This document shows, one piece after another, positions 1-64,000 of a stretch of 64,000 nucleotides of DNA; the first letter of the stretch is position 1, and every line of letters starts with the position of its first letter. The notes beneath the pieces are model-generated. The model did not search any database and had not been told where the DNA came from. It saw only the letters and a list, made by a program, of their open reading frames with translations. The stretch comes from a virus: the IMG/VR virus record IMGVR_UViG_3300035696_000041. The stretch is one strand, 5' to 3'. The position numbers and the translations under genes are program-made.

Positions 1-87
1 ACACTCCGTCTCGTGCGAAGCACTTGATGGACAAGCCATCGTCAACAGGCTAAATGTCGGACCTAAACTCTGGCAAACCCATCTCCT

Positions 88-348
88 TTAGGGGATGGGT
101 AGTTGATACAAACACTCTTCCATGTTTCCCATGTTGCATTCCACGGCAGCGAGAGCCTTCTGAAAACCTCGGTAGTAGCCGAAGGTTCGGGTCTTTCTGT
201 CCGTCTTGATTTCTCCCGTGACTGGGTGGGTGGCAATCACCTTTGCCCAAATCGAAGTCAGAAACCAAATCTGCGTCGGGTCGTTTTTTCGCATTACCAT
301 ATCAATATCCTCGGTCTTCTCTCGAACCTTCTCGTTCGAAAATGGCAA
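88..348 (-). CDS. hypothetical protein
   Basis: 86-aa ORF with protein-like composition on the dominant coding strand. No recognisable motif. Confidence 0.3.
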   Translation of the reverse strand: MPFSNEKVREKTEDIDMVMRKNDPTQIWFLTSIWAKVIATHPVTGEIKTDRKTRTFGYYRGFQKALAAVECNMGNMEECLYQLPIP

Positions 349-521
349 CCCATGTGGTCATTCCCGTCTCGGGGTCGGTCTCGCCGTATCCCTTCAACGC
401 AAAGATGGATTGGAAATCAGGTTCCCCGAGAGGATGGAAGATGGGCAATCCCGTCTGTCCAATATGCATGAATACTGCCTCTTCCTTCTTCACGCCCTTG
501 TAGTAGAGGCGATACACGCCA

Positions 522-743
522 TCAGGAACTAGATGTTCCTTGGGGACTGTCTGTTGTAGCGGTTTCATTTGTCTTTCGTTTCTTCGGGCGTGGCTTGCCG
601 TATTCGCACTCGGGACAGACACATTTAGGCTCACCACTCTTCACGTTCCACGCCAGTATTCTCCACTTGGCGAACGCAATGTCTTTGGCATCAGCAAATG
701 TGGCTTTGTCACCGCACTCGATGCACTCTATGGTCCATCTCAT
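522..743 (-). CDS. hypothetical zinc-ribbon protein
   Basis: 73-aa ORF with CIECG...CVCPEC (two CxxC pairs) and a basic C-terminus. Confidence 0.35.
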   Translation of the reverse strand: MRWTIECIECGDKATFADAKDIAFAKWRILAWNVKSGEPKCVCPECEYGKPRPKKRKTNETATTDSPQGTSSS

Positions 744-798
744 TCATCCAATATAGCACATGCTGTCCAATTGTCAACTGAGTTTTTCGGGTTTCCAT

Positions 799-834
799 TT
801 GACAAACGGGCACCCCTCGTGTATATTACGGGCA
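799..834 (+). promoter_or_regulatory. sigma70-type promoter (TTGACA-17nt-TATATT), plus strand
   Basis: ttgaca at 799-804, tatatt at 822-827. Predicted TSS about 834 coincides with ATG 834-836, implying a leaderless transcript. Confidence 0.4.
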
Positions 835-1073
835 TGAAATTTCTGAAAGCTGCTTACGTTTACATCCCCCAGCAAGTGCTTTCCACCTTCATCCTCTGGG
901 ATGGCATCTTTGTCTGGTATCGGGGCTTCCTTAGCATTTGGACTGACCCGTCAAGCCGCACCACGCTTTTGAGCGTGATATTTATTGGTATGTCGTTCGG
1001 GCTTATTGTAGCCCGTGCTCAAACCAAGCCGCAGAATGAAAAAGATACTCAATTTCCTCCGATGGGTCCGTGA
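834..1073 (+). CDS. small hypothetical hydrophobic protein (MKFLKAAYVYIPQQ...)
   Basis: ATG immediately downstream of the plus-strand promoter. In-frame 3' portion of ORF 540..1073. Hydrophobic segments. Confidence 0.3.
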   Translation: MKFLKAAYVYIPQQVLSTFILWDGIFVWYRGFLSIWTDPSSRTTLLSVIFIGMSFGLIVARAQTKPQNEKDTQFPPMGP

Positions 1074-1150
1074 ATGGCTGTTCATCATCTTCATCCTTTT
1101 ACCCTTGATGCTTATCGCCCTTTCACTTTGGAAACGAGAAATGCGTGACT

Positions 1151-1426
1151 ATGATTGACGTGAACAAAATCTGCAGCATGAAGACCCTTGAGGTCGTCAA
1201 GAAACTCTTGACCGATTTCCTCGCCTTCGACAAAGCCACAATACTCAAAGTGTACGAAGACGAGTACGGTTGGGGCGAAGAGGATTATGAGGCCGACAGG
1301 GATAGTGTTACTTATCTCTTGGAGCAAGTGGAACGCCGCATGAAGTCCCTCGGAAAGCATCTTGCTAAGGGGAAGACGGATAAAAGTGCATCCCAATCGG
1401 CTGTCCCTGAATCCCAAGCCTCTTAG
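1151..1426 (+). CDS. hypothetical acidic protein
   Basis: ORF 1145..1426 with ATG at 1151. Balanced, acidic composition. Overlaps alternative minus ORF 1112..1417, so strand assignment is uncertain. Confidence 0.25.
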   Translation: MIDVNKICSMKTLEVVKKLLTDFLAFDKATILKVYEDEYGWGEEDYEADRDSVTYLLEQVERRMKSLGKHLAKGKTDKSASQSAVPESQAS

Positions 1427-2090
1427 CCAGCTTCTTCATTTCTTCCTTGTCCTTATTCTCGGGAGGAACTTGGCACCCTTCGTATATCTGCTTCGTAGTC
1501 AAGTCATAGTGGAATGACTTGTCGAAAATGCCTTCCTTGCGTACACGGTCAAGGTACTTCCTCACTGTATCCGCAGTCCCGCCATCCTTCAACATATGCT
1601 CTTTGCCGAAGGTGCAAGCCAGGATGAAGTCTGATTTGGCCACGAGAGCATTGCGAGCATGGAAGCCAAGTAGCTTGCCATACTTATTGCGGTCAATCAA
1701 ATCGGCTCCCTCGGCTTGGGCGATTTGAATATCAGAAAGGGAGTTGATTCCCGTCTTGCGTTGGAATAGCCCGTGGTAGTAGTTGGCGGTGCCGCCAGGG
1801 TTCTTGTACGGGTCTTTGTCTCCCGTGTCGTGGTAGCTTCCATTCTCCCACAGGTCGGGCAAGAAGAGACGAAGGTGCGGGGCTTTCCTATCCAAAAACA
1901 ATTTGACAGCCACATGGTCTGCCCATGCGGCCCCGCCCGAGACAAGGTGGGTGATGGGATAGTTGCTCTCATTGATTTGCTCAAGCAAACCAGTAGCAAC
2001 AAGCATCATCGCCTCAAAGTGCTGGCGAGTGAGTGCTTTCCCATCTTCCTTTCGCCCTGCCGTGCCGACAATGGCGTAAGTGATTTCCAT
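1365..2090 (-). CDS. LOG/SLOG-family Rossmann-fold nucleotide-processing protein
   Basis: N-terminal YAIVGTAGR...LVSGGAAWADHVA and C-terminal KDGGTADTV resemble the GGxGxMG and PGGxGT motifs of LOG/TIGR00730-like proteins. Confidence 0.4.
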   Translation of the reverse strand: MEITYAIVGTAGRKEDGKALTRQHFEAMMLVATGLLEQINESNYPITHLVSGGAAWADHVAVKLFLDRKAPHLRLFLPDLWENGSYHDTGDKDPYKNPGGTANYYHGLFQRKTGINSLSDIQIAQAEGADLIDRNKYGKLLGFHARNALVAKSDFILACTFGKEHMLKDGGTADTVRKYLDRVRKEGIFDKSFHYDLTTKQIYEGCQVPPENKDKEEMKKLAKRLGIQGQPIGMHFYPSSP

Positions 2091-2329
2091 TAGAATCTGA
2101 CGAGCGACACCCCGTCAGTCACCAGCCGATTGCGACTAAAGGTCTTGAACTGTCCATCCCTCTTCGAGAGGGCGTTGTCCAATTCGTATCCTTTCACATA
2201 GTCACCGTCAGCTTCGACTACACGGAGGTAGCGAACCTTCATTTTGCCAGTGGTGGAATCGGGGTACTCGAACTTCACTACGGGAGTGCGTTCGTCCTTT
2301 GGTGTATTTGGGTCTAAACTTCCAGTCAT
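2090..2329 (-). CDS. hypothetical protein
   Basis: 79-aa ORF. A promoter-like TTGACA-17-TATGAT at 2339-2370 places a TSS about 2-3 nt before its ATG. Confidence 0.4.
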   Translation of the reverse strand: MTGSLDPNTPKDERTPVVKFEYPDSTTGKMKVRYLRVVEADGDYVKGYELDNALSKRDGQFKTFSRNRLVTDGVSLVRF

Positions 2330-2370
2330 AGTGCCGACATCATATCAGAATGCCAATCTGATGTCAAGCA

Positions 2371-2514
2371 CTATTCCATCTGGTCAATGACTTTCTTGAA
2401 GATGGAATGGTCGTACCCACCGTTGCACGCCTCGAATAGGATAATAAGAAGAGGAATCACTGTGATGCAACAGAACAGTAAGAGCATCCCGATTATTACG
2501 TTTTTGCTTTTCAT
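2371..2514 (-). CDS. small membrane protein (47 aa, one TM helix)
   Basis: ATG overlaps the TGA of the upstream nadE fragment (ATGA). Hydrophobic core IIGMLLLFCCITVIPLLIILF. Below the ORF-track size cutoff. Confidence 0.3.
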   Translation of the reverse strand: MKSKNVIIGMLLLFCCITVIPLLIILFEACNGGYDHSIFKKVIDQME

Positions 2515-2944
2515 ACTTTTAACGCCTGTAGTTCAGCCAACTCTTCCTCATAGCCGCCCGTGAGGATAGGAGTGCGGCACCACGTCCTCGGGTCGAGGTT
2601 GTGGTCGTCCATATGGAACGAGAGAGCATACCGCTCACGCTTCCACTGATTGCGGCTGAATAAGCGGAAGAACTTCGTGATGCTATCAATGAGCTTATTG
2701 CGGTCGTAGTCCACTTCTCGGCTGATGGCATTGAAGATTTCCACGGGCACATAGCGGTTCTTCACCACGTAGCTTTCAATCATGTGGAGCAGCCAATAGG
2801 GCATCAGGTCGTCCTCGTCGGTCTGCTTGCATTCGGCGGGCCTTAGCTCGGCTGTCGGCTGTTGCTCATTGACGTACTTCATGGCGGGGCAAGGGCCAAT
2901 GCCTTCTGGTCCTTCCTCTTGCACCCACTTGAGGTACTCACGGA
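2511..2944 (-). pseudogene. nadE: NAD+ synthetase (NadE) C-terminal fragment, separated from its 5' part by IS insertion
   Basis: TAELRP...KQTDEDDLMPY matches the conserved C-terminal region of NAD synthetases. The first 46 nt of ORF 2511..2990 derive from the IS right end. TGA stop. Confidence 0.6.
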
Positions 2945-4265
2945 TATGAACTACCCACCCGCTAAAGCAGGTGGGGTTCCCCCCAAGCAATAGTTATGAG
3001 TTTCTATTGGGTAGTTCCTACCCATTTTGTATTCCATCTTGGGAAATGCGAAATCTACGATATTCTTCGCAGCATTCACATCTCTATCGTGTTGTGTATT
3101 ACAAGTAGGACACTTCCATTCTCTATCATCAAGTGTTAGAGAATGATTTACATATCCACAATGGGAACACATTTTACTGGATGGGTCAAATCTTCCAATC
3201 TTACGGAAGTTTTTACCATACCAATCACTTTTGTATTGGAGCATATTTACAAACTTATTCCAAGCATAATCAGCGATGCGATTATTGGTTGGTGAATAGT
3301 TTATGGTTTGTATGCCCTTCACAGACAAATCCTCAATACAAATAGTATTCACTTGGTTTTCGTGAGTGAGTTTGTATGAGAGTTTATCCAAGAAATCTTT
3401 TCGTTGTCTTGCTATTTTGGAATGGAGTTTGGTAATCTGCTCTTGCTTGGAGATATAAGCAGTAGAACCTTTAGTGAGTTGCTCCAAGTCCTGTTGGTGT
3501 TTGGTGAGTTTGTCTTGCGACTTTTTCAACACCTTTGGGTTCTCAATCTTGGTTCCATCGTTTAGAGTAATGAATGTCTTTACTCCAAAGTCCATTCCTA
3601 TTGCTTTGTTCCTCTTTGGTTCGGGTTTGGCTGGGAAATCCTTATTCACTTCCACAAGGATAGAGACATAATACTTTCCATCTCTGTCTTGGGATACGAT
3701 TGCTTGCTTCAATGTTCCTTCTGCTGGTCTATCAAAGATACACTTTATTCCTTCACGGAACTTTGGTATGACTAATCGTTTCGTCTCATAGTTCAGTTTG
3801 ATATTACTATTGGTGATGGGAACTATGAAGGATTTACGGGCATCCTTCCTTGACTTGAACTTGGGAAATCCTGCTCCACTACGAAAGAATGCGGTGTATG
3901 CTCGGTCAAGGTTTAGGATGGACTGCTGTAATGATTGAGAACCTATCTCACTCAACCATTCGTATTCGTCCTTGAGAGTGGGGAGTTGAGTTGCTAAATC
4001 CTGCCAAGTGATAGTTTTCTTGGTGGATTTGTAATGGTCTATTTTGACTTGGAGGAAGTGGTTATAGACGAAACGACAATGACCAAAATGCTTGGACAAA
4101 AGAACTTGTTGTTCCTTGTTCGGCATCAAGCGATATTTGTATGCTCTGTTATACATCCTACTAATACATATAGTTGAGTTTGAGAAAACATCAAAGTATT
4201 TTCAATGGGTCGCATTCATCCCATCCGCTAAAGCAGATGGGTTTTCTGCTTCCACCAAAGATAAA
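2945..4265 (-). mobile_element. IS200/IS605-family TnpB-only insertion element, copy 1 (1321 bp)
   Basis: Ends defined by alignment with copy 2. Subterminal hairpins cccacccgctaaagcaggtggg (RE) and cccatccgctaaagcagatggg (LE). No tnpA. Lies inside nadE. Confidence 0.75.
2951..4156 (-). CDS. tnpB: TnpB RNA-guided endonuclease (OrfB, IS605/IS1341 type)
   Basis: 401 aa. RuvC-I IGMDFGVKTF, RuvC-II CIEDL, zinc finger CSHCGY...CPTCNTQHDRDVNAAKNI. About 78 percent identical to copy 2. Confidence 0.85.
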   Translation of the reverse strand: MYNRAYKYRLMPNKEQQVLLSKHFGHCRFVYNHFLQVKIDHYKSTKKTITWQDLATQLPTLKDEYEWLSEIGSQSLQQSILNLDRAYTAFFRSGAGFPKFKSRKDARKSFIVPITNSNIKLNYETKRLVIPKFREGIKCIFDRPAEGTLKQAIVSQDRDGKYYVSILVEVNKDFPAKPEPKRNKAIGMDFGVKTFITLNDGTKIENPKVLKKSQDKLTKHQQDLEQLTKGSTAYISKQEQITKLHSKIARQRKDFLDKLSYKLTHENQVNTICIEDLSVKGIQTINYSPTNNRIADYAWNKFVNMLQYKSDWYGKNFRKIGRFDPSSKMCSHCGYVNHSLTLDDREWKCPTCNTQHDRDVNAAKNIVDFAFPKMEYKMGRNYPIETHNYCLGGTPPALAGG

Positions 4266-5624
4266 CTTACCAATCTTGAGGTATTCCTTGAACACGGGGT
4301 CAACGTCAAGGACCAAGAAGGGCACCCCGAGGGCCGCAGAGACTTGATTGGCCGATTCCCGAGTCACCTTGCCACTGTTCTCTGTCGGCTGATAGGCAGT
4401 AGTGATGAGTATCCTCGTAAGAATACGAATCTGTTCCTCTTGGTCGTAACGGTCAAAGTCACTGCAACGAGCAGCACTCGCACAGTGCGGAGCGTACTTG
4501 GCGAGGAAAGGAACTGCCCCAAGTTCTCGTACTCCCAACTCGATGCCCTTGGCACACGCATAAGTCACCATTGACGAGTCGGCACCGCCAGATAGAGAGA
4601 TTACAAAGCCCTTGGTGTGGGACTTCCGCATGTAATCCATGAGAGCAAGGCCGAGGGCACGGGTGCATTCCTCATGTTTAATGTTAATGCCGCTTTCCCA
4701 CGGCTCTTCGAGAGTATTCATATTCTTCTCGGCCACACTCGGGAAAAGGAAGTCTCCCTTGACGCATCCTTCATTATATCCTTCAAGGTTCGGTTGAAAG
4801 GATGCCGTTCTGGCAACACTCGTTTTGGTCGTATGCACGTCCACGATGGCAGAAGTAATGAGAGAATCACGATAGGTAAACCGTTTGCCTTCTGCACAGA
4901 GAGACCCACCCGAGGCAATCAAAGCACCGCCATCATAGATGGCACGTCCAGATTCGTTGCCTACGAGATTTGCATACACATAGGTTGCACCGAAGGCTCG
5001 GGAGCCATCCACGACGAAGTTCCTTCGGGTCACTATCTTGCGGAAAGCGAAGTGAGAAGCTGAGGGATTGAGATAAATATCCACTCCCTTACCCGCCAGC
5101 TTGGTGCCAGGGCGTGCCGCAACCCATGCATCCTCACAGATTTCATATCCAATCTTCACCCCATCGAAAAGGAAATGAGTATCACCAATAGGATAGTCAG
5201 TTCCATTGATGGTAATGTGCTTGACTATACCCGAGGGCCACGGCTTGAAGTGGCGAGGCTCATAGTGGATGCCATCCCCCGCCAAGTGTTGCTTGCACGT
5301 AAAGCCCCACACTTGCTTGTTGGCAACAGTAGCCACGGCGTTATAGAGAGTGTTGTCAAACATCACGGGGAGTCCAATGCACACGATGATGTCCTTGGTG
5401 TGCTCGGCAATGGCGAAAAGCTTCTTCATCGCCCGTGCGGGAACGTCGGCACAGAACAAGTCGTCCTCAAGGCCGTAGCCCGTGATGGTCATTTCGGGAA
5501 GGCACAGCACCGATATGTTCTGATTCTTGGCTTCCCAAATGGTCTGAATGATATTCTTGTGGTTATTCTTCCAGTCCCGAGGGGTCTGATTCATTACCGC
5601 AGCACCAACTTTGATTAGTTTCAT
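4266..5624 (-). pseudogene. nadE: glutamine-dependent NAD+ synthetase (nitrilase domain + PP-loop synthetase domain), 3'-truncated by IS
   Basis: N-terminal CN-hydrolase domain, then SLSGGADSS PP-loop. ORF 4191..5624 ends with 25 aa (GGSRKPICFSGWDECDPLKIL) encoded by the IS left end. Confidence 0.75.
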
Positions 5625-6025
5625 TTGGCGGGTTCTTTCTTGGATGTATAGGTATAACCGAAGACGAGATAAGAAAACCCGTTGCTTCGATTGACACCAA
5701 GCAGCACATGCTGTAGGTTTACGTCGGTTGAGCCGTGGAAGTGGTTAAGCACAGCTTCATAGAAGCGGGCAGTCTTCGGAGTAAGTTTAGCTTTCTTGGC
5801 CAACTCAAACCCCTCTTGCCATTCCTTTCCAATGAGACGGTCATCGTAGTTGTAGAATAGCCCTTCCTTGGGGGCACCAAAAACCGTAATAGCATCGCCC
5901 CTGGCCTCGGGGTCCGAGTAATGCATGAAGGTGCGTATCGGCGTATCCTTATCCGTCAACGCAAAGCGGCATGGAAATTCGTCTTCCTGGTCCCAGTACC
6001 CCAAGTTGGAATGTATGCGTTTCAC
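5621..6025 (-). CDS. hypothetical protein (between nadE and pncB)
   Basis: 134-aa ORF translationally coupled to flanking NAD genes. No recognised motif. Confidence 0.45.
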   Translation of the reverse strand: MKRIHSNLGYWDQEDEFPCRFALTDKDTPIRTFMHYSDPEARGDAITVFGAPKEGLFYNYDDRLIGKEWQEGFELAKKAKLTPKTARFYEAVLNHFHGSTDVNLQHVLLGVNRSNGFSYLVFGYTYTSKKEPAK

Positions 6026-7206
6026 TTCGTTACACTTTCTACGGGAAGGCCGAGAGTAGCCTTTACAAGGTTCACGTCTTCGAGATTGCCCGTGTGTTTA
6101 CCAGGGTCATCCGAGAGTTTCACCACACCCACAGAGCCGTTGCCGAAGTCGGCAGTAGCCAGTTTGATAACCATATTCAAGGGTTTGATGCCCTCGATGT
6201 CATTGGCGAAGTGGGTTCCGATACCACCGCACGGCTGAATGAACTTGCGGAAGTACTGGTCGAGGGCAACGTAGGTATCAGTATCCAGCCCATTGCTGAA
6301 CACGAGCCGCTTCTCTTGAGAAGGAATGCGGAGCCTCTTGTAATGGTCCACCGCTCGGATGCCTTGCTCGTAGTTCTCGCCACTGTCCACCCGCACACCA
6401 TCGAAGAGGCGGGCGTCATAGGTATCAAAATCCCGATAGAACACCTTGCTCGTGAAGGTGTCGGTCAGAGCAATACCCACATTGCCATTGAAATGAGCCG
6501 CCCAATGCTTACGCCACATTCTGTCGGCCATGAGGGGGCCATAGAGGGCAGACATTGCCATGATGCACTCGTGGGCGTAGGTGCCGCTTGGAATCACGCC
6601 GTACTTCATCGCAAAGTGCGGGTTGCTTGTGCCGAGGAAACCTTCACCATCACGCATGATTTCCACAACATTTGCTTGCACTTCGTAAGAATGGCGGCGA
6701 CGGGTGCTGAAATCAATCCAGTGGCATTTGTTTTCAGAAAGCTTCGTAGTCTTCCGTTGGATGCGAAGCTTCCAATCGCCAGAGGCGGGCTGATTAGTCA
6801 TACGGAAGTACAGTTCCGAGATAATCGCCATCAGTTTGACTTCCCAATAGATGGTGCGATACCAGTAGCCCGTGATAATGATAGTGAGAGTGCCGTTGAC
6901 TTGCTTCACTTCCACTTCCCGAGGGTCCATGCGGTAGTGCCGCAGCCATTCGATGTAGGTCGGACGCTGGTACTTGATGCTGTTCCGCATCCAATCGGCC
7001 TCGGCGTCGGTCATTTCCAGTTTGGAAAGCATTTCCAGTTGCTTCTGGAGTTCAATATCAAATCCCTTGGGGAAGGGCACCTTGCTCCGAAGGATGAACT
7101 TGTACGACACCACGGCGTTCGGAAAGTCATGGAACACGACAGACCCCATGTTGAACTTGTACAGGTCGTCGTCTAGCATTGAGCGGATGATGGGTTCGTC
7201 AATCAT
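6022..7206 (-). CDS. pncB: nicotinate phosphoribosyltransferase (NAPRTase)
   Basis: SMLDDDLYKFNM N-terminus, LTDTFT and GVRVDSGE motifs typical of PncB. Start taken at the internal ATG 7206, because the upstream 40 codons are low-complexity. Confidence 0.7.
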   Translation of the reverse strand: MIDEPIIRSMLDDDLYKFNMGSVVFHDFPNAVVSYKFILRSKVPFPKGFDIELQKQLEMLSKLEMTDAEADWMRNSIKYQRPTYIEWLRHYRMDPREVEVKQVNGTLTIIITGYWYRTIYWEVKLMAIISELYFRMTNQPASGDWKLRIQRKTTKLSENKCHWIDFSTRRRHSYEVQANVVEIMRDGEGFLGTSNPHFAMKYGVIPSGTYAHECIMAMSALYGPLMADRMWRKHWAAHFNGNVGIALTDTFTSKVFYRDFDTYDARLFDGVRVDSGENYEQGIRAVDHYKRLRIPSQEKRLVFSNGLDTDTYVALDQYFRKFIQPCGGIGTHFANDIEGIKPLNMVIKLATADFGNGSVGVVKLSDDPGKHTGNLEDVNLVKATLGLPVESVTK

Positions 7207-7210
7207 ATGC

Positions 7211-7528
7211 TTATTCGAAGGTCGGGGTTTTGGTGATGGTTTCCGTAGTGCGGGTCGTGTACTGGATTTCGCCGCACTCTTGGCAAACACGTTTCCAACG
7301 AAAATCGGTCTTGGCGGCAACGTCACACGGGCCTCGCCAGTCCACTCCCATCGTGCCAGGAGGGTCGCCAGGGATGGTGTAGCCTTTGTGGTAAATGTGG
7401 TCGGGCGTCACCGCACCCCACCGATGGTTGCACGAGCGTACAGCGGAAACTAGCTTCCGCTCGGTTTCATCCAACTCCAACCGCATTGCGGCAACCCGAA
7501 GGCGAAGGTCTTGAATGTTATGGTTCAT
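7211..7528 (-). CDS. hypothetical protein with CxxC motif
   Basis: ORF 7211..7639 trimmed to ATG 7528. Contains CQECGE. Confidence 0.35.
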   Translation of the reverse strand: MNHNIQDLRLRVAAMRLELDETERKLVSAVRSCNHRWGAVTPDHIYHKGYTIPGDPPGTMGVDWRGPCDVAAKTDFRWKRVCQECGEIQYTTRTTETITKTPTFE

Positions 7529-7832
7529 TTGTATTCCAAACTGCCTTGCTAATGAGCACGTCAACCGAGTCCTTCTCGGTCTCGAATCGGCAGTCCATTT
7601 CTCGCAAGACGTAGAGAGGTTCCCCAGCCTCGGCGGCAATCTCCTTCAAGACGGGGCCATCCTTGGTAATGTCCACGTCACCAAACCACACCTTGCCTTG
7701 GCTCTTGGTGACGATGTTGGCGTTCCAGACGCACTTGTGGCCCTTGGGAGCTATCTTGCTGCCCGAGACCATTCGGCCACAGTACAAATTGCGTTTGTCG
7801 AACAGAGGGTAGAAATTTACTGGTTCACTCAT
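7518..7832 (-). CDS. hypothetical protein
   Basis: 104-aa ORF on the coding strand. Confidence 0.4.
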   Translation of the reverse strand: MSEPVNFYPLFDKRNLYCGRMVSGSKIAPKGHKCVWNANIVTKSQGKVWFGDVDITKDGPVLKEIAAEAGEPLYVLREMDCRFETEKDSVDVLISKAVWNTNEP

Positions 7833-7862
7833 AACGTCAATATACCACGTCGTTAAAAAAAG

Positions 7863-8177
7863 TCAATACTCTTCTTCGGGGGGCATCGGCGGGGTTGTTC
7901 TCGGGGCATGAAAAGCGGTCGCTTTCAAACTCTCGCCCAAGAACTGAGCCTTGTCATGGCCGAAGGGAAGGGTCGGGAAGGTCTGATACGCAGTCCATAT
8001 CCTTTTGTCCCACTCGGGAGAGAGCAGACACTTGTCGAGGAAGGTGCGGGCACGACGATGACTCCACCTTCTCTCGTGCATGTACTTCGCAATGCGGGTC
8101 TCGACTTCGCCCTTAAGGAGAAGGTCGGAGACCACCGTAAGCATATTGAACTCTTCGATGTTGAATGGCTTGCTCAT
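7863..8177 (-). CDS. hypothetical protein
   Basis: 104-aa ORF. Confidence 0.4.
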   Translation of the reverse strand: MSKPFNIEEFNMLTVVSDLLLKGEVETRIAKYMHERRWSHRRARTFLDKCLLSPEWDKRIWTAYQTFPTLPFGHDKAQFLGESLKATAFHAPRTTPPMPPEEEY

Positions 8178-9040
8178 AGAATCCTCGCACCTTTGTACTG
8201 CCAGTCATAGTAGAGGCTCCCCTCGGGGAAGAAGATAAGTTGACGGAACTCATCTTTCCCATTGGTGTCCCGAGTGAGGCAGTTGCCCATACAAACGTTC
8301 TGCCCGTTGACATCGTAAACGTCCATCCCGTGCATCAGGTGTTGCAGCAGAGTCCCGTGGTACTTGGGATAGTTCACAATCTGGGCGAGGGCCGTTTCGT
8401 CCAAAGCGTGGGTCTTCGTCCACTCGGTCACGGCGGGGCTGTCGGTCACTTCACTTGGCATGATGTTGCGGAAGGTCAGTTGCTCCACCTTGTTTTGGCG
8501 GGCAAAGCTTATCATTTCGTCAAGCTTCACCACGCTGTCAATATAGCCCTTGAGCATCATGACGCACAGCCGCACCGAGAAGCCAATCTTGTGCAGCTTG
8601 GCGATAAGTTGAGCCAAGTCGTAGTGTTTGTCGTCGGGGGTGTAAACGGAGGCGTTCTTGGCTTCGTCATAGTGGACCACCGAAAGGGCGATAGTGGTCA
8701 AGCCGAGGGTGTACCAATGGTTCAGATAAGCATCCATTTCTTCGGTATCCTCAGCCATCCGAAGACCATTGGTCTGCATTTCAATGAGCGGGAAGTCGTA
8801 CTCTTGCAGTCCCTTGAGGGTCTCGGTAATGTTGTTCGGGTAGAGGGTTGGTTCACCCTTGCCCGTCAAGAGGACCGTGGTCGTTTCGGCCTTCTGGGCG
8901 AGCCTACAGGCGATACCGAAATTTCGCCAGTTGACCTTGGGAGGGGTGCCGAAAAGGCCCGTTTGCTTGCTGATACAGAAGGGGCACGAGGCGTTACAAG
9001 CCCGTGTCCCCACGACGATTGAGAATGTTTGGAAGTGCAT
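8174..9040 (-). CDS. radical SAM domain protein
   Basis: CNASCPFC (CxxxCxxC) cluster near the N-terminus and a GKGEPTLYP glycine-rich motif. Confidence 0.7.
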   Translation of the reverse strand: MHFQTFSIVVGTRACNASCPFCISKQTGLFGTPPKVNWRNFGIACRLAQKAETTTVLLTGKGEPTLYPNNITETLKGLQEYDFPLIEMQTNGLRMAEDTEEMDAYLNHWYTLGLTTIALSVVHYDEAKNASVYTPDDKHYDLAQLIAKLHKIGFSVRLCVMMLKGYIDSVVKLDEMISFARQNKVEQLTFRNIMPSEVTDSPAVTEWTKTHALDETALAQIVNYPKYHGTLLQHLMHGMDVYDVNGQNVCMGNCLTRDTNGKDEFRQLIFFPEGSLYYDWQYKGARIL

Positions 9041-9060
9041 AGCGTTTTTCTAATGTGCTC

Positions 9061-9092
9061 ACAATATAGCACACTTCGGGCGTTTGTCAAAC
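9061..9092 (-). promoter_or_regulatory. sigma70-type promoter with extended -10 (family member a)
   Basis: Minus-strand TTGACA-16-TGTGCTATATT upstream of the radical SAM gene. Leader about 16 nt. Confidence 0.45.
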
Positions 9093-9102
9093 TGAAAAGT
9101 AG

Positions 9103-9387
9103 CTACGGGAGCCGCAGCCTGTCAGCAAGGCGGGCAGAGGGAGAGTCATTCAATAACCGCTTGCGATTGCCCCAACATCGGTTGTTTCGGAACCACGGCT
9201 TGAAGTCTTTGCGGGTCAGTTTCCGACCTAACCGCTTCTCGAAGCACCCGATGCAAATAACGTTGTCTCGCTTCTTGACGGGCATTGTGAGCAGCCATAA
9301 ACCATCGCTCACGTAGAAATCCTCTCCCATGTCCCACGGCTTGCATCGGCAATCCGTACACTTAAGGTCGTGCATAGCCTCGGGCAA
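9103..9387 (-). CDS. hypothetical Cys-rich protein
   Basis: 94 aa with CTDCRC...CIGC. Confidence 0.4.
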   Translation of the reverse strand: MPEAMHDLKCTDCRCKPWDMGEDFYVSDGLWLLTMPVKKRDNVICIGCFEKRLGRKLTRKDFKPWFRNNRCWGNRKRLLNDSPSARLADRLRLP

Positions 9388-9625
9388 GTTTGGGGTTTGT
9401 CTGCTTCACAAGCTTGTAACCCCGCTTGCTCTTGACCAGACGACGAAGGATGGTCGTTGCCGTAGCATCACACGCAGAAGCCATGAGAGCCTTTCCCGGT
9501 CCCGGGGTGATAAGGTCAATGGTGCGTGCTGCACGATACAACTGATTCATGGACCAGTTCAGCAACTCGACATTATCCATGTCTTCGTTGCCCTTAACTA
9601 TCTTTTTCTCAAGGTATGACATCAT
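9362..9625 (-). CDS. hypothetical protein
   Basis: 87-aa ORF. Confidence 0.35.
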   Translation of the reverse strand: MMSYLEKKIVKGNEDMDNVELLNWSMNQLYRAARTIDLITPGPGKALMASACDATATTILRRLVKSKRGYKLVKQTNPKLARGYARP

Positions 9626-9834
9626 ATGATTGTTATGTGTTTGCCTTTTGGCGTTACTGGATAGACCGTTATTGAATGCTCGCCTTCATCGTTGGCCCAC
9701 TCACTCTTCAAGTAGTGGACGACACCCTTACAAAAAGCATCTATGTCTTCCTCGGATGCCTTGTAGGTATCAGTAACCACTCGGGCAATGGTTTCCTTTC
9801 CTACTACTTTCACTTCAATCGAGACTTGTTTCAT
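9622..9834 (-). CDS. hypothetical protein
   Basis: 70-aa ORF with overlapping stop/start with its neighbours. Confidence 0.35.
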   Translation of the reverse strand: MKQVSIEVKVVGKETIARVVTDTYKASEEDIDAFCKGVVHYLKSEWANDEGEHSITVYPVTPKGKHITII

Positions 9835-11558
9835 TTCCGTTTCAACTGATGAAAGCTATTCCCGTTGACAAAGAATATGCCATCGGACGTAGCAAACAAT
9901 CTCATAGTAGCATCGAATGGTGGGTCTGTCAAGGTCTCGGCTTGAGCCGCCGTGGCGAACAGTTCCAACTCATTGTCGCTTGCCAAGAGGACACACAGCC
10001 CATTGTCCATCACAGTGAAGTTGATGGTGTCGTAAGCAATGTTGTCCACCTTACGCACGTCGCAAATATCGTATGCTTTGTTGAAGATGATAATGATACG
10101 GTCGAATTGACCTTTCTTCTCACCGACAACCACCACAATGTTCCTTTCGGCCTTGGCGTCCACAATACGATAGCCGTCAAGCTGAGGGATATGCTTGCTA
10201 AAACAACTGCCAAGCTTGTAGGGCAGAGTGAGGTATATCTTGCCAAGCAAGTCTTGGATGACGCACCCATTATACATCTTGGCCGAAGTGGTCGAGACGT
10301 TCTCGACTTCCTTGACTCTGTGGACCATCTTATTGCCGAAGGCAGTGAAGCTACTCTCAACCAACTTGCCTTTGCTTATGGTGTAGAAGGCATTGTTGCG
10401 AGCGAACATTTCATTGCTCTGTGCCGTGCCCACGGGGTCGGACTGAGTAAGGATTCGGAACTCAATCTTGTTGCTCAAGGATTGCTGTGCTGTCACCAGT
10501 GTACCATCCGAAGCGGATACGAGCAATATCTTCTTGGCTGCGTGTCTGCCAATCTCTTTCGTATTGGCGTATATGTGCGTCTTAGTGGCAACGTAATATA
10601 CACCCATAATGCTCGTGACTGCGAGAATATTGTCCGCATATGCGGCAATCTGTTCCACCTTCAACTTGTCAGTGCCTTGAATAGTGATAATCTGAGTAGG
10701 CACCAGCAGCGGGGCAGAGCTATCGGGCAGAGGCGGAACACCACGTTCGCCATTGAGGAACACACGTTTGAAGTAGTCCAAGTGGCGAGCGGGAATGACC
10801 TTGAAGTCATTGACGCATGGAGGTACACCCACGCCAGGGTGGAACACGCTTATGCCGTCATCCATTTGCTTTGCCTTCTCATTGGGCTTGTATTTGGCGT
10901 GCCGCCCACGATATGGATGGATATTGGTGTAGAGCCAGAAAGCCAATACAGACCACGAGAACCAGTCAGACCCAATATCGGGATTGTAATGCATGGTCCC
11001 GCTCTTGTCATAGGTGGTCACTCGGCGGTCCCTTACCGAATCCATAATCGCAGTGGCCTTGAATGAGGGAGTTGAATAACTGTCTGTATCAATGAACCAC
11101 GGGATGACAGTGCTCGGCTTCAACTCAGCCAGAATGTTAAGTTCATTCAAATCCACCACGAGACATTGAGCGGCGTGAACATCGTTGACTACCACCTGTA
11201 TCTCTTTGACGAGGCGGTTAATCATCTGGAAGTCCACGTTGTTGTCGTCCTTGAAGGTCTTGGTGAACAGCTTAAGCAACGGCTCAACATCATCCACGTA
11301 GCGAGTAGTATAGCCGAGGGGCTTCCCGTCTTTGGGGTCGAAGATAAGTTCCTTCGGTATCACTACTTGGGGGTTAGTAATGACAGACAACTCCTTCATC
11401 TTGCCGAGAGGGAGTTGCTTGTGGGCGGGGTCGTGGTACAGTTTGTACACCATACTGCCGTTAACATAGATTTCAGCTTCCCCTCCTGCCGCCAAATATT
11501 GGGATGGTTGTAGCGTAACGACATGTTTAGTCCCACCAACTATAACCTTTTTATTCAT
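9831..11558 (-). CDS. protein kinase-like protein (eukaryotic-type kinase fold) with C-terminal domain of unknown function
   Basis: AAGGEAEIY glycine loop, VYKLY lysine, LVVDLNELNIL resembling the HRDLKPENIL catalytic loop, DTDSY in DFG position. Confidence 0.4.
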   Translation of the reverse strand: MNKKVIVGGTKHVVTLQPSQYLAAGGEAEIYVNGSMVYKLYHDPAHKQLPLGKMKELSVITNPQVVIPKELIFDPKDGKPLGYTTRYVDDVEPLLKLFTKTFKDDNNVDFQMINRLVKEIQVVVNDVHAAQCLVVDLNELNILAELKPSTVIPWFIDTDSYSTPSFKATAIMDSVRDRRVTTYDKSGTMHYNPDIGSDWFSWSVLAFWLYTNIHPYRGRHAKYKPNEKAKQMDDGISVFHPGVGVPPCVNDFKVIPARHLDYFKRVFLNGERGVPPLPDSSAPLLVPTQIITIQGTDKLKVEQIAAYADNILAVTSIMGVYYVATKTHIYANTKEIGRHAAKKILLVSASDGTLVTAQQSLSNKIEFRILTQSDPVGTAQSNEMFARNNAFYTISKGKLVESSFTAFGNKMVHRVKEVENVSTTSAKMYNGCVIQDLLGKIYLTLPYKLGSCFSKHIPQLDGYRIVDAKAERNIVVVVGEKKGQFDRIIIIFNKAYDICDVRKVDNIAYDTINFTVMDNGLCVLLASDNELELFATAAQAETLTDPPFDATMRLFATSDGIFFVNGNSFHQLKRK

Positions 11559-11562
11559 ATTT

Positions 11563-12564
11563 TTATGTTATAAGCATTTCCGATAGTATTTTTGGAATGC
11601 GATTTAACTCAGTGTATTTTATTCTCATTAACTCAATACCCCGCTTGCTTGCGTATTGGGTCTTTATAGCATCTCTCCATTGGACGCCCTCCAAATCTTT
11701 TTTTGTGGAGACGTAGTTCCCGAGTTTTCTTCCACACATAAAATGTTGATTTCCGTCATACTCAACAAGTATATTCTTTTTTGGGATGTAGAAGTCGAAC
11801 TTCAACATACGACCAGTCTTGGGGTTTCGGCAATCATCAAAACTTTTCTGAGGAATATATGCAATCTTATTCTGGTCAAAGAATGCCATTATTCTTTGTT
11901 CTCCTTTGGAGAGACGACACTTGGGGCATCCACAACTATCACGGTGTAAATGTAAATGTGGAGTTTGCCAGAACTCCCCGTGTTTTTTGCAAATTATTTG
12001 TAACTTGCGGTGCTCTCCCTCGTAGATTGTTTTTGAATAATCGTAAAGGTCTCCATGAATATGTTTTGCTTCGGTTATAAACTCCGCTTGGGATTTTCGT
12101 CTGGAGGTTGCAGTTTTTACAAACCCACATTTTAGACATCCACTCCCATTGAGATGAGTATTCGGCTTTTGCTTGTACACGCCGTGCTCTGGGCATCGTA
12201 TTATAACAGGTACGTGGGCAGAGACATATGTGGATTTGGAGTAATCATATTTGTCTCCGTGGATTTCTCTTGCCTTTTTGATGAAATCATTGGTATTGGA
12301 AGTATATTTTCCGCTGCAAAAAACACATCCACAACCTCGTAAATGCGAATTCGGCTTCTGATGAAATTCGCCGTGAATAGGACATATTATTGTTACTTTT
12401 TCCTTGTTATCTTTACCATAGATAGTTTTGCCATAATCATACTTATTGCCATGAATTACAGCCGCTCGTTGTACAAATTCAGTTGTAGTAAGTTTCTCGC
12501 TCATATACATAAATAGCGAGAAAAGTCCCAAAAACGTAATATTGTTTGTCAGTATGTATTTCAC
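11563..12564 (-). CDS. homing endonuclease-like protein: three HGxKYDYSK zinc-ribbon repeats plus C-terminal DUF559/Vsr-like nuclease
   Basis: Repeats HGNKYDYGK / HGDKYDYSK / HGDLYDYSK each with CxxC pairs. C-terminal VEYDGNQH...R motif of Vsr-like endonucleases. Confidence 0.5.
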   Translation of the reverse strand: MKYILTNNITFLGLFSLFMYMSEKLTTTEFVQRAAVIHGNKYDYGKTIYGKDNKEKVTIICPIHGEFHQKPNSHLRGCGCVFCSGKYTSNTNDFIKKAREIHGDKYDYSKSTYVSAHVPVIIRCPEHGVYKQKPNTHLNGSGCLKCGFVKTATSRRKSQAEFITEAKHIHGDLYDYSKTIYEGEHRKLQIICKKHGEFWQTPHLHLHRDSCGCPKCRLSKGEQRIMAFFDQNKIAYIPQKSFDDCRNPKTGRMLKFDFYIPKKNILVEYDGNQHFMCGRKLGNYVSTKKDLEGVQWRDAIKTQYASKRGIELMRIKYTELNRIPKILSEMLIT

Positions 12565-12860
12565 TCGACAAACCTTTCATTATCCTTCGGCCAGTTCTTT
12601 AGCCTATCCTCAGCTACATGACGCCACTTCAAGCCAATCTTGGTCTTGTACCATTTGGGACCATATTGAGACAGCAGACTCCAGAAGTGGCCAGAGCCGC
12701 TACGGGCATACCACTTCTTGAACTCCCTCGCCTCTTTGACAGTCTTGAACTGAATCGTGACTTGACGTTTGGGGTCATTTATCTCTTGGGGATGTTGTTT
12801 CATATTTTGCACCATTTTTAGGGTGTCTATTGAAGAAGTCGGCCTCTTCCACAACAGCAA
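12561..12860 (-). CDS. hypothetical basic protein
   Basis: 99-aa ORF, Lys/Trp-rich. Confidence 0.3.
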   Translation of the reverse strand: MLLWKRPTSSIDTLKMVQNMKQHPQEINDPKRQVTIQFKTVKEAREFKKWYARSGSGHFWSLLSQYGPKWYKTKIGLKWRHVAEDRLKNWPKDNERFVE

Positions 12861-13098
12861 ACCCCCATACCGTTTTGGTCTCTGGATTCCATAGGTCAGA
12901 TTTATTCTCGCCGGTCAGTTCCGCCCACTTCGATTTGGCATCTTCCAGAGAAGCTGCCTCGATTTCAATGACATCATGAAGTTCCCAACATCCTTCATAT
13001 TCCATGAGACCGCCACATTCCAATCCTATTTTATATTTCATATTATTATACTTGCAATACTTATATCGTCTGAATGTGTAGTCCCATCCTTCAAGCAT
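12775..13098 (-). CDS. hypothetical protein
   Basis: 107-aa ORF. Confidence 0.3.
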   Translation of the reverse strand: MLEGWDYTFRRYKYCKYNNMKYKIGLECGGLMEYEGCWELHDVIEIEAASLEDAKSKWAELTGENKSDLWNPETKTVWGFAVVEEADFFNRHPKNGAKYETTSPRDK

Positions 13099-13841
13099 TT
13101 CCTTTTGAAGGCGGAAATCCTTCGTAATACAAACTCTCCTTCGAGGGTCTTGTAGCCCGTGAACTCTTCAATAAGGTCTGTCCACGGAATGGATTCGTTG
13201 TTGGCTTTCCGAAAGCTATTGATGCCATCCGAGACCACGGCAATGATGTCACCAGATTCAACTTGACACGTTCCCACAAAAGGCATGAATGGCTTGGATT
13301 CACTGCCTTTGTAAGACTTATCCCCAGTATTGTGGTTATTGAAATGGGTGATTTCTTTTACATAACCATCAAACTCTTTCAGATACGCTTGCTTCCGAGG
13401 CGGGTCCAATTCGTATGACAAATAATCAGGGGCACCGCTGGTTAACTGAACATGGCTGGCAGTTACCCAACCATCCTTGGCATGTCTGATAATCACCACA
13501 CCATCGCCCCACATGGCATAATTGGCCACGCCATCCTTCACCCATGCCACGAGCAAGGTAGCATCGAGGAACTGGGGAGATAAGTATGGGAATGTATCAA
13601 TCGCCCTCTGAGCACGATTGATGGTCTTCTCGCCTAAGTTGACCCATGATAGTTCTTTCATTAAGCGTATCTCGGCCTTAGCCGCCATCGCCATACAACG
13701 GGCACCGAAGTCCACGTCGGGAGAAGCGGAGCAACCATCAGATAAGATTGCATATGCAAGTCCCGCTCCCGAATATGCGAGTGCATAATCCTCGCATACA
13801 ATGTGGTCCTTACCTATGCTGAATGTACTATTTGCGTTCAT
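13038..13841 (-). CDS. PP2C-family Ser/Thr protein phosphatase
   Basis: N-terminal ILSDGCSASP (DGxGG-like) and VVSDGI near the C-terminus, as in PP2C/SpoIIE phosphatases. Confidence 0.5.
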   Translation of the reverse strand: MNANSTFSIGKDHIVCEDYALAYSGAGLAYAILSDGCSASPDVDFGARCMAMAAKAEIRLMKELSWVNLGEKTINRAQRAIDTFPYLSPQFLDATLLVAWVKDGVANYAMWGDGVVIIRHAKDGWVTASHVQLTSGAPDYLSYELDPPRKQAYLKEFDGYVKEITHFNNHNTGDKSYKGSESKPFMPFVGTCQVESGDIIAVVSDGINSFRKANNESIPWTDLIEEFTGYKTLEGEFVLRRISAFKRKCLKDGTTHSDDISIASIII

Positions 13842-14298
13842 GTCTTAATGATTGAATGATTTGGGACGTGGAGTCAAACTGCATTACATCGGGCACGATG
13901 ACGACATCCGCCTTAAATGGGTTAACTACTTCTTCTGGTTTGAAATTGGTATTCTTAAAGAGCACCGTGGGATAGAACTTGGAGCACGCCATTTCCCAAT
14001 CGGCAAGACTGCCCATGATGAATGTTATGTCAACACATTCGAGAGCATTTACAATCATTACTCGTTGGTGCTCGGGTATGACAGGGCGTCCTGGCCCCTT
14101 GACCTTGCGTACAAAGTCATCGCAATCCACGCCTACAATGAGCACGTCGCAGAGACGCTTGCACTTCTGTAGATAGGCAAGGTGGAGATTGTGAAACAAA
14201 TCAAAGCACCCCGAAGTCAGCCCCACCACAGGGTTCTTGAAGCTGTCACTCAAGTTGACTAACTCACAATCCCTCTGACTGCGAATATCTATGAGCAT
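13828..14298 (-). CDS. cytidylyltransferase-family nucleotidyltransferase (RfaE domain II / NadM-like HxGH fold)
   Basis: GCFDLFHNLHLAYL (GxFDxxHxGH) followed by DVLIVGVDCDDFVRKVKGPGRPVIPEHQR, as in HldE domain II. Confidence 0.6.
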   Translation of the reverse strand: MLIDIRSQRDCELVNLSDSFKNPVVGLTSGCFDLFHNLHLAYLQKCKRLCDVLIVGVDCDDFVRKVKGPGRPVIPEHQRVMIVNALECVDITFIMGSLADWEMACSKFYPTVLFKNTNFKPEEVVNPFKADVVIVPDVMQFDSTSQIIQSLRHERK

Positions 14299-14614
14299 AA
14301 GGTAACTCTTTGATAAGCTTAAGGCGTTGGGCCAGATACCACATGCCGCCTTGGGCCTTGGGCCTCAGTAAGCCCACGAAATTCTGTATCTCTACGAGGC
14401 ACCACACTCGGCCTTCCATCTTAAGGTGGGGTGCTTCGGGTTTAGAACAGCAATGCCATCCGGGCCGGAAAGCGAATCGTTTGGTTCTGTATGCCTTTGC
14501 GGGCAACCAAATGTTAGGGATGATGACTTGCTTCCGATTGATGAACAACGGACCAAGCGTGCCATCCTTACGCTTACGGAATAGCTTGTAGGCTATCATT
14601 TGGAGAAAGCCCAT
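14264..14614 (-). CDS. hypothetical protein
   Basis: 116-aa ORF. Confidence 0.35.
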   Translation of the reverse strand: MGFLQMIAYKLFRKRKDGTLGPLFINRKQVIIPNIWLPAKAYRTKRFAFRPGWHCCSKPEAPHLKMEGRVWCLVEIQNFVGLLRPKAQGGMWYLAQRLKLIKELPYAHRYSQSEGL

Positions 14615-14802
14615 TTGATGCCCTCGTCTTTGTTATCAAAGACTCGGACTTTGGCATAGCTATGGGAATATCCCACATGACCCTCTTTCACAAACCGCTC
14701 GGCCTCTGCCTCAGTCGTTACGGCAACGCCGAATGGGGTGTCGGAGGAACGCATGGTGCCATCGCCATCCGCCAGTAGCACATAGACGTACTTTTCTTTC
14801 AT
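14596..14802 (-). CDS. hypothetical protein
   Basis: 68-aa ORF. Confidence 0.35.
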   Translation of the reverse strand: MKEKYVYVLLADGDGTMRSSDTPFGVAVTTEAEAERFVKEGHVGYSHSYAKVRVFDNKDEGIKWAFSK

Positions 14803-14819
14803 AACTCATTAGCATGAGG

Positions 14820-14851
14820 GAGGGCGGATTGGGACCGCCGCTCCCTCACGG
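14820..14851 (-). other. GC-rich hairpin (12-bp stem, one bulge) between vWA gene and downstream ORF
   Basis: gagggagggcgg attggga ccgccgctccctc. No U-tract, so a processing/stability element is as likely as a terminator. Confidence 0.3.
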
Positions 14852-14860
14852 GGTACTGGC

Positions 14861-15634
14861 TTAGAACTTGAACTGGCTCGGATTCAGCGGAGCCGAAGCC
14901 TTGCCCGTTCCCAGAGACGAAGACGTGCTGCTAATGGACTGCGACACGAATTCGGCGAGTTTGGCGATACGCCCTGGAGTGGCGTTGCCGATGTCCACGT
15001 ACTGGTCGAAACCAGCCTCGTCCTTAACCGTCTGTAGGTAGCTACTGAGGCTTTGGACGTTGTTGGTGACGCCTACGAGAATCGTAAGCAAACTCTCAAG
15101 GTTCTCAGCCCTACGGACTGCCAAGAGAGACTTCTTGACAACAGCAGCATCAGCGGCGAGGTCGCCACTATTGATTGAGCCACAGTTGCCCTCACCATCA
15201 GTTGCCACGACCACGATGCCGTTCACCAAGAAGTCTTGGCTAGTAAGCTGTTTGCCGTAGGTGCCCGTCGCCTGAATGGCTTCGTCGCAAGCTTCAAACA
15301 ACGCCGTGCTGCCGCCGATTTGGAGAATGTTGTCATAATCCTTTTCGACGATAGTATTCAGAAGCTTGAAGCCGTGCAACTCAGTAACCACCGAGGAAAA
15401 CTGCACGACACGAAACAGGAGGTTGTCCTTGCGAGGCGACTTTTCGCACGCTTTGAAGACGGTCTTCACGCATTGCTCAAGTTGGGTCGCAAAGCCCATG
15501 ACTGAGCTACTCGTGTCAATCACGAGAGTAGCCAGAGTGTATTCCGAGGCACCAAGGTCTTTAATCTTGGCGGCAGAGAATTTGTATCCCGAACCTGCGT
15601 TCAGGGACTCAAGGTTTTTTGATAGGAGGCTCAT
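14861..15634 (-). CDS. von Willebrand factor A (vWA) domain protein (TerY-like)
   Basis: LVIDTSSSV (DxSxS MIDAS) and downstream T and D MIDAS positions (VVATDGEG). Confidence 0.65.
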   Translation of the reverse strand: MSLLSKNLESLNAGSGYKFSAAKIKDLGASEYTLATLVIDTSSSVMGFATQLEQCVKTVFKACEKSPRKDNLLFRVVQFSSVVTELHGFKLLNTIVEKDYDNILQIGGSTALFEACDEAIQATGTYGKQLTSQDFLVNGIVVVATDGEGNCGSINSGDLAADAAVVKKSLLAVRRAENLESLLTILVGVTNNVQSLSSYLQTVKDEAGFDQYVDIGNATPGRIAKLAEFVSQSISSTSSSLGTGKASAPLNPSQFKF

Positions 15635-15659
15635 ATATAACTATGCCTTTCTTTGTTGT

Positions 15660-15684
15660 TGCCCCCGCCCGTAAGCGGGGGCGA
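15660..15684 (-). other. intercistronic GC hairpin
   Basis: gcccccgcc cgtaa gcgggggc, immediately upstream of a conserved leader shared with pncA. Confidence 0.3.
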
Positions 15685-15689
15685 GTGTG

Positions 15690-16499
15690 TTACCAATCCT
15701 TCGTGTTGGTGGTCTTCATCCCCTTCTTGACCAGTTCTCTCACGAAGTCTTGGCCAAGCTTCTCGAAGCCGCCGACATTACTCGACGTGTCTTCAAGGAG
15801 GGTGAACTTGGAGACTTGGCTATCGCCAAACTCCGCAGCCACGTCACGGATGCTGTTTGCGACACAGTGCGACAGTGCCTCACCCGTGATAAGGATTTCA
15901 TCGGCCTCAGTAAGCATATCAATGAGGGCCGTATTCAGCTTGGTGGAAGGGTCGTCGTCATCGGGCACGTCGGCCTTGACAGCCGAGTAGTGCTCCGTGA
16001 ACAGGTTCGAGCCTTTGGCCACGAAGTTGACACGATTGAAGTCGCTCTCCCACTCATAGAGTGCCTTGGCAACTTCGGGAACGATGGCGTGACCCCAAGT
16101 GCCGATTAGGCAGTGCGGGGGCCAGATGCAGAGAACGTATCGCCCGTTTTTCTTGAGGGTTTCAACGTAACTCTGGGCCTTGCCTTGCCACTTCGGATTG
16201 AATGCCCGCCACACGCCGTTCTTCACGTCATCCTCAGTAATGAGAGTGAACGGATTCGGCCTATCGCCCTTGGAGTTGACCCAGAAGGCGGGGTGTGCGA
16301 TATGCACATATTGGTGCGAATCCAACGTGCAGTGGATTTGTTCGAGACGCCCCTTGTTCTTGGAAACGAACTTCCCAAGTCGGGCCATGTCTTGGTCTGC
16401 CCCGGCGACTACCAAAGCACCCTTCTCCCCGCCCGGGCCGAGGGGGATACAGAAGTCGTTCTGTGGGTCAATGGTTATTAGGTGTACTTTTCGGCTCAT
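15690..16499 (-). CDS. pncA: nicotinamidase / isochorismatase-family cysteine hydrolase
   Basis: IDPQNDF motif at the N-terminus and catalytic ITGEALSHCV. Confidence 0.65.
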   Translation of the reverse strand: MSRKVHLITIDPQNDFCIPLGPGGEKGALVVAGADQDMARLGKFVSKNKGRLEQIHCTLDSHQYVHIAHPAFWVNSKGDRPNPFTLITEDDVKNGVWRAFNPKWQGKAQSYVETLKKNGRYVLCIWPPHCLIGTWGHAIVPEVAKALYEWESDFNRVNFVAKGSNLFTEHYSAVKADVPDDDDPSTKLNTALIDMLTEADEILITGEALSHCVANSIRDVAAEFGDSQVSKFTLLEDTSSNVGGFEKLGQDFVRELVKKGMKTTNTKDW

Positions 16500-16553
16500 A
16501 TAACTATGCCTTTCGTTGTTGTTTCTTAATCCCCGACACGGGACTAAAGTGTG

Positions 16554-17477
16554 TTATTTCAAGCGTAATATCTCTCCTTTGAAGTAGTCGTTCAACATTG
16601 AGAGCAGAGGACGGTGCATAGGCATGATGTCCCCTTCGCTTATCTCACCAAATTGTGCCCACTTGACGAACTTGATGTCGTCTCGGGCCTTCGGCTCCCC
16701 GCCGATGTACCGCATTACGTATAGGAACGTGAGAATCTTGTCTTGCTCACGGCGATACCGCCAGTCGTCCACGATGGAGCTACCGACATAGCCAACCAAC
16801 TCAAGGTCAAGGCTCGTCTCTTCCTTGCCTTCACGGCGGGCCGCATCCTCGGCACTCTTGTCTTTGGCGGGGTCAGTGAACCCACCAACAAGCTGCCAGA
16901 GGTCCGCATTGGGCTTCTGAGCCAGCAAGAGCCGCTTCTTGTCGTAGTCCACGATACCAAGGTCCACCGTCGCTTTGAACGAGGGATATTGATTCTGAAC
17001 GGCGAATACGACTCCTTCACGGAAGTCTTGCGTGTTCTTGCCTTTGATGCCTATGCGGCGGCGAACTTCACTTGCCGATATGTACTTGCTCGGCACGAGT
17101 TCTACGGTGGGGTAATGGCCCATGTAGCCATTGATGAAGCTGTCTCGACTACCGTACAGGACCACACGAAGATTGGGTCCAACGGTCTTGGCGATTTGTT
17201 TATCGAGGTTCTTGCTCCAGATTTCGTTGTGACCAACGTCGTCAATGTAGAGCACTTCGATGTCTTGATAAGCTTCCTCAATCATCGCCTTGCGGATAGC
17301 AAAGTCGAAAGGATTGTTGAATGTGCATTTCAGCGGAGAGAGTCCGAGGAATATAAGGACTCGGGGGTGAGCGGCACGTACTGTGTCCAGTATCTCTTTG
17401 TGCCCCTCATGGAGGAACGGCGATTGAAATCTCGCCACGATTACGCCAACTTCGGCGTCATTATCCGTCGTCTTCAT
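16554..17477 (-). CDS. bifunctional NMN/NaMN adenylyltransferase (NadM type) - Nudix ADP-ribose pyrophosphatase
   Basis: VIVARFQSPFLHEGH (NadM GRFQPFHxGH) then Nudix box GGFTDP...REGKEETS. Start trimmed to ATG 17477. Confidence 0.7.
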   Translation of the reverse strand: MKTTDNDAEVGVIVARFQSPFLHEGHKEILDTVRAAHPRVLIFLGLSPLKCTFNNPFDFAIRKAMIEEAYQDIEVLYIDDVGHNEIWSKNLDKQIAKTVGPNLRVVLYGSRDSFINGYMGHYPTVELVPSKYISASEVRRRIGIKGKNTQDFREGVVFAVQNQYPSFKATVDLGIVDYDKKRLLLAQKPNADLWQLVGGFTDPAKDKSAEDAARREGKEETSLDLELVGYVGSSIVDDWRYRREQDKILTFLYVMRYIGGEPKARDDIKFVKWAQFGEISEGDIMPMHRPLLSMLNDYFKGEILRLK

Positions 17478-17617
17478 AGCACCTAATCTGTATCTCGGTT
17501 TTGCTAACACAACGTAGCTTCATCAAAATCTCGGCCACGCTGACAACAATACATATTGTTGATTCTGCCAAAAGTGTAACAGAAACACTAAGTCATGTCA
17601 AGTTTTCTTTTCGGCAG

Positions 17618-17941
17618 TCAAAACCCCGCAGCCTTCAACACACTACGGAGGGCTTGCTCGGGGTCTTGTTCGGGCATTATAGCCCCCGCCGCAGCCATCA
17701 TGGCAATTAAGCGTGGACCGTATGCTTCCGAAATTCTATACACATTCCGCCAGTATGCGGAGACATCCAAGATGCTCTTTTCGCTATCCTTAACCCACTT
17801 GGGAGGCAACCAGTCCATGAGCATCATTCGCTCCATCGGCTCAATGGGCCGAGGGGCACCGACTTCACCAGTCTCTTCGTCGGCAATGAACTTGATTTCA
17901 GTATCCATATTACAAATCCTCACCAGCGGCATCCTCGGCAA
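17618..17941 (-). CDS. hypothetical protein
   Basis: 107-aa ORF. Confidence 0.35.
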   Translation of the reverse strand: MPRMPLVRICNMDTEIKFIADEETGEVGAPRPIEPMERMMLMDWLPPKWVKDSEKSILDVSAYWRNVYRISEAYGPRLIAMMAAAGAIMPEQDPEQALRSVLKAAGF

Positions 17942-18110
17942 TATTGTCGAGTTCCCTCTGCTTATCCTTCAACTCATTGACTACCCATTGCACCCGCTCC
18001 GCTTCGGTCATCGGGTACTCGACATCATCCTTTTCGATGCGAATGGTCGGAGCCAGGGCAAGGTTGAGGATGCCCTTGATTTCTTTGAGTTGTTGGGCGG
18101 CAGTAGCCAT
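17910..18110 (-). CDS. hypothetical protein
   Basis: 66-aa ORF. Confidence 0.3.
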   Translation of the reverse strand: MATAAQQLKEIKGILNLALAPTIRIEKDDVEYPMTEAERVQWVVNELKDKQRELDNIAEDAAGEDL

Positions 18111-18113
18111 AGG

Positions 18114-18302
18114 TCAATTCATGGTCGGAGTCCCACCACCCACGCCGAACACCGCAAGCAGTGTGAAAACCAAGGCGAGGATGAAGAGAACAACGAGTCC
18201 CATGCCCCATTTGTCGAACTTCTTGTCGAGGTAGGCGAGGATAGTCCCGCCGAAGAAGGCAACCCAAAGGATGCCGATGAGTAGGATTAGCATTGGATTC
18301 AT
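18114..18302 (-). CDS. small membrane protein (two TM)
   Basis: 62 aa, two hydrophobic helices. Confidence 0.45.
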   Translation of the reverse strand: MNPMLILLIGILWVAFFGGTILAYLDKKFDKWGMGLVVLFILALVFTLLAVFGVGGGTPTMN

Positions 18303-18306
18303 ATTG

Positions 18307-18627
18307 TTATCGTTGGATTCTCCACATTGAGTAACGTTTCCAGATGAAGAACTTGATGCGTCCTGGTACTTGCCATCGTATCATCACCCACCAGAACGCC
18401 GCAGCCACGAGGCCACTGAGCAGTTGTACCATGTCGGTAGGGTGAAAGGGGAAATGCCATCCGTAGAGGAAAAGGTAGAAGGGGAGGCGAACGAAGGCGA
18501 GCAAGAAGAGACACGCTATGCCGAAGCCGATGAGGTCGCCGAGGCCATTGATGCCTTTCCAATCGCCGTGATATTTCATGGCGTGAGTGACCGCCATGCC
18601 GAGGAAAACGATAATGAGTAGGTCCAT
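18307..18627 (-). CDS. membrane protein
   Basis: Multiple TM segments. Start moved to ATG 18627, 7 nt downstream of the predicted TSS. Confidence 0.45.
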   Translation of the reverse strand: MDLLIIVFLGMAVTHAMKYHGDWKGINGLGDLIGFGIACLFLLAFVRLPFYLFLYGWHFPFHPTDMVQLLSGLVAAAFWWVMIRWQVPGRIKFFIWKRYSMWRIQR

Positions 18628-18637
18628 AATTTTCAAC

Positions 18638-18670
18638 ACCAATATAGCACAGCTTTATAAAATGTCAAGC
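18638..18670 (-). promoter_or_regulatory. sigma70-type promoter (family member b) with palindromic TTTTATAAAA spacer
   Basis: Minus strand TTGACA-TTTTATAAAGCTGTGC-TATATT. Confidence 0.45.
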
Positions 18671-18672
18671 CC

Positions 18673-19035
18673 TTAGATAATGACGGGTTGATATTCATCC
18701 CGAAGTAGGTCGAAGGGTGACATGTAGCAGAGGCCAATCCTGTAGTCCGCATAGGCCACGGTACGCTTTTGATGATACAGCTTGACGAAGAGAGGGTCTT
18801 TGCTGCGATACTCGTTGTAGTACACCACGGCGTTGGTCAACCTATACTTTTCCTTCTCGGGCACAAGGAAGTTCTCCCATATGATTTGATTTGGAGAGAA
18901 TTCAACGTAGGGGCCACGCTTACCAATAACCACACGCAAGTAGCCGTAAGCGAGATAGAGACCGCCTTGAGAGTAGAACTTCAAGTCGGCCCCGTGCTCG
19001 ACGTTTATCAGCAACCTTTTCTCCCATTTACTCAT
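18673..19035 (-). CDS. hypothetical protein
   Basis: 120-aa ORF. Confidence 0.4.
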   Translation of the reverse strand: MSKWEKRLLINVEHGADLKFYSQGGLYLAYGYLRVVIGKRGPYVEFSPNQIIWENFLVPEKEKYRLTNAVVYYNEYRSKDPLFVKLYHQKRTVAYADYRIGLCYMSPFDLLRDEYQPVII

Positions 19036-19412
19036 TGGAGTGTTTTTACTATGTCTTTGGCGAGTGTAAGTAACTCGGCTTCCGAGAATGATGCCTTGGC
19101 AAGATTGGCGTGGTAATCAACAAAGCGAAGATTGGAACGGTCATTTGTCCCGCCAGAACTCAACGGTATGGTATGGTCAATAGATATATTTTCTCGGGTA
19201 AGATGTCTTCCTGTAAGAGGACATTTTAAGCATTGTCGCTTGGCTATTTTCCACAAATCGAAAGCCGAGATTTGTATTCTAAACTTATACCTCAAGGTTT
19301 TAGCGGCATAACTGAAATAACGTCTCTGCCGCTTCCGTTTTCTTTTTTGACGCCATCGTTCCCGGCATCGAGGATTCATTTTTTCACGAAGGTATTTTTG
19401 TTTATCGTAACT
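19032..19412 (-). CDS. HNH endonuclease
   Basis: CLKCPLTGRHL...IDHTIPLSSGGTNDRSNLRFVDYHANLAK HNH motif. Start trimmed to ATG 19412, because the upstream part of the ORF translates the terminator hairpin. Confidence 0.6.
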   Translation of the reverse strand, partial: SYDKQKYLREKMNPRCRERWRQKRKRKRQRRYFSYAAKTLRYKFRIQISAFDLWKIAKRQCLKCPLTGRHLTRENISIDHTIPLSSGGTNDRSNLRFVDYHANLAKASFSEAELLTLAKDIVKTLQ

Positions 19413-19423
19413 CATTAAAATAA

Positions 19424-19456
19424 AAGGGAGTGAGCCACCCGAAAGGCTCACTCCCA
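19424..19456 (-). terminator. rho-independent terminator
   Basis: On the minus strand GGGAGTGAGCC-tttcgggt-GGCTCACTCCC followed by TTTTATTTT. Lies downstream of rIIB. Confidence 0.6.
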
Positions 19457-19505
19457 ACAGTCTCGTGAACGCTAGAAAACGAGTACTGTTCTTCTTGCGA
19501 AGATG

Positions 19506-21125
19506 TTAGACGACGTGGTAGCCAGTGACATAACCACGGATGATTTCGGCGTGTTCGGGACTGTCCGCACCTTTTTCATCGCCACTGAGCCACTTGGGAC
19601 CACGACCAGAGGCACGGTCCTTCTGACCCTCGGCAAGCCCCTCGGCGTAGCGAGTGGAGTTGCTTTGGCGGGTCTCGATGTACTTAACTATATCCAAGAC
19701 CGTCGCAGAAATCGCTTTTTCTGCGTCTTCGTCGGGAATTTCAAAGCCGAATTCCTCTTCGAGAGCCATCGCCAGTTCCACCCCGTCAAGGGAATCAATA
19801 CCGAAGAAGCCACTGTCCATCCTCTCATTGGGCTTGATGTCAGCCTCATTGAGTCCAAGCTGTTCGGCCAGAAGGGCACGGACTTTGATATACGTAGGGT
19901 TATTCTCGGCGGTGACTTCGGCGTCAATGCGGGCCTTGTCCTCGGGCGAGAGGAAGTTACTCAGCACCGCACCGACCAGTTCAGCCGTAGGAGTTCCGCC
20001 CACAGCATTGGGAATCGGCTCAGTCTCGTTACAACCGCAACCACACACGTCGGTAAGGCGAGCAGAGACGCCGGGGCTTTGCAGAGGCACCACGGGGACC
20101 GGAGCCACGGGAGCATTGGGAATCGGCTCGGCCACGGGAGGCGGGCCGTCGTGCGTACCAATCGGGGGAATCTCGTCCTTGGGAGTGCATCCGCAATAGT
20201 CGAGTTTTTCACCGCAAACGTCGCAAGTGCAAGTGCAATCCTCGGAAGGTTCACCGCACTTGTCGCAGACTTCGGTATCACAATCACACTCCCCATCGGG
20301 AGCACCGCATTGATGGCAGATACCCTCGTCGTCGGGTTCGTAGTCGGTGCAGAGAGTGTCGGGCAGCGGGCCATTGTACTCGCCGATGACAGTGTACTTG
20401 CAGCAACGAAGCTTCTGACAATTGCAATCATCGGGCACGCTCACCACGTCGGCGGGGTCAATTTCGACGATGACCACACGCCTGCCCCAACCTTTTGCAT
20501 ACGCAAGGGAGCCAGCGTGCAAGCCGAAGGAGCAGCCATTGTGATAGTTATCGTCCACCGAGGAACGCTCGACTTCAATCGTGGACCCGACTTCGTTAAG
20601 CAAACGCCCGCTTTCGTCAACACGCCCTTGGAGAACGACGGTTTCCTTGTTGCCGTTGATGGACCAGAAGTCCAACGTGACTCCCTTGTAGGCGAGGAAG
20701 GTGCCACGGACAGTGAGCGGCATCCCCCGATGCTCAAGAAAGTTATACATTTCGGCGATAGCACGGGCCGAAGGATTCTTCATCTTCCGCTCGATGTAGT
20801 TGGCAATGGGCTTGTAACTCAGCCCGTCCTTCATGAACGCCAGCACCCGCTCGGCGTCAATGGTGTGAATGGGTCGGCCAGCGTAGGTCACGCCCGAGGG
20901 GCAGACGGAGAGACGGCCAACGGTGTAGGTCTCCACGGCGGTCTTCAAATCCATGAGGGCGAGTAATTCGTCGGTAGGTCCAGTAAAGGTGCTGCCCTCG
21001 TAGCCGATGCGGTTGAACACCTTGTTGATGTCTTCCCATTTCGGATGGTCGGCTCGGGCAGTCTTAAGGCCAGTATCGTCAACCACCAGGATGGTGTCTT
21101 GCGTTCGAGATATGGTTTTTATCAT
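19506..21125 (-). CDS. rIIB: rIIB-like protein fused to a C-terminal acyl carrier protein (ACP) domain via a Cys-rich linker
   Basis: [35 protein letters not shown]...CKYTVIGEY parallels T4 rIIB (CSRGLHVCS...VHPRDVVSIP...CQYEVVEDV). C-terminal [42 protein letters not shown] is a canonical ACP with DSL phosphopantetheine site. Confidence 0.7.
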
Positions 21126-21130
21126 ATGCC

Positions 21131-21163
21131 GTTATTATAACACACGTTTCGCCTTTGTCAAGG
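21131..21163 (-). promoter_or_regulatory. sigma70-type promoter (member c), leaderless for rIIB
   Basis: TTGACA-16-GTGTGTTATAAT. TSS about 21127 vs ATG 21125. Confidence 0.45.
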
Positions 21164-21587
21164 GGAGAGTTTCAAACAGAGGGACTTTCTGTTGAAACGG
21201 GTTATGCTCGTCCATCCAACCCCTGAACATTCTCTGCAACTGAGCCTCGGTAGTGGCGGTTTTACCGGGACGATGGACGAACCCAAAAGATGTACTTTCG
21301 ATTCTATACGGATGGTCTTGGAAGAACACTTCGTCGGCACAACCCGCAAATTGTTTGAGAGTCAAGTCAATGTAGTAGCCGTTCCAAGTGACGTAGCAAT
21401 GGCAGTCATTCATGTGGAAGACGGGTTTGAGACCCATTTCTTTCAACGCACGGAATACGAGATAGCTACATATTCCACATGCACCGCCCAACCTGTCTAT
21501 CTGAAAGGAAAGGTTGTTCTTAACAACGTGCTCCACGAATTCCTCTCGGATGGCAGTCACTACGTATTTGACTCTCTGAATGTTCAT
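21135..21587 (-). CDS. hypothetical protein
   Basis: 150-aa ORF between rIIA and rIIB. Confidence 0.4.
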   Translation of the reverse strand: MNIQRVKYVVTAIREEFVEHVVKNNLSFQIDRLGGACGICSYLVFRALKEMGLKPVFHMNDCHCYVTWNGYYIDLTLKQFAGCADEVFFQDHPYRIESTSFGFVHRPGKTATTEAQLQRMFRGWMDEHNPFQQKVPLFETLPLTKAKRVL

Positions 21588-23974
21588 GCGGCCACAGCCT
21601 CTTTCGGTTGTTCAACCTTGGTTGCCTCGACGGGGGTCGTATCCTTCGTCAGATATTCATAAACATCGAGGGCGTTGACGTATCGGGCAATTTTCGTCAT
21701 GTCATCTTCGTTGACGTTGTTGGCGTACTCCAACGTATTCCACGGCAGATAAGGATACGCTTTCTGAGCCTCTTCCTCGGCTTTCTCGAAGTTGATGGTG
21801 CCCTTGTGCTCGCCTCGGAGGCTAGTCCATTGGCCGATGCCATCGAAAGCGTCCTTGATTTTGACATACAAGTCAAAATTCTTGTCGCCCACGGTCTTGA
21901 TAAGCCGCAGCAAGGGGCTGTTCTTGTCCATGATTTTGGGCACCAGCATCTTGGCCGCTTCCTCACAGACCTTGGTGGTGTTCTCGTAATTCTCGGCATC
22001 CACCATAAAGTCCACGTTGACCGTGAGGTTCGGCATGGCCTCGTCAATGGCTTTCCATATCAGTTTCCAGTCGCCCGACTCCTTGGCCTGATTGAACCAC
22101 TTGCTCTCGTCGGTCTTGGCGTTAATGATATAGATGCGGTCGGCGTCAATGTCCAACTCTTCGCACACCGTTTGGAGAGCAACACACGTATCATCGGCAG
22201 AGAAAGAAGTCCAAAGTTCTTTGCCCCGAACGTGCGTCTCGGCAAACCCACGGCGGCGGCGGGTGCTCTCACCAGCGAGGATATAGTACCCACCGTCTTC
22301 GATTTCCCGAATGGGCACTTCACTTTCCATGACTTCGCCCGAGTCAAGGTCCATGTACCGCATAGGGCGGGCACCACCGCCACCGCCACCGTAGTTGCGG
22401 GTGACTTTGTTGGCATTATTCCAAGTCTTGGCCTCGGGCATGAGGTTCGACAGATAGAGAACGGGCACCGAGTCAAACTGGAGTTCCTTATAGAAAAGGT
22501 CTTTCAAAGATTGCTGGTCGAAGGTTAGCACATAGACCGTGCGATAGTGCTTGGCATGACCGTGAATAAGATAGCGAGCCGCCATTTGCTGCCCATGCTT
22601 GCGGCCAGTGTCATTGATGACGACCACGGTATGCGTGGAAGCCATTATAGGCTCGCACTTGTCGGCAGTGCAACGATTGGACTTCACACGGCTCTTCTTC
22701 TTGCGGTACGTCACCAGCACGGGGGCTTGAGGCTCATGCCCCGTATCGCATACGTCGGTCGGGCATACATTGTCGAACCGATTGATGTCGAACCAACCAG
22801 AGCCATCGAGGGTAATGCCGTTCCACGAGAAGGCACCCTTGAAAGTATTCTCAAGTGCCATCAGATTTCCATCCAGAATCTTGATACGGGTCGTGACATC
22901 ATTCAGTTCGTCTTCGCCCTTCTCCACTTCAATCAGCCCCGTGCCGAAGATGGAGTTATACATGATTTTGGCATCCCACAGATTGGCGAGGCCCACGAAT
23001 TTCTCTTGGATGGAGTCTTTGATTTTCGCAAAGATTTCCTTCACCCGATTGACCAGGGCATTGATGGTCTTGTCCGTGTACTCAAGATGCTCCCGAGAGT
23101 CAACGAAGTTGATGTCGCCCATGCCGAAGTAAAGGATAACATCGTTGGCACGAAGCAACTCGAACAGAGCACGGGTCTTGCTGTCGAGGGTCATTTTGTG
23201 ATACAAAACGTTCCAATCAATCTGATACGGAACCCAACCCATGTAGGCCACAGCCGAGGCATTCCCGTCAATCTTGGGACGCACTTCCCAACCTTCACCC
23301 TTGAGGGTCGGAGGGGTGTTACGCCATTTGGTTAGAGACCCACGGTCATCATCCGAGAGGTTCTTGATGGTGGGCATGGTGGGCCAGTTGCGGTAGAAGG
23401 CCACGGCTTCACGATGGAAGGTGTACCACGCATTCTGCTTGACGGGCACCGTAATTTCAATGCCAGCGGGTTCATCGCTCGGGCAACGGTCAACCATGAT
23501 GATGTCGGGCAGCTTGGTGGAATCACCCTTGATGCACTGATAAATAGTCTTTTCTCCGTTAATCCAAGAGGACACCGTGAAGGTATCGGCATGGGCGAAG
23601 CCAGCTTTGCAGCCATACCCGAGGACACCATTCAGCCGATTGTCGCTCCGCTTGCGAGACTCACCAAGGACGGCATAAACATCCTTAATCTCGGTCTCGG
23701 TCAAGCCAGAGCCGAAGTCACGAATTCGAAAGTTAAGGTCTTCCATCGTCGGGAGGGAGACCACAACTTGGTCAATGGGTTTGTCGGCAATGACGTGAGC
23801 ATCGGCGGCATTGGTGCTGTATTCACGCACCACCGCCAATTCTTTGCGGGTGTACATTCTGTCCGAGAGAGTCACCAAGATTCGGGCTTGGGTGTTCTCG
23901 GTCAGTCGGAAATTGGCAACGGGAGTGGTTTGCCCAATCGTATCGAGGGTCTGTAGCGTTTCGTTCGGTATCAT
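21584..23974 (-). CDS. rIIA: rIIA-like protein with N-terminal GHKL (HATPase_c) ATPase fold
   Basis: RELAVVREYSTNAADA (N-box) and IRDFGSGLT (G1 box) of the Bergerat fold. 796 aa, located upstream of rIIB as in T4. Confidence 0.7.
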   Translation of the reverse strand: MIPNETLQTLDTIGQTTPVANFRLTENTQARILVTLSDRMYTRKELAVVREYSTNAADAHVIADKPIDQVVVSLPTMEDLNFRIRDFGSGLTETEIKDVYAVLGESRKRSDNRLNGVLGYGCKAGFAHADTFTVSSWINGEKTIYQCIKGDSTKLPDIIMVDRCPSDEPAGIEITVPVKQNAWYTFHREAVAFYRNWPTMPTIKNLSDDDRGSLTKWRNTPPTLKGEGWEVRPKIDGNASAVAYMGWVPYQIDWNVLYHKMTLDSKTRALFELLRANDVILYFGMGDINFVDSREHLEYTDKTINALVNRVKEIFAKIKDSIQEKFVGLANLWDAKIMYNSIFGTGLIEVEKGEDELNDVTTRIKILDGNLMALENTFKGAFSWNGITLDGSGWFDINRFDNVCPTDVCDTGHEPQAPVLVTYRKKKSRVKSNRCTADKCEPIMASTHTVVVINDTGRKHGQQMAARYLIHGHAKHYRTVYVLTFDQQSLKDLFYKELQFDSVPVLYLSNLMPEAKTWNNANKVTRNYGGGGGGARPMRYMDLDSGEVMESEVPIREIEDGGYYILAGESTRRRRGFAETHVRGKELWTSFSADDTCVALQTVCEELDIDADRIYIINAKTDESKWFNQAKESGDWKLIWKAIDEAMPNLTVNVDFMVDAENYENTTKVCEEAAKMLVPKIMDKNSPLLRLIKTVGDKNFDLYVKIKDAFDGIGQWTSLRGEHKGTINFEKAEEEAQKAYPYLPWNTLEYANNVNEDDMTKIARYVNALDVYEYLTKDTTPVEATKVEQPKEAVAA

Positions 23975-23995
23975 AGCGTTCTGTCAGTTTCGGGA

Positions 23996-24030
23996 CTAAC
24001 CTAACACAGTTTTATAAAATGTCAAGCGGG
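23996..24030 (-). promoter_or_regulatory. sigma70-type promoter (member d) with TTTTATAAAA spacer
   Basis: TTGACA-TTTTATAAAACTGTGT-TAGGTT upstream of rIIA. Weaker -10. Confidence 0.35.
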
Positions 24031-24435
24031 CAGTTCGCCAGTCTCCGCAAAGTATTGAAGGGCAGGCAGTAGCATCTTAACTTGCTTCTGCGAAAGGTGC
24101 ATTCTGTCGGGAACCAGAACGTCGGAATCGGGGAACATGACATCGAGGGATTTTTCTTGCCATCCCCAACCACCGTTGCGGTCACGGGCGGCGTCACTAT
24201 GCCCGAGGACTCGGAAGGTATTGCCCTTATTGTTGACACCAAGCCATATTAGCTCGCCGCCCTCGCCCCCAAAGGCACTGGAGCGTTGGAGGGAGCATGA
24301 CTGCCCATTGGCATCGGTAAACTCGCCACGGAGGAAACCACGGCAAGTGGGAGTCATTTTGATGGGGTTCTCGACCTTGGCTTCGGAGGGCTTTTGGTCA
24401 TTCACGATTTTGACTGCACGGATAGCGTTTTTCAT
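24022..24435 (-). CDS. hypothetical protein
   Basis: 137-aa ORF. Promoter member e at 24441-24473 is leaderless for it. Confidence 0.4.
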   Translation of the reverse strand: MKNAIRAVKIVNDQKPSEAKVENPIKMTPTCRGFLRGEFTDANGQSCSLQRSSAFGGEGGELIWLGVNNKGNTFRVLGHSDAARDRNGGWGWQEKSLDVMFPDSDVLVPDRMHLSQKQVKMLLPALQYFAETGELPA

Positions 24436-24440
24436 ATGCC

Positions 24441-24473
24441 ACTACTGTAGCACACTTTAGTCTTTTGTCAAAT
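24441..24473 (-). promoter_or_regulatory. sigma70-type promoter (member e)
   Basis: TTGACA-16-GTGTGCTACAGT. TSS about 24437 vs ATG 24435. Confidence 0.4.
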
Positions 24474-24717
24474 GGGATTGCCAATTCCCGTCATTTTCTT
24501 TTTGCTTCCACTCAAGGTAAAGGGTGTGGTTCAGCCAACAGAAGAAGACGTTCTGGGCGGTGAGAAAAACATACACAATTGCCCACCCATAGCGGTGAAG
24601 ATGGAGCATTTGCAAAAAGCAGAGCACCATGAGGAAGGCGAGCACGGCTTGAATCCATGCCCATACGTAACGGTCTTTACCGTACGGGTGAAAGCAGAAT
24701 TGTCTTATTTTGTTCAT
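24457..24717 (-). CDS. small membrane protein, paralog 1
   Basis: FCFHPYGKDRYVWAW... shares its N-terminal motif and TM layout with the next ORF. Confidence 0.45.
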   Translation of the reverse strand: MNKIRQFCFHPYGKDRYVWAWIQAVLAFLMVLCFLQMLHLHRYGWAIVYVFLTAQNVFFCWLNHTLYLEWKQKENDGNWQSHLTKD

Positions 24718-24979
24718 GTCGTTGTACTTCTTTCCATTCGGCGTGAATCATGAAATTGGCGAGGCATGTTATGGCATTCCAGCCAAAAGCACACATATTG
24801 CTGAGGCTGACGAGGGTGCGGTCTTCAACGAAGGCCACGACGCCGCAGCATAAACATAGCAAACACATGACGCCGTGCATCCAACCCCGCCAGTACCTAT
24901 CCCTACATGTAGGGAAGAAGCAGAAGCGGAAGATGGGGTGCATTGTGCCATATCGCCAATGTCGAAAGCCACGCCACAT
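24677..24979 (-). CDS. small membrane protein, paralog 2
   Basis: FCFFPTCRDRYWRGW... is a tandem paralog of 24457..24717. Confidence 0.45.
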   Translation of the reverse strand: MWRGFRHWRYGTMHPIFRFCFFPTCRDRYWRGWMHGVMCLLCLCCGVVAFVEDRTLVSLSNMCAFGWNAITCLANFMIHAEWKEVQRHEQNKTILLSPVR

Positions 24980-24983
24980 GCAG

Positions 24984-25295
24984 TTACTCCATTCCAGAAT
25001 GCACTAGAAACAATGCGATGAGGATGCCGAGGACAATAGCCGCAGCAATCCACCATCCGATATGGAGGTCACGTTTCTGCGAGGGTTCCATTACCACCCC
25101 TTGGAGATAAAGTGGTAGGCAACGTAGCCGAGGCCAGCGAGGGCACAGAGGACGATTACCGCCCACACGCACCACAGGGCAAATCCCACCCCCCAAGAGC
25201 CGCCCGAGGGTCAGCCCTTTGTTGGTGTTCACGTCATGCTGCTTGAACAAGTCCGCAGCCGTTTTGTCGGGGTCAGAGAATAGATTGTTACTCAT
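24984..25295 (-). CDS. hypothetical protein
   Basis: Start at ATG 25295 (MSNNLF), directly at the TSS of promoter member f. C-terminal hydrophobic segment. Confidence 0.35.
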   Translation of the reverse strand: MSNNLFSDPDKTAADLFKQHDVNTNKGLTLGRLLGGGICPVVRVGGNRPLCPRWPRLRCLPLYLQGVVMEPSQKRDLHIGWWIAAAIVLGILIALFLVHSGME

Positions 25296-25298
25296 GCC

Positions 25299-25331
25299 GA
25301 CAATATAGCACACCCCGACAAATTGTCAAGG
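25299..25331 (-). promoter_or_regulatory. sigma70-type promoter (member f), leaderless
   Basis: TTGACA-16-GTGTGCTATATT. Confidence 0.45.
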
Positions 25332-25333
25332 GA

Positions 25334-25612
25334 CTATCTGTGAGGCGGGCCGTGGGGAGGGCCATGAGGGGGCGGCGGATGGATGGGATAGCCCGGGCGG
25401 TGAACTGGATACCAATACCCATGTGGACCCCAGTAGCCTACGATTATTCCACCCTCGTAAAAAGGATACCAATCGGTGTACACCACGGGAGCGGGTGCGG
25501 TGACGGGTGCGGTGACAATGACACCGGGAGGCGGTGGGCCTTGAACATAAACGGTGCGAGTTACGCAACCAGCAAGGGCTACGAGTCCGATGAGCAATAG
25601 GAGTTTTTTCAT
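25334..25612 (-). CDS. lipoprotein, Pro/Tyr/Gly-rich
   Basis: Signal peptide MKKLLLLIGLVALAGC with lipobox LAGC. Repetitive PPPHGPPHGPP tail. Confidence 0.55.
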   Translation of the reverse strand: MKKLLLLIGLVALAGCVTRTVYVQGPPPPGVIVTAPVTAPAPVVYTDWYPFYEGGIIVGYWGPHGYWYPVHRPGYPIHPPPPHGPPHGPPHR

Positions 25613-26202
25613 ACTTTTCCGTGTTCTGGAGCCTTGACTACATCAAGTCTCTCACAATCGTCCATTCGAGCACTGATACCGTCGCATAGATGCAACAGCC
25701 ATGCACAATGAGTCTTCGGTGCCACAGGGCTTCCGAATTCTCTCTTGCCGTGGTGGGCAAGAATATCATGGAGGACTACATCATGATACATATCATTCAG
25801 TTCCGAGAACTTCCCAATGATGTCGTGCCAAATGAGAGCCGAACGAGGAAGGTGGTAAATCAGCCGCTTGTGCTCTGTCCCCGCCCATTCTACGAACAGC
25901 TTGTCTTTCGGCACATAGTCATACATCTTACCCGTGTCATGGAAGAGTGCCGCCAAGTAGTATTCCCGAGGGTCCACCTTGCCGCAGAGATTCAACTGAG
26001 GGATGATATGCATACCTACATCAACTATCTCCCACGTATGTCGAGCAAGACCGCCTCTCCCGTAGTGATGCAACAGCTTGTTATGACTCCCCGACCAATC
26101 TAGGAAGTCGGGATACCGATAGAGAAGTTCGTCATAGACCGGCATGACATTCATCTTGACTGCCATGCTACGGAGTAACTCGCCATGTGTTGGTTCGCTC
26201 AT
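25609..26202 (-). CDS. HD-domain phosphohydrolase
   Basis: H...HD...D signature (LHHYGRGG, LFHDTGK). Confidence 0.55.
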   Translation of the reverse strand: MSEPTHGELLRSMAVKMNVMPVYDELLYRYPDFLDWSGSHNKLLHHYGRGGLARHTWEIVDVGMHIIPQLNLCGKVDPREYYLAALFHDTGKMYDYVPKDKLFVEWAGTEHKRLIYHLPRSALIWHDIIGKFSELNDMYHDVVLHDILAHHGKREFGSPVAPKTHCAWLLHLCDGISARMDDCERLDVVKAPEHGKV

Positions 26203-26654
26203 GTTAGGTATTTCAGTGCCATGTAGTTGATGACTAGGTGAAGGAAGTTATCATGGATGATGTAGAGCCAAATAGAGATACCAAAGAGCCGAGGCTTGTG
26301 ATAACGTTCGGTGGAACCATCGCCCGAGGGGTTATTGACATGGACACTATTGAAAGGGCTGTCATCATAATACCCCGTAGTGTTACACTTGCCATACTCG
26401 GGGTAATCCAGTTTAGGATTCAAATGCCCTCGCAGCCAGATGAACCGCTTGAGAGGCGTGTGGAACCTATCCAAAAGAAAGTGGGTTGCCCCGATGACGA
26501 GTAAGGCTTTCCACGAGGTAGTAAGTATCAGAAAGCAACTCGTGTATATGAGGACGTGGACGAGACATGGGAAAGACTTCTTGCTCTTGTTAAGAGCCAT
26601 CCAGTCAGATTGGAGAACGAAGTCACCGAAGAGATGTACCAATAGTTGTTCCAT
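26199..26654 (-). CDS. membrane protein (DUF3307-like)
   Basis: N-terminal HLFGDFVLQSDW and several TM helices. Leaderless start at promoter member g. Confidence 0.4.
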   Translation of the reverse strand: MEQLLVHLFGDFVLQSDWMALNKSKKSFPCLVHVLIYTSCFLILTTSWKALLVIGATHFLLDRFHTPLKRFIWLRGHLNPKLDYPEYGKCNTTGYYDDSPFNSVHVNNPSGDGSTERYHKPRLFGISIWLYIIHDNFLHLVINYMALKYLT

Positions 26655-26659
26655 ACTGC

Positions 26660-26693
26660 TATACTATAGCACTATGGAGCCTTCTTGTCAACC
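26660..26693 (-). promoter_or_regulatory. sigma70-type promoter (member g)
   Basis: TTGACA-17-TAGTGCTATAGT. TSS about 26656 vs ATG 26654. Confidence 0.4.
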
Positions 26694-26950
26694 TTCTTTA
26701 GCTCTATCTTTTTTGGTGGGCAGTTGACTTCAAGGTTGACTTGCTCACTCGCCCGTTGGTGGTCCATAATCTTCTGAACCAGTTCCCGCAGTTCCCTATC
26801 AATACGCTCGGGAGTGTTCCAATCGGCTTGTCCTCGGCATGGACAGCGGCACAAGTCTCCACCAAAGACGCCGGGAGGGGCAGGATGCCCCAACTCACAA
26901 GCACCGTGGTTGCCATTCTCACATGCATGACATAGGTATAGATAAACCAT
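26672..26950 (-). CDS. hypothetical Cys-rich protein
   Basis: CHACENGNHGACE...CRCPCRG. Confidence 0.35.
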   Translation of the reverse strand: MVYLYLCHACENGNHGACELGHPAPPGVFGGDLCRCPCRGQADWNTPERIDRELRELVQKIMDHQRASEQVNLEVNCPPKKIELKKVDKKAP

Positions 26951-26951
26951 A

Positions 26952-27158
26952 CTACAGAGTCTCGTTGATGAATACACCTTTCAGACGACGCCAAAAGGAC
27001 TTCCAATGGAAAGTCTTGATGTCTTCACACCGAGGGCAGTATTCCATTTGGAAGTCTTTCGTGTTCCGCAAATGAAGGTGATGTTCCCAATCGGGCTTCT
27101 GGCACTCGCATGGAGGCTCTTGGGACGGGGCAGAATGTAATAGAGAAGTGACTTGCAT
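26952..27158 (-). CDS. hypothetical Cys-rich small protein
   Basis: 68-aa ORF. Confidence 0.3.
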   Translation of the reverse strand: MQVTSLLHSAPSQEPPCECQKPDWEHHLHLRNTKDFQMEYCPRCEDIKTFHWKSFWRRLKGVFINETL

Positions 27159-27159
27159 G

Positions 27160-27429
27160 TTATCCTACCCCGTGATACAGTTTCTCACGTTCGGCCTTAT
27201 CAGCCTCGGCCTCTTTAGCTTTGCGTGCGGCCAAGTCTGCTTCAAGGACTTCAAGCCTTCGATGTATCTTACCAAGTTCCCCCATCATAAGCATATTGAA
27301 CTTCGTGATATTAGCAGTCTGAATCTCTTCCCTGTCCATGTCTCTGAATTTGAATCCAAACATATTAACCCCACGGTCCCCCGCCATAATGGCCAGTACC
27401 ACTGCCGCCTTCGGACTTATGGTCTTCAA
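27160..27429 (-). CDS. hypothetical protein with C-terminal coiled coil
   Basis: 89 aa, EVLEADLAARKAKEAEADKAEREK. Confidence 0.35.
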   Translation of the reverse strand: MKTISPKAAVVLAIMAGDRGVNMFGFKFRDMDREEIQTANITKFNMLMMGELGKIHRRLEVLEADLAARKAKEAEADKAEREKLYHGVG

Positions 27430-27577
27430 TCTTCTGCTCCAATGCCTCTATACGCTTGGCCAGAGTCTCAACGGCACTCGTAAGCTTAGTGATAGCGTCC
27501 GAATTGCTGTTGCTGGCGTCTGCCAAGTTTTGGAGACATTCACCTAACACGTTGCGTGGTCCTGTTGCGGGATTCAT
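27365..27577 (-). CDS. hypothetical protein
   Basis: 70-aa ORF. Confidence 0.3.
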   Translation of the reverse strand: MNPATGPRNVLGECLQNLADASNSNSDAITKLTSAVETLAKRIEALEQKIEDHKSEGGSGTGHYGGGPWG

Positions 27578-28038
27578 GGTTGATAGAAACAGATATAGAA
27601 GTCAATCGGAGACTGGTCAAAGACATCCCCGATGATTTCTCGGACAATACGCCACGAGGCACCGCCACGGTCACAGCCCATTAGCTTGGGGCAACCGAGG
27701 GTGGACAGACTTTTGGCCTTGGCATCGAATTCAATCTTTCGCAAGCCACGGTCCAAGGCGTCATAGCTCGTGAAGCGAGCCATAGAACCATAGTTGTACT
27801 GCCCATAGAGGTTATAGATGTACTTATCATCCTTGACCGAATGGGCGACAGAGAACGTGCCAAGACGCTTTGAATCGCCTTTGGCACCCGACCTTACGTC
27901 AGCCTCATAGGCTTCGGGATACTTTTCACGGATGGAGCGGGCAACGCCCGACCCCATCGTGTGCATACAATTGGCTTGGTGGATAATACCCTGTAGTGGA
28001 TATTCCAACAGGTTAGCATCAATGTCGTGTACCATATG
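27574..28038 (-). CDS. macro domain protein (ADP-ribose binding/processing)
   Basis: IIHQANCMHTMGSGVARSIREKYPEAY fits the macro-domain N-terminal motif (vNaAN...GgGva.ai). Start trimmed to ATG 28038. Confidence 0.6.
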   Translation of the reverse strand, partial: HMVHDIDANLLEYPLQGIIHQANCMHTMGSGVARSIREKYPEAYEADVRSGAKGDSKRLGTFSVAHSVKDDKYIYNLYGQYNYGSMARFTSYDALDRGLRKIEFDAKAKSLSTLGCPKLMGCDRGGASWRIVREIIGDVFDQSPIDFYICFYQP

Positions 28039-28039
28039 C

Positions 28040-28417
28040 TTATGCGGTTGGGACCAACTTGACGGTGACGCCGATAGCCTCGAACTTCTCCATTGCGGTC
28101 TTGGCCACAGGATACTCGGCTCCCTTGATGACAACGGAGTCGGGCGTCTCAGCGAGTCGCTTGCCCTCGGCAAGGCCCACATTGGTCAACTCACGAATGA
28201 GTTTGATTGCGGGAATCTTGGCTTGGTTGACCGACACCAGTACGACATCATACGGGCAGTCGGACTGCTCGATTTGTTTCACGAACTTGTCAGCGGGTTC
28301 CAAAAGAGGATGCACGGTTTCAGTGATGCCCCACTTGTCACGGAGTTCTTTGGTGAGAGCAATCAGTTCGGTCATCTTGAGGTTGCTCAGAGCCTCAACC
28401 ATTTCTGTAACGTTCAT
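28040..28417 (-). CDS. rplL: ribosomal protein bL12 (L7/L12) homologue
   Basis: N-terminal dimerisation helix EMVEALSNLKMTELIALTKELRDKWG. C-terminal domain DVVLVSVNQAKIPAIKLIRELTNVGLAEGKRLAETPDSVVIKGAEYPVAKTAMEKFEAIGVTVKLV parallels [38 protein letters not shown]...EAGAEVEVK. Confidence 0.65.
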   Translation of the reverse strand: MNVTEMVEALSNLKMTELIALTKELRDKWGITETVHPLLEPADKFVKQIEQSDCPYDVVLVSVNQAKIPAIKLIRELTNVGLAEGKRLAETPDSVVIKGAEYPVAKTAMEKFEAIGVTVKLVPTA

Positions 28418-28421
28418 AACT

Positions 28422-28709
28422 TTAACTAAGCCAAGTTTGCTTGGTTCGGAGGATTTTATATGGATTGTACATGCTGACAACGAACCATCCACCACGGGAT
28501 GATAGCACACCACCATATCGGTATGCGTGTAACTCTTCGTCATCCGCTACTCGGAAATCGGGGCCGAGGGCTTCTCGGCTATGCTCGGGAGGATTCTTGT
28601 CAATGCTCGTGAGCAATAACTGTTCGATGGTGGTCCCTTTGTCCCACATTCGTTTGCGGTCTTCGTCAGTCCAAATGACAAACCCATACTTATCTTCGTT
28701 AGTCTCCAT
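28422..28709 (-). CDS. hypothetical protein
   Basis: 95-aa ORF. Confidence 0.35.
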   Translation of the reverse strand: METNEDKYGFVIWTDEDRKRMWDKGTTIEQLLLTSIDKNPPEHSREALGPDFRVADDEELHAYRYGGVLSSRGGWFVVSMYNPYKILRTKQTWLS

Positions 28710-28941
28710 CTGGTTTACTCACTTCCATTGGTTTTGCTTGAAAGCTGATACACCGACCATCTTCACCAATCTTACAGATGGAGGGAGTTATGCACTTCTT
28801 ATTCTGATTGAAGCGACAGCCTACGGCTTGGCAGTCAACGTCTTCCCAGTCCCGAGAGACGGGAAAGCCGTAAGGGCGTCTCCCGTAATCCATTAGTCCA
28901 TGCACCATATCTTCGTTCATAGTCTGTATTTGCTGCCCCAT
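28699..28941 (-). CDS. hypothetical Cys-rich protein
   Basis: 80-aa ORF. Confidence 0.3.
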   Translation of the reverse strand: MGQQIQTMNEDMVHGLMDYGRRPYGFPVSRDWEDVDCQAVGCRFNQNKKCITPSICKIGEDGRCISFQAKPMEVSKPDGD

Positions 28942-29261
28942 CGTTTGGACACCACATTGAACTTCTCTATTATAGCATCTTCCAAGTCAATGTCAAGGTT
29001 GTCTGCTAACAAACTGAGATAGGTCATGATGCCCGATATTTCGTAGGCCAAGTCCTTCTTCGGTATCTTGTCTCCACGGCTTATCTTCTTGAGGAAATTG
29101 CACAGTTCGCCCACTTCGCCCGAGAGAGCACACCCCCACTCCATCGGACTCCAATTGAGGGAGTGTTTAACATCGGACTTTGAGCGTGCCACATTGGTTC
29201 TGTGAAAACAGTCAAAGGTCAATGGCTTGCTGCACTTTACTTTTTTCATACTTTCAACCAC
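28917..29261 (-). CDS. MazG-like nucleotide pyrophosphohydrolase
   Basis: EWGCALSGEVGEL...DLAYEISGIMTYLSLLADNLDIDLEDAIIEKF matches the MazG EExxE/metal-binding helix pair. Confidence 0.55.
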   Translation of the reverse strand: MVESMKKVKCSKPLTFDCFHRTNVARSKSDVKHSLNWSPMEWGCALSGEVGELCNFLKKISRGDKIPKKDLAYEISGIMTYLSLLADNLDIDLEDAIIEKFNVVSKRWGSKYRL

Positions 29262-29686
29262 TTGAACTTGTCAGTTGGAACTTTGTAGAAGTATTCGCCG
29301 TCTCTTACATACTTGTTCTTATTCAGATGCAAGTTGTCATCGTTGATATATGGCTTCACGTCTTCGCCACGAACAATTCCGATATGGGAGAAGTCCCTTG
29401 AGAGAATGATATACTGAGCCTTACCATCCACAAGAAACTTTGCCTTTCTTTCCGGAACGTTAATGTCGGCGAACGGCCATTCTACGCCTTCCCATGACAA
29501 TCGGTGTTCCACTTCGACTTGTAATGTCCCATCGGGAGAGATAAGGTCAATCCCAAACTGATTAGGATTCTCCCTAAGAATAATGGGAGGCGTTTGCTTC
29601 TTAAAGTATTCGATTACTACTCTCCTTGACTGTGGGTCATTGCTGCTATGTAATGATTTACTAAACGGCTTTCGTTCTCCGAACAT
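29246..29686 (-). CDS. hypothetical protein (possible PD-(D/E)xK-like nuclease)
   Basis: GIDLISPDGTLQVEVEHR resembles a D...ExK core. Weak. Confidence 0.3.
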   Translation of the reverse strand: MFGERKPFSKSLHSSNDPQSRRVVIEYFKKQTPPIILRENPNQFGIDLISPDGTLQVEVEHRLSWEGVEWPFADINVPERKAKFLVDGKAQYIILSRDFSHIGIVRGEDVKPYINDDNLHLNKNKYVRDGEYFYKVPTDKFKWLKV

Positions 29687-29690
29687 GTGA

Positions 29691-30368
29691 TTACGTCTCC
29701 TTGTTAAGGAGCATCAATACTTTCTTCACGATGGCATCTTTGCCCTCGGGAGTCCCTTCAAACGTTTCAAAGGGAACTTGATGCTTCCAAAGCATATCGG
29801 CGATAAGCAAATCTAGCTCTTGTGACTCTTCAAAGTCATGATTACGACCCTTTGGGTTGAATGCTTTCCTACGCTTAAGGAAGGCATTATAAGTCCACAT
29901 TTTGTTGTGTTCTTCCACCGCAAGCTTTTCGAGGGTTGGTCGTTTCTCACCGTCATAGACGGGAGTCAAGAGGATAGGGCTGTCGGTAATAATACACTCA
30001 ACTTGCCCTATCAGCCGAAAAATTCGATGATACTGTTTGCCAAAAAGATAGATTTGGTCTTGGAAGGTTCGGTGTCGTTCTTCCCAACACAAATCCTTGG
30101 CGTACTCAGCCGCTAGTTCGCAGTTGACCCCTCGGGTCTTCAACTCGAAGAAGACTCCCGCAGCCGTGGTGCTTTTACCGGCACCGGGGCCAGCAAAGAG
30201 GTTCACCACCAAAGTCTTTGGGTCTCCCTTGGCAGTCAGCTTATCCGATAGCTCATGACGAATGACTTCGGTTTGACAGTCGGAATACCTATCCGATAGT
30301 TCTGTATGGTCGGGCATACAGCACGAATGAGTCTCACATGGAGCCGAGGATGATTGATTGTTACACAT
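29691..30368 (-). CDS. P-loop kinase-like protein (AAA_28 / NadR ribosylnicotinamide-kinase-domain-like)
   Basis: Walker A FAGPGAGKST followed by ELAAEYAKD, resembling the AAA_28 family signature. Confidence 0.4.
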   Translation of the reverse strand: MCNNQSSSAPCETHSCCMPDHTELSDRYSDCQTEVIRHELSDKLTAKGDPKTLVVNLFAGPGAGKSTTAAGVFFELKTRGVNCELAAEYAKDLCWEERHRTFQDQIYLFGKQYHRIFRLIGQVECIITDSPILLTPVYDGEKRPTLEKLAVEEHNKMWTYNAFLKRRKAFNPKGRNHDFEESQELDLLIADMLWKHQVPFETFEGTPEGKDAIVKKVLMLLNKET

Positions 30369-30885
30369 AACGTTTCAGGTCTTGTTTGACGGCCTTAGAA
30401 AGCATGGCCCGTATTTCTTTGCTTGGTTTGATTTTGCGTTTGATTTTCTTGGAGCAATCTTCGCAGAGAGTAGTAATCCATCCCTCGGTGCGGCCCACAT
30501 ACAGATGACCACCTTTGCCGCATAGTTCGCAAAAGTGTGTGGAAAGTGATTCGGCCATTGCTACACAGCCTCGGCAGAATTCATCACCGCCTTGGGAGTA
30601 AATGCGAAGGGCACCGAACTTCTCTTTGACTTGAAGAGCCACAAACTGTGAAATGATTTCTTTGGATGGCTTCTTCTTGTCAGCGAAATATGTCCTATGA
30701 TTCCAATCAATATGTTGCTGGATTTGATAACACAGCGAGTTGATGATAGGAAACCAACCGTTGCCGCACTCGAACCCACGGCCCATGCATGACTCACGGG
30801 GAGACTTAGAACGTTCAATGAAAATGCGAGGATAAGACTCGCAGAGATAGTTGTCTAAAATCTTGTTCATAGCATTGGGTAACAC
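30361..30885 (-). CDS. hypothetical Cys-rich protein
   Basis: 174 aa with several CxxC pairs. Confidence 0.4.
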   Translation of the reverse strand: MLPNAMNKILDNYLCESYPRIFIERSKSPRESCMGRGFECGNGWFPIINSLCYQIQQHIDWNHRTYFADKKKPSKEIISQFVALQVKEKFGALRIYSQGGDEFCRGCVAMAESLSTHFCELCGKGGHLYVGRTEGWITTLCEDCSKKIKRKIKPSKEIRAMLSKAVKQDLKRYV

Positions 30886-31151
30886 TTCTTACAGTAAAGA
30901 ATACCTTTCTGTCCACCGACAGATTGGATGCCGATGTATCCACGCCCATAGCACTTCTTGCAGTTGGCCTTTGGGGGATAGGGCACCTTGAAAGGAACGT
31001 CAAGCCGACTTCCGGAAAGGTCAGTGGTAACGGCTTTCATCACTTGGGGACCACGGAGGGGAGGGGGCTTGCCAGTGACATCATTGATTAGGACGTATTC
31101 GGACTTGGGAGCCTCTTTCTTTGGCTGTTGCGGAACGTATTCGATTTCCAT
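30867..31151 (-). CDS. hypothetical protein with C-terminal zinc ribbon
   Basis: CKKCYGRG...CKKCY. Confidence 0.4.
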   Translation of the reverse strand: MEIEYVPQQPKKEAPKSEYVLINDVTGKPPPLRGPQVMKAVTTDLSGSRLDVPFKVPYPPKANCKKCYGRGYIGIQSVGGQKGILYCKKCYPML

Positions 31152-31200
31152 ATAGTGTAAGTATCTTTGAGGGAAACGAAAAACCCTTCATGGTAGTTGT

Positions 31201-31232
31201 TATACTACCACGAGGGGCCGAAACAGTCAACT
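31201..31232 (-). promoter_or_regulatory. sigma70-type promoter (member l)
   Basis: TTGACT-17-CGTGGTAGTAT. Confidence 0.35.
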
Positions 31233-31245
31233 AATTATAACCCCT

Positions 31246-32451
31246 TTACTTGGCGACTGGGGTGGGGGCCACGACCGCCCGAATGGCACCCATGAAGTTA
31301 TCCGACAAAATCGTGGGATTGAAGTTGTTCGGGAGATAACCTTGGATGTTCTGATAGCCAGACGAAAGTGCCTTGGCGACTTCGACAGTCACATAAGCAT
31401 TCGTTCCAGCAGTCATGTAGGATTGAAGCAACAATTGCTTGGCAGCAGCCTCGGCCTTACCAACGGCCAAGATACCCTCGGCTTCGGCGGTCATACCGAG
31501 TTTCTTGCCTTCGCCTTGCAATTCGGCTTGTTTCTTGGAGGCTTCGGCGGCGACTTCGACTTGCGTAGCAGCAGCCTTGGCGGCAATGGTGACTTGCTGT
31601 GCAGCAGCCTCAGCAGCCACGGTGACTTGCTCGGCAGCAGCTTTGGCCTTGATGACGACCAACTTGGCATCCCGTTCGCCAGCGACGACTTGGGTATTCA
31701 AATCGGCTTGGGCCTTGGACTTGGCGACCAGAGCATCGGCCTCGGCGGCTTTCTGTTCCTCAATAGCACGTTGCTGTGATTGAATGGCGGTGGTTTTCTT
31801 GCTAATCTGCTCCATGTATTGCGGGTCAAGCCCGATATGCTCAATCACGAAGTTCTCAACAATGACACCACGTTCACGAAGTTCCTTGCCTTCAACGGCA
31901 TCGGAGCCAGCGAGGGCATTCTGAATGGAAGATTGCAGCTTGACCAAGCCTTCACCCGAGTAAGCCTCAATGGCCTTCATACGGGTAGCTTCATCCTTGA
32001 CGACACGCATAACCACGGGGCGAAGGATTTTCTCTTCAATGTGACCTGGGTTGGAAATGTCACCACGGACGGTCTTATGAATGGAAACCAACTTGGCGGG
32101 GTCAATACGCCATCGGAGGTTCATGCTAATCTTCATGTCCTGACCTTCGGAGGACTGGACGAGATAGGCATCCTTTTCACGGCCCGCCGACATTTTCTCC
32201 TGGGCCATAGGCTTGTCGTTCATTACGTACACTTGGCTAGAAGCGTCGTACTTATAGACTGTTTGCGACCATCCCGGGAACAGGAAGTAGGTCTTGGGCT
32301 GCATGATGTCGGCTTCAACACCATGAGACCACGTTTCCTTGATACCGAGTTGACTACCTTCGATTGTCACGACCTTGAACGAGGTAAGCGTCAAGACGAG
32401 TGCCACGATAAGGACGATGGCACTAATGATTAACTTGAATGGATTATTCAT
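31246..32451 (-). CDS. SPFH/Band-7 (flotillin/prohibitin-like) membrane protein with Ala/Gln/Glu-rich coiled-coil tail
   Basis: N-terminal TM helix, SPFH core (VENFVIEHIGLDPQY), long AEQ repeat region. Start trimmed to ATG 32451. Confidence 0.6.
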   Translation of the reverse strand: MNNPFKLIISAIVLIVALVLTLTSFKVVTIEGSQLGIKETWSHGVEADIMQPKTYFLFPGWSQTVYKYDASSQVYVMNDKPMAQEKMSAGREKDAYLVQSSEGQDMKISMNLRWRIDPAKLVSIHKTVRGDISNPGHIEEKILRPVVMRVVKDEATRMKAIEAYSGEGLVKLQSSIQNALAGSDAVEGKELRERGVIVENFVIEHIGLDPQYMEQISKKTTAIQSQQRAIEEQKAAEADALVAKSKAQADLNTQVVAGERDAKLVVIKAKAAAEQVTVAAEAAAQQVTIAAKAAATQVEVAAEASKKQAELQGEGKKLGMTAEAEGILAVGKAEAAAKQLLLQSYMTAGTNAYVTVEVAKALSSGYQNIQGYLPNNFNPTILSDNFMGAIRAVVAPTPVAK

Positions 32452-32536
32452 ACTTGTTTGTGTGTTTGTTGACTGTCTGTTTCTTTCTGCTTGTTGTCTT
32501 TCCTCATAGGCTCCGTCGCCAATGAAAAAGCTTGGG

Positions 32537-32785
32537 TTAGAACTTTGGTTCTTCTTTCGTGGGGGCATTTGGTGCCTCACTTTCTTGTGCGGGAGGTTCT
32601 GGGGTTTTCTTCACCACGGCACGAATGGTGGAGAGGGTCCAATACGCCAGCCATGCTAGGCCAGCGAATAGGACAACGATTTCGACGCCTTCCATCATGG
32701 GAGCCTTGACCCTCAAAGTAACGAGGAACAAGATTGCCCAAACGGCACCGATGGACAGGAGAACTTTCAATTTCTTGTCTTGCAT
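32537..32785 (-). CDS. small membrane protein (possible NfeD-like partner of SPFH protein)
   Basis: Two TM helices. Immediately upstream of the SPFH gene. Confidence 0.35.
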   Translation of the reverse strand: MQDKKLKVLLSIGAVWAILFLVTLRVKAPMMEGVEIVVLFAGLAWLAYWTLSTIRAVVKKTPEPPAQESEAPNAPTKEEPKF

Positions 32786-32787
32786 AA

Positions 32788-33528
32788 CTATCCCTTTTCT
32801 ACAGGAGCCTCGGGACGATGGTGGTCCATCACCACGATTGGCTTTTTATCCATCACCGCTTTGATTTCGGCGAAGGTCCACGGGGCTTTATGCCCGTCCC
32901 ACCCCACGTCCAGAATCTTTCCGGGCGTCTCGGCGAGACTGTACTCGCACCCATAGTGCGAGTGGCCGCAGAGCATCCAAGCACCATGCTGCATTTCCTC
33001 CCATACGTGAATGGGAAAGTGGTCCAACACGCAGAACTGTCCATTAAGGATAAGTTTCACACGGTCGCCAAGATACAACATGTTCTTGTACTTGAAAGGA
33101 TACGTTTCCACTTGGATAGGTTCAATGTAATTGGCACCCATTGCCTTGCGGAAGATAGCCTTCTCGTGAGGGTTGTTGTGATTACCCCACAAGCACCACA
33201 ACTGACAGTTGAATCAGGCCAGATAAGCATTGAATTGCTCAACCGTGGTGTTAAGGCAAAAGTCTCCCAGCATGAATACGATGTCGTTAGGTCCGTACAC
33301 CGCATTCACTTTGTTGATGATGTCGTCGTCGTGCTCTTGCACGCTCTTGTATCCACGGGCTTCCCACAGAGGCACAGCCCACTTGGGGTTATGGCCCAAG
33401 TGTGGGTCCGATATGATACCGACTTTTTGCTTTTCGCTTTCTCGAATGTTTATTAACATATGCTTTCTTTTCTTTCTTCTTCTTACAACGGGGCTGAGAC
33501 TAAGAACTCCCAACACCGAGGCGTACAA
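32788..33528 (-). pseudogene. calcineurin-like metallophosphoesterase interrupted by an in-frame TGA
   Basis: ISDPHLGHN (motif I), MLGDFCLN (motif II), GNHN (motif III), CGHSH, spanning two ORFs (33214..33528 and 32788..33201) in the same frame and separated only by TGA at 33211-33213. Confidence 0.5.
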
Positions 33529-34075
33529 ATTCTTTCACGACACCGAGGGTCTTCAACGTGTCCACTCGGCAATCATGGTCCTCGCCAGCGACCTTCAACT
33601 TGAAGTAATCGTCATGGAGAGCCTGAATGCTTCCGTCACCATTCTCGGGCATCTTGCCGTAAATGCGAAGGATTTGGAGCCATACGGACGTGTCAACGTA
33701 GTGATACGTGCAGAACTGCTCCCATGAACCTTGCGAGCAAAGACGACCGATGACGTGCTCAATGTCGCCCTTGACTCCATGCCCTACGGGGGTCATTCGC
33801 CCAAGCTTCTGGTACATCCGTTGGATGAACTGAAAGAAGGGCGTCTTGGCGTCCTTGTAGGCGATTGCCCGCTTGTCGTGCTCGGCAAGGTTAATCTTGT
33901 TCACGGACATGCCTTGCCCGTTCACGATGTAGGTGCCATCGTCGGGCTTGACTTCGAGATACAAATCTCCGACCTTTTGGAATCGGGAATCTGTAGCGAG
34001 GAAATAGGCCGTTAGCAGAGAGTACTTCAACTCCCTACCGCCCATTTCGCAGTCCATGAAAAGATATGCAATCAT
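33500..34075 (-). CDS. DEDDh 3'-5' exonuclease (DnaQ-like)
   Basis: Exo I FMDCEMGG and Exo III HDCRVDTLKTL. Start at ATG 34075, 4 nt downstream of the predicted TSS. Confidence 0.55.
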   Translation of the reverse strand: MIAYLFMDCEMGGRELKYSLLTAYFLATDSRFQKVGDLYLEVKPDDGTYIVNGQGMSVNKINLAEHDKRAIAYKDAKTPFFQFIQRMYQKLGRMTPVGHGVKGDIEHVIGRLCSQGSWEQFCTYHYVDTSVWLQILRIYGKMPENGDGSIQALHDDYFKLKVAGEDHDCRVDTLKTLGVVKEFVRLGVGSS

Positions 34076-34083
34076 TGTGAAGC

Positions 34084-34116
34084 CAATATAGCACAGCCTC
34101 TTACAGAAGTCAAGTA
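34084..34116 (-). promoter_or_regulatory. sigma70-type promoter (member h), leaderless
   Basis: TTGACT-17-TGTGCTATATT. Confidence 0.45.
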
Positions 34117-34592
34117 CCTTTAATGTAGCGGCTAAGATGACGCCGTTTCCACCACGCCAACACCTTGCCCGATTGGCGGGTATCACTGCCAGAAGCGGCT
34201 TCATCTATGATGTTTACGCTTTCTCCTTTGGCAACATGCTTGAGCGTCAATGTGCCTAGCTTTACAAACATGCAAGGCTTTTGTATCCACCCCTCTTGCG
34301 TCACCGAACAATCGAACACCCCATGAGCCTCGGTTGCCTTTGTCTTTCGGTAGGTGCGGTAGATAACATACTTATCTCCAGGGCAATAAGGCACGGCAGT
34401 TAGGCAGTGCTCGACCGAAGGTGCTACGCATGTGCGAGGAACGTCGGGTTCAGTACAAGCACGATTGAACCCCTTGGAGTTGTCCCACGGCTTTAGGTAC
34501 ACCTGTTTGTCGGTTAGGGTTGAGGAAATATGATACCAATATCTCGGCGATGCGAAGATAGACCTCTTGCGTGACTGTCTCTGCTTAGTCAT
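34110..34592 (-). CDS. hypothetical protein
   Basis: 160-aa ORF. Confidence 0.4.
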   Translation of the reverse strand: MTKQRQSRKRSIFASPRYWYHISSTLTDKQVYLKPWDNSKGFNRACTEPDVPRTCVAPSVEHCLTAVPYCPGDKYVIYRTYRKTKATEAHGVFDCSVTQEGWIQKPCMFVKLGTLTLKHVAKGESVNIIDEAASGSDTRQSGKVLAWWKRRHLSRYIKGT

Positions 34593-34606
34593 AAGTCGTC
34601 TAGCTA

Positions 34607-35080
34607 TTACTGGTAGAGAGGCAAATCGCTTACCAGTTCAGCTTGGTCAGAACTACCATCGGCTACCAGTAAGTAGCCACAAGTAAGTTCCTTCCGAAAA
34701 AGCATTACTCGATTGTCTTCCTTCACAATCATCGGAGCCGTCAACTTCCTCGGGGGAATGAGGGCGGCAATCTCCGTGGTCGTATTGAAGGGGTATGTGG
34801 GGTCATAGACGCAACCAAAAGGCACCGTGCCGTCACGCATCTGTGCTCGGCGAATGCGATAGATAAGCGTATCCTTATCAACAGCAAGAACGATGGTGGT
34901 GCCGAAGGAATCTTGACATTGGTGTTTCCAATCCACCACACCCCGATTGAGACCCCACTGGGCATCCAATAGGTTAGCAGCGTGTGCCGCTTGGGCCATA
35001 GCCTTGCCTGGATTCAGAGACGGAAGGTCATTCCGCATCAGAATGTAAAACTTATACTCAATCTTCGGATTCTTTCTCAT
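34607..35080 (-). CDS. peptidyl-tRNA hydrolase, PTH2 family
   Basis: YILMRNDLPSLNPGKAMAQAAHAAN matches the PTH2 core. Confidence 0.6.
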   Translation of the reverse strand: MRKNPKIEYKFYILMRNDLPSLNPGKAMAQAAHAANLLDAQWGLNRGVVDWKHQCQDSFGTTIVLAVDKDTLIYRIRRAQMRDGTVPFGCVYDPTYPFNTTTEIAALIPPRKLTAPMIVKEDNRVMLFRKELTCGYLLVADGSSDQAELVSDLPLYQ

Positions 35081-35196
35081 ACGTCACCGTACACTTCGTG
35101 CCCTTGCGGTTAATACTCACCATCTTGTAGCCGGGTCTTGATAGACCGCACAATGCTGCCACAGCCCCTTGCTCGGGGTGCATGGTGAACACTTCC

Positions 35197-35484
35197 TTAA
35201 GAATCTTTTTCTTCGCTCTCGTCTTTTTCTTCGCCATTGTAATAGTTGTGTGTGCTCATGTTAATGACGCCCGTCCACGGCCAGTCGCCATTCCACCACG
35301 CCACGATTGAAAAACATACGATGGCGATGGCGGCAACGAGTGGCCAACCTTGGAGGCCCATTTTTGCGAGTGAATCGAGTTCAAACATATTGCTACCTTC
35401 TCTGAATGCCCTTGCGGTCTCCAACCATGCAGTTGAAGGGGTTGATTTGCCCGTGGTTCGGAATGCCTTTGCCCGTGAACCCAC
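35197..35484 (-). CDS. hypothetical membrane protein
   Basis: 95 aa with a central TM helix. Overlaps the ligase 3' end, so uncertain. Confidence 0.25.
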   Translation of the reverse strand: MGSRAKAFRTTGKSTPSTAWLETARAFREGSNMFELDSLAKMGLQGWPLVAAIAIVCFSIVAWWNGDWPWTGVINMSTHNYYNGEEKDESEEKDS

Positions 35485-36634
35485 AATAGGTCATGGTGAC
35501 AGTCTGCCCGACCCACTTGTCTTGCTCACCCAAAATCTGCTTCACCGTCTCGAAGTCACCTTTCATGGTTGCCTCGAACTTCTGTCCCTTGCTGTCTTGC
35601 ACCGAGACCGTCTTGGCAGTGCCGCCCCAGTTACCAGAGCCAGGGTCCACGAAACCGAGGATAAGCACTTCCATGTCGTCGAACGGCTTAAGCTTAATCA
35701 AGTCGTCGGTTCGCTCGTGCTGATAAGGAGCATCGGCATTGCGAAGGATGGCACCCTCGTACCCGTCCTCGATGAAGTCCTCGAACAGCCGCTTGGCTTC
35801 CTCGATGGTGTAGGCCATCAGATATGGCACGGGGACGATGTACTTAATGCCAGTGAGAAACTTGTGGAGGGCATCCCGCCGCTCTCGGCATGGGGTGTTC
35901 TCAGTGATTTCCACACCGTCAACGGTGAAGCCGTAGGCGTCGTACACGTAGTACTTGACAATCCTCTCGCTCTTGGCCAACAGTTCGGGGGTCAATTCCT
36001 TTAGGGAAGTCTTGCGAACGATTTTGATTAGCTCGTTCAGCTTGTGCCGATAGTCGTGGTTGTACAGTTCCCCGTCCAACACGAGTTTAGGAAACGTTTG
36101 GAACATAGACTCAAGGGTCTGCCAAATGTGGGGGGCCGAAAGGATTGGCTCGCCTTCACGGGTGTACGGCCCCATCGTGGAAACCACTTGCCGCATACCG
36201 TTGTACTTGCGGTCCACCATGACGGGCAAGCGAACCTTCGGGGTGCGGTCTTCAATGTGAGTGTAGGCTTTCCCGTCCTTGTCCTTCTTGGTCTTCTCGC
36301 TAATCAGAGGATAGGCGAGCATGGGCTTGATGAAGCGGTAGCCTTTGTCAATCTCCTTGATGTCTTCCCAGTAGCCGCCCGTTTTCAGCTTGTCCTTCCA
36401 CTTGGACATAGCCTCGGCCTCGGCTTGCTGTTCAGGAGTCGTTTGGTGCTTCTTGCCGACGTTCTTGGACTCGCAGACGGTCCATTTGGACGTGACCTTG
36501 TTGCCCCCTTGCTGCCCCGTAATCATCCGATACTTGTTGCCCTCGACTTCGACGTTCCATTCGAGGACAGTCTTGCCATCACTGGCTCGGGCGTACAGGG
36601 TCGGCAGGTCAAACTTGAATAGGGAGTTGCTCAT
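35393..36634 (-). CDS. ATP-dependent DNA ligase
   Basis: Motif I VDRKYNGMR (KxDG), motif III LVLDGELY, motif IV EGAILRN, motif V DLIKLK. Confidence 0.7.
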   Translation of the reverse strand: MSNSLFKFDLPTLYARASDGKTVLEWNVEVEGNKYRMITGQQGGNKVTSKWTVCESKNVGKKHQTTPEQQAEAEAMSKWKDKLKTGGYWEDIKEIDKGYRFIKPMLAYPLISEKTKKDKDGKAYTHIEDRTPKVRLPVMVDRKYNGMRQVVSTMGPYTREGEPILSAPHIWQTLESMFQTFPKLVLDGELYNHDYRHKLNELIKIVRKTSLKELTPELLAKSERIVKYYVYDAYGFTVDGVEITENTPCRERRDALHKFLTGIKYIVPVPYLMAYTIEEAKRLFEDFIEDGYEGAILRNADAPYQHERTDDLIKLKPFDDMEVLILGFVDPGSGNWGGTAKTVSVQDSKGQKFEATMKGDFETVKQILGEQDKWVGQTVTMTYCGFTGKGIPNHGQINPFNCMVGDRKGIQRR

Positions 36635-36635
36635 A

Positions 36636-36827
36636 TTAGCGAACGAGGGTCTCGAAGGTGTGGTTTTCGGTAACGCTCCCGCAAGTCACCGTCATGGTGT
36701 CATATGGAAGGTCGGCTTCACGGTTAATCATTGCCATTGCCAAGTCCACGGCTCCCTTTTCAGAATCCGCCGCCCCGAAGTACTCGGTTGGTTCAACTTC
36801 AAACGTAATGACGATTTTTCGTTTCAT
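36636..36827 (-). CDS. hypothetical protein
   Basis: Start at ATG 36827, coinciding with the predicted TSS. Confidence 0.35.
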   Translation of the reverse strand: MKRKIVITFEVEPTEYFGAADSEKGAVDLAMAMINREADLPYDTMTVTCGSVTENHTFETLVR

Positions 36828-36831
36828 GAGC

Positions 36832-36863
36832 CTACTATAACACACCTTGGGCAGTTGTCAAGA
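36832..36863 (-). promoter_or_regulatory. sigma70-type promoter (member i), leaderless
   Basis: TTGACA-16-GTGTGTTATAGT. Confidence 0.45.
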
Positions 36864-37355
36864 GGGCTTGTGTAGCGACTTCACAAGTTCTGCAAACCCA
36901 GGTGCCGCAGTATCTTCCGTATTGCCCTTTTTCCGCATCCGCTTGTAAATGTCGTCCACCCATTCGAGGAATTCCTGCTCATCATTGTAGGCGGCGAACA
37001 CCGAGGCGTATTGCTGTAGCTCTTTCTGCTCCATCCAAATCCAAACAGCCACTTCAATGTGAAGAGTCGGGGAGATTTGATAGATAATGCGTTGGAGTCC
37101 ATCCTCGGGTTTCATTGGAGCGTTGTAAGCCACGCACTTGTCTTTCAACTCTTTCACAAGCTTTTTGCAGTCCACAGCGAACCCGATGCGATTAAGCTTG
37201 ATTTTCTCCATGTCCCGAAGCCACTTGCCGCTCGGGAGAAATGCGAACCGCTTGAGGTACTCATTGAATGAATCCACATTGAATGAGTGGCTCAGATGCG
37301 GAAGGATGTCCTTCCGCCAGAATTCATATACGGTATTTAGGTGGTCGTAGTTCAT
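36858..37355 (-). CDS. hypothetical protein
   Basis: 165-aa ORF. Confidence 0.4.
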   Translation of the reverse strand: MNYDHLNTVYEFWRKDILPHLSHSFNVDSFNEYLKRFAFLPSGKWLRDMEKIKLNRIGFAVDCKKLVKELKDKCVAYNAPMKPEDGLQRIIYQISPTLHIEVAVWIWMEQKELQQYASVFAAYNDEQEFLEWVDDIYKRMRKKGNTEDTAAPGFAELVKSLHKPS

Positions 37356-37564
37356 ACAAGTTGGGATGGGACTAAGAGTTTGAATCTTCCATACTCTGTG
37401 GGTCTAAGAACCCATTGGTCGGTATCCATACAGAGTTTGATACCCTTAACCTTCTCGGTGGCAAGTTCTTTCTTGCGGGCAGCGATTTCTCTCTTGAGGA
37501 ACCCGATAGTCAGTTCGTTAAGGTCATCCACATCAATATGTTTGCAGTAGTATTCGACACTCAT
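37352..37564 (-). CDS. hypothetical protein
   Basis: 70-aa ORF, coupled to its neighbours. Confidence 0.3.
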   Translation of the reverse strand: MSVEYYCKHIDVDDLNELTIGFLKREIAARKKELATEKVKGIKLCMDTDQWVLRPTEYGRFKLLVPSQLV

Positions 37565-37758
37565 AGGCGTTGGTTCTTCTTGACTTGGAAATGACGTTTG
37601 GCTCCCTCGGGGAGTTGGTCGAACAAAGCCAGCATATTCGTCTTGGTCTTTAGTTCGGTCGGATACGTCTGAAAGGTGAATAGCTTCAACACTTCCATTA
37701 CTTCGTCGGGAGTGGCTCCAGGCTTTGGGTCGAAGATTAGTATTCTATCGGTGTTCAT
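37561..37758 (-). CDS. hypothetical protein
   Basis: 65-aa ORF. Confidence 0.3.
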   Translation of the reverse strand: MNTDRILIFDPKPGATPDEVMEVLKLFTFQTYPTELKTKTNMLALFDQLPEGAKRHFQVKKNQRL

Positions 37759-38024
37759 TTTCGGTAGTGGGCGGTTGAATCACAGCGGCAACGAAAGGTA
37801 TCACCGCTATGGTCGGATTGACCGATGACTGTTTTGTGATGAATAGGGCATACAAACCAATGATGACCATTCGGACAAAATTGGTCTGAAAGCGGACAAC
37901 GACATCCCCCAACAGACTCCGCACCACAAGTGGGGCAAACCCTATGCAATTCCCAATTGGGCTTGAAGTCGGGTTGGGGTTCGCTGTCTATCAAAACAGC
38001 CAAGCATCTTTCTTCGGCATTCAT
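37755..38024 (-). CDS. hypothetical zinc-ribbon protein
   Basis: CPTCGAE...CRCP...CPNGHHWFVCP. Leaderless at promoter member m. Confidence 0.4.
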   Translation of the reverse strand: MNAEERCLAVLIDSEPQPDFKPNWELHRVCPTCGAESVGGCRCPLSDQFCPNGHHWFVCPIHHKTVIGQSDHSGDTFRCRCDSTAHYRK

Positions 38025-38030
38025 AGCATT

Positions 38031-38061
38031 ATACTACCACAGCCACTACCGTAAGTCAAGC
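38031..38061 (-). promoter_or_regulatory. sigma70-type promoter (member m), leaderless
   Basis: TTGACT-17-TGTGGTAGTAT. TSS about 38024, which is the ATG. Confidence 0.4.
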
Positions 38062-38065
38062 GATT

Positions 38066-39373
38066 TTACACCGCAACATCGGCCTTGATGGCGGGATGCG
38101 GCTCGTATCCGATAAGCTTGATGTCGTCGTACTTGAAGTCGAAAAGGTTCTTCACTTCGGGGTTCAACCACAACTTTGGTAGGAGTTTGGGTTTCCGTGC
38201 CATCTGGAGTTTCACTTGGTCCTGATGATTCTTGTAGATATGCAAGTCCCCATAGGTATGAGTGAATGTCCCAGGCACCATACCCGATACATGAGCAACC
38301 ATCGCCAACAGCAAGGCATAGGAAGTGATATTGAAAGGAACACCGAGGAAAGTGTCGCACGAACGCTGATACAGCAGCAGGTTCAGGCGGCGTCTCGGGA
38401 TGGAGAGTTTATCCAAGTCGTCGTCACCCAAACGAAGCAGATTCGCCTTGGGGTCTCTTTCCTCACCAATTTCAATTCTTTCTTGCCATGTGAGTTCTTG
38501 CGTATTGAAATGGAAGAGGCAGTGGCATGGCGGCAGAGCACAATGGTCAACCCAATAAGGATGCCAAGCTGAGACAATCATTCGGCGGTCAAGTGGGTTG
38601 CTCTTGAGTTTGTCGAGCACCTTCTTGAGTTGGTCCACCGTTCCTCTCACGCCAATCTTGGCACCATTGAATCCATATTGGTCCTCATCGGCTTCCTCGC
38701 CATAATAGGGGAAGGCTCTCCACATACCGCCATAGGTGCCTTCGCCAAGGTTCCCCCAACGCTCCGCAAACCCAACCTCGTTCTTGATTCTTCCAATGAA
38801 CTGTTCCATCGTTGGCACGGTCTCTTTGGTAAATCCATGACACATGCAATTCCCATCGGGATGCTGCATCACTTCCTTCTTGTACTTGGCATAGGCCCAC
38901 TCGTCCCAAATATGAACATCATTGTCCACGAGGTATTTGATATTGGTGTCCCCACGGATGAACCACAGCAATTCGTGAACGATGCCTTTGAACCACACCT
39001 TCTTGGTGGTAAGAATAGGGAAAGCATCGAGGTTCACGTCAAACTTGGCTTGGGCACCGAAGACGGCAAGCGTATCCACGCCAGTCCTATTGCCCGTCCA
39101 TCGGCCTTCGTTAAGGATAAGTTGGAGCAAGCAGAAGTACTCGTCGTCAACGTGATTGGAATAGGCCACAACCTCTTCACACGGGATATTCGGGTGTGCG
39201 GGGCATCCACAGTTGACGCAGACTTCGTTACACTTTCCGTCTTTGTGCTTGGGGGCGTCTATGTCGGGATAGGGCTGAAAGCAATGTTCACAGACTTTCG
39301 TTAGGTTCGAGGGGGTTGTCATCAGATTTATCATATTACCATCGGTCTGGGTCGTCGTAAGGCTCTTGAGCAA
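38066..39373 (-). CDS. thyA: thymidylate synthase family protein (ThyA or dUMP/dCMP hydroxymethylase) with N-terminal Cys-rich extension
   Basis: RTGVDT, FPILTTKKV, ELLWFIRGDTN, GTVDQLKKVLDKLKSNPLDRRMIVSAWHP, ALPPCH catalytic Cys, YQRSCDTFLGVPFNITSYALLLAMVAHV. Extra 60-aa N-terminus with 8 Cys and a roughly 30-aa insertion. Confidence 0.7.
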   Translation of the reverse strand: MLKSLTTTQTDGNMINLMTTPSNLTKVCEHCFQPYPDIDAPKHKDGKCNEVCVNCGCPAHPNIPCEEVVAYSNHVDDEYFCLLQLILNEGRWTGNRTGVDTLAVFGAQAKFDVNLDAFPILTTKKVWFKGIVHELLWFIRGDTNIKYLVDNDVHIWDEWAYAKYKKEVMQHPDGNCMCHGFTKETVPTMEQFIGRIKNEVGFAERWGNLGEGTYGGMWRAFPYYGEEADEDQYGFNGAKIGVRGTVDQLKKVLDKLKSNPLDRRMIVSAWHPYWVDHCALPPCHCLFHFNTQELTWQERIEIGEERDPKANLLRLGDDDLDKLSIPRRRLNLLLYQRSCDTFLGVPFNITSYALLLAMVAHVSGMVPGTFTHTYGDLHIYKNHQDQVKLQMARKPKLLPKLWLNPEVKNLFDFKYDDIKLIGYEPHPAIKADVAV

Positions 39374-39737
39374 ATTCGGATGCTTTAAGATAACCTACGG
39401 CAGTCACGTTCCATCCATGTTCCCAAAGTCGTATCTTCTCTGGGTCCGTGTAGGGGCATGATTGTTTGGGTTTTCGTTGTTTGTATGCTTCGGCTCCCTC
39501 AATGGATATTGGGTCGGCCTTGTAATCTGAATCGTCAAACAGACGTTCAAAAAGTTTCATCAAATCATCCCGCTTTTTCTCGGGGCGTTCTGTACCGCAA
39601 TCGCACCACGGGCATACATCAGTTCCGCCCATGCTCGCATCCTTCACGGGGTATCCGCAAATCCTACAGGGAGCCGTCTCGTCGTACTCAACCGAGAACG
39701 GTTTCCCATCCATTCCTGTATAGGTAGCCGTTTTCAT
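39336..39737 (-). CDS. hypothetical Cys-rich protein
   Basis: CRICGYP...CPWCDCG. Start trimmed to ATG 39737. Confidence 0.35.
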   Translation of the reverse strand: MKTATYTGMDGKPFSVEYDETAPCRICGYPVKDASMGGTDVCPWCDCGTERPEKKRDDLMKLFERLFDDSDYKADPISIEGAEAYKQRKPKQSCPYTDPEKIRLWEHGWNVTAVGYLKASEFAQEPYDDPDRW

Positions 39738-40234
39738 ATACCTGGTAACTGTCGAGTGTAACTGGCCACAATGTAGTCCTTTTCCTCTTTGACTATTTGC
39801 CACTTGGGAAATAGGTGTTCAAAATCTGGCATGTACACGTCGCCCTCGTATTCATCGGCAAGGTGAGTGACAACTACCTGATGTATCCACGGCATCAAGG
39901 ATTTATACACCTTTGCCCCACCGCATACCCATATCAAACTCCATTGAGATTGCCATCCCAAATCTTGATTGAAGATGTCGAATAGCATCTGCTTGCTAAC
40001 GTAACGACAGAGTGTCCCCGAGGGCATGGCTTGGAGTTGTGGGTCTTCCGTAAGGATATAGGTAAACCTTCCTGGGAGCGGCTTACCAATGGATAAGAAG
40101 GTGCTGCGGCCCATTACCAGTGGGCACCCCATCGTCACCTTCTTAAAGAACTGAAAGTCCTCGGGGATATGCCACGGTATCTTGCCATTACAGCCGATGA
40201 CCCTATTCGGGTCCATTGCTACTATTGCTCTCAT
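39734..40234 (-). CDS. folA: dihydrofolate reductase
   Basis: IVAMDPNRVIGCNGKIPWHIPEDFQFFKKVTMGCPLVMGRSTF...LPGRFTYILT. Confidence 0.7.
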   Translation of the reverse strand: MRAIVAMDPNRVIGCNGKIPWHIPEDFQFFKKVTMGCPLVMGRSTFLSIGKPLPGRFTYILTEDPQLQAMPSGTLCRYVSKQMLFDIFNQDLGWQSQWSLIWVCGGAKVYKSLMPWIHQVVVTHLADEYEGDVYMPDFEHLFPKWQIVKEEKDYIVASYTRQLPGI

Positions 40235-40397
40235 TATCTTTAGGAGGTTTGGGATAATCCATCACATCAGCCACGAGTTCATCCACCGTCACACCATCAA
40301 TATCGGCTAAATACTCCAGAAATGAGTTTGCAACTCGTAAGTTACCCATTTGGACGTATTCGCCTCTTTCGTATTCTTTTCGGACTTCTTCTTTCAT
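40203..40397 (-). CDS. hypothetical protein
   Basis: 64-aa ORF. Confidence 0.3.
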   Translation of the reverse strand: MKEEVRKEYERGEYVQMGNLRVANSFLEYLADIDGVTVDELVADVMDYPKPPKDNESNSSNGPE

Positions 40398-40729
40398 GCG
40401 TATATTTGTGGGAACTTATCCCTTAAGTCAGCATAGGCTGTATGGTCCCGCCATAGGATAGCATTGGATGCCATTGTAGCATATGGTTCGACACAATGAG
40501 CCGAGACGAATTCGAGGAAAGCCAGTTCCTTGGTGGATAGCCCGCCATCCCCAGTCACCTTGAAGTTAATCAAGGCATCCACGATATTGCGAGCCTCATA
40601 CTTATCCTTGGCTCGGGCGATGATTTGTTCATCGCCCTCTGGCCCCTTCCAAATGGCTACTTCCTTGCCGCTCCATCCTTCCTCGATGTAGCACCAGTAG
40701 TTGTCATTGCCATACTTTTTCGAGTTCAT
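40394..40729 (-). CDS. hypothetical protein
   Basis: 111-aa ORF. Confidence 0.35.
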   Translation of the reverse strand: MNSKKYGNDNYWCYIEEGWSGKEVAIWKGPEGDEQIIARAKDKYEARNIVDALINFKVTGDGGLSTKELAFLEFVSAHCVEPYATMASNAILWRDHTAYADLRDKFPQIYA

Positions 40730-41034
40730 AGTTTGGAGACGAGGGTGACTTTCATTATCTTCCCCGTCATTTCGTTTACTTCGAGGTCGAACTCGACTTC
40801 GTAAAAGAAATTGCGAAGTTCACGGGCCAGTTTTTCCAATGACGCCTTTGAGAAGTGGGGCACCACACGTTTCAACTCTTCGAGGTTCTCACACTCGGTA
40901 GAGTATGAGCCGTGGGCATACCACTTCATTGTTGTCATGTTACTCTTCTCCAGCGGCTCGGTCGTAGTACCGCCCTCGGGTCTCGGGGTCAAGGTCGAAG
41001 AAGTCTTGGCCAGTTTCTTCACGGGCTTTGTCAT
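40726..41034 (-). CDS. hypothetical protein
   Basis: 102-aa ORF. Confidence 0.35.
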   Translation of the reverse strand: MTKPVKKLAKTSSTLTPRPEGGTTTEPLEKSNMTTMKWYAHGSYSTECENLEELKRVVPHFSKASLEKLARELRNFFYEVEFDLEVNEMTGKIMKVTLVSKL

Positions 41035-41152
41035 ACCAATAGGCTCTTTCCTCGGGGTCTAAATCGAAAACCCCACGATTGGTTGTGTAGTAGTTGTCGT
41101 CGTCTCTCATATCAAAAGATACTTTTCTCGCACCAGTTGAATGACATCCCAA
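40940..41152 (-). CDS. hypothetical acidic protein
   Basis: 70-aa ORF. Overlaps the previous ORF in another frame, so uncertain. Confidence 0.25.
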   Translation of the reverse strand: MGCHSTGARKVSFDMRDDDNYYTTNRGVFDLDPEERAYWYDKAREETGQDFFDLDPETRGRYYDRAAGEE

Positions 41153-41715
41153 GCATCATCCAAAGCCTCATGCGTCACGACTTCGGGCAGCTTGGCTCGT
41201 CTTTTGCACTCCTTCAAGTCGGGCGGTACTCGGTCGTTGCGAGGGTCAAAGTACATCATGCCAGGGTCAACTACTCGGTGGTGAAACTTCGGCATGAACG
41301 GAAATTGTTTGAGGAAAGGAAGGTCAAACCCCGCCGCATTCTTACCCGCTACAACGAGGACTGGTTGCTGATTGAGAAAGCTGCCCGATGGCCACATATG
41401 CTGATACTTAAAGAGCCACTGCTTGAAATGTGGCCACAAGTAATTGGGGGCCGTGAGCGTTCTGTCATAGTCATACATTCCAGCCACGCCCTCGGCCTTC
41501 TTAAGTTCAAGTATCTTCTGGAAGATATGGGCATTCATGGCCAGAGCATAAGGCTCTCCCCGATAGTTATCCTTCCAGACGTACCTATGGAAAGTCGGGA
41601 GTTGGTTTCTTGGGAGCAGTTTCTCCGTGTCTTCGAGGAAGGCACCCACTTCAAGAACATCACAGGTTGCGGGGTCCAGTCCAGTAGTTTCAATGTCGAG
41701 GGATAGATATATCAT
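41107..41715 (-). CDS. DEDDh 3'-5' exonuclease (oligoribonuclease / T4 DexA-like)
   Basis: Exo I LSLDIETTGLDP and Exo III THEALDDAWDVIQL. Confidence 0.55.
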   Translation of the reverse strand: MIYLSLDIETTGLDPATCDVLEVGAFLEDTEKLLPRNQLPTFHRYVWKDNYRGEPYALAMNAHIFQKILELKKAEGVAGMYDYDRTLTAPNYLWPHFKQWLFKYQHMWPSGSFLNQQPVLVVAGKNAAGFDLPFLKQFPFMPKFHHRVVDPGMMYFDPRNDRVPPDLKECKRRAKLPEVVTHEALDDAWDVIQLVREKYLLI

Positions 41716-41963
41716 TCCAGTCCTTTCCAGAGGTCGGGTTCTTCGTTATGAAATTTCATACATTGCTCCATGAACCTTCCTCTGTTCTTAAGCTTGCTCT
41801 TGCAAGCGAGAGTATTTGTGGCCCACCCCAAGAGTAGGTCAACGTCCATTCGCCAAGCGGCACCGCCGTAGTATTCTAGCAAGTCGTCAATAAGAGACCA
41901 CCGACCATTCTTCATCAAAAGGTCGGCAGTGTCATACAACTCGTCTAGTTCCTTGTCGGTCAT
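41712..41963 (-). CDS. hypothetical protein
   Basis: 83-aa ORF. Confidence 0.35.
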   Translation of the reverse strand: MTDKELDELYDTADLLMKNGRWSLIDDLLEYYGGAAWRMDVDLLLGWATNTLACKSKLKNRGRFMEQCMKFHNEEPDLWKGLE

Positions 41964-42262
41964 TTACTCAAGCGTCCCCATATCCATCCCACTGCCACGA
42001 AGGCGAGAATGATGAAGCCGAACTTCAGTACGCCTAATGCCATCCACGCATGGGCGAGTCCCTTGAACAAGACCCATACCAAGACAAGGCAGACTAACAG
42101 TGCGATGATGATATTACGATGCATAAGTCGGGACCATCGCCAACAGTTTCTCTTTGTCCTCAGTGAATTTCCAAGCACCCTTGGAAACCCAACGAGTACG
42201 CTGAACCACTTCGGGGACGACTTTGAAAATCTTCTCGTCGCCCTTCCAAGTAACGGGACCAT
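41960..42262 (-). CDS. hypothetical membrane protein
   Basis: 100 aa, two TM helices. Confidence 0.35.
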   Translation of the reverse strand: MVPLLGRATRRFSKSSPKWFSVLVGFPRVLGNSLRTKRNCWRWSRLMHRNIIIALLVCLVLVWVLFKGLAHAWMALGVLKFGFIILAFVAVGWIWGRLSK

Positions 42263-42902
42263 CGTAAGACTCCTTCACAATAAGCCTACCATTCTTGGCC
42301 CCATCGGGGAAGTCGGTTGCCCAGTTAACGCCCTTGTCGTGCAGCATTTCGTGCATCTGAGGCGTGCTCTTGCCTTGCAACTCCTTGTGAGAGAAATTGG
42401 CTTGAGCAACCATAGACACCGAGTTGCGGGCACAGTCTTGGTTACGCCAGATGAAGTAGTTCATCACTTCAATTCTGTCGGGGATGGTGAACACACGAGC
42501 ATCAAAGTATGCAAGTGGAATAGCATTCACTGGCCCAAGTCTCAACAGACGGTTGTAGTTGAAGTGGGCCGTGATAATAGAAGCAGCCACAGAAGTAATC
42601 TTCTGGGAGTTGCCGTCAAACCATGCCGAAGTCTGAGGCGTAGCGAAATCCGTCAAAAGGATAGAGATTTCGTCGGACTGAGTGTAGGCGAATACGGCAC
42701 CCTGAATTTCAGGAAGCATATTGATGATGGACAGGTCGAAGTCCTCGAACAACTCGTTATCGAAGGGTTTCTTGAGTCCACGGGTGTACGTATGGAAATG
42801 ACATCCATCAAGACGGAGTATTGTGTATGTTCGGCGGGGAAGATAGTATCTGGTCCTATCTTCATACTGATTCTTCATGCGGTCCCCGAGGTCGTCTTTC
42901 AT
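42114..42902 (-). CDS. Thg1-like protein (tRNA-His guanylyltransferase / 3'-5' nucleotide polymerase family)
   Basis: RMKNQYE...YLPRRTYTILRLDGCHFHTYTRGLKKPFD and AYTQSDEISILL match the Thg1 palm-domain motifs. Confidence 0.6.
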   Translation of the reverse strand: MKDDLGDRMKNQYEDRTRYYLPRRTYTILRLDGCHFHTYTRGLKKPFDNELFEDFDLSIINMLPEIQGAVFAYTQSDEISILLTDFATPQTSAWFDGNSQKITSVAASIITAHFNYNRLLRLGPVNAIPLAYFDARVFTIPDRIEVMNYFIWRNQDCARNSVSMVAQANFSHKELQGKSTPQMHEMLHDKGVNWATDFPDGAKNGRLIVKESYDGPVTWKGDEKIFKVVPEVVQRTRWVSKGAWKFTEDKEKLLAMVPTYAS

Positions 42903-43095
42903 AACGCTTTATGTGATACTTGATAAGGTTGTACTCAACCCCATATTTCTTATGTAATGCCCACATACTATCACCTTTCAAGTAATCTGTCAAGACTTGA
43001 GTTTGGATTTTTGAGGAACGTCGGCGTTGATTAGGGGTTAGGTAACGTTTGTCGGGGTGCTCGGCGAGTCTGTCTTCGAGGATGTAGGGTCGCAT
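42862..43095 (-). CDS. hypothetical protein (possible HTH)
   Basis: 77 aa. LTDYLKGDSMWALHKKYGVEYNLIKYHIKRY is helix-turn-helix-like. Confidence 0.3.
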   Translation of the reverse strand: MRPYILEDRLAEHPDKRYLTPNQRRRSSKIQTQVLTDYLKGDSMWALHKKYGVEYNLIKYHIKRYERRPRGPHEESV

Positions 43096-43316
43096 GTGCT
43101 TCCTTTCCTGAGAATTTCGTATAGTAATGCTCGTTCTTCGTACTGTTGGTGAGTGAGAGCGACGAACCGATAAATCATACCACGGATTTCTCCATAGTAA
43201 TCACTATCAAAGGTGGATTCGCTGAGAGCATCTTCAATCTCTCTGGCTAACTCGTCGGTCTGTCGTTTGGCAATTCGTGCTACTTCGTCCAGTCTGGTTC
43301 GTTCGTCTTGTGTCAT
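43038..43316 (-). CDS. hypothetical protein
   Basis: 92-aa ORF. Confidence 0.3.
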   Translation of the reverse strand: MTQDERTRLDEVARIAKRQTDELAREIEDALSESTFDSDYYGEIRGMIYRFVALTHQQYEERALLYEILRKGSTCDPTSSKTDSPSTPTNVT

Positions 43317-43570
43317 TTCAGTTCCTTTAGTTCATCGGCGACATTAAGAACAGCCACGGCAACAAGGGCACGAATGGCTTCTTTGTCGGCACGGTAAAAT
43401 GTATAGTGGGACTTTCGAAGCTTTGGGTGACGGCTCTTATGCACCCAAACATCCCCCGTCTCCAAATCCACGAAGGCCCATTTTCTGGGGCACTTCGAGT
43501 CAATGGTCATCTTGACGCTCGCCGGGGCGTCCTTCACCTTCTGGCCGTTCTTGAGGGTCCGAGTTTTCAT
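43313..43570 (-). CDS. hypothetical protein
   Basis: 85-aa ORF. Confidence 0.35.
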   Translation of the reverse strand: MKTRTLKNGQKVKDAPASVKMTIDSKCPRKWAFVDLETGDVWVHKSRHPKLRKSHYTFYRADKEAIRALVAVAVLNVADELKELK

Positions 43571-43817
43571 ACGGGGTATAATACCATTTCTCTAGGTCTT
43601 CTGTAAAGAAGAAAAATGACCCCCAATGTTCGGTCCAGACCAGCAGCAGCAAAAAGTTACCAAAGTACTCCCGCTCCATGATGGCGTTCTCGAATTTCAA
43701 CTCGGTGCCATCTTGATGCTTAACGATGACCCGCCCCTTGAAATCCATGCACTGGAGTTTGCTATCCTTTTCCTCAAGGTAGGTGCGGGCGTCGAGTTTG
43801 ACTTGTGCGAGGCTCAT
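43500..43817 (-). CDS. hypothetical protein
   Basis: 105-aa ORF. Confidence 0.3.
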   Translation of the reverse strand: MSLAQVKLDARTYLEEKDSKLQCMDFKGRVIVKHQDGTELKFENAIMEREYFGNFLLLLVWTEHWGSFFFFTEDLEKWYYTPYENSDPQERPEGEGRPGERQDDH

Positions 43818-44773
43818 ATGCTACGTGCTCTCCCGCCCAAGAACCACCACCCCTTGCCGAAGACAGAGGTTGGCGGCTTGACGGGCTTAGACGGTGGGGC
43901 CGCACGAGTGGGGCGGGGCTTGGAAGGCATAATCCGAATAGGCACCGACTTGCCAACATAGTCCTCTCGGAAAGCCTGAAAGGCATTGACGGCCCGAGAC
44001 AGCAACTCTTCCTTGAGGCACAATTCATCACAGAGCATGAAGTTCTTGTACCCGATGTCAGTGAGCCATGCCAACTCATTCCAGTCCGCACATGACGGCA
44101 CGGCGTCTTGGATGGTCGAGAGCAGCAGCCGAGAACCACAGACGGTCTCTGGGTCACGGTCAACGAGCAGCTTGGTAGCGGCAAGAATCTCATGGGGTCT
44201 GTCGAGTTCGACATACATATCCCCACGGGCGAGAACGAGGCGGGTGTTCGGGGTCTTGACGAAGTGATTGCGGACGTACTCCAACCCCTTCTTGTCTTCA
44301 ATCTTGAGTGCCACTTCGGCATCGTCGCCCACAAGCTTGCGGAATTCGTCCACGTCTTGCTGGCTTTGCACGTATGACAAGAACCAGTGCGTGAAGCCAG
44401 CGGCTCTCACTTTCTGTATCTTTTCCAGTTCGATGGGAGTGAACTGTTCGCCGAACACTTGGAGGCTCGAATCCCGAATATGAAGAGACTCCCCTGGCTT
44501 GACCAAGAACTTCGGCCCACCGAGGAACTTGAGTCGTTTCCCATCTTCCAACACTTCATGGAGCAACGCCACGTCGGCCCCCGCCTTGAATAGCACGGGG
44601 GTCGGCGTGTCCACTTGGATGGCGTGATTCAGCCGAATGTCCAAGTAGTTGTCGTTCTTAATCCACTCCGTTACACGAAGCTGACGCCCCTTAATGTCGT
44701 AGTAGAGGGGCATTTCAATATTCATGTGACTAATCTTGTCGAGTTCCTCGTCCAACTCTGTGGTACTCATCAT
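43814..44773 (-). CDS. pyruvate-kinase-like / HpcH-type TIM-barrel protein (tentative)
   Basis: KIEDKKGLEYVRNHFVKTPNTRLVLARGDMYVELD resembles the KIEn..G...vARGDLgvE segment of PK/HpcH barrels. Start trimmed to ATG 44773. Confidence 0.3.
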   Translation of the reverse strand: MMSTTELDEELDKISHMNIEMPLYYDIKGRQLRVTEWIKNDNYLDIRLNHAIQVDTPTPVLFKAGADVALLHEVLEDGKRLKFLGGPKFLVKPGESLHIRDSSLQVFGEQFTPIELEKIQKVRAAGFTHWFLSYVQSQQDVDEFRKLVGDDAEVALKIEDKKGLEYVRNHFVKTPNTRLVLARGDMYVELDRPHEILAATKLLVDRDPETVCGSRLLLSTIQDAVPSCADWNELAWLTDIGYKNFMLCDELCLKEELLSRAVNAFQAFREDYVGKSVPIRIMPSKPRPTRAAPPSKPVKPPTSVFGKGWWFLGGRARSI

Positions 44774-44907
44774 CGCCGAATTTAAGCGGATTGAGGACAG
44801 GCGGCGGTCACGAGAGAACCGAGGAAAGTGAGGGAAACTCGGCCACAAGGTAACTGACAGATTCACGTCTAGCATAGAATTGATGTCCGTATAACGGAGT
44901 GAAATGT

Positions 44908-45951
44908 TTAGATGAGGGGCTTCATGGTCTTGGGACCAGTCTTGCCCTTGCTGTCGGTTCCGTCCGTCAGCTTCTTCATGCTTTTACGCATGACCGATTT
45001 GCCGGTGCCGCCTTTCGTGGCATCACGGGCAGCGTCGGGGATTTGATGGATGGTCACAAGCGACTTGTAAACCATGTCCACCTTGGCCTGACCACCCTTG
45101 TCGGCCAGTTGGCGGTCTTCCAACTCTTGCTCGAAATAAGCAATGCGGCCCGTTTCCTTGGCGAGGATGCCGAAGATAACGTCCACCACACGGTCAGCCG
45201 AGGGCAGAACCGCAATGTGGTCTTCACCCACCAACTCGGACCAGTGACGGAAGGTCGAGCGGTCGTCGTCCGAAATGTTGTTGGACCATCCGCTTCCCGC
45301 ACCGTAGGACTTCTGGATGAAATAGACAGACATCTTGTCTTGGAGTGCCTTGAAGATGTCCTTGGTAGGCATAGCCTTCTCCAACTTGACGTTGCAGTAG
45401 GTCTCGGCCATGTCCTTGCTGACAACGTTGTAGGTCTTCTCGTCACCAATAAAGATGATGATAGGCTTGATGGCCTTCGGCATCTTGACGTTCTTGAGGG
45501 CGTACAGAGCCGCCAACTCATAGGTCTCTGTGCCTTGCCCGCCGCCGTTGCCCTCGATGATTAGCTCTTCGAGGCGTTTCTTCAAATCAAGCCCCTTGGC
45601 GAAGGGACGGAATTGCAACGGGTAGGTTTCGCCGTTGTGGGCGTCCCCGATGGCAGCGAAGCAGAATTCGGCGTCCTCGCCGAGGTACTCCTTGGTCTCA
45701 TGCTCCAAATAGGGCAGCTTGGAGAACATGATTTTGGGCCACTCACCCATGCTCCCCGTTTGGTCCACCACGACGATAAGCGGCGAGGTACTGTTGGTAC
45801 TGACGCTATCGGGGATAAGGTCTTTGGCCACTTTGCCAGCCGCCGTAGCATCTGCGTAGCTGCGGCCAGCGTGAGAATCGTATGCACGGCGAGCACTTGA
45901 GAAATCGTGCCCTACCCATACGCCAGGACTATAATCACCACTTTCACTCAT
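44908..45951 (-). CDS. von Willebrand factor A (vWA) domain protein
   Basis: LIVVVDQTGSMG MIDAS motif. Located immediately downstream of the J-domain kinase. Confidence 0.6.
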   Translation of the reverse strand: MSESGDYSPGVWVGHDFSSARRAYDSHAGRSYADATAAGKVAKDLIPDSVSTNSTSPLIVVVDQTGSMGEWPKIMFSKLPYLEHETKEYLGEDAEFCFAAIGDAHNGETYPLQFRPFAKGLDLKKRLEELIIEGNGGGQGTETYELAALYALKNVKMPKAIKPIIIFIGDEKTYNVVSKDMAETYCNVKLEKAMPTKDIFKALQDKMSVYFIQKSYGAGSGWSNNISDDDRSTFRHWSELVGEDHIAVLPSADRVVDVIFGILAKETGRIAYFEQELEDRQLADKGGQAKVDMVYKSLVTIHQIPDAARDATKGGTGKSVMRKSMKKLTDGTDSKGKTGPKTMKPLI

Positions 45952-45985
45952 ATGTTTTGTTTCTGTTTGTTGGTTTAACTGTTAA

Positions 45986-47026
45986 TCAATGCTGACGATG
46001 TACGACGGGTTTCTTTCCGAAAATGGGCTTCATACCAGAAGCCGTTCGCCCGAACACCTTTCGCCGCACTTCCGAAATCATATCCCCAAGGTCATCTTCA
46101 ATCTTTCCGTATTGGGGTCGGCTGTTCACGTCACGGGCAATGAGCCTTTTGATGAAGTCGCAAATCTCGTCGGGAACGTCTTGCGGAATCATCTTGCGTT
46201 GAACATGCTCATGCCCGCCCGAGAGAGCGTACAACATGGTCATCCCGAGGCTGTAATAGTCGGACTCTGGCACCAGGGGCTTGTTGGCGGCTTCCTCGGG
46301 CGGGGCATAGTAGGGAGTGAATCCCTTGCTTTGGGTCGTGTGAGTTGGCTTGACGAGAGAAAGACCAAAGTCCACCAGCACGGCCATGTGCTTGTCCTCT
46401 TGAACGATGATGTTCTGAGGCTTCAAGTCCCCGTGGATGACGCCGTTGCGATGGATATAGTTAAGACCGTTGATGACCCGCTCCATAATCCACATGACGG
46501 ACTCGGGTTCCATCGGCCCATCCAACTTCTCTATGGTTTTTTCGAGAGTGAGGCCAGGGATGTAGCTCATGACGAGAAGCACTCGGCCATCGTCGAGTTG
46601 AATAAGGTCACGCATGGCGGGGAGGGCGTAGTGTCTCAAGTCCCACAGCACTTTGCATTCGTCCACGAGAATCCCGGTGTCGTCGAGGGTGACATTGGAG
46701 CAGTCCTTTATGCATACCAATTCCCCGACCACCTTATGCTCGGCCTTGTAGGTGCGGCCAAACCCGCCCTCGGCAATCTGTTCCAGAAGCTTGTACTGGC
46801 CGATGGTCTTGCCCACGTCCACGTCACGGGTGCGGTCGTAGCGACGACGTTCGGAGGGGTCAGAAATTAGGGTGTATGCCTCGTTGATTTCGGTTGCTCT
46901 CACCCCATCTGTGCTTGCCCCAGTATCGGGATGAACTTCCTTCATCAGTGCCTTGTAGGCGGCTTCGATGACTGCGGTTCGGGCACGGGGATGAACTTCG
47001 AGGACTTGATAAGCGTCACGTTTCAT
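45986..47026 (-). CDS. DnaJ (J-domain) - Hanks-type Ser/Thr protein kinase fusion
   Basis: J domain DAYQVLEVHPRARTAVIEAAYKALMKEVHPD (HPD tripeptide). Kinase IAEGGFGRTYKA, HGDLKPQNII, DFG, PYYAPPE. Start at ATG 47026, one nt after the predicted TSS. Confidence 0.7.
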   Translation of the reverse strand: MKRDAYQVLEVHPRARTAVIEAAYKALMKEVHPDTGASTDGVRATEINEAYTLISDPSERRRYDRTRDVDVGKTIGQYKLLEQIAEGGFGRTYKAEHKVVGELVCIKDCSNVTLDDTGILVDECKVLWDLRHYALPAMRDLIQLDDGRVLLVMSYIPGLTLEKTIEKLDGPMEPESVMWIMERVINGLNYIHRNGVIHGDLKPQNIIVQEDKHMAVLVDFGLSLVKPTHTTQSKGFTPYYAPPEEAANKPLVPESDYYSLGMTMLYALSGGHEHVQRKMIPQDVPDEICDFIKRLIARDVNSRPQYGKIEDDLGDMISEVRRKVFGRTASGMKPIFGKKPVVHRQH

Positions 47027-47031
47027 TTTGC

Positions 47032-47064
47032 TCAATATAGCACGGAGGTTAGCGTTCGTCAAGA
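47032..47064 (-). promoter_or_regulatory. sigma70-type promoter (member j), leaderless
   Basis: TTGACG-17-CGTGCTATATT. Confidence 0.45.
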
Positions 47065-47117
47065 TGTTTCTATAAAAAGAACGCCACCCCGAAGGGTGGC
47101 GTCCTGTGAGCACACCA

Positions 47118-47690
47118 TCAGAAGGCGATACCGATACCGAAGTCGAATCGCAGTGGGTTGCCCTTGGCCGTGGTCCAACCATCGGCGGCGGTGTGGGTCA
47201 ACAAGTCGTAGTTGATGCCAGCGTAGATGAAGGCATTGCCTTTGGTGTAGTATTCCAGTTCAATCTCGGGGCCAGTACGCCATCCGAGGGAGGAACGGTC
47301 ATACACCGCACCAGCAGACCAACCCGTGTCGAGGTACAGCTTGTCCTTGATAAGCGACCACGCCCAAGCGGCGTCGAGGTCCGTAGCACCTTCCAAGGCC
47401 GGGGACCATCCCAACTCCTGGGAGATACCGAACCAGATGGGCTGCTTCAACGGCTGGAACGAGTAGGTCAAATCGAATGCAAACTCGGTATGTCCCGATT
47501 TCGGATTCGTGAGGCCACTGCCGCCGAACGTCAACTCCATAGGAGTGCCCGTTTCAGCGGGGGCATTGGTCAAACTGAGCGACGGCGAATTGGTGCCGAA
47601 GAGAGTGCTTGAGGCAGTGTTCGTATCTGCGGCGTAGGCGGCGAAGCCCACGAGAACCACTGCGAATAAGGATAGAAGTGTTTTCTTCAT
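47118..47690 (-). CDS. outer-membrane beta-barrel protein (OmpX/Ail/Lom-like)
   Basis: Signal peptide MKKTLLSLFAVVLVGFAAYA, alternating amphipathic strands, aromatic girdle residues and a C-terminal ...FGIGIAF ending in Phe. Confidence 0.5.
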   Translation of the reverse strand: MKKTLLSLFAVVLVGFAAYAADTNTASSTLFGTNSPSLSLTNAPAETGTPMELTFGGSGLTNPKSGHTEFAFDLTYSFQPLKQPIWFGISQELGWSPALEGATDLDAAWAWSLIKDKLYLDTGWSAGAVYDRSSLGWRTGPEIELEYYTKGNAFIYAGINYDLLTHTAADGWTTAKGNPLRFDFGIGIAF

Positions 47691-47735
47691 GTGTTTCTGT
47701 GTATTTACTGAGTTGATGGTGTACTGCGGTGCCGA

Positions 47736-48785
47736 TTAGTCGGCGTTCATCGGCACGACAGCCGAGAAGATGATGACCTTGGACAGAGCCATGACTTGCT
47801 GTTTGGTAAGGTTATTACCCGTCAAATCAATCTCCACATGCGAGGCCAAAGTGGTGTCACCACGGAGTTGGTCCTTGTACTTCATCGTGCCCGACAGCGA
47901 GGGGATGCTCGTATCAGTCGAGAAGAAGGATGACTCGTCGGCGGCGGGGGCGAATGCGGCGTTCTCCGAGGGAGGCGGCTCATTCACACGCACGTCAAAC
48001 TGATACTCGCCACTGCCACGGGTAGGCTCAAGCCATCGGATGGTGCCAGTAACGGTGTCCCGCTTCGAGCCATAGACCAACGACACGTTGTTGAAGAACC
48101 AGCAGTTCTTGTCATAGTCGTAGAGCATTTCGCCCGTGACTGTGACAGCACCGTAGGTCTGAACTGGGCCAGCACCGAGAACAGTGTTGTTATAGCTCAT
48201 TTTGTCATACTTTTTCAGCACGACAGTCTGGGGTTTGCCGCCGACAGAACGAGTGATGCTAATGGCGTTGCCCTTGAAGGTGTCGAGCCAGTTGGCGGGA
48301 CGATTCATAGGCTTGCCATTGACGGTGCCCGTGAACTTGCTGGAGAAGCCAGCGGCTTGGCCCCGAGGCAGCACGTCAACCGAGAGGTCTCCATTGTCAT
48401 AGCTATACACGCCATCCGAGGCAATGGGCACGCTGCCCTTGAGTTTGCCCACGTTGAGACTCTGGGCGGGGTTCTTGGGGTTCACCACGTCGAGGTCAAG
48501 GTCATAGGACACACGACGACTCTGCGTCACGCCCTTGCTGAACATGCCCTCGATGATTTGAGGGCGGTCAGTGATGGTGCCGTGGAACAGAGCCGAGTTG
48601 CAGACATTGACGTTGACCGAGTACTGGTCAACTACGCCCTTGATGGCCCGCTCCGATTGGCGGGAGTTGTACTTGATGTCCAACGTTCCCTTGATGAACG
48701 TCGGAGGGTTGGTGCCTGGGGTTTGGCCGAACGATGGCAGAGCCAACGAAGCGACCAGTGCGAGGATTGTAACGAACTGTTTCAT
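47736..48785 (-). CDS. secreted protein of unknown function
   Basis: Signal peptide MKQFVTILALVASLALPSFGQ at internal ATG 48785. The upstream 40 codons of the ORF are Arg/Ser-rich and probably untranslated. Confidence 0.45.
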   Translation of the reverse strand: MKQFVTILALVASLALPSFGQTPGTNPPTFIKGTLDIKYNSRQSERAIKGVVDQYSVNVNVCNSALFHGTITDRPQIIEGMFSKGVTQSRRVSYDLDLDVVNPKNPAQSLNVGKLKGSVPIASDGVYSYDNGDLSVDVLPRGQAAGFSSKFTGTVNGKPMNRPANWLDTFKGNAISITRSVGGKPQTVVLKKYDKMSYNNTVLGAGPVQTYGAVTVTGEMLYDYDKNCWFFNNVSLVYGSKRDTVTGTIRWLEPTRGSGEYQFDVRVNEPPPSENAAFAPAADESSFFSTDTSIPSLSGTMKYKDQLRGDTTLASHVEIDLTGNNLTKQQVMALSKVIIFSAVVPMNAD

Positions 48786-48838
48786 ACTGCTTTTCACTTT
48801 CTTGTTTGATTGTTGATGTTGACTACTACGACGGACAC

Positions 48839-48973
48839 TTATTGCTGAGGTTGGACTTCCGTAGTCCCGTCTTGCGAAGGGGCGGCGGTATCCGTGCGGC
48901 CACACCCGCCGAACACGTAGGCGATGATAAGGATAGCCAGCACGACACAGAAGGCTTTGATTTTGAAACTCAT
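48839..48973 (-). CDS. small lipoprotein (44 aa)
   Basis: MSFKIKAFCVVLAILIIAYVFGGC with lipobox FGGC. Below the ORF-track cutoff. Confidence 0.3.
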   Translation of the reverse strand: MSFKIKAFCVVLAILIIAYVFGGCGRTDTAAPSQDGTTEVQPQQ

Positions 48974-49009
48974 ATGCTTATTCGATGTTGATGGTTTGTG
49001 GTTGGCGGT

Positions 49010-49792
49010 TTAGGACACGGCAATCTTCTGACGTTCACTCTGCACGGGTGTAGCGGTCACGTCAATGACACTCGACACGGGCGGCAGCGACTTGGCTTGC
49101 TTTGCTTGCAGTTGACGCTTTTCCTTCTCGTCGTCCATGAGGGCGATGTCCAGGTCGGCGAAGGACTCGTTCAACTTGGTCTGAACGCTGTCGAGGGCGG
49201 TCTCGATGCAAATCTTGTCGAAGGTATCTCCCGCCAGTTCGCCAGCGGCTTCGTTCATGGCCATAGCGGCACAAGCCATCTTCCATTTCTTCTCCGTGCG
49301 GGCAATGGTCTCGGCGAACTGGGCGAGCATGTCTTGGGCTTGCTGATACTTTTGCTTCCGCAATTCGAGAAGCTGCTTCATCTTGTTGAGTTGCTCGACG
49401 TAGGTCTGGGCGTCTTCAAGCCCTTCCTTGACGTAGCCCTTCACTTGGTCGGCGAAAGCCATGACTTGGGCGGCGAACTTGGCGATATTGGCACGGTAGT
49501 CTTGGAGGGCGTGCTCTTTCTTGATGTACTCGTTCTGCAACGTCTCGCAAGGGTTCTTCATGGCCTCGGCCTTGATAGCTTTCAGCCGCCAGTTGGCGAC
49601 CTTGAGGGCGAAGTACTGCGTGAAGTTGATGCCGACGAAACCGAGTCCGGCAGCGACAGCAAGGCCGATAATCCCACCGATGGCTTGGAGGACAAAGGGG
49701 GCGACGAGGAAACCGACGACTCCTACCCCAAGGACTTTGAGGATGGTCTCGGTGCGTTGTTTACGTTGTTCTGGAGTTAATTGTGTGCTCAT
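49010..49792 (-). CDS. membrane protein with long coiled-coil domain
   Basis: Two N-terminal TM helices followed by heptad-rich QYQQAQDMLAQFAET... region. Confidence 0.45.
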   Translation of the reverse strand: MSTQLTPEQRKQRTETILKVLGVGVVGFLVAPFVLQAIGGIIGLAVAAGLGFVGINFTQYFALKVANWRLKAIKAEAMKNPCETLQNEYIKKEHALQDYRANIAKFAAQVMAFADQVKGYVKEGLEDAQTYVEQLNKMKQLLELRKQKYQQAQDMLAQFAETIARTEKKWKMACAAMAMNEAAGELAGDTFDKICIETALDSVQTKLNESFADLDIALMDDEKEKRQLQAKQAKSLPPVSSVIDVTATPVQSERQKIAVS

Positions 49793-49811
49793 AATTTTTG
49801 AACTGTTGCGA

Positions 49812-49843
49812 ACAATCTACCACACTTTTATAAAATGTCAAGG
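49812..49843 (-). promoter_or_regulatory. sigma70-type promoter (member k) with TTTTATAAAA spacer
   Basis: TTGACA-TTTTATAAAAGTGTGG-TAGATT. Confidence 0.4.
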
Positions 49844-49861
49844 GGAGACTGTTCTTTTTGG

Positions 49862-50419
49862 CTAAGTCTTGATGACGTAGGTGTTGAGGAACAGCTTGCG
49901 ACGGACAACCCATACGTCGGTTGGGTCGGTGCGGTTCTGGCAAATGAAGTCGCCTCCATTGCCCCATTGAATGTTCTTACCGAGTTGAGGATAGTCTTCG
50001 GTGCCCCACTGCCCTTCAATGGCGAAAGACCCCATGTTGTACATTCGGTCATCGGGGTAAGGTTGGGTTGCATTGGTGCCGTGAAGAGAGGCAAGAAGCT
50101 CCTTGGTGACTTCGAGGCAATTCACCGCATTGTCGGGTTTCGGCGTGCAGACCATCCATCCGTCCTTGTCAATCTCGGTCACGTCGTACTTCTGGAGCAG
50201 CTTCTTTTGGGTTTGTTGCCAAGCGTCTCCCGCCCCGCCGATACAGACGATGGAGCCATCGCCAAGAGGTTCCCGTCCTTCGAGGGTATCCAGCAAGAAC
50301 TTGCTGGCCACTTGACGGTCAACGAGAAGGGTAATGAGAGGTTTCGCCTTGAGAGGCTGAGTTTTGCTGGCGATTCGCCAGCCCGTGAGAAAGCCAGTGA
50401 TAATTTTCATGGTGAGCAC
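49862..50419 (-). CDS. hypothetical protein
   Basis: 185 aa. IVCIGGAGDAW and WGNGGDFICQN glycine-rich motifs of unknown affiliation. Confidence 0.4.
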   Translation of the reverse strand: MLTMKIITGFLTGWRIASKTQPLKAKPLITLLVDRQVASKFLLDTLEGREPLGDGSIVCIGGAGDAWQQTQKKLLQKYDVTEIDKDGWMVCTPKPDNAVNCLEVTKELLASLHGTNATQPYPDDRMYNMGSFAIEGQWGTEDYPQLGKNIQWGNGGDFICQNRTDPTDVWVVRRKLFLNTYVIKT

Positions 50420-50434
50420 TATAACCCATCACTC

Positions 50435-50659
50435 TCAGTTTGTCAAGTCCCCCGTTTCAATTCTCTCGGGATACTTTCCTGACTGCACCCAAGTATATGA
50501 AGGCATGTAGGTCTCGGTGCTTTGAGCGGCAAGCCAAGCGGCATTCCATTCGTCACGCTCGTCTTGATTGGGATAGTCGGGACAATCGTTGAGAGTTTTG
50601 CCATTGAAATAGCCATCCCAACCATCGTCGTAAATCTTCTTGCGTGCTTCGTCTGTCAT
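50435..50659 (-). CDS. hypothetical protein
   Basis: 74-aa ORF. Confidence 0.3.
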   Translation of the reverse strand: MTDEARKKIYDDGWDGYFNGKTLNDCPDYPNQDERDEWNAAWLAAQSTETYMPSYTWVQSGKYPERIETGDLTN

Positions 50660-50834
50660 ATGGCCTCCTTGTTTTGTATCTTAAATCACGGACTAACTTC
50701 ACTGCTTCTTCCCGAGTGTAGCAGTGATACCACAAGTAGTGTTCGGCTTGCTTGAACGAATGAGCCTTCTGTGTGACATAGTAGCTCTGAGTGTACCACC
50801 CGTGGTTATACAGGTAGTTTGACAACTCAAACAT
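50553..50834 (-). CDS. hypothetical protein
   Basis: 93-aa ORF. Overlaps the previous ORF, so uncertain. Confidence 0.25.
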   Translation of the reverse strand: MFELSNYLYNHGWYTQSYYVTQKAHSFKQAEHYLWYHCYTREEAVKLVRDLRYKTRRPYDRRSTQEDLRRWLGWLFQWQNSQRLSRLSQSRRA

Positions 50835-50883
50835 GAACCGAGTGAAGTGTGCCGAGGGACAGTAGGAAGACTCAAGCGGGTTC

Positions 50884-51138
50884 TTATTCCTCGAAGTTGA
50901 TGTATGGATACTTATTCATTGCGGAGAATGTCTCCAAATCCATCACTTTCTTAACTTCGGCGGCACATGCAGAAACAGGAACAAGTTTGATAACTTTGTC
51001 TTGGTGACATAGTTGATAAAACCCATCCTTCGGCTGACCATCAAGATGGTCGCACAGATTGACAGGAGGGTCGGAAGCAACACGCTTAATCCGCTTGCCT
51101 TGCTTCAAGGCTTCAATGGCTTCATTCGTTTTCATCAA
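50884..51138 (-). CDS. hypothetical protein
   Basis: 84-aa ORF. Confidence 0.3.
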   Translation of the reverse strand: MMKTNEAIEALKQGKRIKRVASDPPVNLCDHLDGQPKDGFYQLCHQDKVIKLVPVSACAAEVKKVMDLETFSAMNKYPYINFEE

Positions 51139-51379
51139 ACTTATCCATGAACCCGTCGTAGCCTTCGGGCTTCGGCATTTCGCCCTTCTCCACCATCACC
51201 TTGACTGCCGAGGATGCCCCGAGGGCGATGGCTTCATGTCCTTCCAACGGGATGTAGCCAGTAAAGCAGAGCAAGTCATACTTTTTCCTTCCGTTCTCTC
51301 CCGTGATTATCATGATTTCCATGTCGTCCATATCGGGCGGCAACTTGCGAAGGGCTTTTTTTAACTGACCTAAGTTCAT
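51122..51379 (-). CDS. hypothetical protein
   Basis: 85-aa ORF. Confidence 0.3.
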   Translation of the reverse strand: MNLGQLKKALRKLPPDMDDMEIMIITGENGRKKYDLLCFTGYIPLEGHEAIALGASSAVKVMVEKGEMPKPEGYDGFMDKFDENE

Positions 51380-51383
51380 ACGC

Positions 51384-52043
51384 TTATTTTTTGCGTTTGT
51401 TGATGATGTCTATTAACTGTTGGGAAACGCTGTCGGGAATGACGATTTTCAATCCGCCCCTTTTCTTGGGAGGAAGGGTAATACAATCCCCCTTCTTGAT
51501 TTCTTTCTCGGCTTCCTTGATACGTTCCAGAATGAAGTTAGTCTTTTCCGCTACCTTTTCCTCGGTCCACCCGTCGAAGGTCAGTTCCCACAAAATGCGG
51601 GCAAAAGCCTCTTCGTTAGAACACCCCGACTCATTGATGACAGGAGTATCAATCAGCTTGCTCCATCGGATACCCATGATAGAGAAGTAGCGATTGTACT
51701 TGTTGAGATTGACATTGTATTTGCCCTTGGGGACTTTCAATCCACGTCCACCACCCCAAGGCTTGGTTCCCTTGGGCGGGGCGACATAGCGAGGGTTCAG
51801 CAAACAAACGTCAATGAATTCTTCCTTGGACAGAGGGTCGGTGCTGTTTCGGACAAGGATGGACATTGGGTATGCTTTTACCTTGGGCTTCCCCATCAAC
51901 TCTTTGACCACTCGGCTGTAGTTGAATACGGTCTGAGCCAACTCGGGGCGGTCTTCTTTGCACGCATAACCACGGTCACGTTCGTTAATCAGAGCGTACA
52001 CCGTGTCAAGGTCAACGGCCATTAGTAGTTGTCGAAGTGTCAT
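51384..52043 (-). CDS. hypothetical protein
   Basis: 219-aa ORF. Confidence 0.4.
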   Translation of the reverse strand: MTLRQLLMAVDLDTVYALINERDRGYACKEDRPELAQTVFNYSRVVKELMGKPKVKAYPMSILVRNSTDPLSKEEFIDVCLLNPRYVAPPKGTKPWGGGRGLKVPKGKYNVNLNKYNRYFSIMGIRWSKLIDTPVINESGCSNEEAFARILWELTFDGWTEEKVAEKTNFILERIKEAEKEIKKGDCITLPPKKRGGLKIVIPDSVSQQLIDIINKRKK

Positions 52044-52246
52044 TTGATTTCATCTGCGAAATGCAGAAACTCGTATGCGATGTCGTTCACGTCTTGGCCC
52101 TTGTAGCGGTCCTTGACGGCATCTTTGTATTTTTTCTCGGCTTCGCCGGGACTATTGGCATTCACAAGTTTGCCAACGACTTCTTGTCGAGGGGCCGATA
52201 TGTTCAAAAATCGGCGGGTCACTCGGGCTTCAATGAAGAATAGCAT
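52040..52246 (-). CDS. hypothetical protein
   Basis: 68-aa ORF. Confidence 0.3.
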   Translation of the reverse strand: MLFFIEARVTRRFLNISAPRQEVVGKLVNANSPGEAEKKYKDAVKDRYKGQDVNDIAYEFLHFADEIK

Positions 52247-52257
52247 AGTATCGGGTA

Positions 52258-52626
52258 TTATACTTGTTCTGAGCCTGATGTCAAGCCCTTTTGTTTCTTT
52301 CTCTCACCATCTATAAACCTCATTGCAGGGATGAGACTTTCGAAAGCATTTCGATACACCCGATACCTATATACAATCAGGTTTTTCGTCAGAGATTTGA
52401 TGAAGGGGTCTTTAAGCTTCATCAAGTCCACCCGCTTGAGGGCTTGCTCTCGGAGCAGTTCCATACAGGTGGTGACAGTCTCGGGGTCTTTGGCACCCGT
52501 GATGTTGAACAGTTTGCTTGTGTAACTACCAAGCAGTCGAGAAACTCGACGACTTGCCCACGGGGTTTCTTCCAAAGCGGCTTCAAGCTTCTCGCACGCT
52601 TTGGTCTTTCCGAATGTGTATTTCAT
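52258..52626 (-). CDS. hypothetical protein
   Basis: 122-aa ORF. Confidence 0.35.
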   Translation of the reverse strand: MKYTFGKTKACEKLEAALEETPWASRRVSRLLGSYTSKLFNITGAKDPETVTTCMELLREQALKRVDLMKLKDPFIKSLTKNLIVYRYRVYRNAFESLIPAMRFIDGERKKQKGLTSGSEQV

Positions 52627-53018
52627 TTCTCTTGCTCGCTAATGCTCTTCCAATGGTTGATATACCGTTTAGCGAGTTCTTTGTCTCGCCGAGGCAGTCC
52701 TTGCACGTCTCGGACGAGACAATCAAGAATGAGGCCACTTACGTCATCGGCATGTTCAATGCCGTAATTCTCTTTGAACCACCGCACCATGATACTATCC
52801 TTATCCCACAATGACCACTCATTGCGGAGCATCATGCCCACGGTGAAGTGGACCTTGGCGGCGTCGAAATCGTCCTTCTTGATTTCCTCGAAGTCGGCGG
52901 GAGTCAGACCCTCTTTCAAGGTCTTTACTGCTTCTTCAAGGTTGATGGGAACCATATCAGGGTTGATTTTCATATGGTAATTCGTGCTGCTTGGGGAAGA
53001 ACTCATGTCCTTCCACAA
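52623..53018 (-). CDS. hypothetical protein
   Basis: 131-aa ORF. Confidence 0.35.
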   Translation of the reverse strand: MWKDMSSSPSSTNYHMKINPDMVPINLEEAVKTLKEGLTPADFEEIKKDDFDAAKVHFTVGMMLRNEWSLWDKDSIMVRWFKENYGIEHADDVSGLILDCLVRDVQGLPRRDKELAKRYINHWKSISEQEK

Positions 53019-53706
53019 TAGGTTTGAACTGAAACTCGTGGCGTAGCTTGTGAATGCGAAGAGGCGTCTTCAAGACATAACGCTCGTTCTCTTCTCGATG
53101 CAAGAGATAGTATCCACAATTCTTGGGGTTTCCCCAACTCTCGAATTCCTCTACGGAACTGTGGAACCATCGCATGATAAACAACCGCATGGTCATGCCG
53201 TGGGTGACGATGACAACGTTGCGAGGGAAATCCTTCTTCTTGAAATCACGGTGCAGAGTATTGAGGAAGTCACTCACACGGTCAAACACGTCGGCACAAC
53301 TTTCACCCCCATCACGAAAACGATAGTAAAAGTGGCCATAACTATCCCGATACTCTTCGACCTTTTCGATGAACCCCACGTCCCCCCGGGTGTCCATATT
53401 CTGTCCCCACTCTTGCTCACGAAGCCGTGGGTCTTCGTAGAACTTGTATAGGTCGGGGTCGGGAATGGGAAACGACTTGCGGATGCCCATGTAGGTTTGG
53501 CGGGTACGCCAGAAGGGAGAGACGTAGAATTGGACAGACTCTTCGGGTCCAATGATAGTTTTCAGTTCCTTGCCAACGTCTTCGGCTTGCTGTTCTCCCT
53601 TGGGAGTGAGAGTAAGAGCGTAGTCGGGAATGTCCTTATATACACTTTTGTCAGCATTCCCGATTGACTGACCGTGACGAACAACGAATATCCTATCGGG
53701 TTTCAT
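52957..53706 (-). CDS. histidine phosphatase superfamily protein (phosphoglycerate-mutase-like)
   Basis: VVRHGQSIGN (RHG catalytic motif) near the N-terminus, second His in VTHGMTMRL. Confidence 0.55.
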   Translation of the reverse strand: MKPDRIFVVRHGQSIGNADKSVYKDIPDYALTLTPKGEQQAEDVGKELKTIIGPEESVQFYVSPFWRTRQTYMGIRKSFPIPDPDLYKFYEDPRLREQEWGQNMDTRGDVGFIEKVEEYRDSYGHFYYRFRDGGESCADVFDRVSDFLNTLHRDFKKKDFPRNVVIVTHGMTMRLFIMRWFHSSVEEFESWGNPKNCGYYLLHREENERYVLKTPLRIHKLRHEFQFKPIVEGHEFFPKQHELPYENQP

Positions 53707-54107
53707 ATCCTTTCCACTGTAATCTTGAAGCCAAGTTCGGGAAATACTATTGACTTGGGTTCTGCCTTCGGCTTGGGGTTCCAGTCAACAAGGGTTTCTT
53801 TATACTCAATCCCAAGTTCCTTTCGGAGTTTTTCCGCTTCTTTTCGTAATTCTTCGAGGGCATACTCTCTCTGAATTGTGGATTGATATTCTCGTGCCAT
53901 ACTGGCTTGAGTGAAGGTGTATCCCCCTACATTCAGAAAGAAGGTGAAGTAGCCCAGAATTCCCGCTTTGTCGGAGCGACTTTCGTAAAGTGTAATCTTA
54001 TTCATGATTTGGGTTTGCTCTTGAAGAGGTTTGATACGAAGGCCACAATGATTACTCCCACCGAAAACACGCCCCACCCGATGAACATTGCGGCAATGTA
54101 TTCCCAC
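53703..54107 (-). CDS. hypothetical protein
   Basis: 134-aa ORF. Confidence 0.35.
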   Translation of the reverse strand: MGIHCRNVHRVGRVFGGSNHCGLRIKPLQEQTQIMNKITLYESRSDKAGILGYFTFFLNVGGYTFTQASMAREYQSTIQREYALEELRKEAEKLRKELGIEYKETLVDWNPKPKAEPKSIVFPELGFKITVERI

Positions 54108-54278
54108 ACACTAAAGGTTTCAGCCATAACTATTTAGATATTCGACTATCGTTTGAACGTGACAGCGGTGCGTCTTACACTTCGGGTTATCGCAAGCTGG
54201 TAGGCACCGACACCAGCACCCGAGTCTCTTACCTTTTAACGCTAGTACTCTAGCATGAAAATCGGGGTCTTGCAACTT

Positions 54279-55598
54279 TTTATCTCTGTGGGAGCAGAAA
54301 ACCCACGCACCTTTAGGTCGTGGGATGAATGCGACCCATTGAAAATAGTTAATCGTTTTCTCAAAGTGAATGATATGTATCTTGTAGAATGTATAACGTT
54401 GCTTACAAATACAGAATATATCCGACCAAGGAACAAGAAGTCCTTTTGTCTAAACATTTCGGACATTGCCGATGGATATACAATCATTTTCTTGAAGTAA
54501 AGATTAAGCATTACAAAGAAACCAAGAAAACATTGAACTGGCAGGATATGGCAACTGAACTACCAAAATTGAAAGAAGAATATGAATGGTTGAGTGAGAT
54601 TGGAAGTCAATCTCTCCAACAATCTATTCTCAACTTGGATAGAGCATACACTTCCTTTTTCCGTTCCAATGCTGGATTTCCCAAATTTAAGTCAAAGAAG
54701 TATGCTCGTAAGTCGTTCATTGTTCCAATGACAAATAACAACATTAAACTGAACTATGAGACAAAACGATTAGTCATACCGAAGTTTCGTAAAGGAATAA
54801 AGTGTGTATTTGACCGACCGGCAGATGGAATCTTGAAGCAAGCAATTGTATCACAAGATAGAGACGGAAGATATTATGCTTCCGTTCTCGTAGAAGTTGA
54901 AAAAGAACTTCCAAAGAAACCAAACCCAAAGAAAGATAAAGCAATCGGCATAGATTTTGGAGTTAAGACATTTTTGACATTGAATGATGGAACAAAGATA
55001 AAAAGTCCTAAATACCTTAAACAATCTGAACAGAAACTTACCAAACACCAACAGGATTTAGAAACTCTCACCAAAGGTTCCACTGCTCATATCTCCAAAC
55101 AAGAACAGATTACCAAACTTCATAGTAAAATAGCAAGACAACGAAAAGATTTCTTGGATAAACTCTCATACAGATTAACGAACGATAACCAAGTTCAATC
55201 CATCTGTATTGAGGATTTAACCATTCGGGGAATGCAGAAAGACAACTATTCACCAACTAATAAACTCATAGGAGATTATGCTTGGGGGAAGTTTGTAAAT
55301 ATGCTCCAATATAAAAGCGACTGGTATGGTAAAAACTTCCTAAAAATAGGTAGGTTTGAACCATCCAGTAAGACGTGTTCTCATTGTGGATATGTAAATC
55401 ATTCTCTCACATTAAATGATAGAGAATGGACTTGTCCAGATTGTAATGAAAAACACGATAGAGATGTGAATGCTGCCAAGAATATCTTGGATTTCTCATT
55501 TCCAAAGACAACGTTTAATACGGGTAGGAACTACCCGATAGAAACTCATAACTATTGCGGTGGAAACCCACCTGCTTTAGCGGGTGGGTAGTTCATAG
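54279..55598 (+). mobile_element. IS200/IS605-family TnpB-only insertion element, copy 2 (1320 bp)
   Basis: Left end tttatctctgtgggagcagaaaaccca and right end cccacctgctttagcgggtgggtagttcata both align with copy 1. Opposite orientation. Confidence 0.75.
54389..55591 (+). CDS. tnpB: TnpB RNA-guided endonuclease (OrfB)
   Basis: 400 aa, full RuvC-I/II/III and zinc finger (CSHCGY...CPDCNEKHDRDVNAAKNI). Collinear with copy 1. Confidence 0.85.
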   Translation: MYNVAYKYRIYPTKEQEVLLSKHFGHCRWIYNHFLEVKIKHYKETKKTLNWQDMATELPKLKEEYEWLSEIGSQSLQQSILNLDRAYTSFFRSNAGFPKFKSKKYARKSFIVPMTNNNIKLNYETKRLVIPKFRKGIKCVFDRPADGILKQAIVSQDRDGRYYASVLVEVEKELPKKPNPKKDKAIGIDFGVKTFLTLNDGTKIKSPKYLKQSEQKLTKHQQDLETLTKGSTAHISKQEQITKLHSKIARQRKDFLDKLSYRLTNDNQVQSICIEDLTIRGMQKDNYSPTNKLIGDYAWGKFVNMLQYKSDWYGKNFLKIGRFEPSSKTCSHCGYVNHSLTLNDREWTCPDCNEKHDRDVNAAKNILDFSFPKTTFNTGRNYPIETHNYCGGNPPALAGG

Positions 55599-55744
55599 AA
55601 GTAGGGCTTGAATCTTTCGCAAGCCTCATCCCGAGTGATGCCGAGGCGATTGTGGTCGAAGGGGTTTCCGAAAATAGAAGAACGGTCACAGACAACATCG
55701 GGCTTGTGGCACCGCATGTTGACTATGACCGTTTGCGATTCCAC
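55577..55744 (-). pseudogene. DUF4326-like protein, 3'-truncated by the IS right end
   Basis: IVNMRCHKPDVVCDRSSIFGNPF...ACERFKPYF matches the DUF4326 core (dvyIgR...GNPF). The last six codons (YELPTR-stop) are IS-derived. Start position uncertain. Confidence 0.3.
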
Positions 55745-55752
55745 AGGGCTGT

Positions 55753-55947
55753 TTAGCGGGAGCCAACCGGAAGAACCATCATCTTGGACTTCAACACGTA
55801 GTTTCTCAGCGTGGCGAGGTCTTGCCGCAAAGGGCGACGGTTCATGGTGTAACGGGTGAACGTGAAGCCACCGTAGGGGCTGGTCGTCCAACGTCCGTTT
55901 GAGCGGTAGAAGATGCCGTACCTCACGGCTTGTTTCTTGTTTGGCAT
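55753..55947 (-). CDS. hypothetical protein
   Basis: 64-aa ORF. Alternative frame to the long ORF 55577..56020. Confidence 0.25.
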   Translation of the reverse strand: MPNKKQAVRYGIFYRSNGRWTTSPYGGFTFTRYTMNRRPLRQDLATLRNYVLKSKMMVLPVGSR

Positions 55948-56085
55948 AACTTGTTTGTTCTTTTCGTTTTACATACACAACTCCACAGGGGAGTATCTTA
56001 CGCAGCTTATAATTTACCACAGATGCCCTTGGGTGTCAATAACAAAAAAGCCCCGCCGAAGCGGGGCTGTGCAAAACGGGTCTTG

Positions 56086-57621
56086 TTAGACCTGAACACG
56101 CTCATAGCGAGGCGTGTTAACCGTCTCATACACGATGCTGAGAGGGTCGAAGGTGATTGCGGACATCAAGGACTTCAAGATGCTAGGAGAGCATCCCGAG
56201 ACCATGCACGTTCCCGTGTCGTCGGAACGAATCGGGAAGTTTTCGTTACGGGCCGCAACGTTCCACCAAACCACACGAGGCAGTTGGTAGCCAGCGGCTT
56301 CGTACTTGTCCTTCATGACTTGGAAGTTCGTCTTGTCGTTGCGGTACGACGCTGAGTCGAACTCCATGTCCGAGATTACATACAGAACTTGCGGCATGTC
56401 GCTCTGAGCGACCTTGTTCTGGCGAGCCGTGTTCAGAATCATGTCGAACGCACTCTGGAGGTTGGTGGTGCCACCCCAGTTGTTCTTGTCCATGTTCTGG
56501 TACTTCTCGTACAGGTTCTGGCCCTTCAAACGCTGGAACGTTGGGGACTCGGAGAAGTTCATCCACAAGTCCTTGAAAGGGCCGACGTTACGCTCTGCGA
56601 AGTAAATCGCAAGCGACACGGCGACAAAGATGTTCGGAACACCCGAGAACATTGAGCCAGAGCAGTCAGCGATGACGATACCCTTGTGCTCGTTCTTGCC
56701 CATCCAGTTAGGCATGGACTTCCACTGCAAGTCGGCTTGCAGAATTTCTTGCGGCGAAGGGGTTGCCCCACCGTACGGAGTCTTCACGAGTGAACGGAAG
56801 ATTTCGTATGGATATACCACCGTGGCGTTCATCTTGGCTTCGCCCTTCTTGACAGACTCCAGGTAAGCCGCATAGCGGGTTTGGTCGTGCTTGCCGAACG
56901 CCTTGCGGTAGTTCAGCGATGCCTTGGAAGGCACACGCTCAAAGTCAATGTGCGACCAGTCGCCCGAGCACATCTTGACTTCAAGCACATCAATGTGCTT
57001 ACGCAGTGCGGACAGAATCTTGCGGTAACGCTTTGGCGTCAATTCCAGAGCCTCACGAGTCTTGCGAGCAAGACGCACGGACTCCTTGGACGAAGTGTTC
57101 TCGGACTTGAGCCACTTGGCCAAGAGCGAGACGGACTCACCCGCCTTCATGTTCTTGATGTCGGCCTTCAACTGCTTGGCGAAGAGGGCGAACACTTCGG
57201 CCTCAAGTGGGGTTCCCACGAGGGCGTACAGGTCGTCCCAACGGCCATAGAAGGCTACGTTTTCGAGGTTCTTGCGGGCAACATCTGTGTAGTGCTGGCC
57301 GAGCCAGTTGAAAATGTTGCGGAAAGTCTGACGCTCTCCCTGACCTTCACGCACGTCACGGAAGTAGAAGAGAATCTTGGTTGCCAACAGACGGTCCTCG
57401 GCAAAGGCACGAGAGAACAGGTTGACAGTATCTTGCGGAGCACGCTGACGGAGGGCACCGCCCTGGCCGAACCAGTCGAGGACTGAGGACAGGGTGCTCT
57501 TGTTGGTGATTGCCCCCTTCTCGGTGTACGCAACGTTGGACACGTTGGTCATGGCCGTAACGAAAGCGTTAGGCTGAGGGACAAACTGGGTACGGTTGGT
57601 CTTGCGAGTCACGTTCTTCAT
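56086..57621 (-). CDS. vWA-domain protein, Ro60/TROVE-like (DUF2828-like)
   Basis: 511 aa. C-terminal IVIADCSGSM MIDAS motif. N-terminal helical region of Ro60-like length and architecture. Confidence 0.45.
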   Translation of the reverse strand: MKNVTRKTNRTQFVPQPNAFVTAMTNVSNVAYTEKGAITNKSTLSSVLDWFGQGGALRQRAPQDTVNLFSRAFAEDRLLATKILFYFRDVREGQGERQTFRNIFNWLGQHYTDVARKNLENVAFYGRWDDLYALVGTPLEAEVFALFAKQLKADIKNMKAGESVSLLAKWLKSENTSSKESVRLARKTREALELTPKRYRKILSALRKHIDVLEVKMCSGDWSHIDFERVPSKASLNYRKAFGKHDQTRYAAYLESVKKGEAKMNATVVYPYEIFRSLVKTPYGGATPSPQEILQADLQWKSMPNWMGKNEHKGIVIADCSGSMFSGVPNIFVAVSLAIYFAERNVGPFKDLWMNFSESPTFQRLKGQNLYEKYQNMDKNNWGGTTNLQSAFDMILNTARQNKVAQSDMPQVLYVISDMEFDSASYRNDKTNFQVMKDKYEAAGYQLPRVVWWNVAARNENFPIRSDDTGTCMVSGCSPSILKSLMSAITFDPLSIVYETVNTPRYERVQV

Positions 57622-58878
57622 ATGAACTTCCTTTCTTTTTGTTGTCGGGTTATAGTGCTAGATTCCTACGTGCATTCGTATGCTTTTCGAATCTATCAAC
57701 AAATTGAGCTAGATGCATGTCTTTTTACAGTTGGACTTCTGGGTCTTTTTTAACGACGGAACCAACGTCTGCCTTATTGGTTTTGTTGCAGTTACGCATC
57801 TAAATTGCTTAGTAGGTTGCGTGTTGCTTGTCGGAATCTTTACGGGGTGTAGTCCCCAACCGAAAGGTCAATTCTCACGCTGCTTATTAGCCTACCAAAA
57901 TTGAGCTAGGTCCAGACGTTTACTGTACATCCTCAGAGCACTTTAGTATTTCTCCGAACTGAATCGGTGGATTTGTGCCAGCATATCCGTTCTTTTTTCA
58001 TGGTTAGATGAATTTGTTTTTGTTGCTGTACGGACCTAAATTGAGCAGTCAGCTTATCGGGCAATTATCCCGCTTTCACCACATGCATGTGGTGCGTGTT
58101 AGTTACACTATCACTGACTGTGGCGAGCCGCCGACTCCATCCGCTAGGATGAACAAGCTGCGAACCCATCGAGGGGGTGCATCTAAGATGCCATCGCCGA
58201 AATCGTATGTCAAAAGAACAAGTGGGCGGTATCCGATATAACCGAGTCTCATTGCTTACAGATTAGGCGGCGGGGCACCGAAAACTCCCCTGACGACGAG
58301 ATGTCAGCTTTACTGTTAGCTCAGTAGCGTGTTAACGAGTGCTCGTCTCGGGTGCTAACAAATTCCTAACAGTCACCACTCTGGAGCCGTTCTCCGTAGC
58401 TCACACGGTAGCCTTCTCTAACGGGGGCTAGTCGTTTTGCCACAGTATTTCAAATGGTTATACGTGGCCGTTTCTCGTTTTGCTTTAATTTGTTTGTCTT
58501 GCTGTTACGACATCTCAAATCCCCAACGGGCAGATACCCGAAGGGAAAGCTTACGATACTTCAAAGAGCAATCTGACAACTGAAAACATAGGGGAAGTCT
58601 CGGCCAGCACTTAATCCCCGACTTGGCGGCGTCTGTGTAATGTCGGGCTAGATTCCCATTCACAACTTCCCTAATGGGACTATGTTTTCAATTGTCAAAA
58701 GAACAACGAGATGGGATTTTGCTGTAAAAGCGTATGCTGTTACCATCTCAAATTTCAAATTGTGCGACTACTTTACCACACCCGAGCAACCTTGTCAACA
58801 ACTTTGTTCACTTTTTTCGGCTGCATTCCGATGGGTTTTTCATCGTGGGCACAACAATACCATAGGCGATGAAACTTG
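57622..58878. other. ORF-poor region with repeated AAATTGAGC(T)AG motifs; candidate ncRNA locus
   Basis: No ORF above 106 aa on either strand. Motif copies at about 57702, 57899 and 58039. Adjacent to the Ro60-like gene. Confidence 0.3.
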
Positions 58879-59277
58879 TCAAGAGGGATTTTTATTCTCC
58901 CAATGTGTAACTACTTTCTTACACATTTCGACAAATTCTTCGACGGGTTTATCTTTCTTCATCAGATTTATCCATCGGGTACAAAATACCACATTTCCAT
59001 GAACATACCCCAACTTACTGTTTACCCTATCCAATGATACGGTGTTTTCCTTTCCCGATTCCATTGTCAGGGGTGTGCCCGTATAAGCACAAACAAGGGG
59101 TAGCTTCCGAACGTCATCCGTCGTTAGAGAAAATTCTAAATGTCGTTCTTTGGCATGAGACCTCCACGCACTCATTCTATAATGAAAGGTCGAACGCTTT
59201 TTCTTCATATAGTCAGGATTAGCTTTACGCCACTCCCGACAACGTTCCTTATCATCAGCGTACTTTTTTGCTGGCAT
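58879..59277 (-). CDS. HNH homing endonuclease-like protein
   Basis: SLDRVNSKLGYVHGNVVFCTRWINLMK His-Me finger motif. SD AGGAG 5 nt upstream of the ATG. Confidence 0.5.
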   Translation of the reverse strand: MPAKKYADDKERCREWRKANPDYMKKKRSTFHYRMSAWRSHAKERHLEFSLTTDDVRKLPLVCAYTGTPLTMESGKENTVSLDRVNSKLGYVHGNVVFCTRWINLMKKDKPVEEFVEMCKKVVTHWENKNPS

Positions 59278-59346
59278 ATCTCCTAACCTTGAAAAACATC
59301 CCGCAGTGTCATTTTACGAGATGACAACTTGGTTAGGAGTTTTTTG
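59278..59346 (+). terminator. stem-loop followed by T-run (plus-strand orientation)
   Basis: tctcctaacc...ggttaggag with inner hairpin gtcat-tttacgag-atgac, followed by ttttttg. Confidence 0.3.
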
Positions 59347-59450
59347 CTGCAGGATAAAATCAGATTACATCTCTCCTAACCGAACATAAATAATTTCTCA
59401 TATATGAAAAACGAAAAAATCTTCAACTTTTTCAACAGGAATATAATAAA

Positions 59451-60311
59451 TTGCCTAATATCCCATCATCTGTCATACTCGGTGCGATGATTACTCTTCT
59501 CCATGCGGACGTATTGAAGGCCGATTTTTCCAGCTTTCCACCAATCAATCTGGTCGTGACATCCCCACCGTACAACGTGGGCATCGAGTACGATACCCAC
59601 AAGGACACGATGACGTACCCAGAGTACTTGAAGTGGTGCCATCAGTGGATTAAGAGGCTCTACCTCAAGATGCCCGACGATGGGAGATTGTGTATCAATA
59701 TTCCCTTTTCCGTAACCCCCGAGCATATCAACACCAAGAAAGGTGCGGAGGACATTAACTATCCCGTCGTTGCCGACTACACCCGCATTTGCGAGACGAT
59801 GGGATTCAAGTACTGGCGAACGCTCGTGTGGGACAAGAACCATTCCAACAAGACGTGTTGGGGTTCGTGGCGGTCAGCTTCGGCTCCCTTCATGCGTGAC
59901 CCCTCGGAAGCCATCATCATCTTCTACAAGAAGCAATGGAAACGATTGACCAAGGGTACTTCCACAATCAGCGGCCCCGAGTTTATGTCGTGGACCAAGA
60001 ACGTGTGGAAGATGCATCCCGAAACGAAATCGGAGCATCCCGCAGCTTTCCCGATTGAACTTCCGAATAGGTGTATCAAACTGTTCTCTTACCAAGAAGA
60101 CCTTGTGCTTGACCCATTCATGGGGTCGGGTACTACAGGGGAATCAGCCGTAAGACTGGAACGAAGTTTTGTGGGAGTCGAGAAAAGTGATGCTTATTTC
60201 GGCGGGGCCAAAGAGAGGGTCGAGGAAGCAGAGTTGCAAACCGCTCTCGCTAAACAAATTATGCCTCGGGCACCCGTTGACCCGAAGGAGGATGCTGCCG
60301 AGGCATTCTGA
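59451..60311 (+). CDS. DNA methyltransferase, beta class (N4-cytosine or N6-adenine)
   Basis: Motif IV VVTSPPYNVG precedes motif I LDPFMGSGTTG. Confidence 0.7.
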   Translation: MPNIPSSVILGAMITLLHADVLKADFSSFPPINLVVTSPPYNVGIEYDTHKDTMTYPEYLKWCHQWIKRLYLKMPDDGRLCINIPFSVTPEHINTKKGAEDINYPVVADYTRICETMGFKYWRTLVWDKNHSNKTCWGSWRSASAPFMRDPSEAIIIFYKKQWKRLTKGTSTISGPEFMSWTKNVWKMHPETKSEHPAAFPIELPNRCIKLFSYQEDLVLDPFMGSGTTGESAVRLERSFVGVEKSDAYFGGAKERVEEAELQTALAKQIMPRAPVDPKEDAAEAF

Positions 60312-60360
60312 TTTCGTTTGCGTATCGTAGCGTTGGACGATACGCTGTGCAAACGCTTTC

Positions 60361-61392
60361 TTACAGTCTGAGAAGGTCTTCCCAAACCTCGCTGGCCTCT
60401 TCATTCCATTCAGCCAGCCCGTGTTTGTTTACCTTTTGATGGTTGTGCTTGCGACCGCTCCACGCACTTTCAAGATGCTTAACGATGTCGTTGAAATCCG
60501 TTGGATTGGCTTGATAGTCTTTATCCAGCCACCCAATCTCGGGAGACCCAACGATAGGAATGTTTACATACACAAAGTCGGCTGAGACAATGTTGAATGT
60601 TTCGGAGAAGGATACTTGCATACCCAAGTCCATCGTAGCCACAAGCTTGAGGAAGTCATCGTGCTCCACCCAAGGATGAGTCACGAGTTGATGTTTTGAA
60701 TTCTCGAAAAGAGCCTTCAAATTTCGATATACACTTTCACCGTGGGTCTCGACCCGAGTGAAATTGATATGGAACCTCAGTATCTTGTTATGATTATCGG
60801 CAAACGAAATTGCCGCCATCGCTTGAATGAGTTGGTCTTTCAGAGGGCGAATCGCACCGAAGCACCCGATGTCAACGAAGGGGCTGCTGTCAGCCTTGAC
60901 AATGGGTTCGGGTGCCGCAGTTGTGGGCTGATAAATGTTGGGGGCATATACTGGGTTAACCCAGAACGTGCCATACAAGTCATTTTCCATTCTCTCGGAA
61001 TTGCACGAGAGGAAAAAGTTGCGGTACTTCAGTTGAAGTGCCATATACTTACGTATCCATTCAATGGCAATGCCTTCATTGGCGATAAAGGGTACATTGC
61101 TGTGCAGACGTACATACCACTTTCTCTGCTTGTGTAAGGGGATAAGTTCGTCGAACTTCGACGGCACAACCCATAGAGCTTCAATGAAGACGTGGGTTGG
61201 ATTATAGGCAGTCACGGCTGCGTCAATGGCGTTATTGTCTTGGACTTCCACGGTTTTTGCTTCAACGCCCATGCGATTCAATGCATTGCAGAGGAAACGG
61301 CATGAGTTGAGAAGCCCGTAGGATTCGCCATAGCAGGCGGGCCTCTGCTTGCAAACGAATAGGACTCGTTTCTTGTTAGTGTTATTGCTCAT
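60361..61392 (-). CDS. putative glycosyltransferase (GT-B-like; possibly DNA glycosyltransferase)
   Basis: N-terminal KRVLFVCKQRP...GVEAKTVEV Rossmann start and mid-protein FVDIGCFGAIRP loosely parallel T4 beta-glucosyltransferase. Weak. Confidence 0.3.
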   Translation of the reverse strand: MSNNTNKKRVLFVCKQRPACYGESYGLLNSCRFLCNALNRMGVEAKTVEVQDNNAIDAAVTAYNPTHVFIEALWVVPSKFDELIPLHKQRKWYVRLHSNVPFIANEGIAIEWIRKYMALQLKYRNFFLSCNSERMENDLYGTFWVNPVYAPNIYQPTTAAPEPIVKADSSPFVDIGCFGAIRPLKDQLIQAMAAISFADNHNKILRFHINFTRVETHGESVYRNLKALFENSKHQLVTHPWVEHDDFLKLVATMDLGMQVSFSETFNIVSADFVYVNIPIVGSPEIGWLDKDYQANPTDFNDIVKHLESAWSGRKHNHQKVNKHGLAEWNEEASEVWEDLLRL

Positions 61393-61466
61393 ACACCCAT
61401 AAATATGAGTCTTTATTGCCAAAGAAATGACAATCGGGTGAAAGAGAAAAAAACTTCGAAAAGATG

Positions 61467-61495
61467 TTGACAGCGTATTTTGACTGTGGTAATAT
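61467..61495 (+). promoter_or_regulatory. sigma70 consensus promoter TTGACA-17-GTGGTAATAT (plus strand)
   Basis: Marks the strand switch. Same extended -10 family as the minus-strand promoters. Confidence 0.5.
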
Positions 61496-61526
61496 GTGGC
61501 AAATTCGAACAACCAAAAGGAACAAC

Positions 61527-61973
61527 ATGAATCTCGCACAAGCACTCAAACAGAAAAACCGCCTCGCTGGAGAACTCGTCCGTCAGCAACAGATTTTGCA
61601 GCGTGAAAACGCCCGCCGCAACGACTCCGTGTCCGAAGTGGACCGTGAGGAAGTGTGGGAGAAGATTCTCTCCCTCTCCGATGAACTCGGGAAACTCAAG
61701 GGGAAAATCACCCAGGCCAACGTCAACATTTATCCCGCCCTCGAACGCATGGCCGAACTCAAGGCCCGCATTGCCTTCGTGCAAGGGTTGCAGAAGCGTG
61801 AAGGCGAGGAAATCATCCCGCTCCACGGCGACCGTGAGCCGCTGAAATACGAATGGGATTCCTATTTCAATCAGGAAAAGACCGACGCTCTTGTCGCCGA
61901 GTTGCAAGAGCAAATCAACGACCTTCAAGACGAAGTGGACGAGTACAACGCCACTACGCAAATCGAAGACTAA
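61527..61973 (+). CDS. hypothetical coiled-coil protein
   Basis: ORF 61464..61973 trimmed to ATG 61527, downstream of the promoter with AAAGGAA SD-like sequence. Confidence 0.45.
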   Translation: MNLAQALKQKNRLAGELVRQQQILQRENARRNDSVSEVDREEVWEKILSLSDELGKLKGKITQANVNIYPALERMAELKARIAFVQGLQKREGEEIIPLHGDREPLKYEWDSYFNQEKTDALVAELQEQINDLQDEVDEYNATTQIED

Positions 61974-62182
61974 TGCGGTTCGTCAAAGCCATACTTATTG
62001 GTGGAGGACGGCTGTTAGCATTCACATGCATTACTGCCGTCCTCATTCCTTACTACCTCGTTGTCATGTGCGTCAATGTAGCACTGGATGCCTCGGGGGA
62101 ACACGAAAGAGCCAATAAGTGGTTTGAATGTGGGTCCAAAGTCATGGACTTCACTGCCGCCAAGTGCGGTTTAGAATACTAA
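61973..62182 (+). CDS. small membrane protein
   Basis: ATG overlaps the preceding TAA (TAATG). ILIGGGRLLAFTCITAVLIPYYLVVMCVNVAL TM segment. Confidence 0.4.
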   Translation: MRFVKAILIGGGRLLAFTCITAVLIPYYLVVMCVNVALDASGEHERANKWFECGSKVMDFTAAKCGLEY

Positions 62183-62420
62183 TTTATGGAGCAGTTGCCG
62201 AGACGATGGTAGGTAACTGTGCGGTGCGACTGGTCCCCTCTGGGGATACTTGAATTACGAGAAAGAGAAAGATAAACGAGGTTAAATTTTCGACAATTTC
62301 CTCGGTTCAAACCTAAAGTCTCAAGTTCTCAAAAATCAAGAATCAAGCCGCAAGACTCAAAACTCTTCTGCACCAAATGGAAGCCGAGAGTAGTTGAGGC
62401 AACTGTCTCCACCTTCTTCA

Positions 62421-62588
62421 ATGAAAACCCGCCGCAGCCATAGCGAACGACCTTGCCGCCGCAAGCGTGCCCACAACTACGAGAATTGCTACTACTGCTG
62501 GCGTGCCCACCAAATGGACAAGCGATACGCTTGGATTCGCCCCGAGGAACGCCTTCTCGCCGATTACATCCTTCGCAAGATTGACTAA
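62421..62588 (+). CDS. hypothetical basic Cys-containing protein
   Basis: Part of ORF 62394..62588 from MKTRRS. Confidence 0.3.
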   Translation: MKTRRSHSERPCRRKRAHNYENCYYCWRAHQMDKRYAWIRPEERLLADYILRKID

Positions 62589-62591
62589 CTT

Positions 62592-63884
62592 ATGGCTACC
62601 CTCGTAAAAGAAGTCCGCTTGATTATGGCCGAGAATGGGATTGACCCCAAAACTGGCCTGCCCCGCAACAACTACAAGTACTGGAACGCCAAGCTATTCG
62701 ACGATGGCAATTGGAGTGCCGAATGGGGGCGGGTTGGTTGCGAAACCCCCGACAGCGGAACTTGGAACGAGTCCAACAAGACGTTAGACTCGGTGGTTCG
62801 CTCCAAACTCAAGAAGGGCTACACCCACCAAAAGACCATCGGCGAGGCCGTTGCTTCTCCTGGTTCTGGCACCGTGGTCAAGAACACCGACCTTCACGCT
62901 ATCGCCAAGGCCCAAATTCTCAAGACTTCAAGCCCGACGTTGGACCGCCTCATTAAGCGGTTCGTGGACGCCAACGTCCACAAGATTACGACGAGCACCC
63001 AAATCACGTACAACAGCACCACGGGCTTGTTCACTACGCCTCTCGGCATTGTGACGATGGAAGGTCTGACCGATGCCCGTGACTTACTCGCCAAGTTGGC
63101 CCCCCGTGTCCGCTCCCGCAAGTTTGGTCCCGAGACCGACACCATTTTGTGTCAGTATCTCCGCATCATCCCCCAAGCCCTCGGCATGAAGCGGTACACC
63201 ACCGAGACCGTCATTCCCGACGACAACGCCTTGCAGAAGCAGAACGACTTGATTGACTCCCTCGAATCGAGCTACCAAGCCATGACTTCGGCCCCCAAGG
63301 CTCCGACCACCGCTGGTCAGACGCCCGCCGAGACTGTTTTCAAGGTGGACTTGGATGTTCTTAATGACCCCGCCGAGCGTCGTCGTTTGGAACAGTACTT
63401 CGAGAACAGCAAGAAACGCCAACACGGCTATGACAACGTGCGGGTGCGTGAAATCTTCAAAGTCACCATCCACGACATGGCCCGAGTTTTCGAATCCAAG
63501 ACCACTCCCATCAAGGAAGTGTTCCACGGCACGTCTCAAGCCAACTGCTTAAGCATCCTCAAGTCTGGCTTGAAGGTCAGCCCTCCGAGCACCGCAGCCA
63601 TTGCGGGCAAAATGTTCGGCAACGGCATCTACGGGGCCATCAACAGCACCAAGTCCCTTGGCTATACCTATGGCCGTTGGGGGCAAGGTGGAGTGGGCGA
63701 CTCGGGTTGGCTGTTCATATGCGACTTCGCAATGGGCCGCATCTACTCGACTCAATCCTCATGCGACAAGCCCTCGGGGTACGACTCCGTGTGGGCCAAG
63801 GCGGGATACAGCCTCAACAACGATGAGTTGATTGTGTATCGTAACTCGCAAGTCACCATTCGTTACTTACTGGAGTGCAAATAA
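62592..63884 (+). CDS. poly(ADP-ribose) polymerase-like ADP-ribosyltransferase with N-terminal WGR domain
   Basis: WGR motif WNAKLFDDGNWSAEWGRVG. Catalytic H-Y-E: VFHGTSQANCLSILKSGLKV, GNGIYGAINSTKSLGY, NNDELIVYRNSQVTIRYLLEC (compare human PARP1 NEYIVYDIAQVNLKYLL). Confidence 0.7.
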   Translation: MATLVKEVRLIMAENGIDPKTGLPRNNYKYWNAKLFDDGNWSAEWGRVGCETPDSGTWNESNKTLDSVVRSKLKKGYTHQKTIGEAVASPGSGTVVKNTDLHAIAKAQILKTSSPTLDRLIKRFVDANVHKITTSTQITYNSTTGLFTTPLGIVTMEGLTDARDLLAKLAPRVRSRKFGPETDTILCQYLRIIPQALGMKRYTTETVIPDDNALQKQNDLIDSLESSYQAMTSAPKAPTTAGQTPAETVFKVDLDVLNDPAERRRLEQYFENSKKRQHGYDNVRVREIFKVTIHDMARVFESKTTPIKEVFHGTSQANCLSILKSGLKVSPPSTAAIAGKMFGNGIYGAINSTKSLGYTYGRWGQGGVGDSGWLFICDFAMGRIYSTQSSCDKPSGYDSVWAKAGYSLNNDELIVYRNSQVTIRYLLECK

Positions 63885-63885
63885 C

Positions 63886-64000
63886 ATGCATACCCTCGGA
63901 CTGTATTTCGTTATCATTGGGATTCTCGGCTTCTTTTTGGGAATCGGCATCCACTGTTATGGATGGTCGAAACGTGATGCTGGATGGCTCACGGCGGGGC
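63886..64000 (+). CDS. membrane protein, 5' partial at window end
   Basis: MHTLGLYFVIIGILGFFLGIGIHCYGW. Runs off the window. Confidence 0.3.
   Translation, partial: MHTLGLYFVIIGILGFFLGIGIHCYGWSKRDAGWLTAG

What the first reader, a model, noticed from the sequence alone, without database searches (positions are those of the whole stretch)
799..61495. One conserved promoter family drives the region; most transcripts are leaderless
At least 15 intergenic sites share -35 TTGAC(A/T), a 16-17 nt spacer and an extended -10 GTG(T/G)nTAnnnT. Fourteen lie on the minus strand, matching the gene orientation. At the strand switch there is a plus-strand copy at 61467, and another plus-strand copy lies at 799.

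For at least nine genes, including rIIB, the J-kinase, the exonuclease at 34075 and ORFs at 24435, 25295, 26654, 36827 and 38024, the predicted +1 falls within 0-4 nt of the ATG. No Shine-Dalgarno sequence is evident.

This independently supports trimming several long ORF-track N-termini. Leaderless initiation on this scale is unusual for phages of typical Gram-negative hosts, and hints at host identity or a phage-specific translation strategy. The co-encoded bL12 is notable in that light.
Basis: seen in the sequence. Interest (0 to 1): 0.6.

Follow-up and report, generated by a model that had tools for sequence, protein, structure and literature searches.

The report
Phage early promoters making leaderless mRNAs
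This stretch of an uncultivated large phage carries 27 near-perfect bacterial promoters, and half of them sit so close to a gene's ATG that the mRNA would have essentially no leader; the layout is kept across a whole clade of large-to-huge phages whose genes also lack ribosome-binding (Shine-Dalgarno) sites.

Summary
The window holds 27 sites of one sigma-70-type promoter family, 25 on the minus (gene) strand and 2 on the plus strand at 799 and 61467. The consensus is cTTGACA, a 16/17-nt spacer, TGTGn-TAtAnT, then RnnGGC-A(+1).

A loose pattern gives 31 hits against 4.9 expected. All sites lie at gene junctions and none lies deep inside a gene. Fourteen of 27 have the ATG of a real ORF 6-10 nt after the -10 hexamer (p about 1e-12), which implies leaders of 0-4 nt.

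Orthologous genes keep this geometry in 11 related loci of 30-51% GC. One of these is a published 401-kb 'Mahaphage'. N-terminal conservation supports the leaderless starts.

Four corrections:
- About half of the promoters are leaderless, not 'most'.
- Shine-Dalgarno sites are absent from all genes, so their absence is not specific evidence for leaderless starts.
- The host is unknown, including in the literature.

The bL12 gene is real, but its link to leaderless translation is speculative.

This is a new member of a known kind; phage phiYS40, lambda cI and Deinococcus/actinobacterial leaderless genes are precedents. No RNA data exist.

The parts
750..777 (-). Family promoter (-35 to -10). 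ATG 743 follows 6 nt after the -10, so A of ATG is the predicted +1. ORF 522-743, 73 aa.
799..827 (+). Family promoter, plus strand, back-to-back with the 777 promoter. ATG 834 at offset 6. ORF 834-1073, 79 aa.
2339..2367 (-). Family promoter. ATG 2329 at offset 9 (leader up to 3 nt). ORF 2090-2329.
7839..7866 (-). Family promoter. ATG 7832 at offset 6. The TGA inside TTGACT is the stop codon of the upstream gene 7863-8177.
9063..9090 (-). Family promoter with a leader of about 16 nt (ACATTAGAAAAACGCT) before ATG 9040 of the radical-SAM gene 8174-9040.
9904..9932 (-). Weaker family member inside the 3' end of gene 9831-11558. ATG 9834 at offset 69. Kept almost unchanged in L014, L017 and L018.
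17573..17601 (-). Family promoter with an AGTGT...ACACT palindromic spacer and a conserved leader of about 90 nt before the NMNAT-NUDIX gene (ATG 17477).
18641..18668 (-). Family promoter of the AT-rich-spacer subclass (TTGACATTTTATAAA). ATG 18627 at offset 13.
21134..21161 (-). Family promoter (12/12 hexamer match). ATG 21125 of rIIB-ACP (19506-21125) at offset 8.
23998..24025 (-). Family promoter (AT-rich-spacer subclass) for rIIA (21584-23974). The leader of about 17 nt ends in the conserved AACGCT before ATG 23974.
24444..24471 (-). Family promoter. ATG 24435 at offset 8. ORF 24022-24435.
25302..25329 (-). Best-scoring family promoter. ATG 25295 at offset 6. ORF 24984-25295.
26663..26691 (-). 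Family promoter. ATG 26654 at offset 8. DUF3307 gene 26199-26654.
28969..28996 (-). Family promoter (12/12). Leader of about 21 nt to ATG 28941. Promoter and leader are conserved in L001, L017 and L018. The bL12 gene lies downstream.
31202..31230 (-). Weak family member (PWM 18.2) that overlaps a hairpin. ATG 31151 at offset 50. Uncertain.
34085..34113 (-). Family promoter. ATG 34075 at offset 9. ORF 33500-34075, 191 aa.
36834..36861 (-). Family promoter. ATG 36827 at offset 6. ORF 36636-36827. The TGA of TTGACA is the stop codon of the upstream gene.
38031..38059 (-). Family promoter. ATG 38024 at offset 6. ORF 37755-38024.
42965..42993 (-). Family promoter. Leader of about 56 nt to ATG 42902 of the Thg1-like gene 42114-42902.
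47034..47062 (-). Family promoter directly after terminator 47078-47105. ATG 47026 at offset 7. J-domain + Ser/Thr kinase gene 45986-47026.
49814..49841 (-). Family promoter (AT-rich-spacer subclass). Leader of about 15 nt to ATG 49792.
50418..50446 (-). Family promoter. ATG 50410 at offset 7. ORF 49862-50410.
52257..52284 (-). TTGACA-16-TATAAT without the TG extension (PWM 14.6). ATG 52246 at offset 10.
56011..56039 (-). Family promoter directly after terminator 56049-56068. Leader of about 57 nt to ATG 55947.
58770..58798 (-). Family promoter with no ORF downstream. It heads the 1.15-kb non-coding stretch 57622-58770 upstream of the Ro-like (DUF2828) gene.
58854..58882 (-). Family promoter followed only by an 11-codon ORF at offset 10. 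Its L011 counterpart has a 78-aa ORF at offset 9.
61467..61495 (+). Family promoter, plus strand. Leader of about 25 nt containing AAAGGAA before ATG 61527.
19426..19455 (-). Intrinsic terminator (11-bp stem, T-run) just after rIIB.
47078..47105 (-). Intrinsic terminator (12-bp stem, T-run), 16 nt upstream of the -35 at 47062.
56049..56068 (-). Intrinsic terminator (8-bp stem, T-run), 10 nt upstream of the -35 at 56039.
28040..28417 (-). Divergent ribosomal protein bL12 gene, 125 aa. Context only; not shown to be part of the mechanism.

Best explanation
**What it is.** The window is the early/host-takeover region of an uncultivated large phage. It carries rIIA, rIIB-ACP, NAD-salvage genes, ThyA/DHFR, a ligase, a J-domain kinase and bL12. 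The phage belongs to a clade that includes 200-400-kb 'huge' phages.

**How transcription works.** A dense array of near-consensus housekeeping-sigma (sigma-70-type) extended -10 promoters drives the region. There is about one promoter per 2.4 kb, always at a gene junction. The bacterial RNA polymerase holoenzyme most likely recognises them without phage factors.

**Predicted start site.** A conserved pyrimidine-A step at positions 6-7 after the -10 hexamer marks the likely start site.

**Leaderless geometry.** At 14 promoters the A of that step is the A of an ATG, or lies 1-4 nt before it. These primary transcripts therefore begin at or within 4 nt of the start codon. They would be translated as leaderless mRNAs, by 5'-terminal AUG recognition and not by Shine-Dalgarno pairing.

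**The other genes.** They are reached by read-through, because only three good terminators exist. They initiate without Shine-Dalgarno sites, from A-rich upstream regions or by coupling at overlapping stop/start codons.

**Shown:** the motif, its statistics, its placement, its spacing to ATGs, its conservation, and the correctness of the start codons.

**Inferred:** the identity of the polymerase/sigma, the exact start nucleotide, and that the leaderless transcripts are translated.
For: **Promoter family**
- 31 matches against 4.9 expected, and 0 of 100 shuffles reach that number.
- The column counts match every defining position of sigma-70 extended -10 promoters.
- 25 of 27 sites are on the coding strand.
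- TTGACA is the most enriched hexamer upstream of gene starts: 15 against 2.8, p = 1.5e-7.
- The block is about 81% coding, yet only 2 sites lie fully inside a called gene, both within about 100 nt of its stop. The -35 often overlaps the upstream stop codon.

**Leaderless geometry**
- 14 of 27 sites have the ATG of an ORF of at least 45 aa at 6-10 nt, against a background of 4.3% (p = 8e-13). All 14 use ATG.
- There are no offsets of 11, 12 or 14-20 nt.
- A -10 element alone is not enriched at other starts: 4 of 78 against 4.8%.

**Start codons**
- The DnaJ domain maps to residues 4-64 from ATG 47026.
- The rIIB N-terminus MI(K/Q/T/A)... is conserved from Met-1 in 19 of the 20 other homologues retrieved; P0003 is an N-terminally shorter call.
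- JGI independently called the same 539-aa protein.

**Conservation**
- In 11 related loci (GC 30-51%), 52 of 115 pattern sites have an ATG at 5-10 nt, against 5% expected (p = 1e-36).
- Orthologues of rIIB, the J-kinase, 36827, 34075, 26654 and 24435 keep the geometry while the spacers diverge.

**SD control**
- The same SD-energy measure finds strong SD in phiYS40 (41% at or below -7 kcal/mol against 3% random).
- It finds none here (5.9% against 4.5%) or in the relatives.
Against: - There are no RNA 5'-end data, so the start site is inferred from the consensus distance and the conserved CA step.
- For offsets of 8-10 nt the leader could be 2-4 nt, which reduces leaderless translation in E. 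coli.
- Few terminators exist. Every 'leaderless' gene except the first in a unit is therefore also present inside longer transcripts, where it could be translated like the other SD-less genes.
- The host, and so the specificity of its sigma factor, is unknown.
- Some family members (9932, 31230, 52284) score lower and may not be active.
Confidence: 0.72

Rival explanations
1. The promoters are real, but their closeness to the ATG is a by-product of genome compaction. In this view the promoter-proximal gene is translated mainly from longer read-through transcripts, in the same SD-independent way as internal genes. The transcript that starts at the ATG would then serve only the downstream genes.
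For: - Only three convincing terminators lie in about 60 kb, so read-through is expected.
- Internal genes initiate without SD anyway.
- Promoters are squeezed against upstream stop codons.
Against: - Compaction alone predicts a spread of short distances. The offsets instead pile up at 6-9 nt, exactly where +1 is expected, in the window and in 11 relatives. None falls at 11, 12 or 14-20 nt.
- All 14 starts are ATG.
- The first gene after a terminator (J-kinase, 47026) has no upstream transcript to rely on, yet it keeps the geometry in L011 and L010.
Confidence: 0.13
2. The sites are promoters read by a phage-encoded or phage-modified polymerase or sigma factor, not by the unmodified host housekeeping holoenzyme. 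This would allow a host, such as a Bacteroidota member, whose own sigma does not use TTGACA/TATAAT.
For: - SD sites are completely absent, as in Bacteroidota-type translation.
- A relative falls in the Mahaphage clade, several members of which are predicted to infect Bacteroidetes (PMC7162821).
Against: - The consensus equals the canonical sigma-70 extended -10 promoter at every defining position.
- The genes driven are early-type genes that must be expressed before any phage factor exists.
- No sigma or polymerase gene was found among the roughly 50 window proteins scanned.
- The Bacteroidetes -7 motif TAnnTTTG is not enriched: 24 against 27.9.
Confidence: 0.1
3. The repeated motif is not a promoter at all. 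It would be a chance pattern, or another kind of repeated element such as a regulator-binding or recombination site.
For: No expression data exist.
Against: - The pattern is six-fold above shuffles, with 0 of 100 shuffles reaching it.
- Both hexamers and their spacing follow the promoter consensus.
- Strand and placement follow the genes.
- The hexamers are conserved while the spacers diverge in relatives.
Confidence: 0.02

Closest known systems
Thermus thermophilus phage phiYS40 middle/late transcripts (Sevostyanova et al. 2007, as summarised in PMC3594737)
   Same: A large phase relying on host RNA polymerase, with TGTG-type extended -10 promoters placed so that most transcripts of a class are leaderless. 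The -10 element directly before the ATG is visible in the phiYS40 sequence.
   Different: - In phiYS40 it is the middle/late class, described (from my own knowledge of the paper) as lacking a -35. Here the genes are early-type and every site has a full TTGACA -35.
- phiYS40 internal genes carry strong GGAGG Shine-Dalgarno sites (41% against 3% random). This phage has none.
- No shared gene content is evident from the phiYS40 annotation.
Leaderless genes of Deinococcus-Thermus and Actinobacteria (-10 region adjacent to ORFs; PMC12340547)
   Same: A TAnnnT -10 element 6-7 nt upstream of the start codon gives mRNAs that begin at the AUG.
   Different: - In those hosts the signal is mostly a -10 alone, spread over 20-30% of genes, and leadered genes use SD.
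- Here only full -35/-10 promoters show the spacing, and a -10 alone is not enriched.
- SD is absent throughout.
Phage lambda PRM-cI leaderless mRNA (own knowledge; cited in PMC12340547 as Shean & Gottesman 1992)
   Same: A sigma-70 promoter whose +1 is the A of the AUG. Translation depends on the 5'-terminal AUG.
   Different: Lambda has a single regulated gene in an SD-using host. Here at least 14 genes in 64 kb show the layout, and it is clade-wide.
Strong sigma-70/sigma-A early promoters of T5, T4 and SPO1-type phages; TRTG '-16' extended -10 promoters (own knowledge)
   Same: Clusters of near-consensus TTGACA-17-TGnTATAAT promoters drive early genes on one strand using unmodified host polymerase.
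   Different: - Those transcripts have ordinary leaders with SD sites.
- For comparison, mapped jumbo phages phiKZ (no leaderless transcript among 65 start sites, PMC8244752) and AR9 (5' UTRs of 26-491 nt, PMC5312081) use their own polymerases and leadered mRNAs.
Mahaphage clade of huge phages (Al-Shayeb et al. 2020, PMC7162821)
   Same: - The rIIB-ACP relative on locus L014 is GD_PHAGE_CIR_48_49, a 401,513-bp circular genome in cluster BM-G, Mahaphage. It has the same promoter/ATG geometry at rIIB.
- The paper notes phage-encoded L7/L12 and weak SD use in some huge phages.
   Different: - The paper does not mention promoters or leaderless mRNAs ('leaderless' occurs 0 times).
- Whether this window's phage falls in the same terminase clade was not tested, because no terminase lies in the window.

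Membership tests
Housekeeping-sigma (sigma-70-type) extended -10 promoter | -35 hexamer close to TTGACA | tested here: met
   TTGAC was required by the seed. The sixth base is A in 22 of 27 sites. TTGACA is the top enriched hexamer upstream of starts in an unseeded count.
Housekeeping-sigma (sigma-70-type) extended -10 promoter | -10 hexamer TAnnnT (TATAAT-like) 17 +/- 1 bp from the -35 | tested here: met
   The spacer is 16 nt in 12 sites and 17 nt in 15. Hexamer position 3 is T in 16 of 27 and position 4 is A in 19 of 27.
Housekeeping-sigma (sigma-70-type) extended -10 promoter | TG (TRTG) one base upstream of the -10 | tested here: met
   T 19, G 20, T 24 and G 25 of 27 at the four positions. 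This was not part of the seed pattern.
Housekeeping-sigma (sigma-70-type) extended -10 promoter | Located upstream of genes, in their orientation, and not inside coding sequence | tested here: met
   25 of 27 sites are on the gene strand. Only 2 lie fully inside a called gene, although the block is 81% coding.
Housekeeping-sigma (sigma-70-type) extended -10 promoter | Transcription initiates 6-8 nt downstream when bound by the holoenzyme | not testable with these tools
   The only evidence is the conserved C-A at positions 6-7 after the hexamer, 17 of 27 each.
Leaderless mRNA | Transcript 5' end at, or within about 5 nt of, the start codon | tested here: inconclusive
   The geometry fits for 14 of 27 sites (p = 8e-13) and is conserved in relatives. 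No 5'-end data exist.
Leaderless mRNA | The adjacent codon is the true start codon | tested here: met
   The J domain spans residues 4-64. rIIB is conserved from Met-1 in 19 of the 20 other homologues retrieved. The independent JGI gene call is the same. Orthologue alignments run 1-to-1.
Leaderless mRNA | AUG start codon and no Shine-Dalgarno site | tested here: met
   All 14 starts are ATG. SD energies are no better than random. The lack of SD is not specific to these genes.
Leaderless mRNA | Translated from the 5'-terminal AUG (70S/IF2-dependent) | not testable with these tools
   -
Bacteroidota-type promoter (-33 TTTG / -7 TAnnTTTG) | TAnnTTTG enriched upstream of genes | tested here: not met
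   24 matches against 27.85 expected. None coincides with the family sites.
phiYS40-like phage | Shared gene content, and SD use for internal genes | tested here: not met
   The phiYS40 annotation shows no rII genes or other shared markers in 50 kb. phiYS40 internal genes carry strong SD sites, unlike this window.

The most novel reading that the evidence does not exclude
A clade of large-to-huge uncultivated phages (30-51% GC, up to at least 401 kb) may run its whole early programme under a translation regime without Shine-Dalgarno sites, with half of its primary transcripts leaderless.

The novel reading is that this regime is imposed on a host that itself uses SD sites. Candidate phage-encoded ribosome or initiation modifiers would be the divergent bL12, the PARP-like ADP-ribosyltransferase at 62592-63884 and the J-domain Ser/Thr kinase. 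The effect would be that phage and host mRNAs are told apart at initiation.

The less radical version is also open. In that version the signature points to a host lineage not yet recognised as combining canonical sigma-70 promoters, efficient leaderless translation and no SD use.
Probability: 0.15. Interest if true: 0.85.

Novelty: new member of a known kind. Interest (0 to 1): 0.5.

Why it matters
**Gene models.** The finding gives a concrete, testable transcription and translation map for the early region of a phage group that has no cultured member. It also fixes several gene starts that ORF tracks over-extend.

**Host constraint.** The combined signature is a canonical TTGACA / TGTGnTATAAT promoter, many 5'-terminal AUGs, and no Shine-Dalgarno sites anywhere. 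This is a strong constraint on the unknown host. Each of the three phyla that gene-content profiling offered for the 401-kb relative (Proteobacteria, Firmicutes, Bacteroidetes) conflicts with one part of the signature:
- Proteobacteria and Firmicutes use SD sites.
- Bacteroidota do not use this promoter type (own knowledge).

**Possible reuse.** If start-site mapping confirms the geometry, the same scan could be applied to huge-phage genomes generally, both for start-codon calling and for host inference.

Tried and rejected
Combined with the -35 it gave no match, or one chance match when the spacer was misread. The string is off by one base.
- **DNA similarity to known phages.** None. Protein-level hits are distant; rIIA is 26% identical to a Roseobacter phage protein.
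- **Exact look-up of rIIA.** Not on record.
- **Host from the TnpB insertion elements.** The first genome scan found nothing. The second gave at best 61% identity to a 4-kb contig of an Ectothiorhodospiraceae MAG, plus scattered Geobacteraceae and Chitinophagia hits. This is not informative.
- **Cluster look-up for accessions or names.** It gave none.
- **IMG sample numbers in the literature.** Nothing.
- **bL12 by tblastn with E. coli L7/L12.** This was a false negative. The gene was found through the Pfam-annotated homologue in L017 and then confirmed.
- **Kinship with phiYS40.** Rejected on gene content and SD use.
- **Bacteroidetes promoter motif.** Not enriched.
- **Cyanobacterial HIP1 (GCGATCGC).** 0 copies.
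- **Rfam.** No family at gathering score in the whole window. Only a chance-level hit in the non-coding stretch.
- **'Exonuclease' label of the 34075 gene.** No Pfam hit at E <= 0.01 and no PDB sequence hit.
- **A -10-only leaderless signal at other genes.** Absent.
- **Sigma, polymerase or initiation-factor genes in the window.** None among the roughly 50 proteins scanned.
- **The original phiYS40 paper.** Not held.

Full report
**1. What the window is**

The window is 64 kb at 50.1% GC, with no tRNA genes. It has no DNA similarity to any of 50,697 deposited phage genomes.

Almost all genes from about 90 to 59,300 are on the minus strand. Identified products are listed below.

| Product | Coordinates |
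|---|---|
| rIIA | 21584-23974 |
| rIIB fused to an acyl-carrier domain | 19506-21125 |
| NAD-salvage set: NAPRTase | 6022-7206 |
| NAD-salvage set: CN-hydrolase/NAD synthase | 4191-5624 |
| NAD-salvage set: NMNAT-NUDIX | 16554-17477 |
| Thymidylate-synthase homologue | 38066-39334 |
| DHFR | 39734-40216 |
| ATP-dependent ligase | 35393-36634 |
| Thg1-like enzyme | 42114-42902 |
| J-domain + Ser/Thr kinase | 45986-47026 |
| Ro-like DUF2828 protein | 56086-57621 |
| Two TnpB elements | 2951-4156 (-), 54389-55591 (+) |
| PARP-domain protein (plus strand) | 62592-63884 |
| Divergent ribosomal protein bL12 | 28040-28417 |

This is an early/host-takeover region of a large phage.

**2. The motif is real**

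- The pattern TTGAC-N17-19-TAnnnT occurs 31 times (27 distinct sites). Shuffles give 4.86 +/- 2.46, and none of 100 reaches 31.
- Aligning the sites gives cTTGACA, a spacer of 16 nt (12 sites) or 17 nt (15 sites), T-G-T-G-n immediately before TAtAnT, and then a G/C-rich discriminator. The T-G-T-G positions are present in 19, 20, 24 and 25 of 27 sites and were not part of the seed. C at position 6 and A at position 7 after the hexamer occur in 17 of 27 sites each.
- A PWM scan finds no further members. It gives 24-27 minus-strand and 2 plus-strand sites at scores where a Markov null gives 0.1-1 per strand.
- The independent consensus scanner ranks the same sites at 10-12 of 12 hexamer matches, nearly all with TG.
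- An unseeded hexamer count upstream of gene starts puts TTGACA first, at 15 against 2.8 expected, p = 1.5e-7.
The form that fits is TGTGnTAnnnT.

**3. Placement**

My rough gene model calls about 81% of the minus-strand block coding. Even so, only two sites (9932 and 28996) lie wholly inside a called gene, and both are within about 100 nt of that gene's stop.

The other sites sit at gene junctions. In at least four cases (7866, 24025, 36861, 58882) the TGA inside TTGACA is the stop codon of the upstream gene.

Only three convincing intrinsic terminators exist on the gene strand: 19455-19426 after rIIB, 47105-47078 and 56068-56049. The latter two are each followed within 10-16 nt by a family promoter. 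Terminator-like hits overall are not above shuffles. Transcripts from successive promoters must therefore overlap.

**4. Spacing to start codons**

For 14 of 27 sites the ATG of an ORF of at least 45 codons begins 6-10 nt after the last T of the -10.

| Nucleotides between the -10 and the ATG | Start codons |
|---|---|
| 6 | 743, 834(+), 7832, 25295, 36827, 38024 |
| 7 | 47026, 50410 |
| 8 | 21125, 24435, 26654 |
| 9 | 2329, 34075 |
| 10 | 52246 |

- The chance of such an ATG at a random position on this strand is 4.3%, giving p = 8e-13.
- Initiation normally occurs at the 7th nucleotide after the -10 (established knowledge). The conserved pyrimidine-A at positions 6-7 fits that rule. The implied leaders are therefore 0-4 nt.
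- All 14 starts are ATG.
- The remaining promoters have leaders of roughly 7 to 90 nt (offsets 13, 21, 22, 23, 27, 31, 50, 62, 63, 69, 95). Two have no ORF downstream (58798 and 58882).
- A -10 element on its own is not enriched in front of the other 78 genes: 5.1% against 4.8%. The leaderless geometry therefore belongs to this promoter family. It is not a diffuse '-10 next to ORF' signal of the kind described for Deinococcus-Thermus (PMC12340547).

**5. Are these the true start codons?**

- From ATG 47026 the DnaJ domain aligns at residues 4-64 to model positions 1-63. The longer ORF from 47182 would add 52 residues ahead of it and would run across the terminator and the promoter.
- The rIIB protein from ATG 21125 is exactly the 539-aa product that the JGI pipeline called on a 65-kb contig (P0001).
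- Twenty other rIIB homologues, from JGI, ENA, NCBI and Logan assemblies, were retrieved. Nineteen begin MI(K/Q/T/A)..., conserved from Met-1. P0003 is an N-terminally shorter gene call.
- Orthologue alignments of 36827, 34075, 26654 and 47026 with relatives run residue 1 to residue 1.

**6. Conservation**

Related loci were fetched through rIIA, the ligase, the J-kinase and rIIB homologues. They span 30-51% GC, with protein identities of 38-78%.

- On the gene strand of these 11 loci, 52 of 115 pattern sites have an ATG-ORF at 5-10 nt, against 5% expected (p = 1e-36). The peaks are at 6, 8 and 9 nt.
- The rIIB promoter keeps TTGACA and TAnAAT/TATATT while the spacer diverges. The ATG is at 6-10 nt in the eight rIIB-bearing loci other than L019, where rIIB has a 21-nt leader.
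- Leadered promoters keep their leaders too. The rIIA leader ends in AAAAAACGCT-ATG in L002 and L003, and in AGAACGCT-ATG here. The NUDIX gene keeps a leader of about 95 nt and a palindromic spacer in five relatives.

**7. Who the relatives are**

- Locus L014 is GCA_902730405.1, a contig of 401,513 bp.
- The supplementary tables of Al-Shayeb et al. 2020 identify a genome of exactly that length as GD_PHAGE_CIR_48_49. It is circular, comes from Modesto groundwater, and belongs to cluster BM-G in the 'Mahaphage' clade.
- Its gene-content profile gives no host: 79.6% unknown, Proteobacteria 3.6%, Firmicutes 3.2%, Bacteroidetes 3.0%.
- Other homologues sit on contigs of 200-360 kb.
- That paper mentions phage L7/L12 and weak SD use in some huge phages. 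It says nothing about promoters or leaderless mRNAs.

**8. Shine-Dalgarno sites**

I used the duplex energy between the 16S 3' tail (ACCUCCUUA) and positions -20 to -3.

| Set | Fraction at or below -5 kcal/mol | Fraction at or below -7 kcal/mol |
|---|---|---|
| 68 internal genes of the window | 25% | 5.9% |
| Random positions in the window | 19% | 4.5% |
| phiYS40 annotated genes (positive control) | 52% | 41% |
| Random positions in phiYS40 | 11% | 3% |

- The relatives behave like the window.
- In phiYS40, leaderless genes are also visible with a -10 right before the ATG.
- The phage clade as a whole therefore does not use SD sites. 'No SD evident' is correct, but it does not single out the promoter-proximal genes.
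- Upstream regions of internal genes are A-rich, T is frequent at -1, and many starts overlap the previous stop.
- Purine-rich AAAGAA/GAAAGG words are mildly enriched upstream of starts.

**9. Host**

The host is unresolved.

- TnpB relatives are uninformative.
- The Bacteroidetes -7 motif is not enriched.
- HIP1 is absent.
- The window is not phiYS40-like.
- Canonical sigma-70 promoters argue against Bacteroidota, whose primary sigma does not use them (own knowledge). Complete lack of SD argues against typical Proteobacteria, Firmicutes, Actinobacteria or Thermus.

**10. Mechanism proposed**

- Host holoenzyme with its housekeeping sigma recognises the family and starts at the conserved A.
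- At 14 promoters this yields mRNAs that begin at or within 4 nt of the AUG. These are translated by 5'-AUG recognition.
- Downstream genes are translated without SD, from A-rich regions or by coupling.
- Nested read-through transcripts add to the expression of distal genes.
- Steps shown and steps inferred are separated in the Best explanation section.
- Rivals are compaction with translation only from read-through RNA, a phage-specified sigma or polymerase, and a non-promoter element. They are weighed in the Rival explanations section.

**11. Comparison with known systems**

- The nearest precedent is phiYS40. Its middle/late transcripts are mostly leaderless, and its infection is reported to shift IF2/IF3 levels (PMC3594737, citing Sevostyanova et al. 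2007).
- Lambda cI and the Deinococcus-Thermus and actinobacterial leaderless genes are the general class (PMC12340547).
- Mapped jumbo phages differ. phiKZ has no leaderless transcript among 65 start sites (PMC8244752). AR9 has leaders of 26-491 nt (PMC5312081).
- What is new here:
  - the phage group;
  - the early-gene setting with complete -35/-10/TGTG promoters;
  - the combination with a genome-wide absence of SD sites.
- I rate it a new member of a known kind, of moderate interest, with a minority reading (a phage-imposed translation regime) that would be much more interesting.

**12. Limits**

- There are no RNA data.
- My gene model is a simple codon-usage model and misses some small genes.
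- The PWM was trained on pattern-selected sites.
- Only early-type regions of the relatives were examined.
- The sigma specificity of the host is unknown.

Noticed in passing
whole window; also L018, L001, L011, L017, L014, L020, L003: Extreme avoidance of short palindromes. GATC occurs 0 times (218 expected), GCGC 0 (114) and CGCG 0 (118). CCGG occurs 31 times (254 expected) and CTAG 28 (80). The closest relative L018 shows the same three zeros. More distant relatives avoid different subsets, which looks like lineage-specific restriction-site avoidance.
   Followed up: partly
57622-58770 (minus strand): A 1.15-kb stretch has no ORF of 60 aa or more. It lies downstream of two family promoters (58882, 58798) and directly upstream of a Ro-like DUF2828/DUF7788 gene. 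Short motifs recur at spacings of about 240 and 480 nt (for example TTGTTCTTTTGACA twice, and ACAGCAA-CAAA-AATT). The first 239 nt fold with z = -3.2. This is a candidate Y-RNA-like or other structured RNA array. Rfam finds nothing.
   Followed up: partly
28040-28417 (minus strand): A divergent ribosomal protein bL12 gene of 125 aa. Pfam Ribosomal_L12 scores 47.7 bits. It is 66% identical to the homologue in L017, and that homologue is only 26% identical to E. coli bL12, so a direct E. coli query missed the gene. The longest ORF (167 aa from 28543) over-extends it.
   Followed up: yes
19506-21125 (minus strand): rIIB is fused to a C-terminal acyl-carrier (PP-binding) domain through a Cys-rich linker. 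More than 400 homologues with the same fusion exist in metagenomes, some on contigs of 200-400 kb.
   Followed up: partly
2951-4156 (-) and 54389-55591 (+): Two TnpB (IS605 OrfB) genes, 81% identical in protein, lie in opposite orientation. Their upstream sequences are similar (...TATATGTAT...AGGATGTATAAC).
   Followed up: partly
18641-18668, 23998-24025, 49814-49841 (minus strand); relatives L011 7197, L018 7087/12090/20877, L020 7484/11546/21187: A subclass of the promoter family has an AT-rich spacer start (TTGACATTTTATAAA / TTGACTTTTTATA) and a weaker -10 (TAGGTT, TAGATT). In the window all three members have leaders (offsets 13-23 nt) and none is leaderless. In relatives, two members (L018 12090 and 20877) have the ATG 6 and 8 nt after the -10. 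This may be a separately regulated class.
   Followed up: no
leaders ending at ATG 9040 and ATG 23974; also L002 and L003 at about 9990: The shared leader end (A)AAAACGCT-ATG occurs before the radical-SAM gene and rIIA. The gene at 24435 begins ATGAAAAACGCTAT. This may be a translation or regulatory signal.
   Followed up: no
17573-17601 and leader to 17477 (minus strand): The NMNAT-NUDIX promoter has a palindromic spacer (AGTGT-N7-ACACT) and a leader of about 90 nt. Both are conserved in L001, L014, L017, L018 and L020. This is a candidate operator and/or regulatory leader for the NAD-salvage genes. There is no Rfam hit.
   Followed up: no
59451-60311 (plus strand): An N6/N4 DNA methylase gene lies on the plus strand inside the otherwise minus-strand block, without a family promoter in front.
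   Followed up: no
62592-63884 (+) and 45986-47026 (-): A PARP-catalytic-domain protein and a J-domain-fused Ser/Thr kinase are encoded. Both are the kind of enzyme other phages use to modify host translation or transcription proteins.
   Followed up: no

Follow-up and report, generated by a model that had tools for sequence, protein, structure and literature searches.

The window analyzed here is a stretch of 64,000 nucleotides from the IMG/VR virus record IMGVR_UViG_3300035696_000041, and it is a fragment of a jumbo-phage genome. A RIIA protein (phrog_612, 2e-86) and RIIB indicated its phage origin, and the closest GenBank homologues were found in the huge phages LR756511, LR756500 and LR745208, with genomes of 460-595 kb. 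A sequence-only reading had proposed that it encodes four enzymes, i.e., a nicotinamidase, a nicotinate phosphoribosyltransferase, an NMN/NaMN adenylyltransferase fused to a Nudix domain and a glutamine-dependent NAD synthetase. The motifs and coordinates of the four ORFs proved real when checked against the window sequence, and all four families lie on the minus strand within 15 kb (Table 1). Profile, sequence and structure matches placed the ORFs in these families, supporting that reading at the family level; the NadE gene, however, is not intact, as it carries an insertion sequence and a deletion.

Table 1. Features of the window and their positions
Feature	Coordinates	Strand	Description
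NadE C fragment	2511..2945	-	about residues 525-670 of the intact protein
IS-A, TnpB-only IS200/IS605-family element	2945..4259	-	about 1.3 kb; tnpB 4156..2951, 401 aa
NadE N fragment	4260..5624	-	CN-hydrolase glutaminase domain and start of the synthetase domain with SGGADSS
PncB, nicotinate phosphoribosyltransferase	6022..7206	-	394 aa; ATG at 7206; mechanical ORF from GTG at 7326
Radical SAM protein	8174..9040	-	Pfam Radical_SAM 42.9
575-aa propeller protein	9831..11558	-	N-terminal domain unknown, C-terminal beta-propeller; conserved neighbor (synteny)
Zinc-ribbon/DUF723 ORF	11563..12564	-	333 aa; Pfam DUF4379 27.7, DUF723 24
PP2C-type phosphatase	13038..13841	-	Pfam PP2C_2 48.1; conserved neighbor of the PncA-like gene (synteny)
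Small HIGH-superfamily nucleotidyltransferase	13828..14298	-	RfaE-II/cytidylyltransferase type
VWA protein	14861..15634	-	Pfam VWA 31.1; MIDAS motif intact (DTSSS, GGST, TDG)
PncA-like divergent nicotinamidase	15690..16499	-	269 aa; IDPQNDF and GEALSHC
NadM-type nucleotidyltransferase-Nudix fusion	16554..17477	-	307 aa; ATG at 17477; ORF reaches GTG at 17510
Macro domain	28182..27574		29.6 bits, cut-off 22
AAA_28 ORF	30368..29691		23.8, under the cut-off of 27
PARP and WGR	62592..63884		domains confirmed

PncB, NadM-Nudix and the PncA-like protein

The identification of PncB was confirmed. The motifs LTDTFT and GVRVDSGE are present in the ORF (7326/7206..6022), the Pfam domains NAPRTase_N and NAPRTase were matched at 1.9e-30 and 3.3e-41, and the NCBIfam models TIGR01514 (346.9, cut-off 269.55) and NF003704 (404, cut-off 379) were both passed. 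In the relatives described below, the protein has 386 aa.

The NadM-Nudix protein is divergent yet recognizable. Both Pfam domains scored above their cut-offs (NUDIX 54.1, CTP_transf_like 22.5), and the best PDB matches, 2qjo (1e-8), 2qjt and 1f9a, covered both domains. The motifs ARFQSPFLHEGH, ISASEVRRR and RREGKEET are kept in relatives, and the HxGH motif of the NadM domain is interrupted by a two-residue insertion. The proposed fusion thus stood at the level of Pfam, but the score was far under every NCBIfam equivalog cut-off.

The proposed nicotinamidase stayed below the cut-offs of Pfam Isochorismatase (20.9, cut-off 27) and NF008623 (27, cut-off 174) but has the residues and predicted structure of this enzyme. 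The Asp-Lys-Cys triad (D11, K162 and C212) and the metal site (D60, H62 and H129, the latter in WPPHC) were unchanged in 24 homologues, and the best PDB sequence matches were nicotinamidases. In agreement, the AF2 model had a pLDDT of 89, and its top 19 Foldseek matches in the PDB were all nicotinamidases (2.6e-13 to 3e-8). When compared with the bacterial nicotinamidase, the phage protein is highly divergent and has an insertion of roughly 60 aa.

The nadE gene is a pseudogene

In this genome, nadE is an internally deleted pseudogene disrupted by IS-A. The two fragments correspond to a two-domain, glutamine-dependent NadE whose nearest matches were 3ilv (Cytophaga hutchinsonii, 1e-130) and human NADSYN1. 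The N fragment, whose ORF runs on into the IS up to a stop at 4191, aligned with residues 1-459 of an intact 671-aa homologue (81% identity) and with residues 5-413 of 3ilv. The C fragment showed 93% identity to the C terminus of the NadE of relative L001 and aligned with residues 490-624 of 3ilv. Residues ~460-524 of the intact homologue are therefore absent at the junction; the synthetase core has lost ~65-70 codons, positions 413 to 490 of 3ilv are unrepresented, and the N and C parts lie in different reading frames. The intact homologue P0001 (671 aa) reads KEYLKIGKFI-KGTSLSF...QNLQARVR...TTSNMSEAAVGYATMDGD...PKVY-IREYLKW, and the window sequence goes from KFI directly into the IS and then to IREYLKW. 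The deleted piece was not found elsewhere within the window. Of the proposed synthetase, the glutaminase part was recovered by Pfam (CN_hydrolase 64.3), but the NAD_synthase match spans 37 residues only; with the TIGR00552 nadE domain model (cut-off 63.65), an intact relative scored 89.6 and the window fragment 20.7. The left NadE/IS junction is real, because an independent ENA contig was 100% identical across it over 2309 bp, and the same 477-aa NadE-N/IS product was found on that contig.

The ends of IS-A were set by alignment to the second copy of this IS and to intact NadE; the two copies share ~79% nucleotide identity. Like TnpB-only (IS1341-like) members of the IS200/IS605 family, the element encodes a protein with HTH_OrfB_IS605, OrfB_IS605 and zinc-ribbon (Cas12f1-like_TNB) domains, has subterminal hairpins at both the left and right ends, and sits 3' of a short conserved TTTATC (4265..4260) with no target duplication. 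Unlike a simple peel-and-paste insertion, the copy in nadE comes with a target deletion of ~211 bp, which that mechanism does not explain.

Intact relatives and the proposed route

In close relatives, all four NAD genes are intact and syntenic, NadE has 671 aa, and a PRPP synthetase (Prs) gene lies a few kb from the NAD genes, in a part outside the window. This arrangement was found in loci L001-L004, in L010/L017/L019, which are one phage genome whose full version is the 365-kb IMG/VR contig L017, and in a 372-kb NCBI contig. The Prs of these relatives is canonical, as it passed NF002320 (341, cut-off 297) and matched cellular PRPS structures at 1e-67; in some relatives, it is adjacent to PncB. 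The survey of related phages thus recovered the gene set, but the content of the region varies; in L076/L077, for example, NadE is reduced to its synthetase half and no PncB lies nearby. With NadE intact at 671 aa, an unchanged gene order and a canonical Prs in the close relatives, the lineage would have a full deamidated route, and the loss of NadE to the IS in the window shows that the last step is dispensable.

We consider it likely that these genes are an accessory deamidated (PncA plus Preiss-Handler) NAD+ salvage set of a jumbo-phage lineage, with the final step lost here. From the sequences, we infer the following activities and role. In intact relatives, the PncA-like nicotinamidase would convert nicotinamide to nicotinate, PncB would join this with PRPP to give NaMN, the NadM domain would adenylylate NaMN to NaAD, and the glutamine-dependent NadE would amidate NaAD to NAD+. 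The Nudix part of the fusion protein probably cleaves ADP-ribose to AMP and ribose-5-phosphate, and the Prs of the relatives could turn the latter into the PRPP needed by PncB. The window phage would reach NaAD at most and would need the NadE of the host for the last step. Most likely, the purpose of the module is to keep NAD+ available during infection; the drain could come from host NADase defenses or from NAD+ users of the phage itself, such as the PARP of the window.

Alternative explanations

The PncA-like protein is also part of a PncA-VWA-PP2C-propeller module that is far more widely conserved than the NAD gene set. Among 63 IMG/VR loci, it was nearly always followed by the adjoining VWA gene, the PP2C gene and the gene for the 575-aa protein, down to 36% identity. 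The latter protein gave no match in Pfam, PHROG or PDB sequence searches, and residues 300-575 of its AF2 model (pLDDT ~90) matched WD40/BamB propellers at ~1e-7 with Foldseek. Other NAD genes within ±10 kb of the PncA-like gene were seen mainly in closer relatives, and in many huge phages with this module PncB, NadE and NadM-Nudix were not found within that distance. As the PncA-like protein is kept with these neighbors in such phages, it may have a role outside the NAD pathway, for example as a regulated amidase or in the control of nicotinamide levels, with PncB, NadE and NadM-Nudix being independent auxiliary metabolic genes of the same variable region. We regard this as unlikely, although it is the alternative that keeps the most weight: the catalytic and metal-site residues specific for nicotinamidases are invariant, NadM-Nudix lies directly upstream of the PncA-like gene in the closer clade, the gene order shared by related phages could stem from their ancestry and not from function, and the neighborhoods covered only ±10 kb.

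The order of the last two steps in the salvage set preferred here also has an alternative. The bacterial NadM-Nudix enzymes characterized so far are better known with NMN, and because of this the use of NaMN by the phage domain is assumed. In a Francisella-type order, NadE would first make NMN by amidation of NaMN, and NMN would then be adenylylated to NAD+ by the NadM domain, which fits this usual preference and the architecture shared with 2qjt, the Francisella enzyme, and 2qjo. However, the NMN synthetase of Francisella is a single-domain, NH3-dependent NadE, unlike the two-domain glutamine-dependent phage protein, and we think this order improbable in the intact relatives. A route with amidation before adenylylation has been reported by Sorci et al. 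(2009).

Two further readings have very little in their favor. In the first, a Prs-like enzyme would pyrophosphorylate ADP-ribose and a PncB-like enzyme would add nicotinate to give NaAD directly, as suggested by the PRPS-like Adps and phosphoribosyltransferase-like Namat of NARP1 and by the neighboring PncB and Prs genes; we hold this highly improbable, as both proteins passed the specific models of their canonical families and the NadM domain would be superfluous. The second, that the window phage has a complete, self-sufficient nicotinamide-to-NAD+ route as a new counter-defense against NADase systems, could draw on the four detectable families and on the macro and PARP domains, but it can scarcely be upheld with NadE split, internally deleted and out of frame; a search for RNA families also gave neither a group I intron nor any other family able to remove the element by splicing.

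Comparison with known phage and bacterial systems

The salvage set favored here had been put forward as distinct from known phage routes. This holds against the experimentally shown NARP1-3 pathways, all non-deamidated, but complete Preiss-Handler sets, in the form of pncB-nadD-nadE clusters, have already been described in jumbo phages, together with a phage-borne pncA (Microbiome 2024, PMC11662467). The gene sets of these NAD-jumbo phages are annotation-level predictions, with NAD+ supply for phage needs as the proposed role. Both sets are clustered jumbo-phage genes that would make NAD+ via nicotinate, NaMN and NaAD; the window lineage differs in having NadM-Nudix instead of NadD, a divergent PncA upstream, Prs nearby in relatives and, in the window, a nadE destroyed by an IS. 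What is new is therefore NadM-Nudix in place of NadD and the addition of PncA and Prs, the kind of route being already known.

NARP2 and the NadV-NatV pathway of Vibrio phage KVP40 (Nampt plus NMNAT-Nudix) share the starting nicotinamide, the NadM-type adenylyltransferase-Nudix fusion and the logic of recycling NADase products, but NARP2 is a two-step amidated pathway via NMN, whereas the phage set would go via nicotinate and need NadE; Nampt was not found among the window ORFs of at least 400 aa. NARP1 (Adps and Namat) is likewise phage-encoded and converts NADase products to NAD+ with enzymes of the PRPS and phosphoribosyltransferase folds, but the Prs and PncB of the relatives score as a canonical PRPP synthetase and NAPRTase. 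NARP3 (PnuC plus NadR-like; Sci Adv 2026, PMC13464706) is also a phage NAD+ restoration pathway, but it depends on nicotinamide riboside import and NadR, for which the sole candidate in the window is the sub-threshold AAA_28 ORF. With the bacterial PncA-PncB-NadD-NadE pathway (e.g., in E. coli and Acinetobacter), the chemistry and the families are shared for three of the four steps; the set described here differs in being phage-borne, in NadM-Nudix for NadD, in its divergent PncA and in the nadE pseudogene.

Other genes of the window

The macro domain and PARP that the sequence-only reading had mentioned were both found (Table 1). Its NadR-like kinase found no support in NCBIfam and PDB searches with the AAA_28 ORF. 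The small HIGH nucleotidyltransferase scored 92.3 with TIGR02199 (cut-off 181.5) and 52 with TIGR00125 (cut-off 27.7); it was rejected as an NMNAT, its best PDB matches being ethanolamine-phosphate and glycerol-3-phosphate cytidylyltransferases. The zinc-ribbon/DUF723 ORF is likely a mobile insertion; in L001-L004, it is absent between the PP2C gene and the gene for a 574-aa protein. The Radical SAM protein showed weak MoaA/viperin-like matches, and at its position relatives carry a GIY-YIG gene (gene order of L001).

Candidate nicotinamide salvage enzymes encoded in the window

The sequence-only reading had assigned four proteins of the window to the PncA, PncB, NadM-Nudix and NadE families. 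This was upheld for PncB by equivalog models, for NadM-Nudix by Pfam and for the PncA-like protein by residues and fold, whereas NadE was found to be fragmentary. Likewise, the profile searches that it had proposed were positive for PncB, NUDIX, CTP_transf_like and CN_hydrolase, but not for Isochorismatase or for most of NAD_synthase. PncB scored 346.9 over the full length of the NCBIfam equivalog TIGR01514 (cut-off 269.55) and 404 against NF003704 (cut-off 379), and both the N-terminal and the catalytic domains were present. The mechanically called ORF begins with a GTG at 7326, and an exact look-up of this 434-aa version returned no match, probably because the called start differs; the PncB proteins of relatives have 386 aa. 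When compared with the metagenome scaffold L001, PncB was only 59% identical while the neighbouring genes were 76-94% identical, suggesting that the allele was replaced or that the region is mosaic.

Coordinates, strands and supporting matches of the annotated features
Feature	Coordinates	Strand	Evidence or remark
PncB	7206..6022	-	TIGR01514, NF003704, Pfam NAPRTase_N and NAPRTase
PncA-like	16499..15690	-	Nicotinamidase-type residues and fold; below HMM cut-offs
NadM-Nudix	17477..16554	-	Pfam NUDIX and CTP_transf_like, both over cut-off
tnpB in nadE IS	4156..2951	-	401 aa; HTH_OrfB_IS605, OrfB_IS605, Cas12f1-like TNB
Second IS copy	54284..55597	+	tnpB 54389..55591
DUF4326 gene, N part	56020..55598	-	Interrupted by second IS copy
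DUF4326 gene, C part	54283..~54120	-	Motif LKGKRLGCWC
RIIB	21125..19506	-	2e-47; C-terminal phosphopantetheine-binding (acyl carrier protein) domain
RIIA	23974..21584	-	phrog_612, 2e-86; adjacent to RIIB
Macro domain protein	28182..27574	-	Top defence-library match DarG macro domain, 49 bits
Thymidylate synthase	39373..38066	-	435 aa; 266-position profile over residues 78-435
DHFR	40234..39734	-	
Thg1-like tRNA-His guanylyltransferase	42902..42114	-	
Ser/Thr protein kinase with N-terminal DnaJ domain	47182..45986	-	
DUF2828/DUF7788 protein	57621..56086	-	phrog_850, 'RNA-binding protein'
PARP catalytic domain with weak WGR	62592..63884	+	Confirmed

The NadM-Nudix protein reached 54.1 against Pfam NUDIX (cut-off 21.1) and stayed far below every NCBIfam equivalog cut-off, the top model being NF003786 with 44.8 against 397. 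Its closest solved structures were the bifunctional NMNAT/Nudix enzymes of Synechocystis and Francisella and the archaeal NMNAT MJ0541. Three motifs were kept across relatives: ARFQSPFLHEGH, the HIGH-type (H/T)xGH motif, with a two-residue insertion relative to GRFQPFHxGH; ISASEVRRR, the second nucleotidyltransferase motif (ISxTxxR type); and RREGKEET, the REx2EE part of a Nudix box whose full spacing is slightly non-canonical. We infer that the NadM domain uses NaMN, as the deamidated route needs. A small CTP_transf_like ORF (14298..13828) was considered as a second NMNAT or NadD, but it matched RfaE-II and cytidylyltransferases instead and is an enzyme of that kind, not an NMNAT.

The PncA-like protein did not reach the cut-offs of Pfam Isochorismatase (20.9, cut-off 27) or NCBIfam NF008623 (27, cut-off 174). 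Its top PDB sequence matches were yeast Pnc1 and M. tuberculosis PncA, and the triad D11 (IDPQNDF), K162 (AKG) and C212 (GEALSHC) aligned to the catalytic positions of both. This Asp-Lys-Cys triad was unchanged across 24 homologues, as were D60 and H62 (DSHQ) and H129 (WPPHC), whose metal-site roles we take to be those of the established Pnc1/PncA structures. The WPxHC motif sets nicotinamidases apart from other isochorismatase-like hydrolases. An AF2 model built from the 24-homologue alignment had a pLDDT of 89, and in the Foldseek search of the PDB all the first 19 ranks were nicotinamidases, with other isochorismatase-like hydrolases ranked behind. Residues and modelled fold thus point to a very divergent, predicted nicotinamidase, converting nicotinamide to nicotinate.

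Disruption of nadE

The N-terminal part of NadE is encoded by an ORF of 477 aa (5624..4191), which contained the glutaminase domain (Pfam CN_hydrolase, 64.3; aligned to residues 5-281 of 3ilv) and matched Pfam NAD_synthase over its initial 37 positions only. The tnpB gene lies immediately downstream, and a short ORF after it (2990..2511) codes for the C terminus. When the pieces were rejoined, the top PDB match was the glutamine-dependent NAD synthetase of Cytophaga hutchinsonii (3ilv, 1e-130), and at the junction the alignment skipped from residue 413 to 490. In database searches, full-length homologues had about 660-690 aa and up to 81% identity, and the 477-aa product was also recorded on a 65,485-bp JGI contig. 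DNA homology to the intact nadE of L001 continued up to 4260, the TTTATC at 4265..4260 being native NadE sequence, and picked up again at about 2947-2945; the insertion sequence (IS) lies between, at 4259..2945 (1315 bp). Compared with L001, 211 bp of nadE were missing, and the encoded stretch is KGTSLSFKDDDLTLQNLQARVRAPSIWMIANMEGKLLLTTSNMSEAAVGYATMDGDTAGCVSPIAGLPKVY.

We took a complete synthetase to have the SGGxDS loop and the QNxQAR, TxNxSE and GYxTxxGD core. The window protein keeps SGGADSS, but a part of the synthetase domain, residues ~460-524 of the intact 671-aa homologue, is deleted and the domain is therefore incomplete. In agreement, the nadE domain model TIGR00552 gave 20.7 for the window fragment and 89.6 for an intact relative (cut-off 63.65). 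Precise excision of the IS would still leave the two fragments out of frame, and the deleted segment had no significant tblastn match anywhere else in the window. An assembly artefact at the left NadE/IS junction was rejected because an independent ENA contig of 2309 bp, encoding the same 477-aa product, was 100% identical across it; the right junction is read from the window contig alone. Rescue of nadE by an intron or IStron was dismissed, since about 65-70 codons would remain absent regardless, and no intron-like RNA family was found by Rfam at gathering thresholds in the whole window. The nadE of this genome is thus broken, being both interrupted by an IS and internally deleted, and the complete four-step route that had been claimed for positions 2511-17477 does not stand here.

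Both insertion sequences interrupt genes

A second copy of the element was found in the window, and the IS ends were set by aligning the two copies with each other; they share 79% of their DNA and 80% of their protein sequence. Subterminal hairpins (CCCATC...GATGGG and CCCACC...GGTGGG) are present in both copies, and each copy was inserted directly 3' of a TTTATC, as TnpB-only IS200/IS605-family elements do. A DUF4326 gene is divided by the second copy into an N and a C part that lie in line; this was a simple insertion with no obvious deletion, and therefore both window copies interrupt genes. At nadE, the left junction is normal, at the native TTTATC, and about 211 bp are gone beside the right end (2947..2940), where the breakpoint sequence in intact nadE reads TATATC. 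This deletion could stem from recombination between two earlier insertions, from repair of a cut made by TnpB, or from the IS having entered an allele that already lacked the stretch. A TnpB scan of bacterial genomes gave no confirmed relative.

Gene content and order in related phages

The survey of related phages that the sequence-only reading had called for recovered the gene set. Four ENA metagenome scaffolds carried all genes intact in the order of the window: NadM-Nudix, PncA-like, VWA, a small nucleotidyltransferase, PP2C, a 574-aa protein, small ORFs, GIY-YIG, PncB, an 88-aa ORF and NadE (671 aa). A gene for PRPP synthetase (Prs) was located 5.4 kb beyond NadE in these scaffolds; the protein scored 341 against the canonical PRPP synthetase model NF002320 (cut-off 297) and matched cellular PRPS structures at about 1e-67. 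By synteny, Prs would lie just past the window start. On a 365-kb IMG/VR contig (L017) all five genes were found inside 20 kb in a rearranged order, and in the 22 kb fetched from a 372-kb NCBI contig (L069) NadE, NadM-Nudix and PncA-like were intact, with neither PncB nor Prs in that stretch. The intact cassette is carried, for example, by the relatives IMGVR_UViG_3300038424_000251 and ENA GROS21 scaffold_162. In one phage (L076/L077; 10001..10978), NadE consists of the synthetase half only (residues 335-668), with no glutaminase domain and no PncB nearby. No GenBank phage record matched all four queries (PncA-like, PncB, NadM-Nudix and NadE), and the huge phages LR756500 and LR756511 gave no NadE match. 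The NAD gene content across this phage clade is fluid.

The PncA-like gene was nearly always followed by genes for VWA, PP2C and a 575-aa protein (p575), in 63 IMG/VR loci and even at 36-55% identity. This block (window 16499..9831, minus strand; loci L006-L065) was kept down to about 36% identity on huge viral contigs, and on a 435-kb contig (L075) NadE lies within it, between PP2C and the 575-aa gene. PncB, NadM-Nudix, NadE and Prs were found inside ±10 kb of PncA-like mainly in closer relatives, so that its linkage to the block is far more widespread than that to PncB, NadE or NadM-Nudix. The VWA protein has an intact MIDAS motif. In p575 only the C-terminal beta-propeller, which was confidently modelled, is supported; its motifs gave the impression of a protein kinase, and this was rejected, with a probability of 0.7% by hhalign against the Ser/Thr kinase of the window and an empty PDB profile search. 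PADLOC gave no informative match for PncA-like, VWA, PP2C or p575. The nicotinamidase role could be tied to the VWA-PP2C-p575 module, or the association could simply be inherited gene order. Such tight and deep conservation may hint at regulated nicotinamide removal in huge phages.

Between PP2C and p575, the window has a 333-aa ORF (12564..11563, minus strand) with matches to a treble-clef zinc finger (DUF4379) and DUF723. It was not at the corresponding place in the four syntenic scaffolds and resembles a mobile insertion of the homing-endonuclease kind; GC is lower in this region. A radical SAM protein (9040..8174, minus strand), whose MoaA-like and prokaryotic-viperin-like matches were weak, is encoded where relatives have the GIY-YIG endonuclease gene.

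Proposed route and its relation to known phage pathways

NAD+ depletion is a common anti-phage strategy of bacteria, and the nicotinate route does not depend on Nampt or NMN. The best-supported reading of these genes is deamidated nicotinamide salvage, in which the PncA-like step would be followed by PncB, NadM and NadE, leading from nicotinamide to NAD+ via nicotinate. Gene identities, synteny and the disruption of nadE are shown directly, while we infer the enzyme activities, the order in which the two final steps run and the biological purpose. The Nudix domain and Prs would plausibly recycle ADP-ribose into PRPP. In this genome, the salvage route would halt at NaAD, and the host NadE would have to complete it. 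A jumbo-phage lineage with PncA, PncB, NadM-Nudix, NadE and Prs would demonstrate that the nicotinate route, longer and ATP-costly, can be imported by phages too, and it is a ready source of divergent NAD enzymes to test. The nadE killed by an IS is a natural experiment, indicating that a phage can leave the last step to its host and that the module is accessory and in flux.

The three phage NAD+ reconstitution pathways demonstrated experimentally so far all bypass the deamidated branch. NARP1 (Adps and Namat) and NARP2 (Nampt and Nmnat) use neither PncA, PncB nor NadE, terms that are absent from the preprint, and the text on NARP3, composed of PnuC and a NadR-like enzyme, has no deamidated phage route (Sci Adv 2026, PMC13464706). 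Comparative surveys of 2021 and 2022 described only NadV and NadM/NadR in phages. In a 2024 paper, 174 'NAD-jumbo phages' are described as having every gene of the salvage or the Preiss-Handler pathway, pncB-nadD-nadE clusters among them, and phage pncA is mentioned (Microbiome 2024, PMC11662467); a phage-borne deamidated route has therefore already been published at the annotation level. The claim of a distinct variant thus holds against NARP1-3 and, as to the deamidated route itself, not against the 2024 gene sets. The present genes differ from those sets in that NadM-Nudix replaces NadD, PncA is very divergent, Prs belongs to the set and the last step has been naturally lost. Overall, the earlier observation was partly confirmed, and its interpretation is partly supported.

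None of the NARP gene pairs (Adps with Namat, Nampt with Nmnat, PnuC with NadR) was found in a scan that took in the larger ORFs of the window and part of the small ones; Adps and Namat were judged by the canonical scores of the relatives' Prs and of PncB. The same scan showed no Nampt-sized NAPRTase-family ORF besides PncB, no PnuC and no support for NadR. The AAA_28 ORF, previously likened to the NadR ribosylnicotinamide kinase, fell below the Pfam cut-off, and neither NCBIfam nor the PDB favoured that assignment. Reading the locus as NARP1, with Prs as Adps and PncB as a Namat-like enzyme, was rejected, as both score as canonical enzymes.

We regard it as a rather doubtful possibility that PncA-like, PncB, NadM-Nudix, NadE and Prs of the intact relatives form a fourth, deamidated NAD+ reconstitution pathway using both NADase products, which would shield jumbo phages against defences of the Thoeris, SIR2 or DSR type and have its PncA-like enzyme regulated by the widely conserved VWA-PP2C-propeller module. 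Nicotinamide would then re-enter through nicotinate, and ADP-ribose would be turned into PRPP by Nudix and Prs.

Phage origin and other genes of the window

Nearly all genes in 1..20000 are on the minus strand. No structural genes were found in the window. Among GenBank phages, megablast found neither a match to 4000-17600 nor a near-identical phage. PncB, PncA-like and NadM-Nudix had their nearest GenBank phage homologues in 'uncultured phage' genomes of 460-595 kb (LR756511, LR756500 and LR745208), and homologues of PncA-like were present on 63 IMG/VR viral contigs, the longest of 519 kb. These relatives, together with the hallmark RIIA-RIIB pair, argue that the window is DNA of a jumbo or huge bacteriophage. 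The macro domain and the PARP with WGR that had been noticed earlier were both confirmed, and the DarG-like macro domain could reverse DNA ADP-ribosylation by DarT-type toxins. The thymidylate synthase is extended at its N terminus and contains about 90 additional residues internally.

What the first reader, a model, noticed from the sequence alone, without database searches (positions are those of the whole stretch)
2511..5624. nadE is split by a 1321-bp TnpB-only IS element; near-identical 12-nt sequences flank the insertion
The 5' part of nadE (4266..5624) reads through into 25 IS-encoded codons. The conserved NadE C-terminal block (TAELRP...QTDEDDLMPY) resumes at 2944 on the other side of the element. 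The flanks are gaatacctcaag (left) and gagtacctcaag (right).

IS200/IS605 elements do not normally duplicate targets, so this repeat is unexplained. It could be coincidental local sequence. It could also be relevant to omegaRNA guide and target recognition, because the guide is derived from the right flank.

The insertion would inactivate the last step of the NAD+ route in this genome. That implies either a recent insertion or that the first three enzymes suffice, for example if the host NadE is used.
Basis: seen in the sequence. Interest (0 to 1): 0.7.

Follow-up and report, generated by a model that had tools for sequence, protein, structure and literature searches.

The report
TnpB insertion sequence replacing part of nadE
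A small, ordinary RNA-guided-nuclease transposon sits in a phage NAD synthetase gene; the "flanking repeat" is normal gene sequence, and 214 bases of the gene are missing, so the gene is permanently dead.

Summary
The core observation holds. On the minus strand, nadE is interrupted by a TnpB-only IS200/IS605-type element.

Three details of the finding change:
- **Element limits.** About 20 independent copies, plus a clean second copy in this window, place the element at 4260..2946 (1315 bp, not 1321). It inserts 3' of TTTAT and ends in TTCAT.
- **The 12-nt repeats.** They do not abut the element; they lie 14 nt and 6 nt away. They are not a target duplication. Intact nadE genes of related phages carry both copies, 246 bp apart, as codons for ..KEYLK.. 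and ..REYLK...
- **The two fragments.** They do not join into one NadE. 214 nt are missing: 71 codons plus one base, including the conserved TTSNMSEAAVGYATMDGD block. They are not found elsewhere in the window, and precise excision would leave a frameshift.

The left junction is a canonical joint at one native TTTAT. The right flank is what follows a second TTTAT-type site 214 nt downstream in intact relatives.

I therefore read the locus as a composite of two canonical target joints. The most likely route is recombination between two same-orientation insertions. The main rival is one insertion followed by a deletion between two copies of the 9-nt sequence AAGTTTATC.

This is an ordinary mobile element with a modest mechanistic footnote.

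The parts
4261..5624 (-). nadE 5' part: 454 codons plus AT of codon 455. It ends in the native target pentanucleotide TTTAT (4265..4261).
   Evidence: Pfam CN_hydrolase and NAD_synthase. Colinear with intact homologues up to ..KIGKFI.
4275..4286 (-). Left 12-mer GAATACCTCAAG, the native nadE codons for (K)EYLK. It lies 14 nt upstream of the IS.
   Evidence: Intact relatives have GAGTACCTCAAG at the same place.
2946..4260 (-). IS200/IS605-type TnpB-only element, 1315 bp. It begins CTTTGG.. and ends ..GGGTAGTTCAT.
   Evidence: The ends are shared by about 20 independent copies that have unrelated flanks. The first base C is assigned to the IS from the empty-site reconstruction of copy 2. GC content is 39.8% against 51-54% in nadE.
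4215..4241 (-). Left-end subterminal hairpin CCCATCTGC-TTTA-GCGGATGGG. Its foot lies 19 nt from the cleavage point.
   Evidence: DNA fold z = -2.45. The stem keeps pairing through sequence changes in other copies. IS608 has the same 19-nt geometry (PMC3201880).
2951..4156 (-). tnpB, 401 aa, apparently intact.
2946..3100 (-). Presumed guide-RNA (omegaRNA) scaffold overlapping the 3' end of tnpB. It includes the right-end hairpin CCCACCTGC-TTTA-GCGGGTGGG and the right cleavage motif TTCAT.
   Evidence: RNAalifold on 8 copies gives conserved stems, and 5 pairs have compensatory changes. DNA fold z = -2.21. The 5' limit is not determined.
2926..2945 (-). Right flank, the presumed 20-nt guide template ATCCGTGAGTACCTCAAGTG. 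This is native nadE from codon Ile527 (P0001 numbering).
   Evidence: All copies diverge immediately after TTCAT. The stretch is identical to the intact nadE of L001.
2928..2939 (-). Right 12-mer GAGTACCTCAAG, the native nadE codons for (R)EYLK. It lies 6 nt downstream of the IS.
2511..2945 (-). nadE 3' part: 144 codons plus the stop codon.
   Evidence: Aligns to the C-terminus of intact NadE and to PDB 3ilv. 88.9% nt identity to L001.
54284..55596 (+). Second, diverged copy of the same IS family (78% nt identity; TnpB 80.5% aa identity). It is a clean insertion 3' of TTTAT in a DUF4326 gene and serves as an internal control.

Best explanation
**Shown**
- A 1315-bp TnpB-only IS200/IS605-type element (the IS1341 type of organisation) sits in the nadE gene of a large phage.
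- It has the family's asymmetric ends. The left-end hairpin lies 19 nt from the cleavage point. The right-end hairpin is followed by TTCAT. The element inserts 3' of TTTAT without duplication.
- The two 12-mers are ordinary nadE codons, found 246 bp apart in intact genes.
- The locus is not a simple insertion. The left joint is at native TTTAT site 1 (..AAGTTTAT|C..). The right flank (ATCCGT..) is the sequence that follows a second TTTAT-type site, site 2, 214 nt downstream in intact nadE. The 214 nt between them are gone, so nadE is irreversibly inactivated.

**Inferred**
- The structure is a composite of two canonical insertion joints.
- The most likely route is two insertions in the same orientation, at site 1 and site 2, made by a TnpA supplied in trans. 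The insertions could have been in one genome or in co-infecting variants.
- Homologous recombination between the two IS copies then removed the intervening segment. Less likely, the same join was made by the assembler.
- The element's RNA would now carry the guide ATCCGTGAGTACCTCAAGTG. TnpB could then cut IS-free nadE alleles that have TTTAT at site 2.
For: - Element ends and target motif: about 20 independent copies with unrelated flanks.
- Copy 2 in the same window: removing it, including the C after TTTAT, restores a complete DUF4326 domain (profile positions 9-82 of 82, E = 5e-14). The truncated ORF covers only positions 9-43.
- TTTAT is an experimentally established transposon-adjacent motif (TAM) for ISGst2 TnpB2 (10.1101/2023.03.14.532601).
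- The left-end geometry matches IS608 (PMC3201880).
- Intact homologues show native sequence up to ..KIGKFI and again from IREYLKW... The 71 residues between them are absent from the whole window.
- In 7 intact relatives the two sites are always 214 nt apart. Three of 7 have TTTAT at site 1 and 2 of 7 have it at site 2; the others differ by one or two bases, mostly one.
- TTTAT is rare in nadE: only 2 occurrences in the 5' part and none in the 3' part.
- Both junctions recur at 100% identity in independent contigs.
- TnpB's catalytic residues and zinc finger are intact.
- The 3' region has conserved RNA structure.
Against: - No contig or protein with the reciprocal junctions was found, that is RE|CAAAGG.. 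or ..GTNTAT|CTTTG...
- No other nadE::IS allele turned up among 31 metagenomic and 4 viral copies.
- No TnpA gene is present in the 64-kb window, so transposition must have relied on a helper.
- Two insertions within 214 bp is an a priori rare event.
- The same end product arises from one insertion plus a deletion between 9-nt repeats.
- The data cannot tell in-vivo recombination from an assembly join through the shared IS.
Confidence: 0.5

Rival explanations
1. One canonical insertion at site 2, followed by a short-repeat deletion. The ancestor would read ..AAAGTTTAT|CTTTGG..IS..TTCAT|ATCCGT... Slippage or short-homology recombination then deleted 214 nt between the native AAGTTTATC at site 1 and the AAGTTTAT+C formed by site 2 plus the first base of the IS.
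For: The 9-nt repeat exists if the Val codon at site 2 was GTT, as it is in L010. The right flank is exactly the canonical flank of site 2. This route needs only one transposition. The IS adds 1.3 kb to a packaged genome, so a compensating deletion in an already dead gene costs nothing.
Against: It requires a deletion end point that falls exactly on the IS boundary. The ancestral GTT codon is inferred, and the closest relative at this spot (L001) has GTG. No allele with the IS at site 2 and an intact upstream segment was found.
Confidence: 0.3
2. A transposase-made adjacent deletion. With the IS at site 1, a TnpA complex cleaves at the right end (TTCAT|) and at the downstream TTTAT| of site 2, captured as a target. 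It joins the right end to ATCCGT.. and releases the 214-nt segment as a circle. This would be a one-ended, intramolecular version of integration.
For: Both end points are exact TnpA-type cleavage positions. The chemistry is the same as in normal integration as described for IS608 (PMC3201880).
Against: My literature search found no report of such events. No TnpA is present in the window. Nothing in the sequence separates this route from the others.
Confidence: 0.1
3. One reading: a simple insertion into a continuous nadE. The 12-nt repeats would be a target duplication, or be tied to guide and target recognition, and excision would restore the gene.
For: The 12-mers are real and match at 11 of 12 positions. 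The right one lies inside the presumed guide.
Against: Both 12-mers occur in intact nadE of relatives, 246 bp apart. They do not abut the IS ends. 214 nt of nadE are missing. The left 12-mer has no TTTAT in the right position. Other copies of the IS, including copy 2, show no flanking repeat.
Confidence: 0.01
4. A self-splicing IStron (a group I intron fused to an IS605-type element), which would leave nadE functional at the RNA level.
For: Group A IStrons also insert after TTTAT (PMC13565253).
Against: Rfam gave no group I intron or any other credible hit in 2300..5800 at E <= 1. Only 104 nt lie between the left end and tnpB. The element ends in TTCAT, not TCAG. The flanking exons are not contiguous, with 214 nt missing, so splicing could not restore NadE. 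Copy 2 lies antisense to its host gene.
Confidence: 0.01

Closest known systems
ISGst2-type IS605-family elements of Geobacillus stearothermophilus (TnpB2, TAM TTTAT)
   Same: The same pentanucleotide, TTTAT, lies 5' of the left end. TnpB has the same domain set. The guide is templated by the right flank.
   Different: ISGst2 was studied together with an active G. stearothermophilus TnpA (GstTnpA), whereas this element carries tnpB only. The proteins were not compared directly here. Nuclease activity and the motif requirement are untested for this element.
ISDra2 TnpB (PDB 8bf8, 8exa, 8h1j)
   Same: Full-length alignment at E = 3e-62. The RuvC D/E/D residues and the zinc-finger cysteines are conserved.
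   Different: ISDra2 targets TTGAT and encodes TnpA. This element targets TTTAT, lacks tnpA and lives in phage genomes.
IS608 (end architecture and TnpA mechanism)
   Same: The ends are asymmetric, with subterminal hairpins. The left cleavage site lies outside the element, 19 nt from the hairpin foot, and the right cleavage site lies inside the element a few nt 3' of the hairpin. There is no target duplication (PMC3201880).
   Different: The cleavage motifs are TTTAT and TTCAT rather than TTAC and TCAA. The right motif ends 8 nt from the hairpin foot, against 10 nt quoted for IS608's TCAA site. No TnpA is present.
IS1341 group (TnpB-only members of IS200/IS605)
   Same: The element's only ORF is tnpB.
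   Different: Group assignment rests on gene content only. No ISfinder comparison was possible.

Membership tests
IS200/IS605 family, TnpB-only (IS1341-type) element | Encodes a TnpB/OrfB protein (HTH, RuvC-like OrfB_IS605, zinc-ribbon TNB domains) | tested here: met
   Pfam hits at E = 4e-19, 1e-23 and 4e-24. Match to ISDra2 TnpB at E = 3e-62 with the catalytic D/E/D residues aligned.
IS200/IS605 family, TnpB-only (IS1341-type) element | No terminal inverted repeats; subterminal hairpins at both ends | tested here: met
   Left-end and right-end hairpins fold with z = -2.2 to -3.3. Both are conserved, with pairing-preserving changes, across copies.
IS200/IS605 family, TnpB-only (IS1341-type) element | Insertion 3' of a short specific target sequence, without target-site duplication | tested here: met
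   TTTAT lies 5' of the left end in every copy with the consensus left end, about 15 independent flanks, while the right flanks are unrelated. The empty site of copy 2 reconstructs exactly, with no duplication.
IS200/IS605 family, TnpB-only (IS1341-type) element | Multiple copies in different genomic contexts (evidence of mobility) | tested here: met
   Two copies in the window, 4 loci in IMG/VR and 31 metagenomic loci.
IS200/IS605 family, TnpB-only (IS1341-type) element | Absence of tnpA within the element | tested here: met
   Only 104 nt separate the left end from tnpB, and 5 nt separate its stop codon from the right end. tblastn with a Y1 TnpA found nothing in the window.
OMEGA system (TnpB plus omegaRNA RNA-guided nuclease) | Structured non-coding RNA at the 3' end of the element, continuing into a flank-derived guide | tested here: inconclusive
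   Conserved stems with 5 compensatory pairs in 8 copies. However, the region is also coding, Rfam gave no match, and no transcript data exist.
OMEGA system (TnpB plus omegaRNA RNA-guided nuclease) | TAM-dependent, guide-dependent DNA cleavage | not testable with these tools
   Needs a plasmid-interference or in-vitro cleavage assay.
IStron (group I intron fused to an IS605-type element) | Group I intron ribozyme core at the element's 5' end | tested here: not met
   No Intron_gpI hit in 2300..5800 at E <= 1. The 5' untranslated part is only 104 nt.
Glutamine-dependent NAD+ synthetase (NadE), functional gene | Continuous CN-hydrolase and complete NAD-synthase domains | tested here: not met
   Residues 456-526 of the intact homologue are missing, and the two parts are out of frame once the IS is removed.

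The most novel reading that the evidence does not exclude
The 214-nt loss could be the footprint of a reaction not yet described for IS200/IS605 elements. In it, the element's right end is re-joined by TnpA to a second nearby TTTAT target without prior excision. This deletes the DNA in between and, in one step, re-programmes the TnpB guide to a new flank. If so, these elements could make site-specific adjacent deletions and switch guides without moving.
Probability: 0.1. Interest if true: 0.6.

Novelty: new member of a known kind. Interest (0 to 1): 0.3.

Why it matters
- **For annotation.** nadE in this phage is a dead gene that excision cannot rescue. The phage-encoded nicotinate route therefore stops at deamido-NAD unless the host NadE completes it.
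- **For method.** A repeat that seems to flank a mobile element has to be checked against intact homologues before it is read as a target duplication or a guide-related feature.
- **For transposon biology.** The locus gives a natural example of an IS200/IS605-type element bounded by two different target sites. It also gives a defined family of phage-borne TnpB elements, with a TTTAT motif, about 20 natural guide and flank pairs, and one exact empty-site reconstruction. These could be used to test TnpB homing between co-infecting phages.

Tried and rejected
- **Target-site duplication or guide-related repeat: rejected.** Both 12-mers are native nadE sequence.
- **Missing segment moved elsewhere in the window: rejected.** tblastn found nothing, with best E = 0.26 over 13 aa.
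- **nadE as a hot spot for insertions in relatives: rejected.** P0094/L005 is truncated at IREYL and P0021/L011 at MIES. Both are 1-nt frameshifts, and the rest of the gene follows immediately.
- **IStron or group I intron: rejected**.
- **Near-identical phage in GenBank phages:** none found by megablast.
- **Other nadE::IS alleles:** junction patterns in IMG/VR gave 0 hits or 2 unrelated chance hits. None of the 35 related IS loci lies next to nadE.
- **Search for a hypothetical RE-segment-LE "middle" ORF:** it returned only unrelated NadE fragments at 71% identity or less. This is a weak negative.
- **Co-conversion of the right flank: rejected.** The 3' part is 88.9% identical to L001 against 78.7% for the 5' part, but it is more conserved between all relatives too.
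- **Self-targeting.** No second match to either copy's guide exists in the window.
- **TnpA in the window:** none found.
Full report
**1. What is in the sequence**

All features lie on the minus strand.
- ORF 5624..4191 (477 aa) carries a CN_hydrolase domain and the first part of NAD_synthase.
- ORF 4156..2951 (401 aa) is a TnpB. It has HTH_OrfB_IS605, OrfB_IS605 and Cas12f1-like_TNB domains.
- This TnpB aligns over its full length with ISDra2 TnpB structures (8bf8, 8exa, 8h1j; E = 3e-62). The RuvC residues align in the motifs GMDFG, CIEDL and HDRDVNAA, as do the CxxC...CxxC zinc-finger cysteines.
- ORF 2990..2511 contains the NadE C-terminus.
- The two 12-mers exist: GAATACCTCAAG at 4286..4275 and GAGTACCTCAAG at 2939..2928. 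A third copy lies in an unrelated place, at 37262..37251.

**2. Limits of the element**

A protein-guided scan of IMG/VR found 4 related copies. A scan of JGI metagenomes found 31 more, with TnpB 77-94% identical. The window itself holds a second copy on the plus strand (78% nt identity; TnpB 80.5% aa identity).

In every copy where the conserved end motif was found, the conserved sequence starts at TTTATC-TYTG..GGAGCAGAAAACCCATC.. and ends at ..GCTTTAGCGGGTGGGTARTTCAT. After that the flanks are unrelated.

Copy 2 settles whether the C after TTTAT belongs to the target or to the element.
- Deleting 54284..55596, C included, fuses two minus-strand reading frames into one ORF with a complete DUF4326 domain (profile positions 9-82 of 82, E = 5e-14).
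- Keeping the C creates a stop codon and leaves only profile positions 9-43.

The element therefore begins with C, and the target motif is TTTAT. Copy 2 is a clean insertion without duplication or loss.

By the same rule, copy 1 is 4260..2946 (1315 bp).
- Its left-end hairpin (CCCATCTGC-TTTA-GCGGATGGG) starts 19 nt after the cleavage point. This is the IS608 geometry (PMC3201880).
- Its right-end hairpin (CCCACCTGC-TTTA-GCGGGTGGG) is followed by TAGTTCAT.
- The element's GC content is 39.8%, against 51-54% for nadE.
- TTTAT is the experimentally defined transposon-adjacent motif (TAM) of ISGst2 TnpB2 (10.1101/2023.03.14.532601).
- No Y1 transposase gene was found in the window.
- The last 220 nt of 8 copies fold into conserved stems, and five base pairs show compensatory changes. 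This fits an omegaRNA scaffold, but the region is also coding, so it is not proof.

**3. The 12-nt repeat**

The reconstructed protein finds many intact NadE homologues of about 670 aa. The best is P0001, at 81% identity, on phage-like contigs of 31-153 kb. These contigs have the same neighbours as the window: PP2C, NAPRTase and a small ORF upstream of NadE.

The intact proteins read ..DVDPVFKEYLKIGKFIKGTSLSF...(71 aa)...GLPKVYIREYLKWVQEEGPEG... At the DNA level, L001 has GAGTACCTCAAG twice, 246 bp apart, and so does L046. Both 12-mers in the window are therefore native codons from two different places in nadE. They are not a product of the insertion. They also lie 14 nt and 6 nt away from the element's ends.

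**4. The missing segment**

- The window follows intact nadE up to ..AAGTTTAT (4261) and resumes at ATCCGTGAG.. (2945).
- In all seven intact relatives examined, these two points are 214 nt apart.
- The lost stretch encodes KGTSLSFKDDDLTLQNLQARVRAPSIWMIANMEGKLLLTTSNMSEAAVGYATMDGDTAGCVSPIAGLPKVY. This is among the most conserved parts of the synthetase domain. The PDB 3ilv alignment shows the same gap, with roughly chain residues 417-485 unmatched.
- The segment is not encoded anywhere else in the window.
- Because 214 is not a multiple of three, precise excision would leave a frameshift.
- Both junctions recur at 100% identity in independent short contigs, L044 for the left and L045 for the right. 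Neither of these contigs spans the whole element.

**5. How the structure arose**

The left joint is a canonical joint at a native TTTAT (site 1). In intact relatives, the right flank is immediately preceded by GTTTAT (L010), ATTTAT (L048), GTGTAT (L001), GTCTAT (three relatives: L005, L046, L047) or GTGTAC (L011). Site 2 is therefore a perfect or near-perfect TTTAT.

TTTAT is rare in nadE, with two occurrences in the 5' part and none in the 3' part. It is unlikely to be chance that the deletion runs exactly from one cleavage position to another.

Three routes give exactly this product.
- **(a) Two insertions.** Two same-orientation insertions at sites 1 and 2, followed by recombination between the IS copies. 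This could happen in one genome, between co-infecting variants, or as a join made by the assembler.
- **(b) One insertion plus a short-repeat deletion.** One insertion at site 2, then a deletion between the 9-nt repeat AAGTTTATC. One copy is native at site 1. The other is formed by site 2 plus the first base of the IS.
- **(c) A one-ended TnpA reaction.** The right end is joined directly to the second target.

I rank (a) first because it explains both flush end points without further coincidence. Route (b) is close behind and (c) is a minor possibility. Searches for the reciprocal junctions were negative.

**6. Consequences**

- nadE is irreversibly inactivated.
- Neither fragment carries a further stop or frameshift. 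The 3' part is 88.9% identical to L001, as conserved as between intact genes. The event is therefore probably recent.
- The window is a large phage genome. Its genes include a radical SAM enzyme, PP2C, VWA, DNA ligase, thymidylate synthase, a Ser/Thr kinase fused to DnaJ, and a homing-endonuclease-like ORF.
- The NAD-related genes are NAPRTase (7326..6022), a NadM-like adenylyltransferase fused to NUDIX (17510..16554), and a weak isochorismatase-like ORF. Without NadE, the phage route would stop at deamido-NAD unless the host enzyme completes it. This last point is an inference from the standard Preiss-Handler pathway.
- The presumed guide, ATCCGTGAGTACCTCAAGTG, matches L001's nadE at 20 of 20 positions. 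There, however, it sits next to TGTAT, and ISGst2 TnpB2 is very sensitive to changes in this motif. Only alleles with TTTAT at site 2 would be good targets.
- Neither copy's guide has a second match in the window.

**7. Comparison with known systems and verdict**

This is a new member of a known kind: an IS1341-type TnpB-only IS200/IS605 element with a TTTAT motif, resident in phages. It is not an IStron.

The unexpected part is the exact site-to-site loss of 214 nt, which is of modest mechanistic interest.

Noticed in passing
window 54284..55596 (+), with flanking minus-strand ORF parts 56020..55597 and 54283..about 54120: A second, diverged copy of the same IS family (1313 bp; TnpB ORF 54389..55591) splits a DUF4326 gene. 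It lies antisense to that gene. Removing it restores the full domain. Its presumed guide is AGAAGTAGGGCTTGAATCTT.
   Followed up: yes
window 77..107 (+): A solo right-end-like hairpin, AACCCATCTCCTTTAGGGGATGGGTAGTTGAT, with no tnpB beside it. It ends in TTGAT rather than TTCAT. It could be a remnant or a miniature derivative. It sits at the window edge, so the upstream sequence cannot be seen.
   Followed up: partly
window 12564..11563 (-); L005 8446-9174; L011 2635-3804; L001 3854-4540: ORFs with DUF723/DUF4379 (treble-clef zinc finger, homing-endonuclease-like) and GIY-YIG domains occupy different positions around the NAD gene block in related phages. This suggests free-standing homing endonuclease genes are moving in this region.
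   Followed up: no
L005 about 7590-7610; L011 about 6750-6770: nadE in two related long contigs (378 kb and 141 kb) carries single-base frameshifts, and the rest of the gene continues in another frame. These are probably long-read assembly errors rather than real pseudogenes.
   Followed up: partly
window 6025..5621 (-): A 134-aa ORF with no Pfam match lies between NAPRTase and nadE. Relatives have shorter ORFs (82-94 aa) in the same position. Its function is unknown, and it may belong to the NAD module.
   Followed up: no
window 17510..16554 (-) and 16499..15690 (-): A cytidylyltransferase-like plus NUDIX fusion (NadM-Nudix-like) sits next to an ORF with a weak, sub-threshold isochorismatase hit that may be a nicotinamidase. 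With NAPRTase and nadE, these would form a phage-encoded nicotinamide/nicotinate-to-NAD route.
   Followed up: partly
L016 418 and 2922; L015 629-1015: One metagenomic contig carries two left ends of this IS family 2.5 kb apart, so copies lie close together there. Another has a Y1 TnpA-like gene about 1.5 kb upstream of the TnpB element, in the opposite orientation. It is a candidate helper transposase.
   Followed up: no
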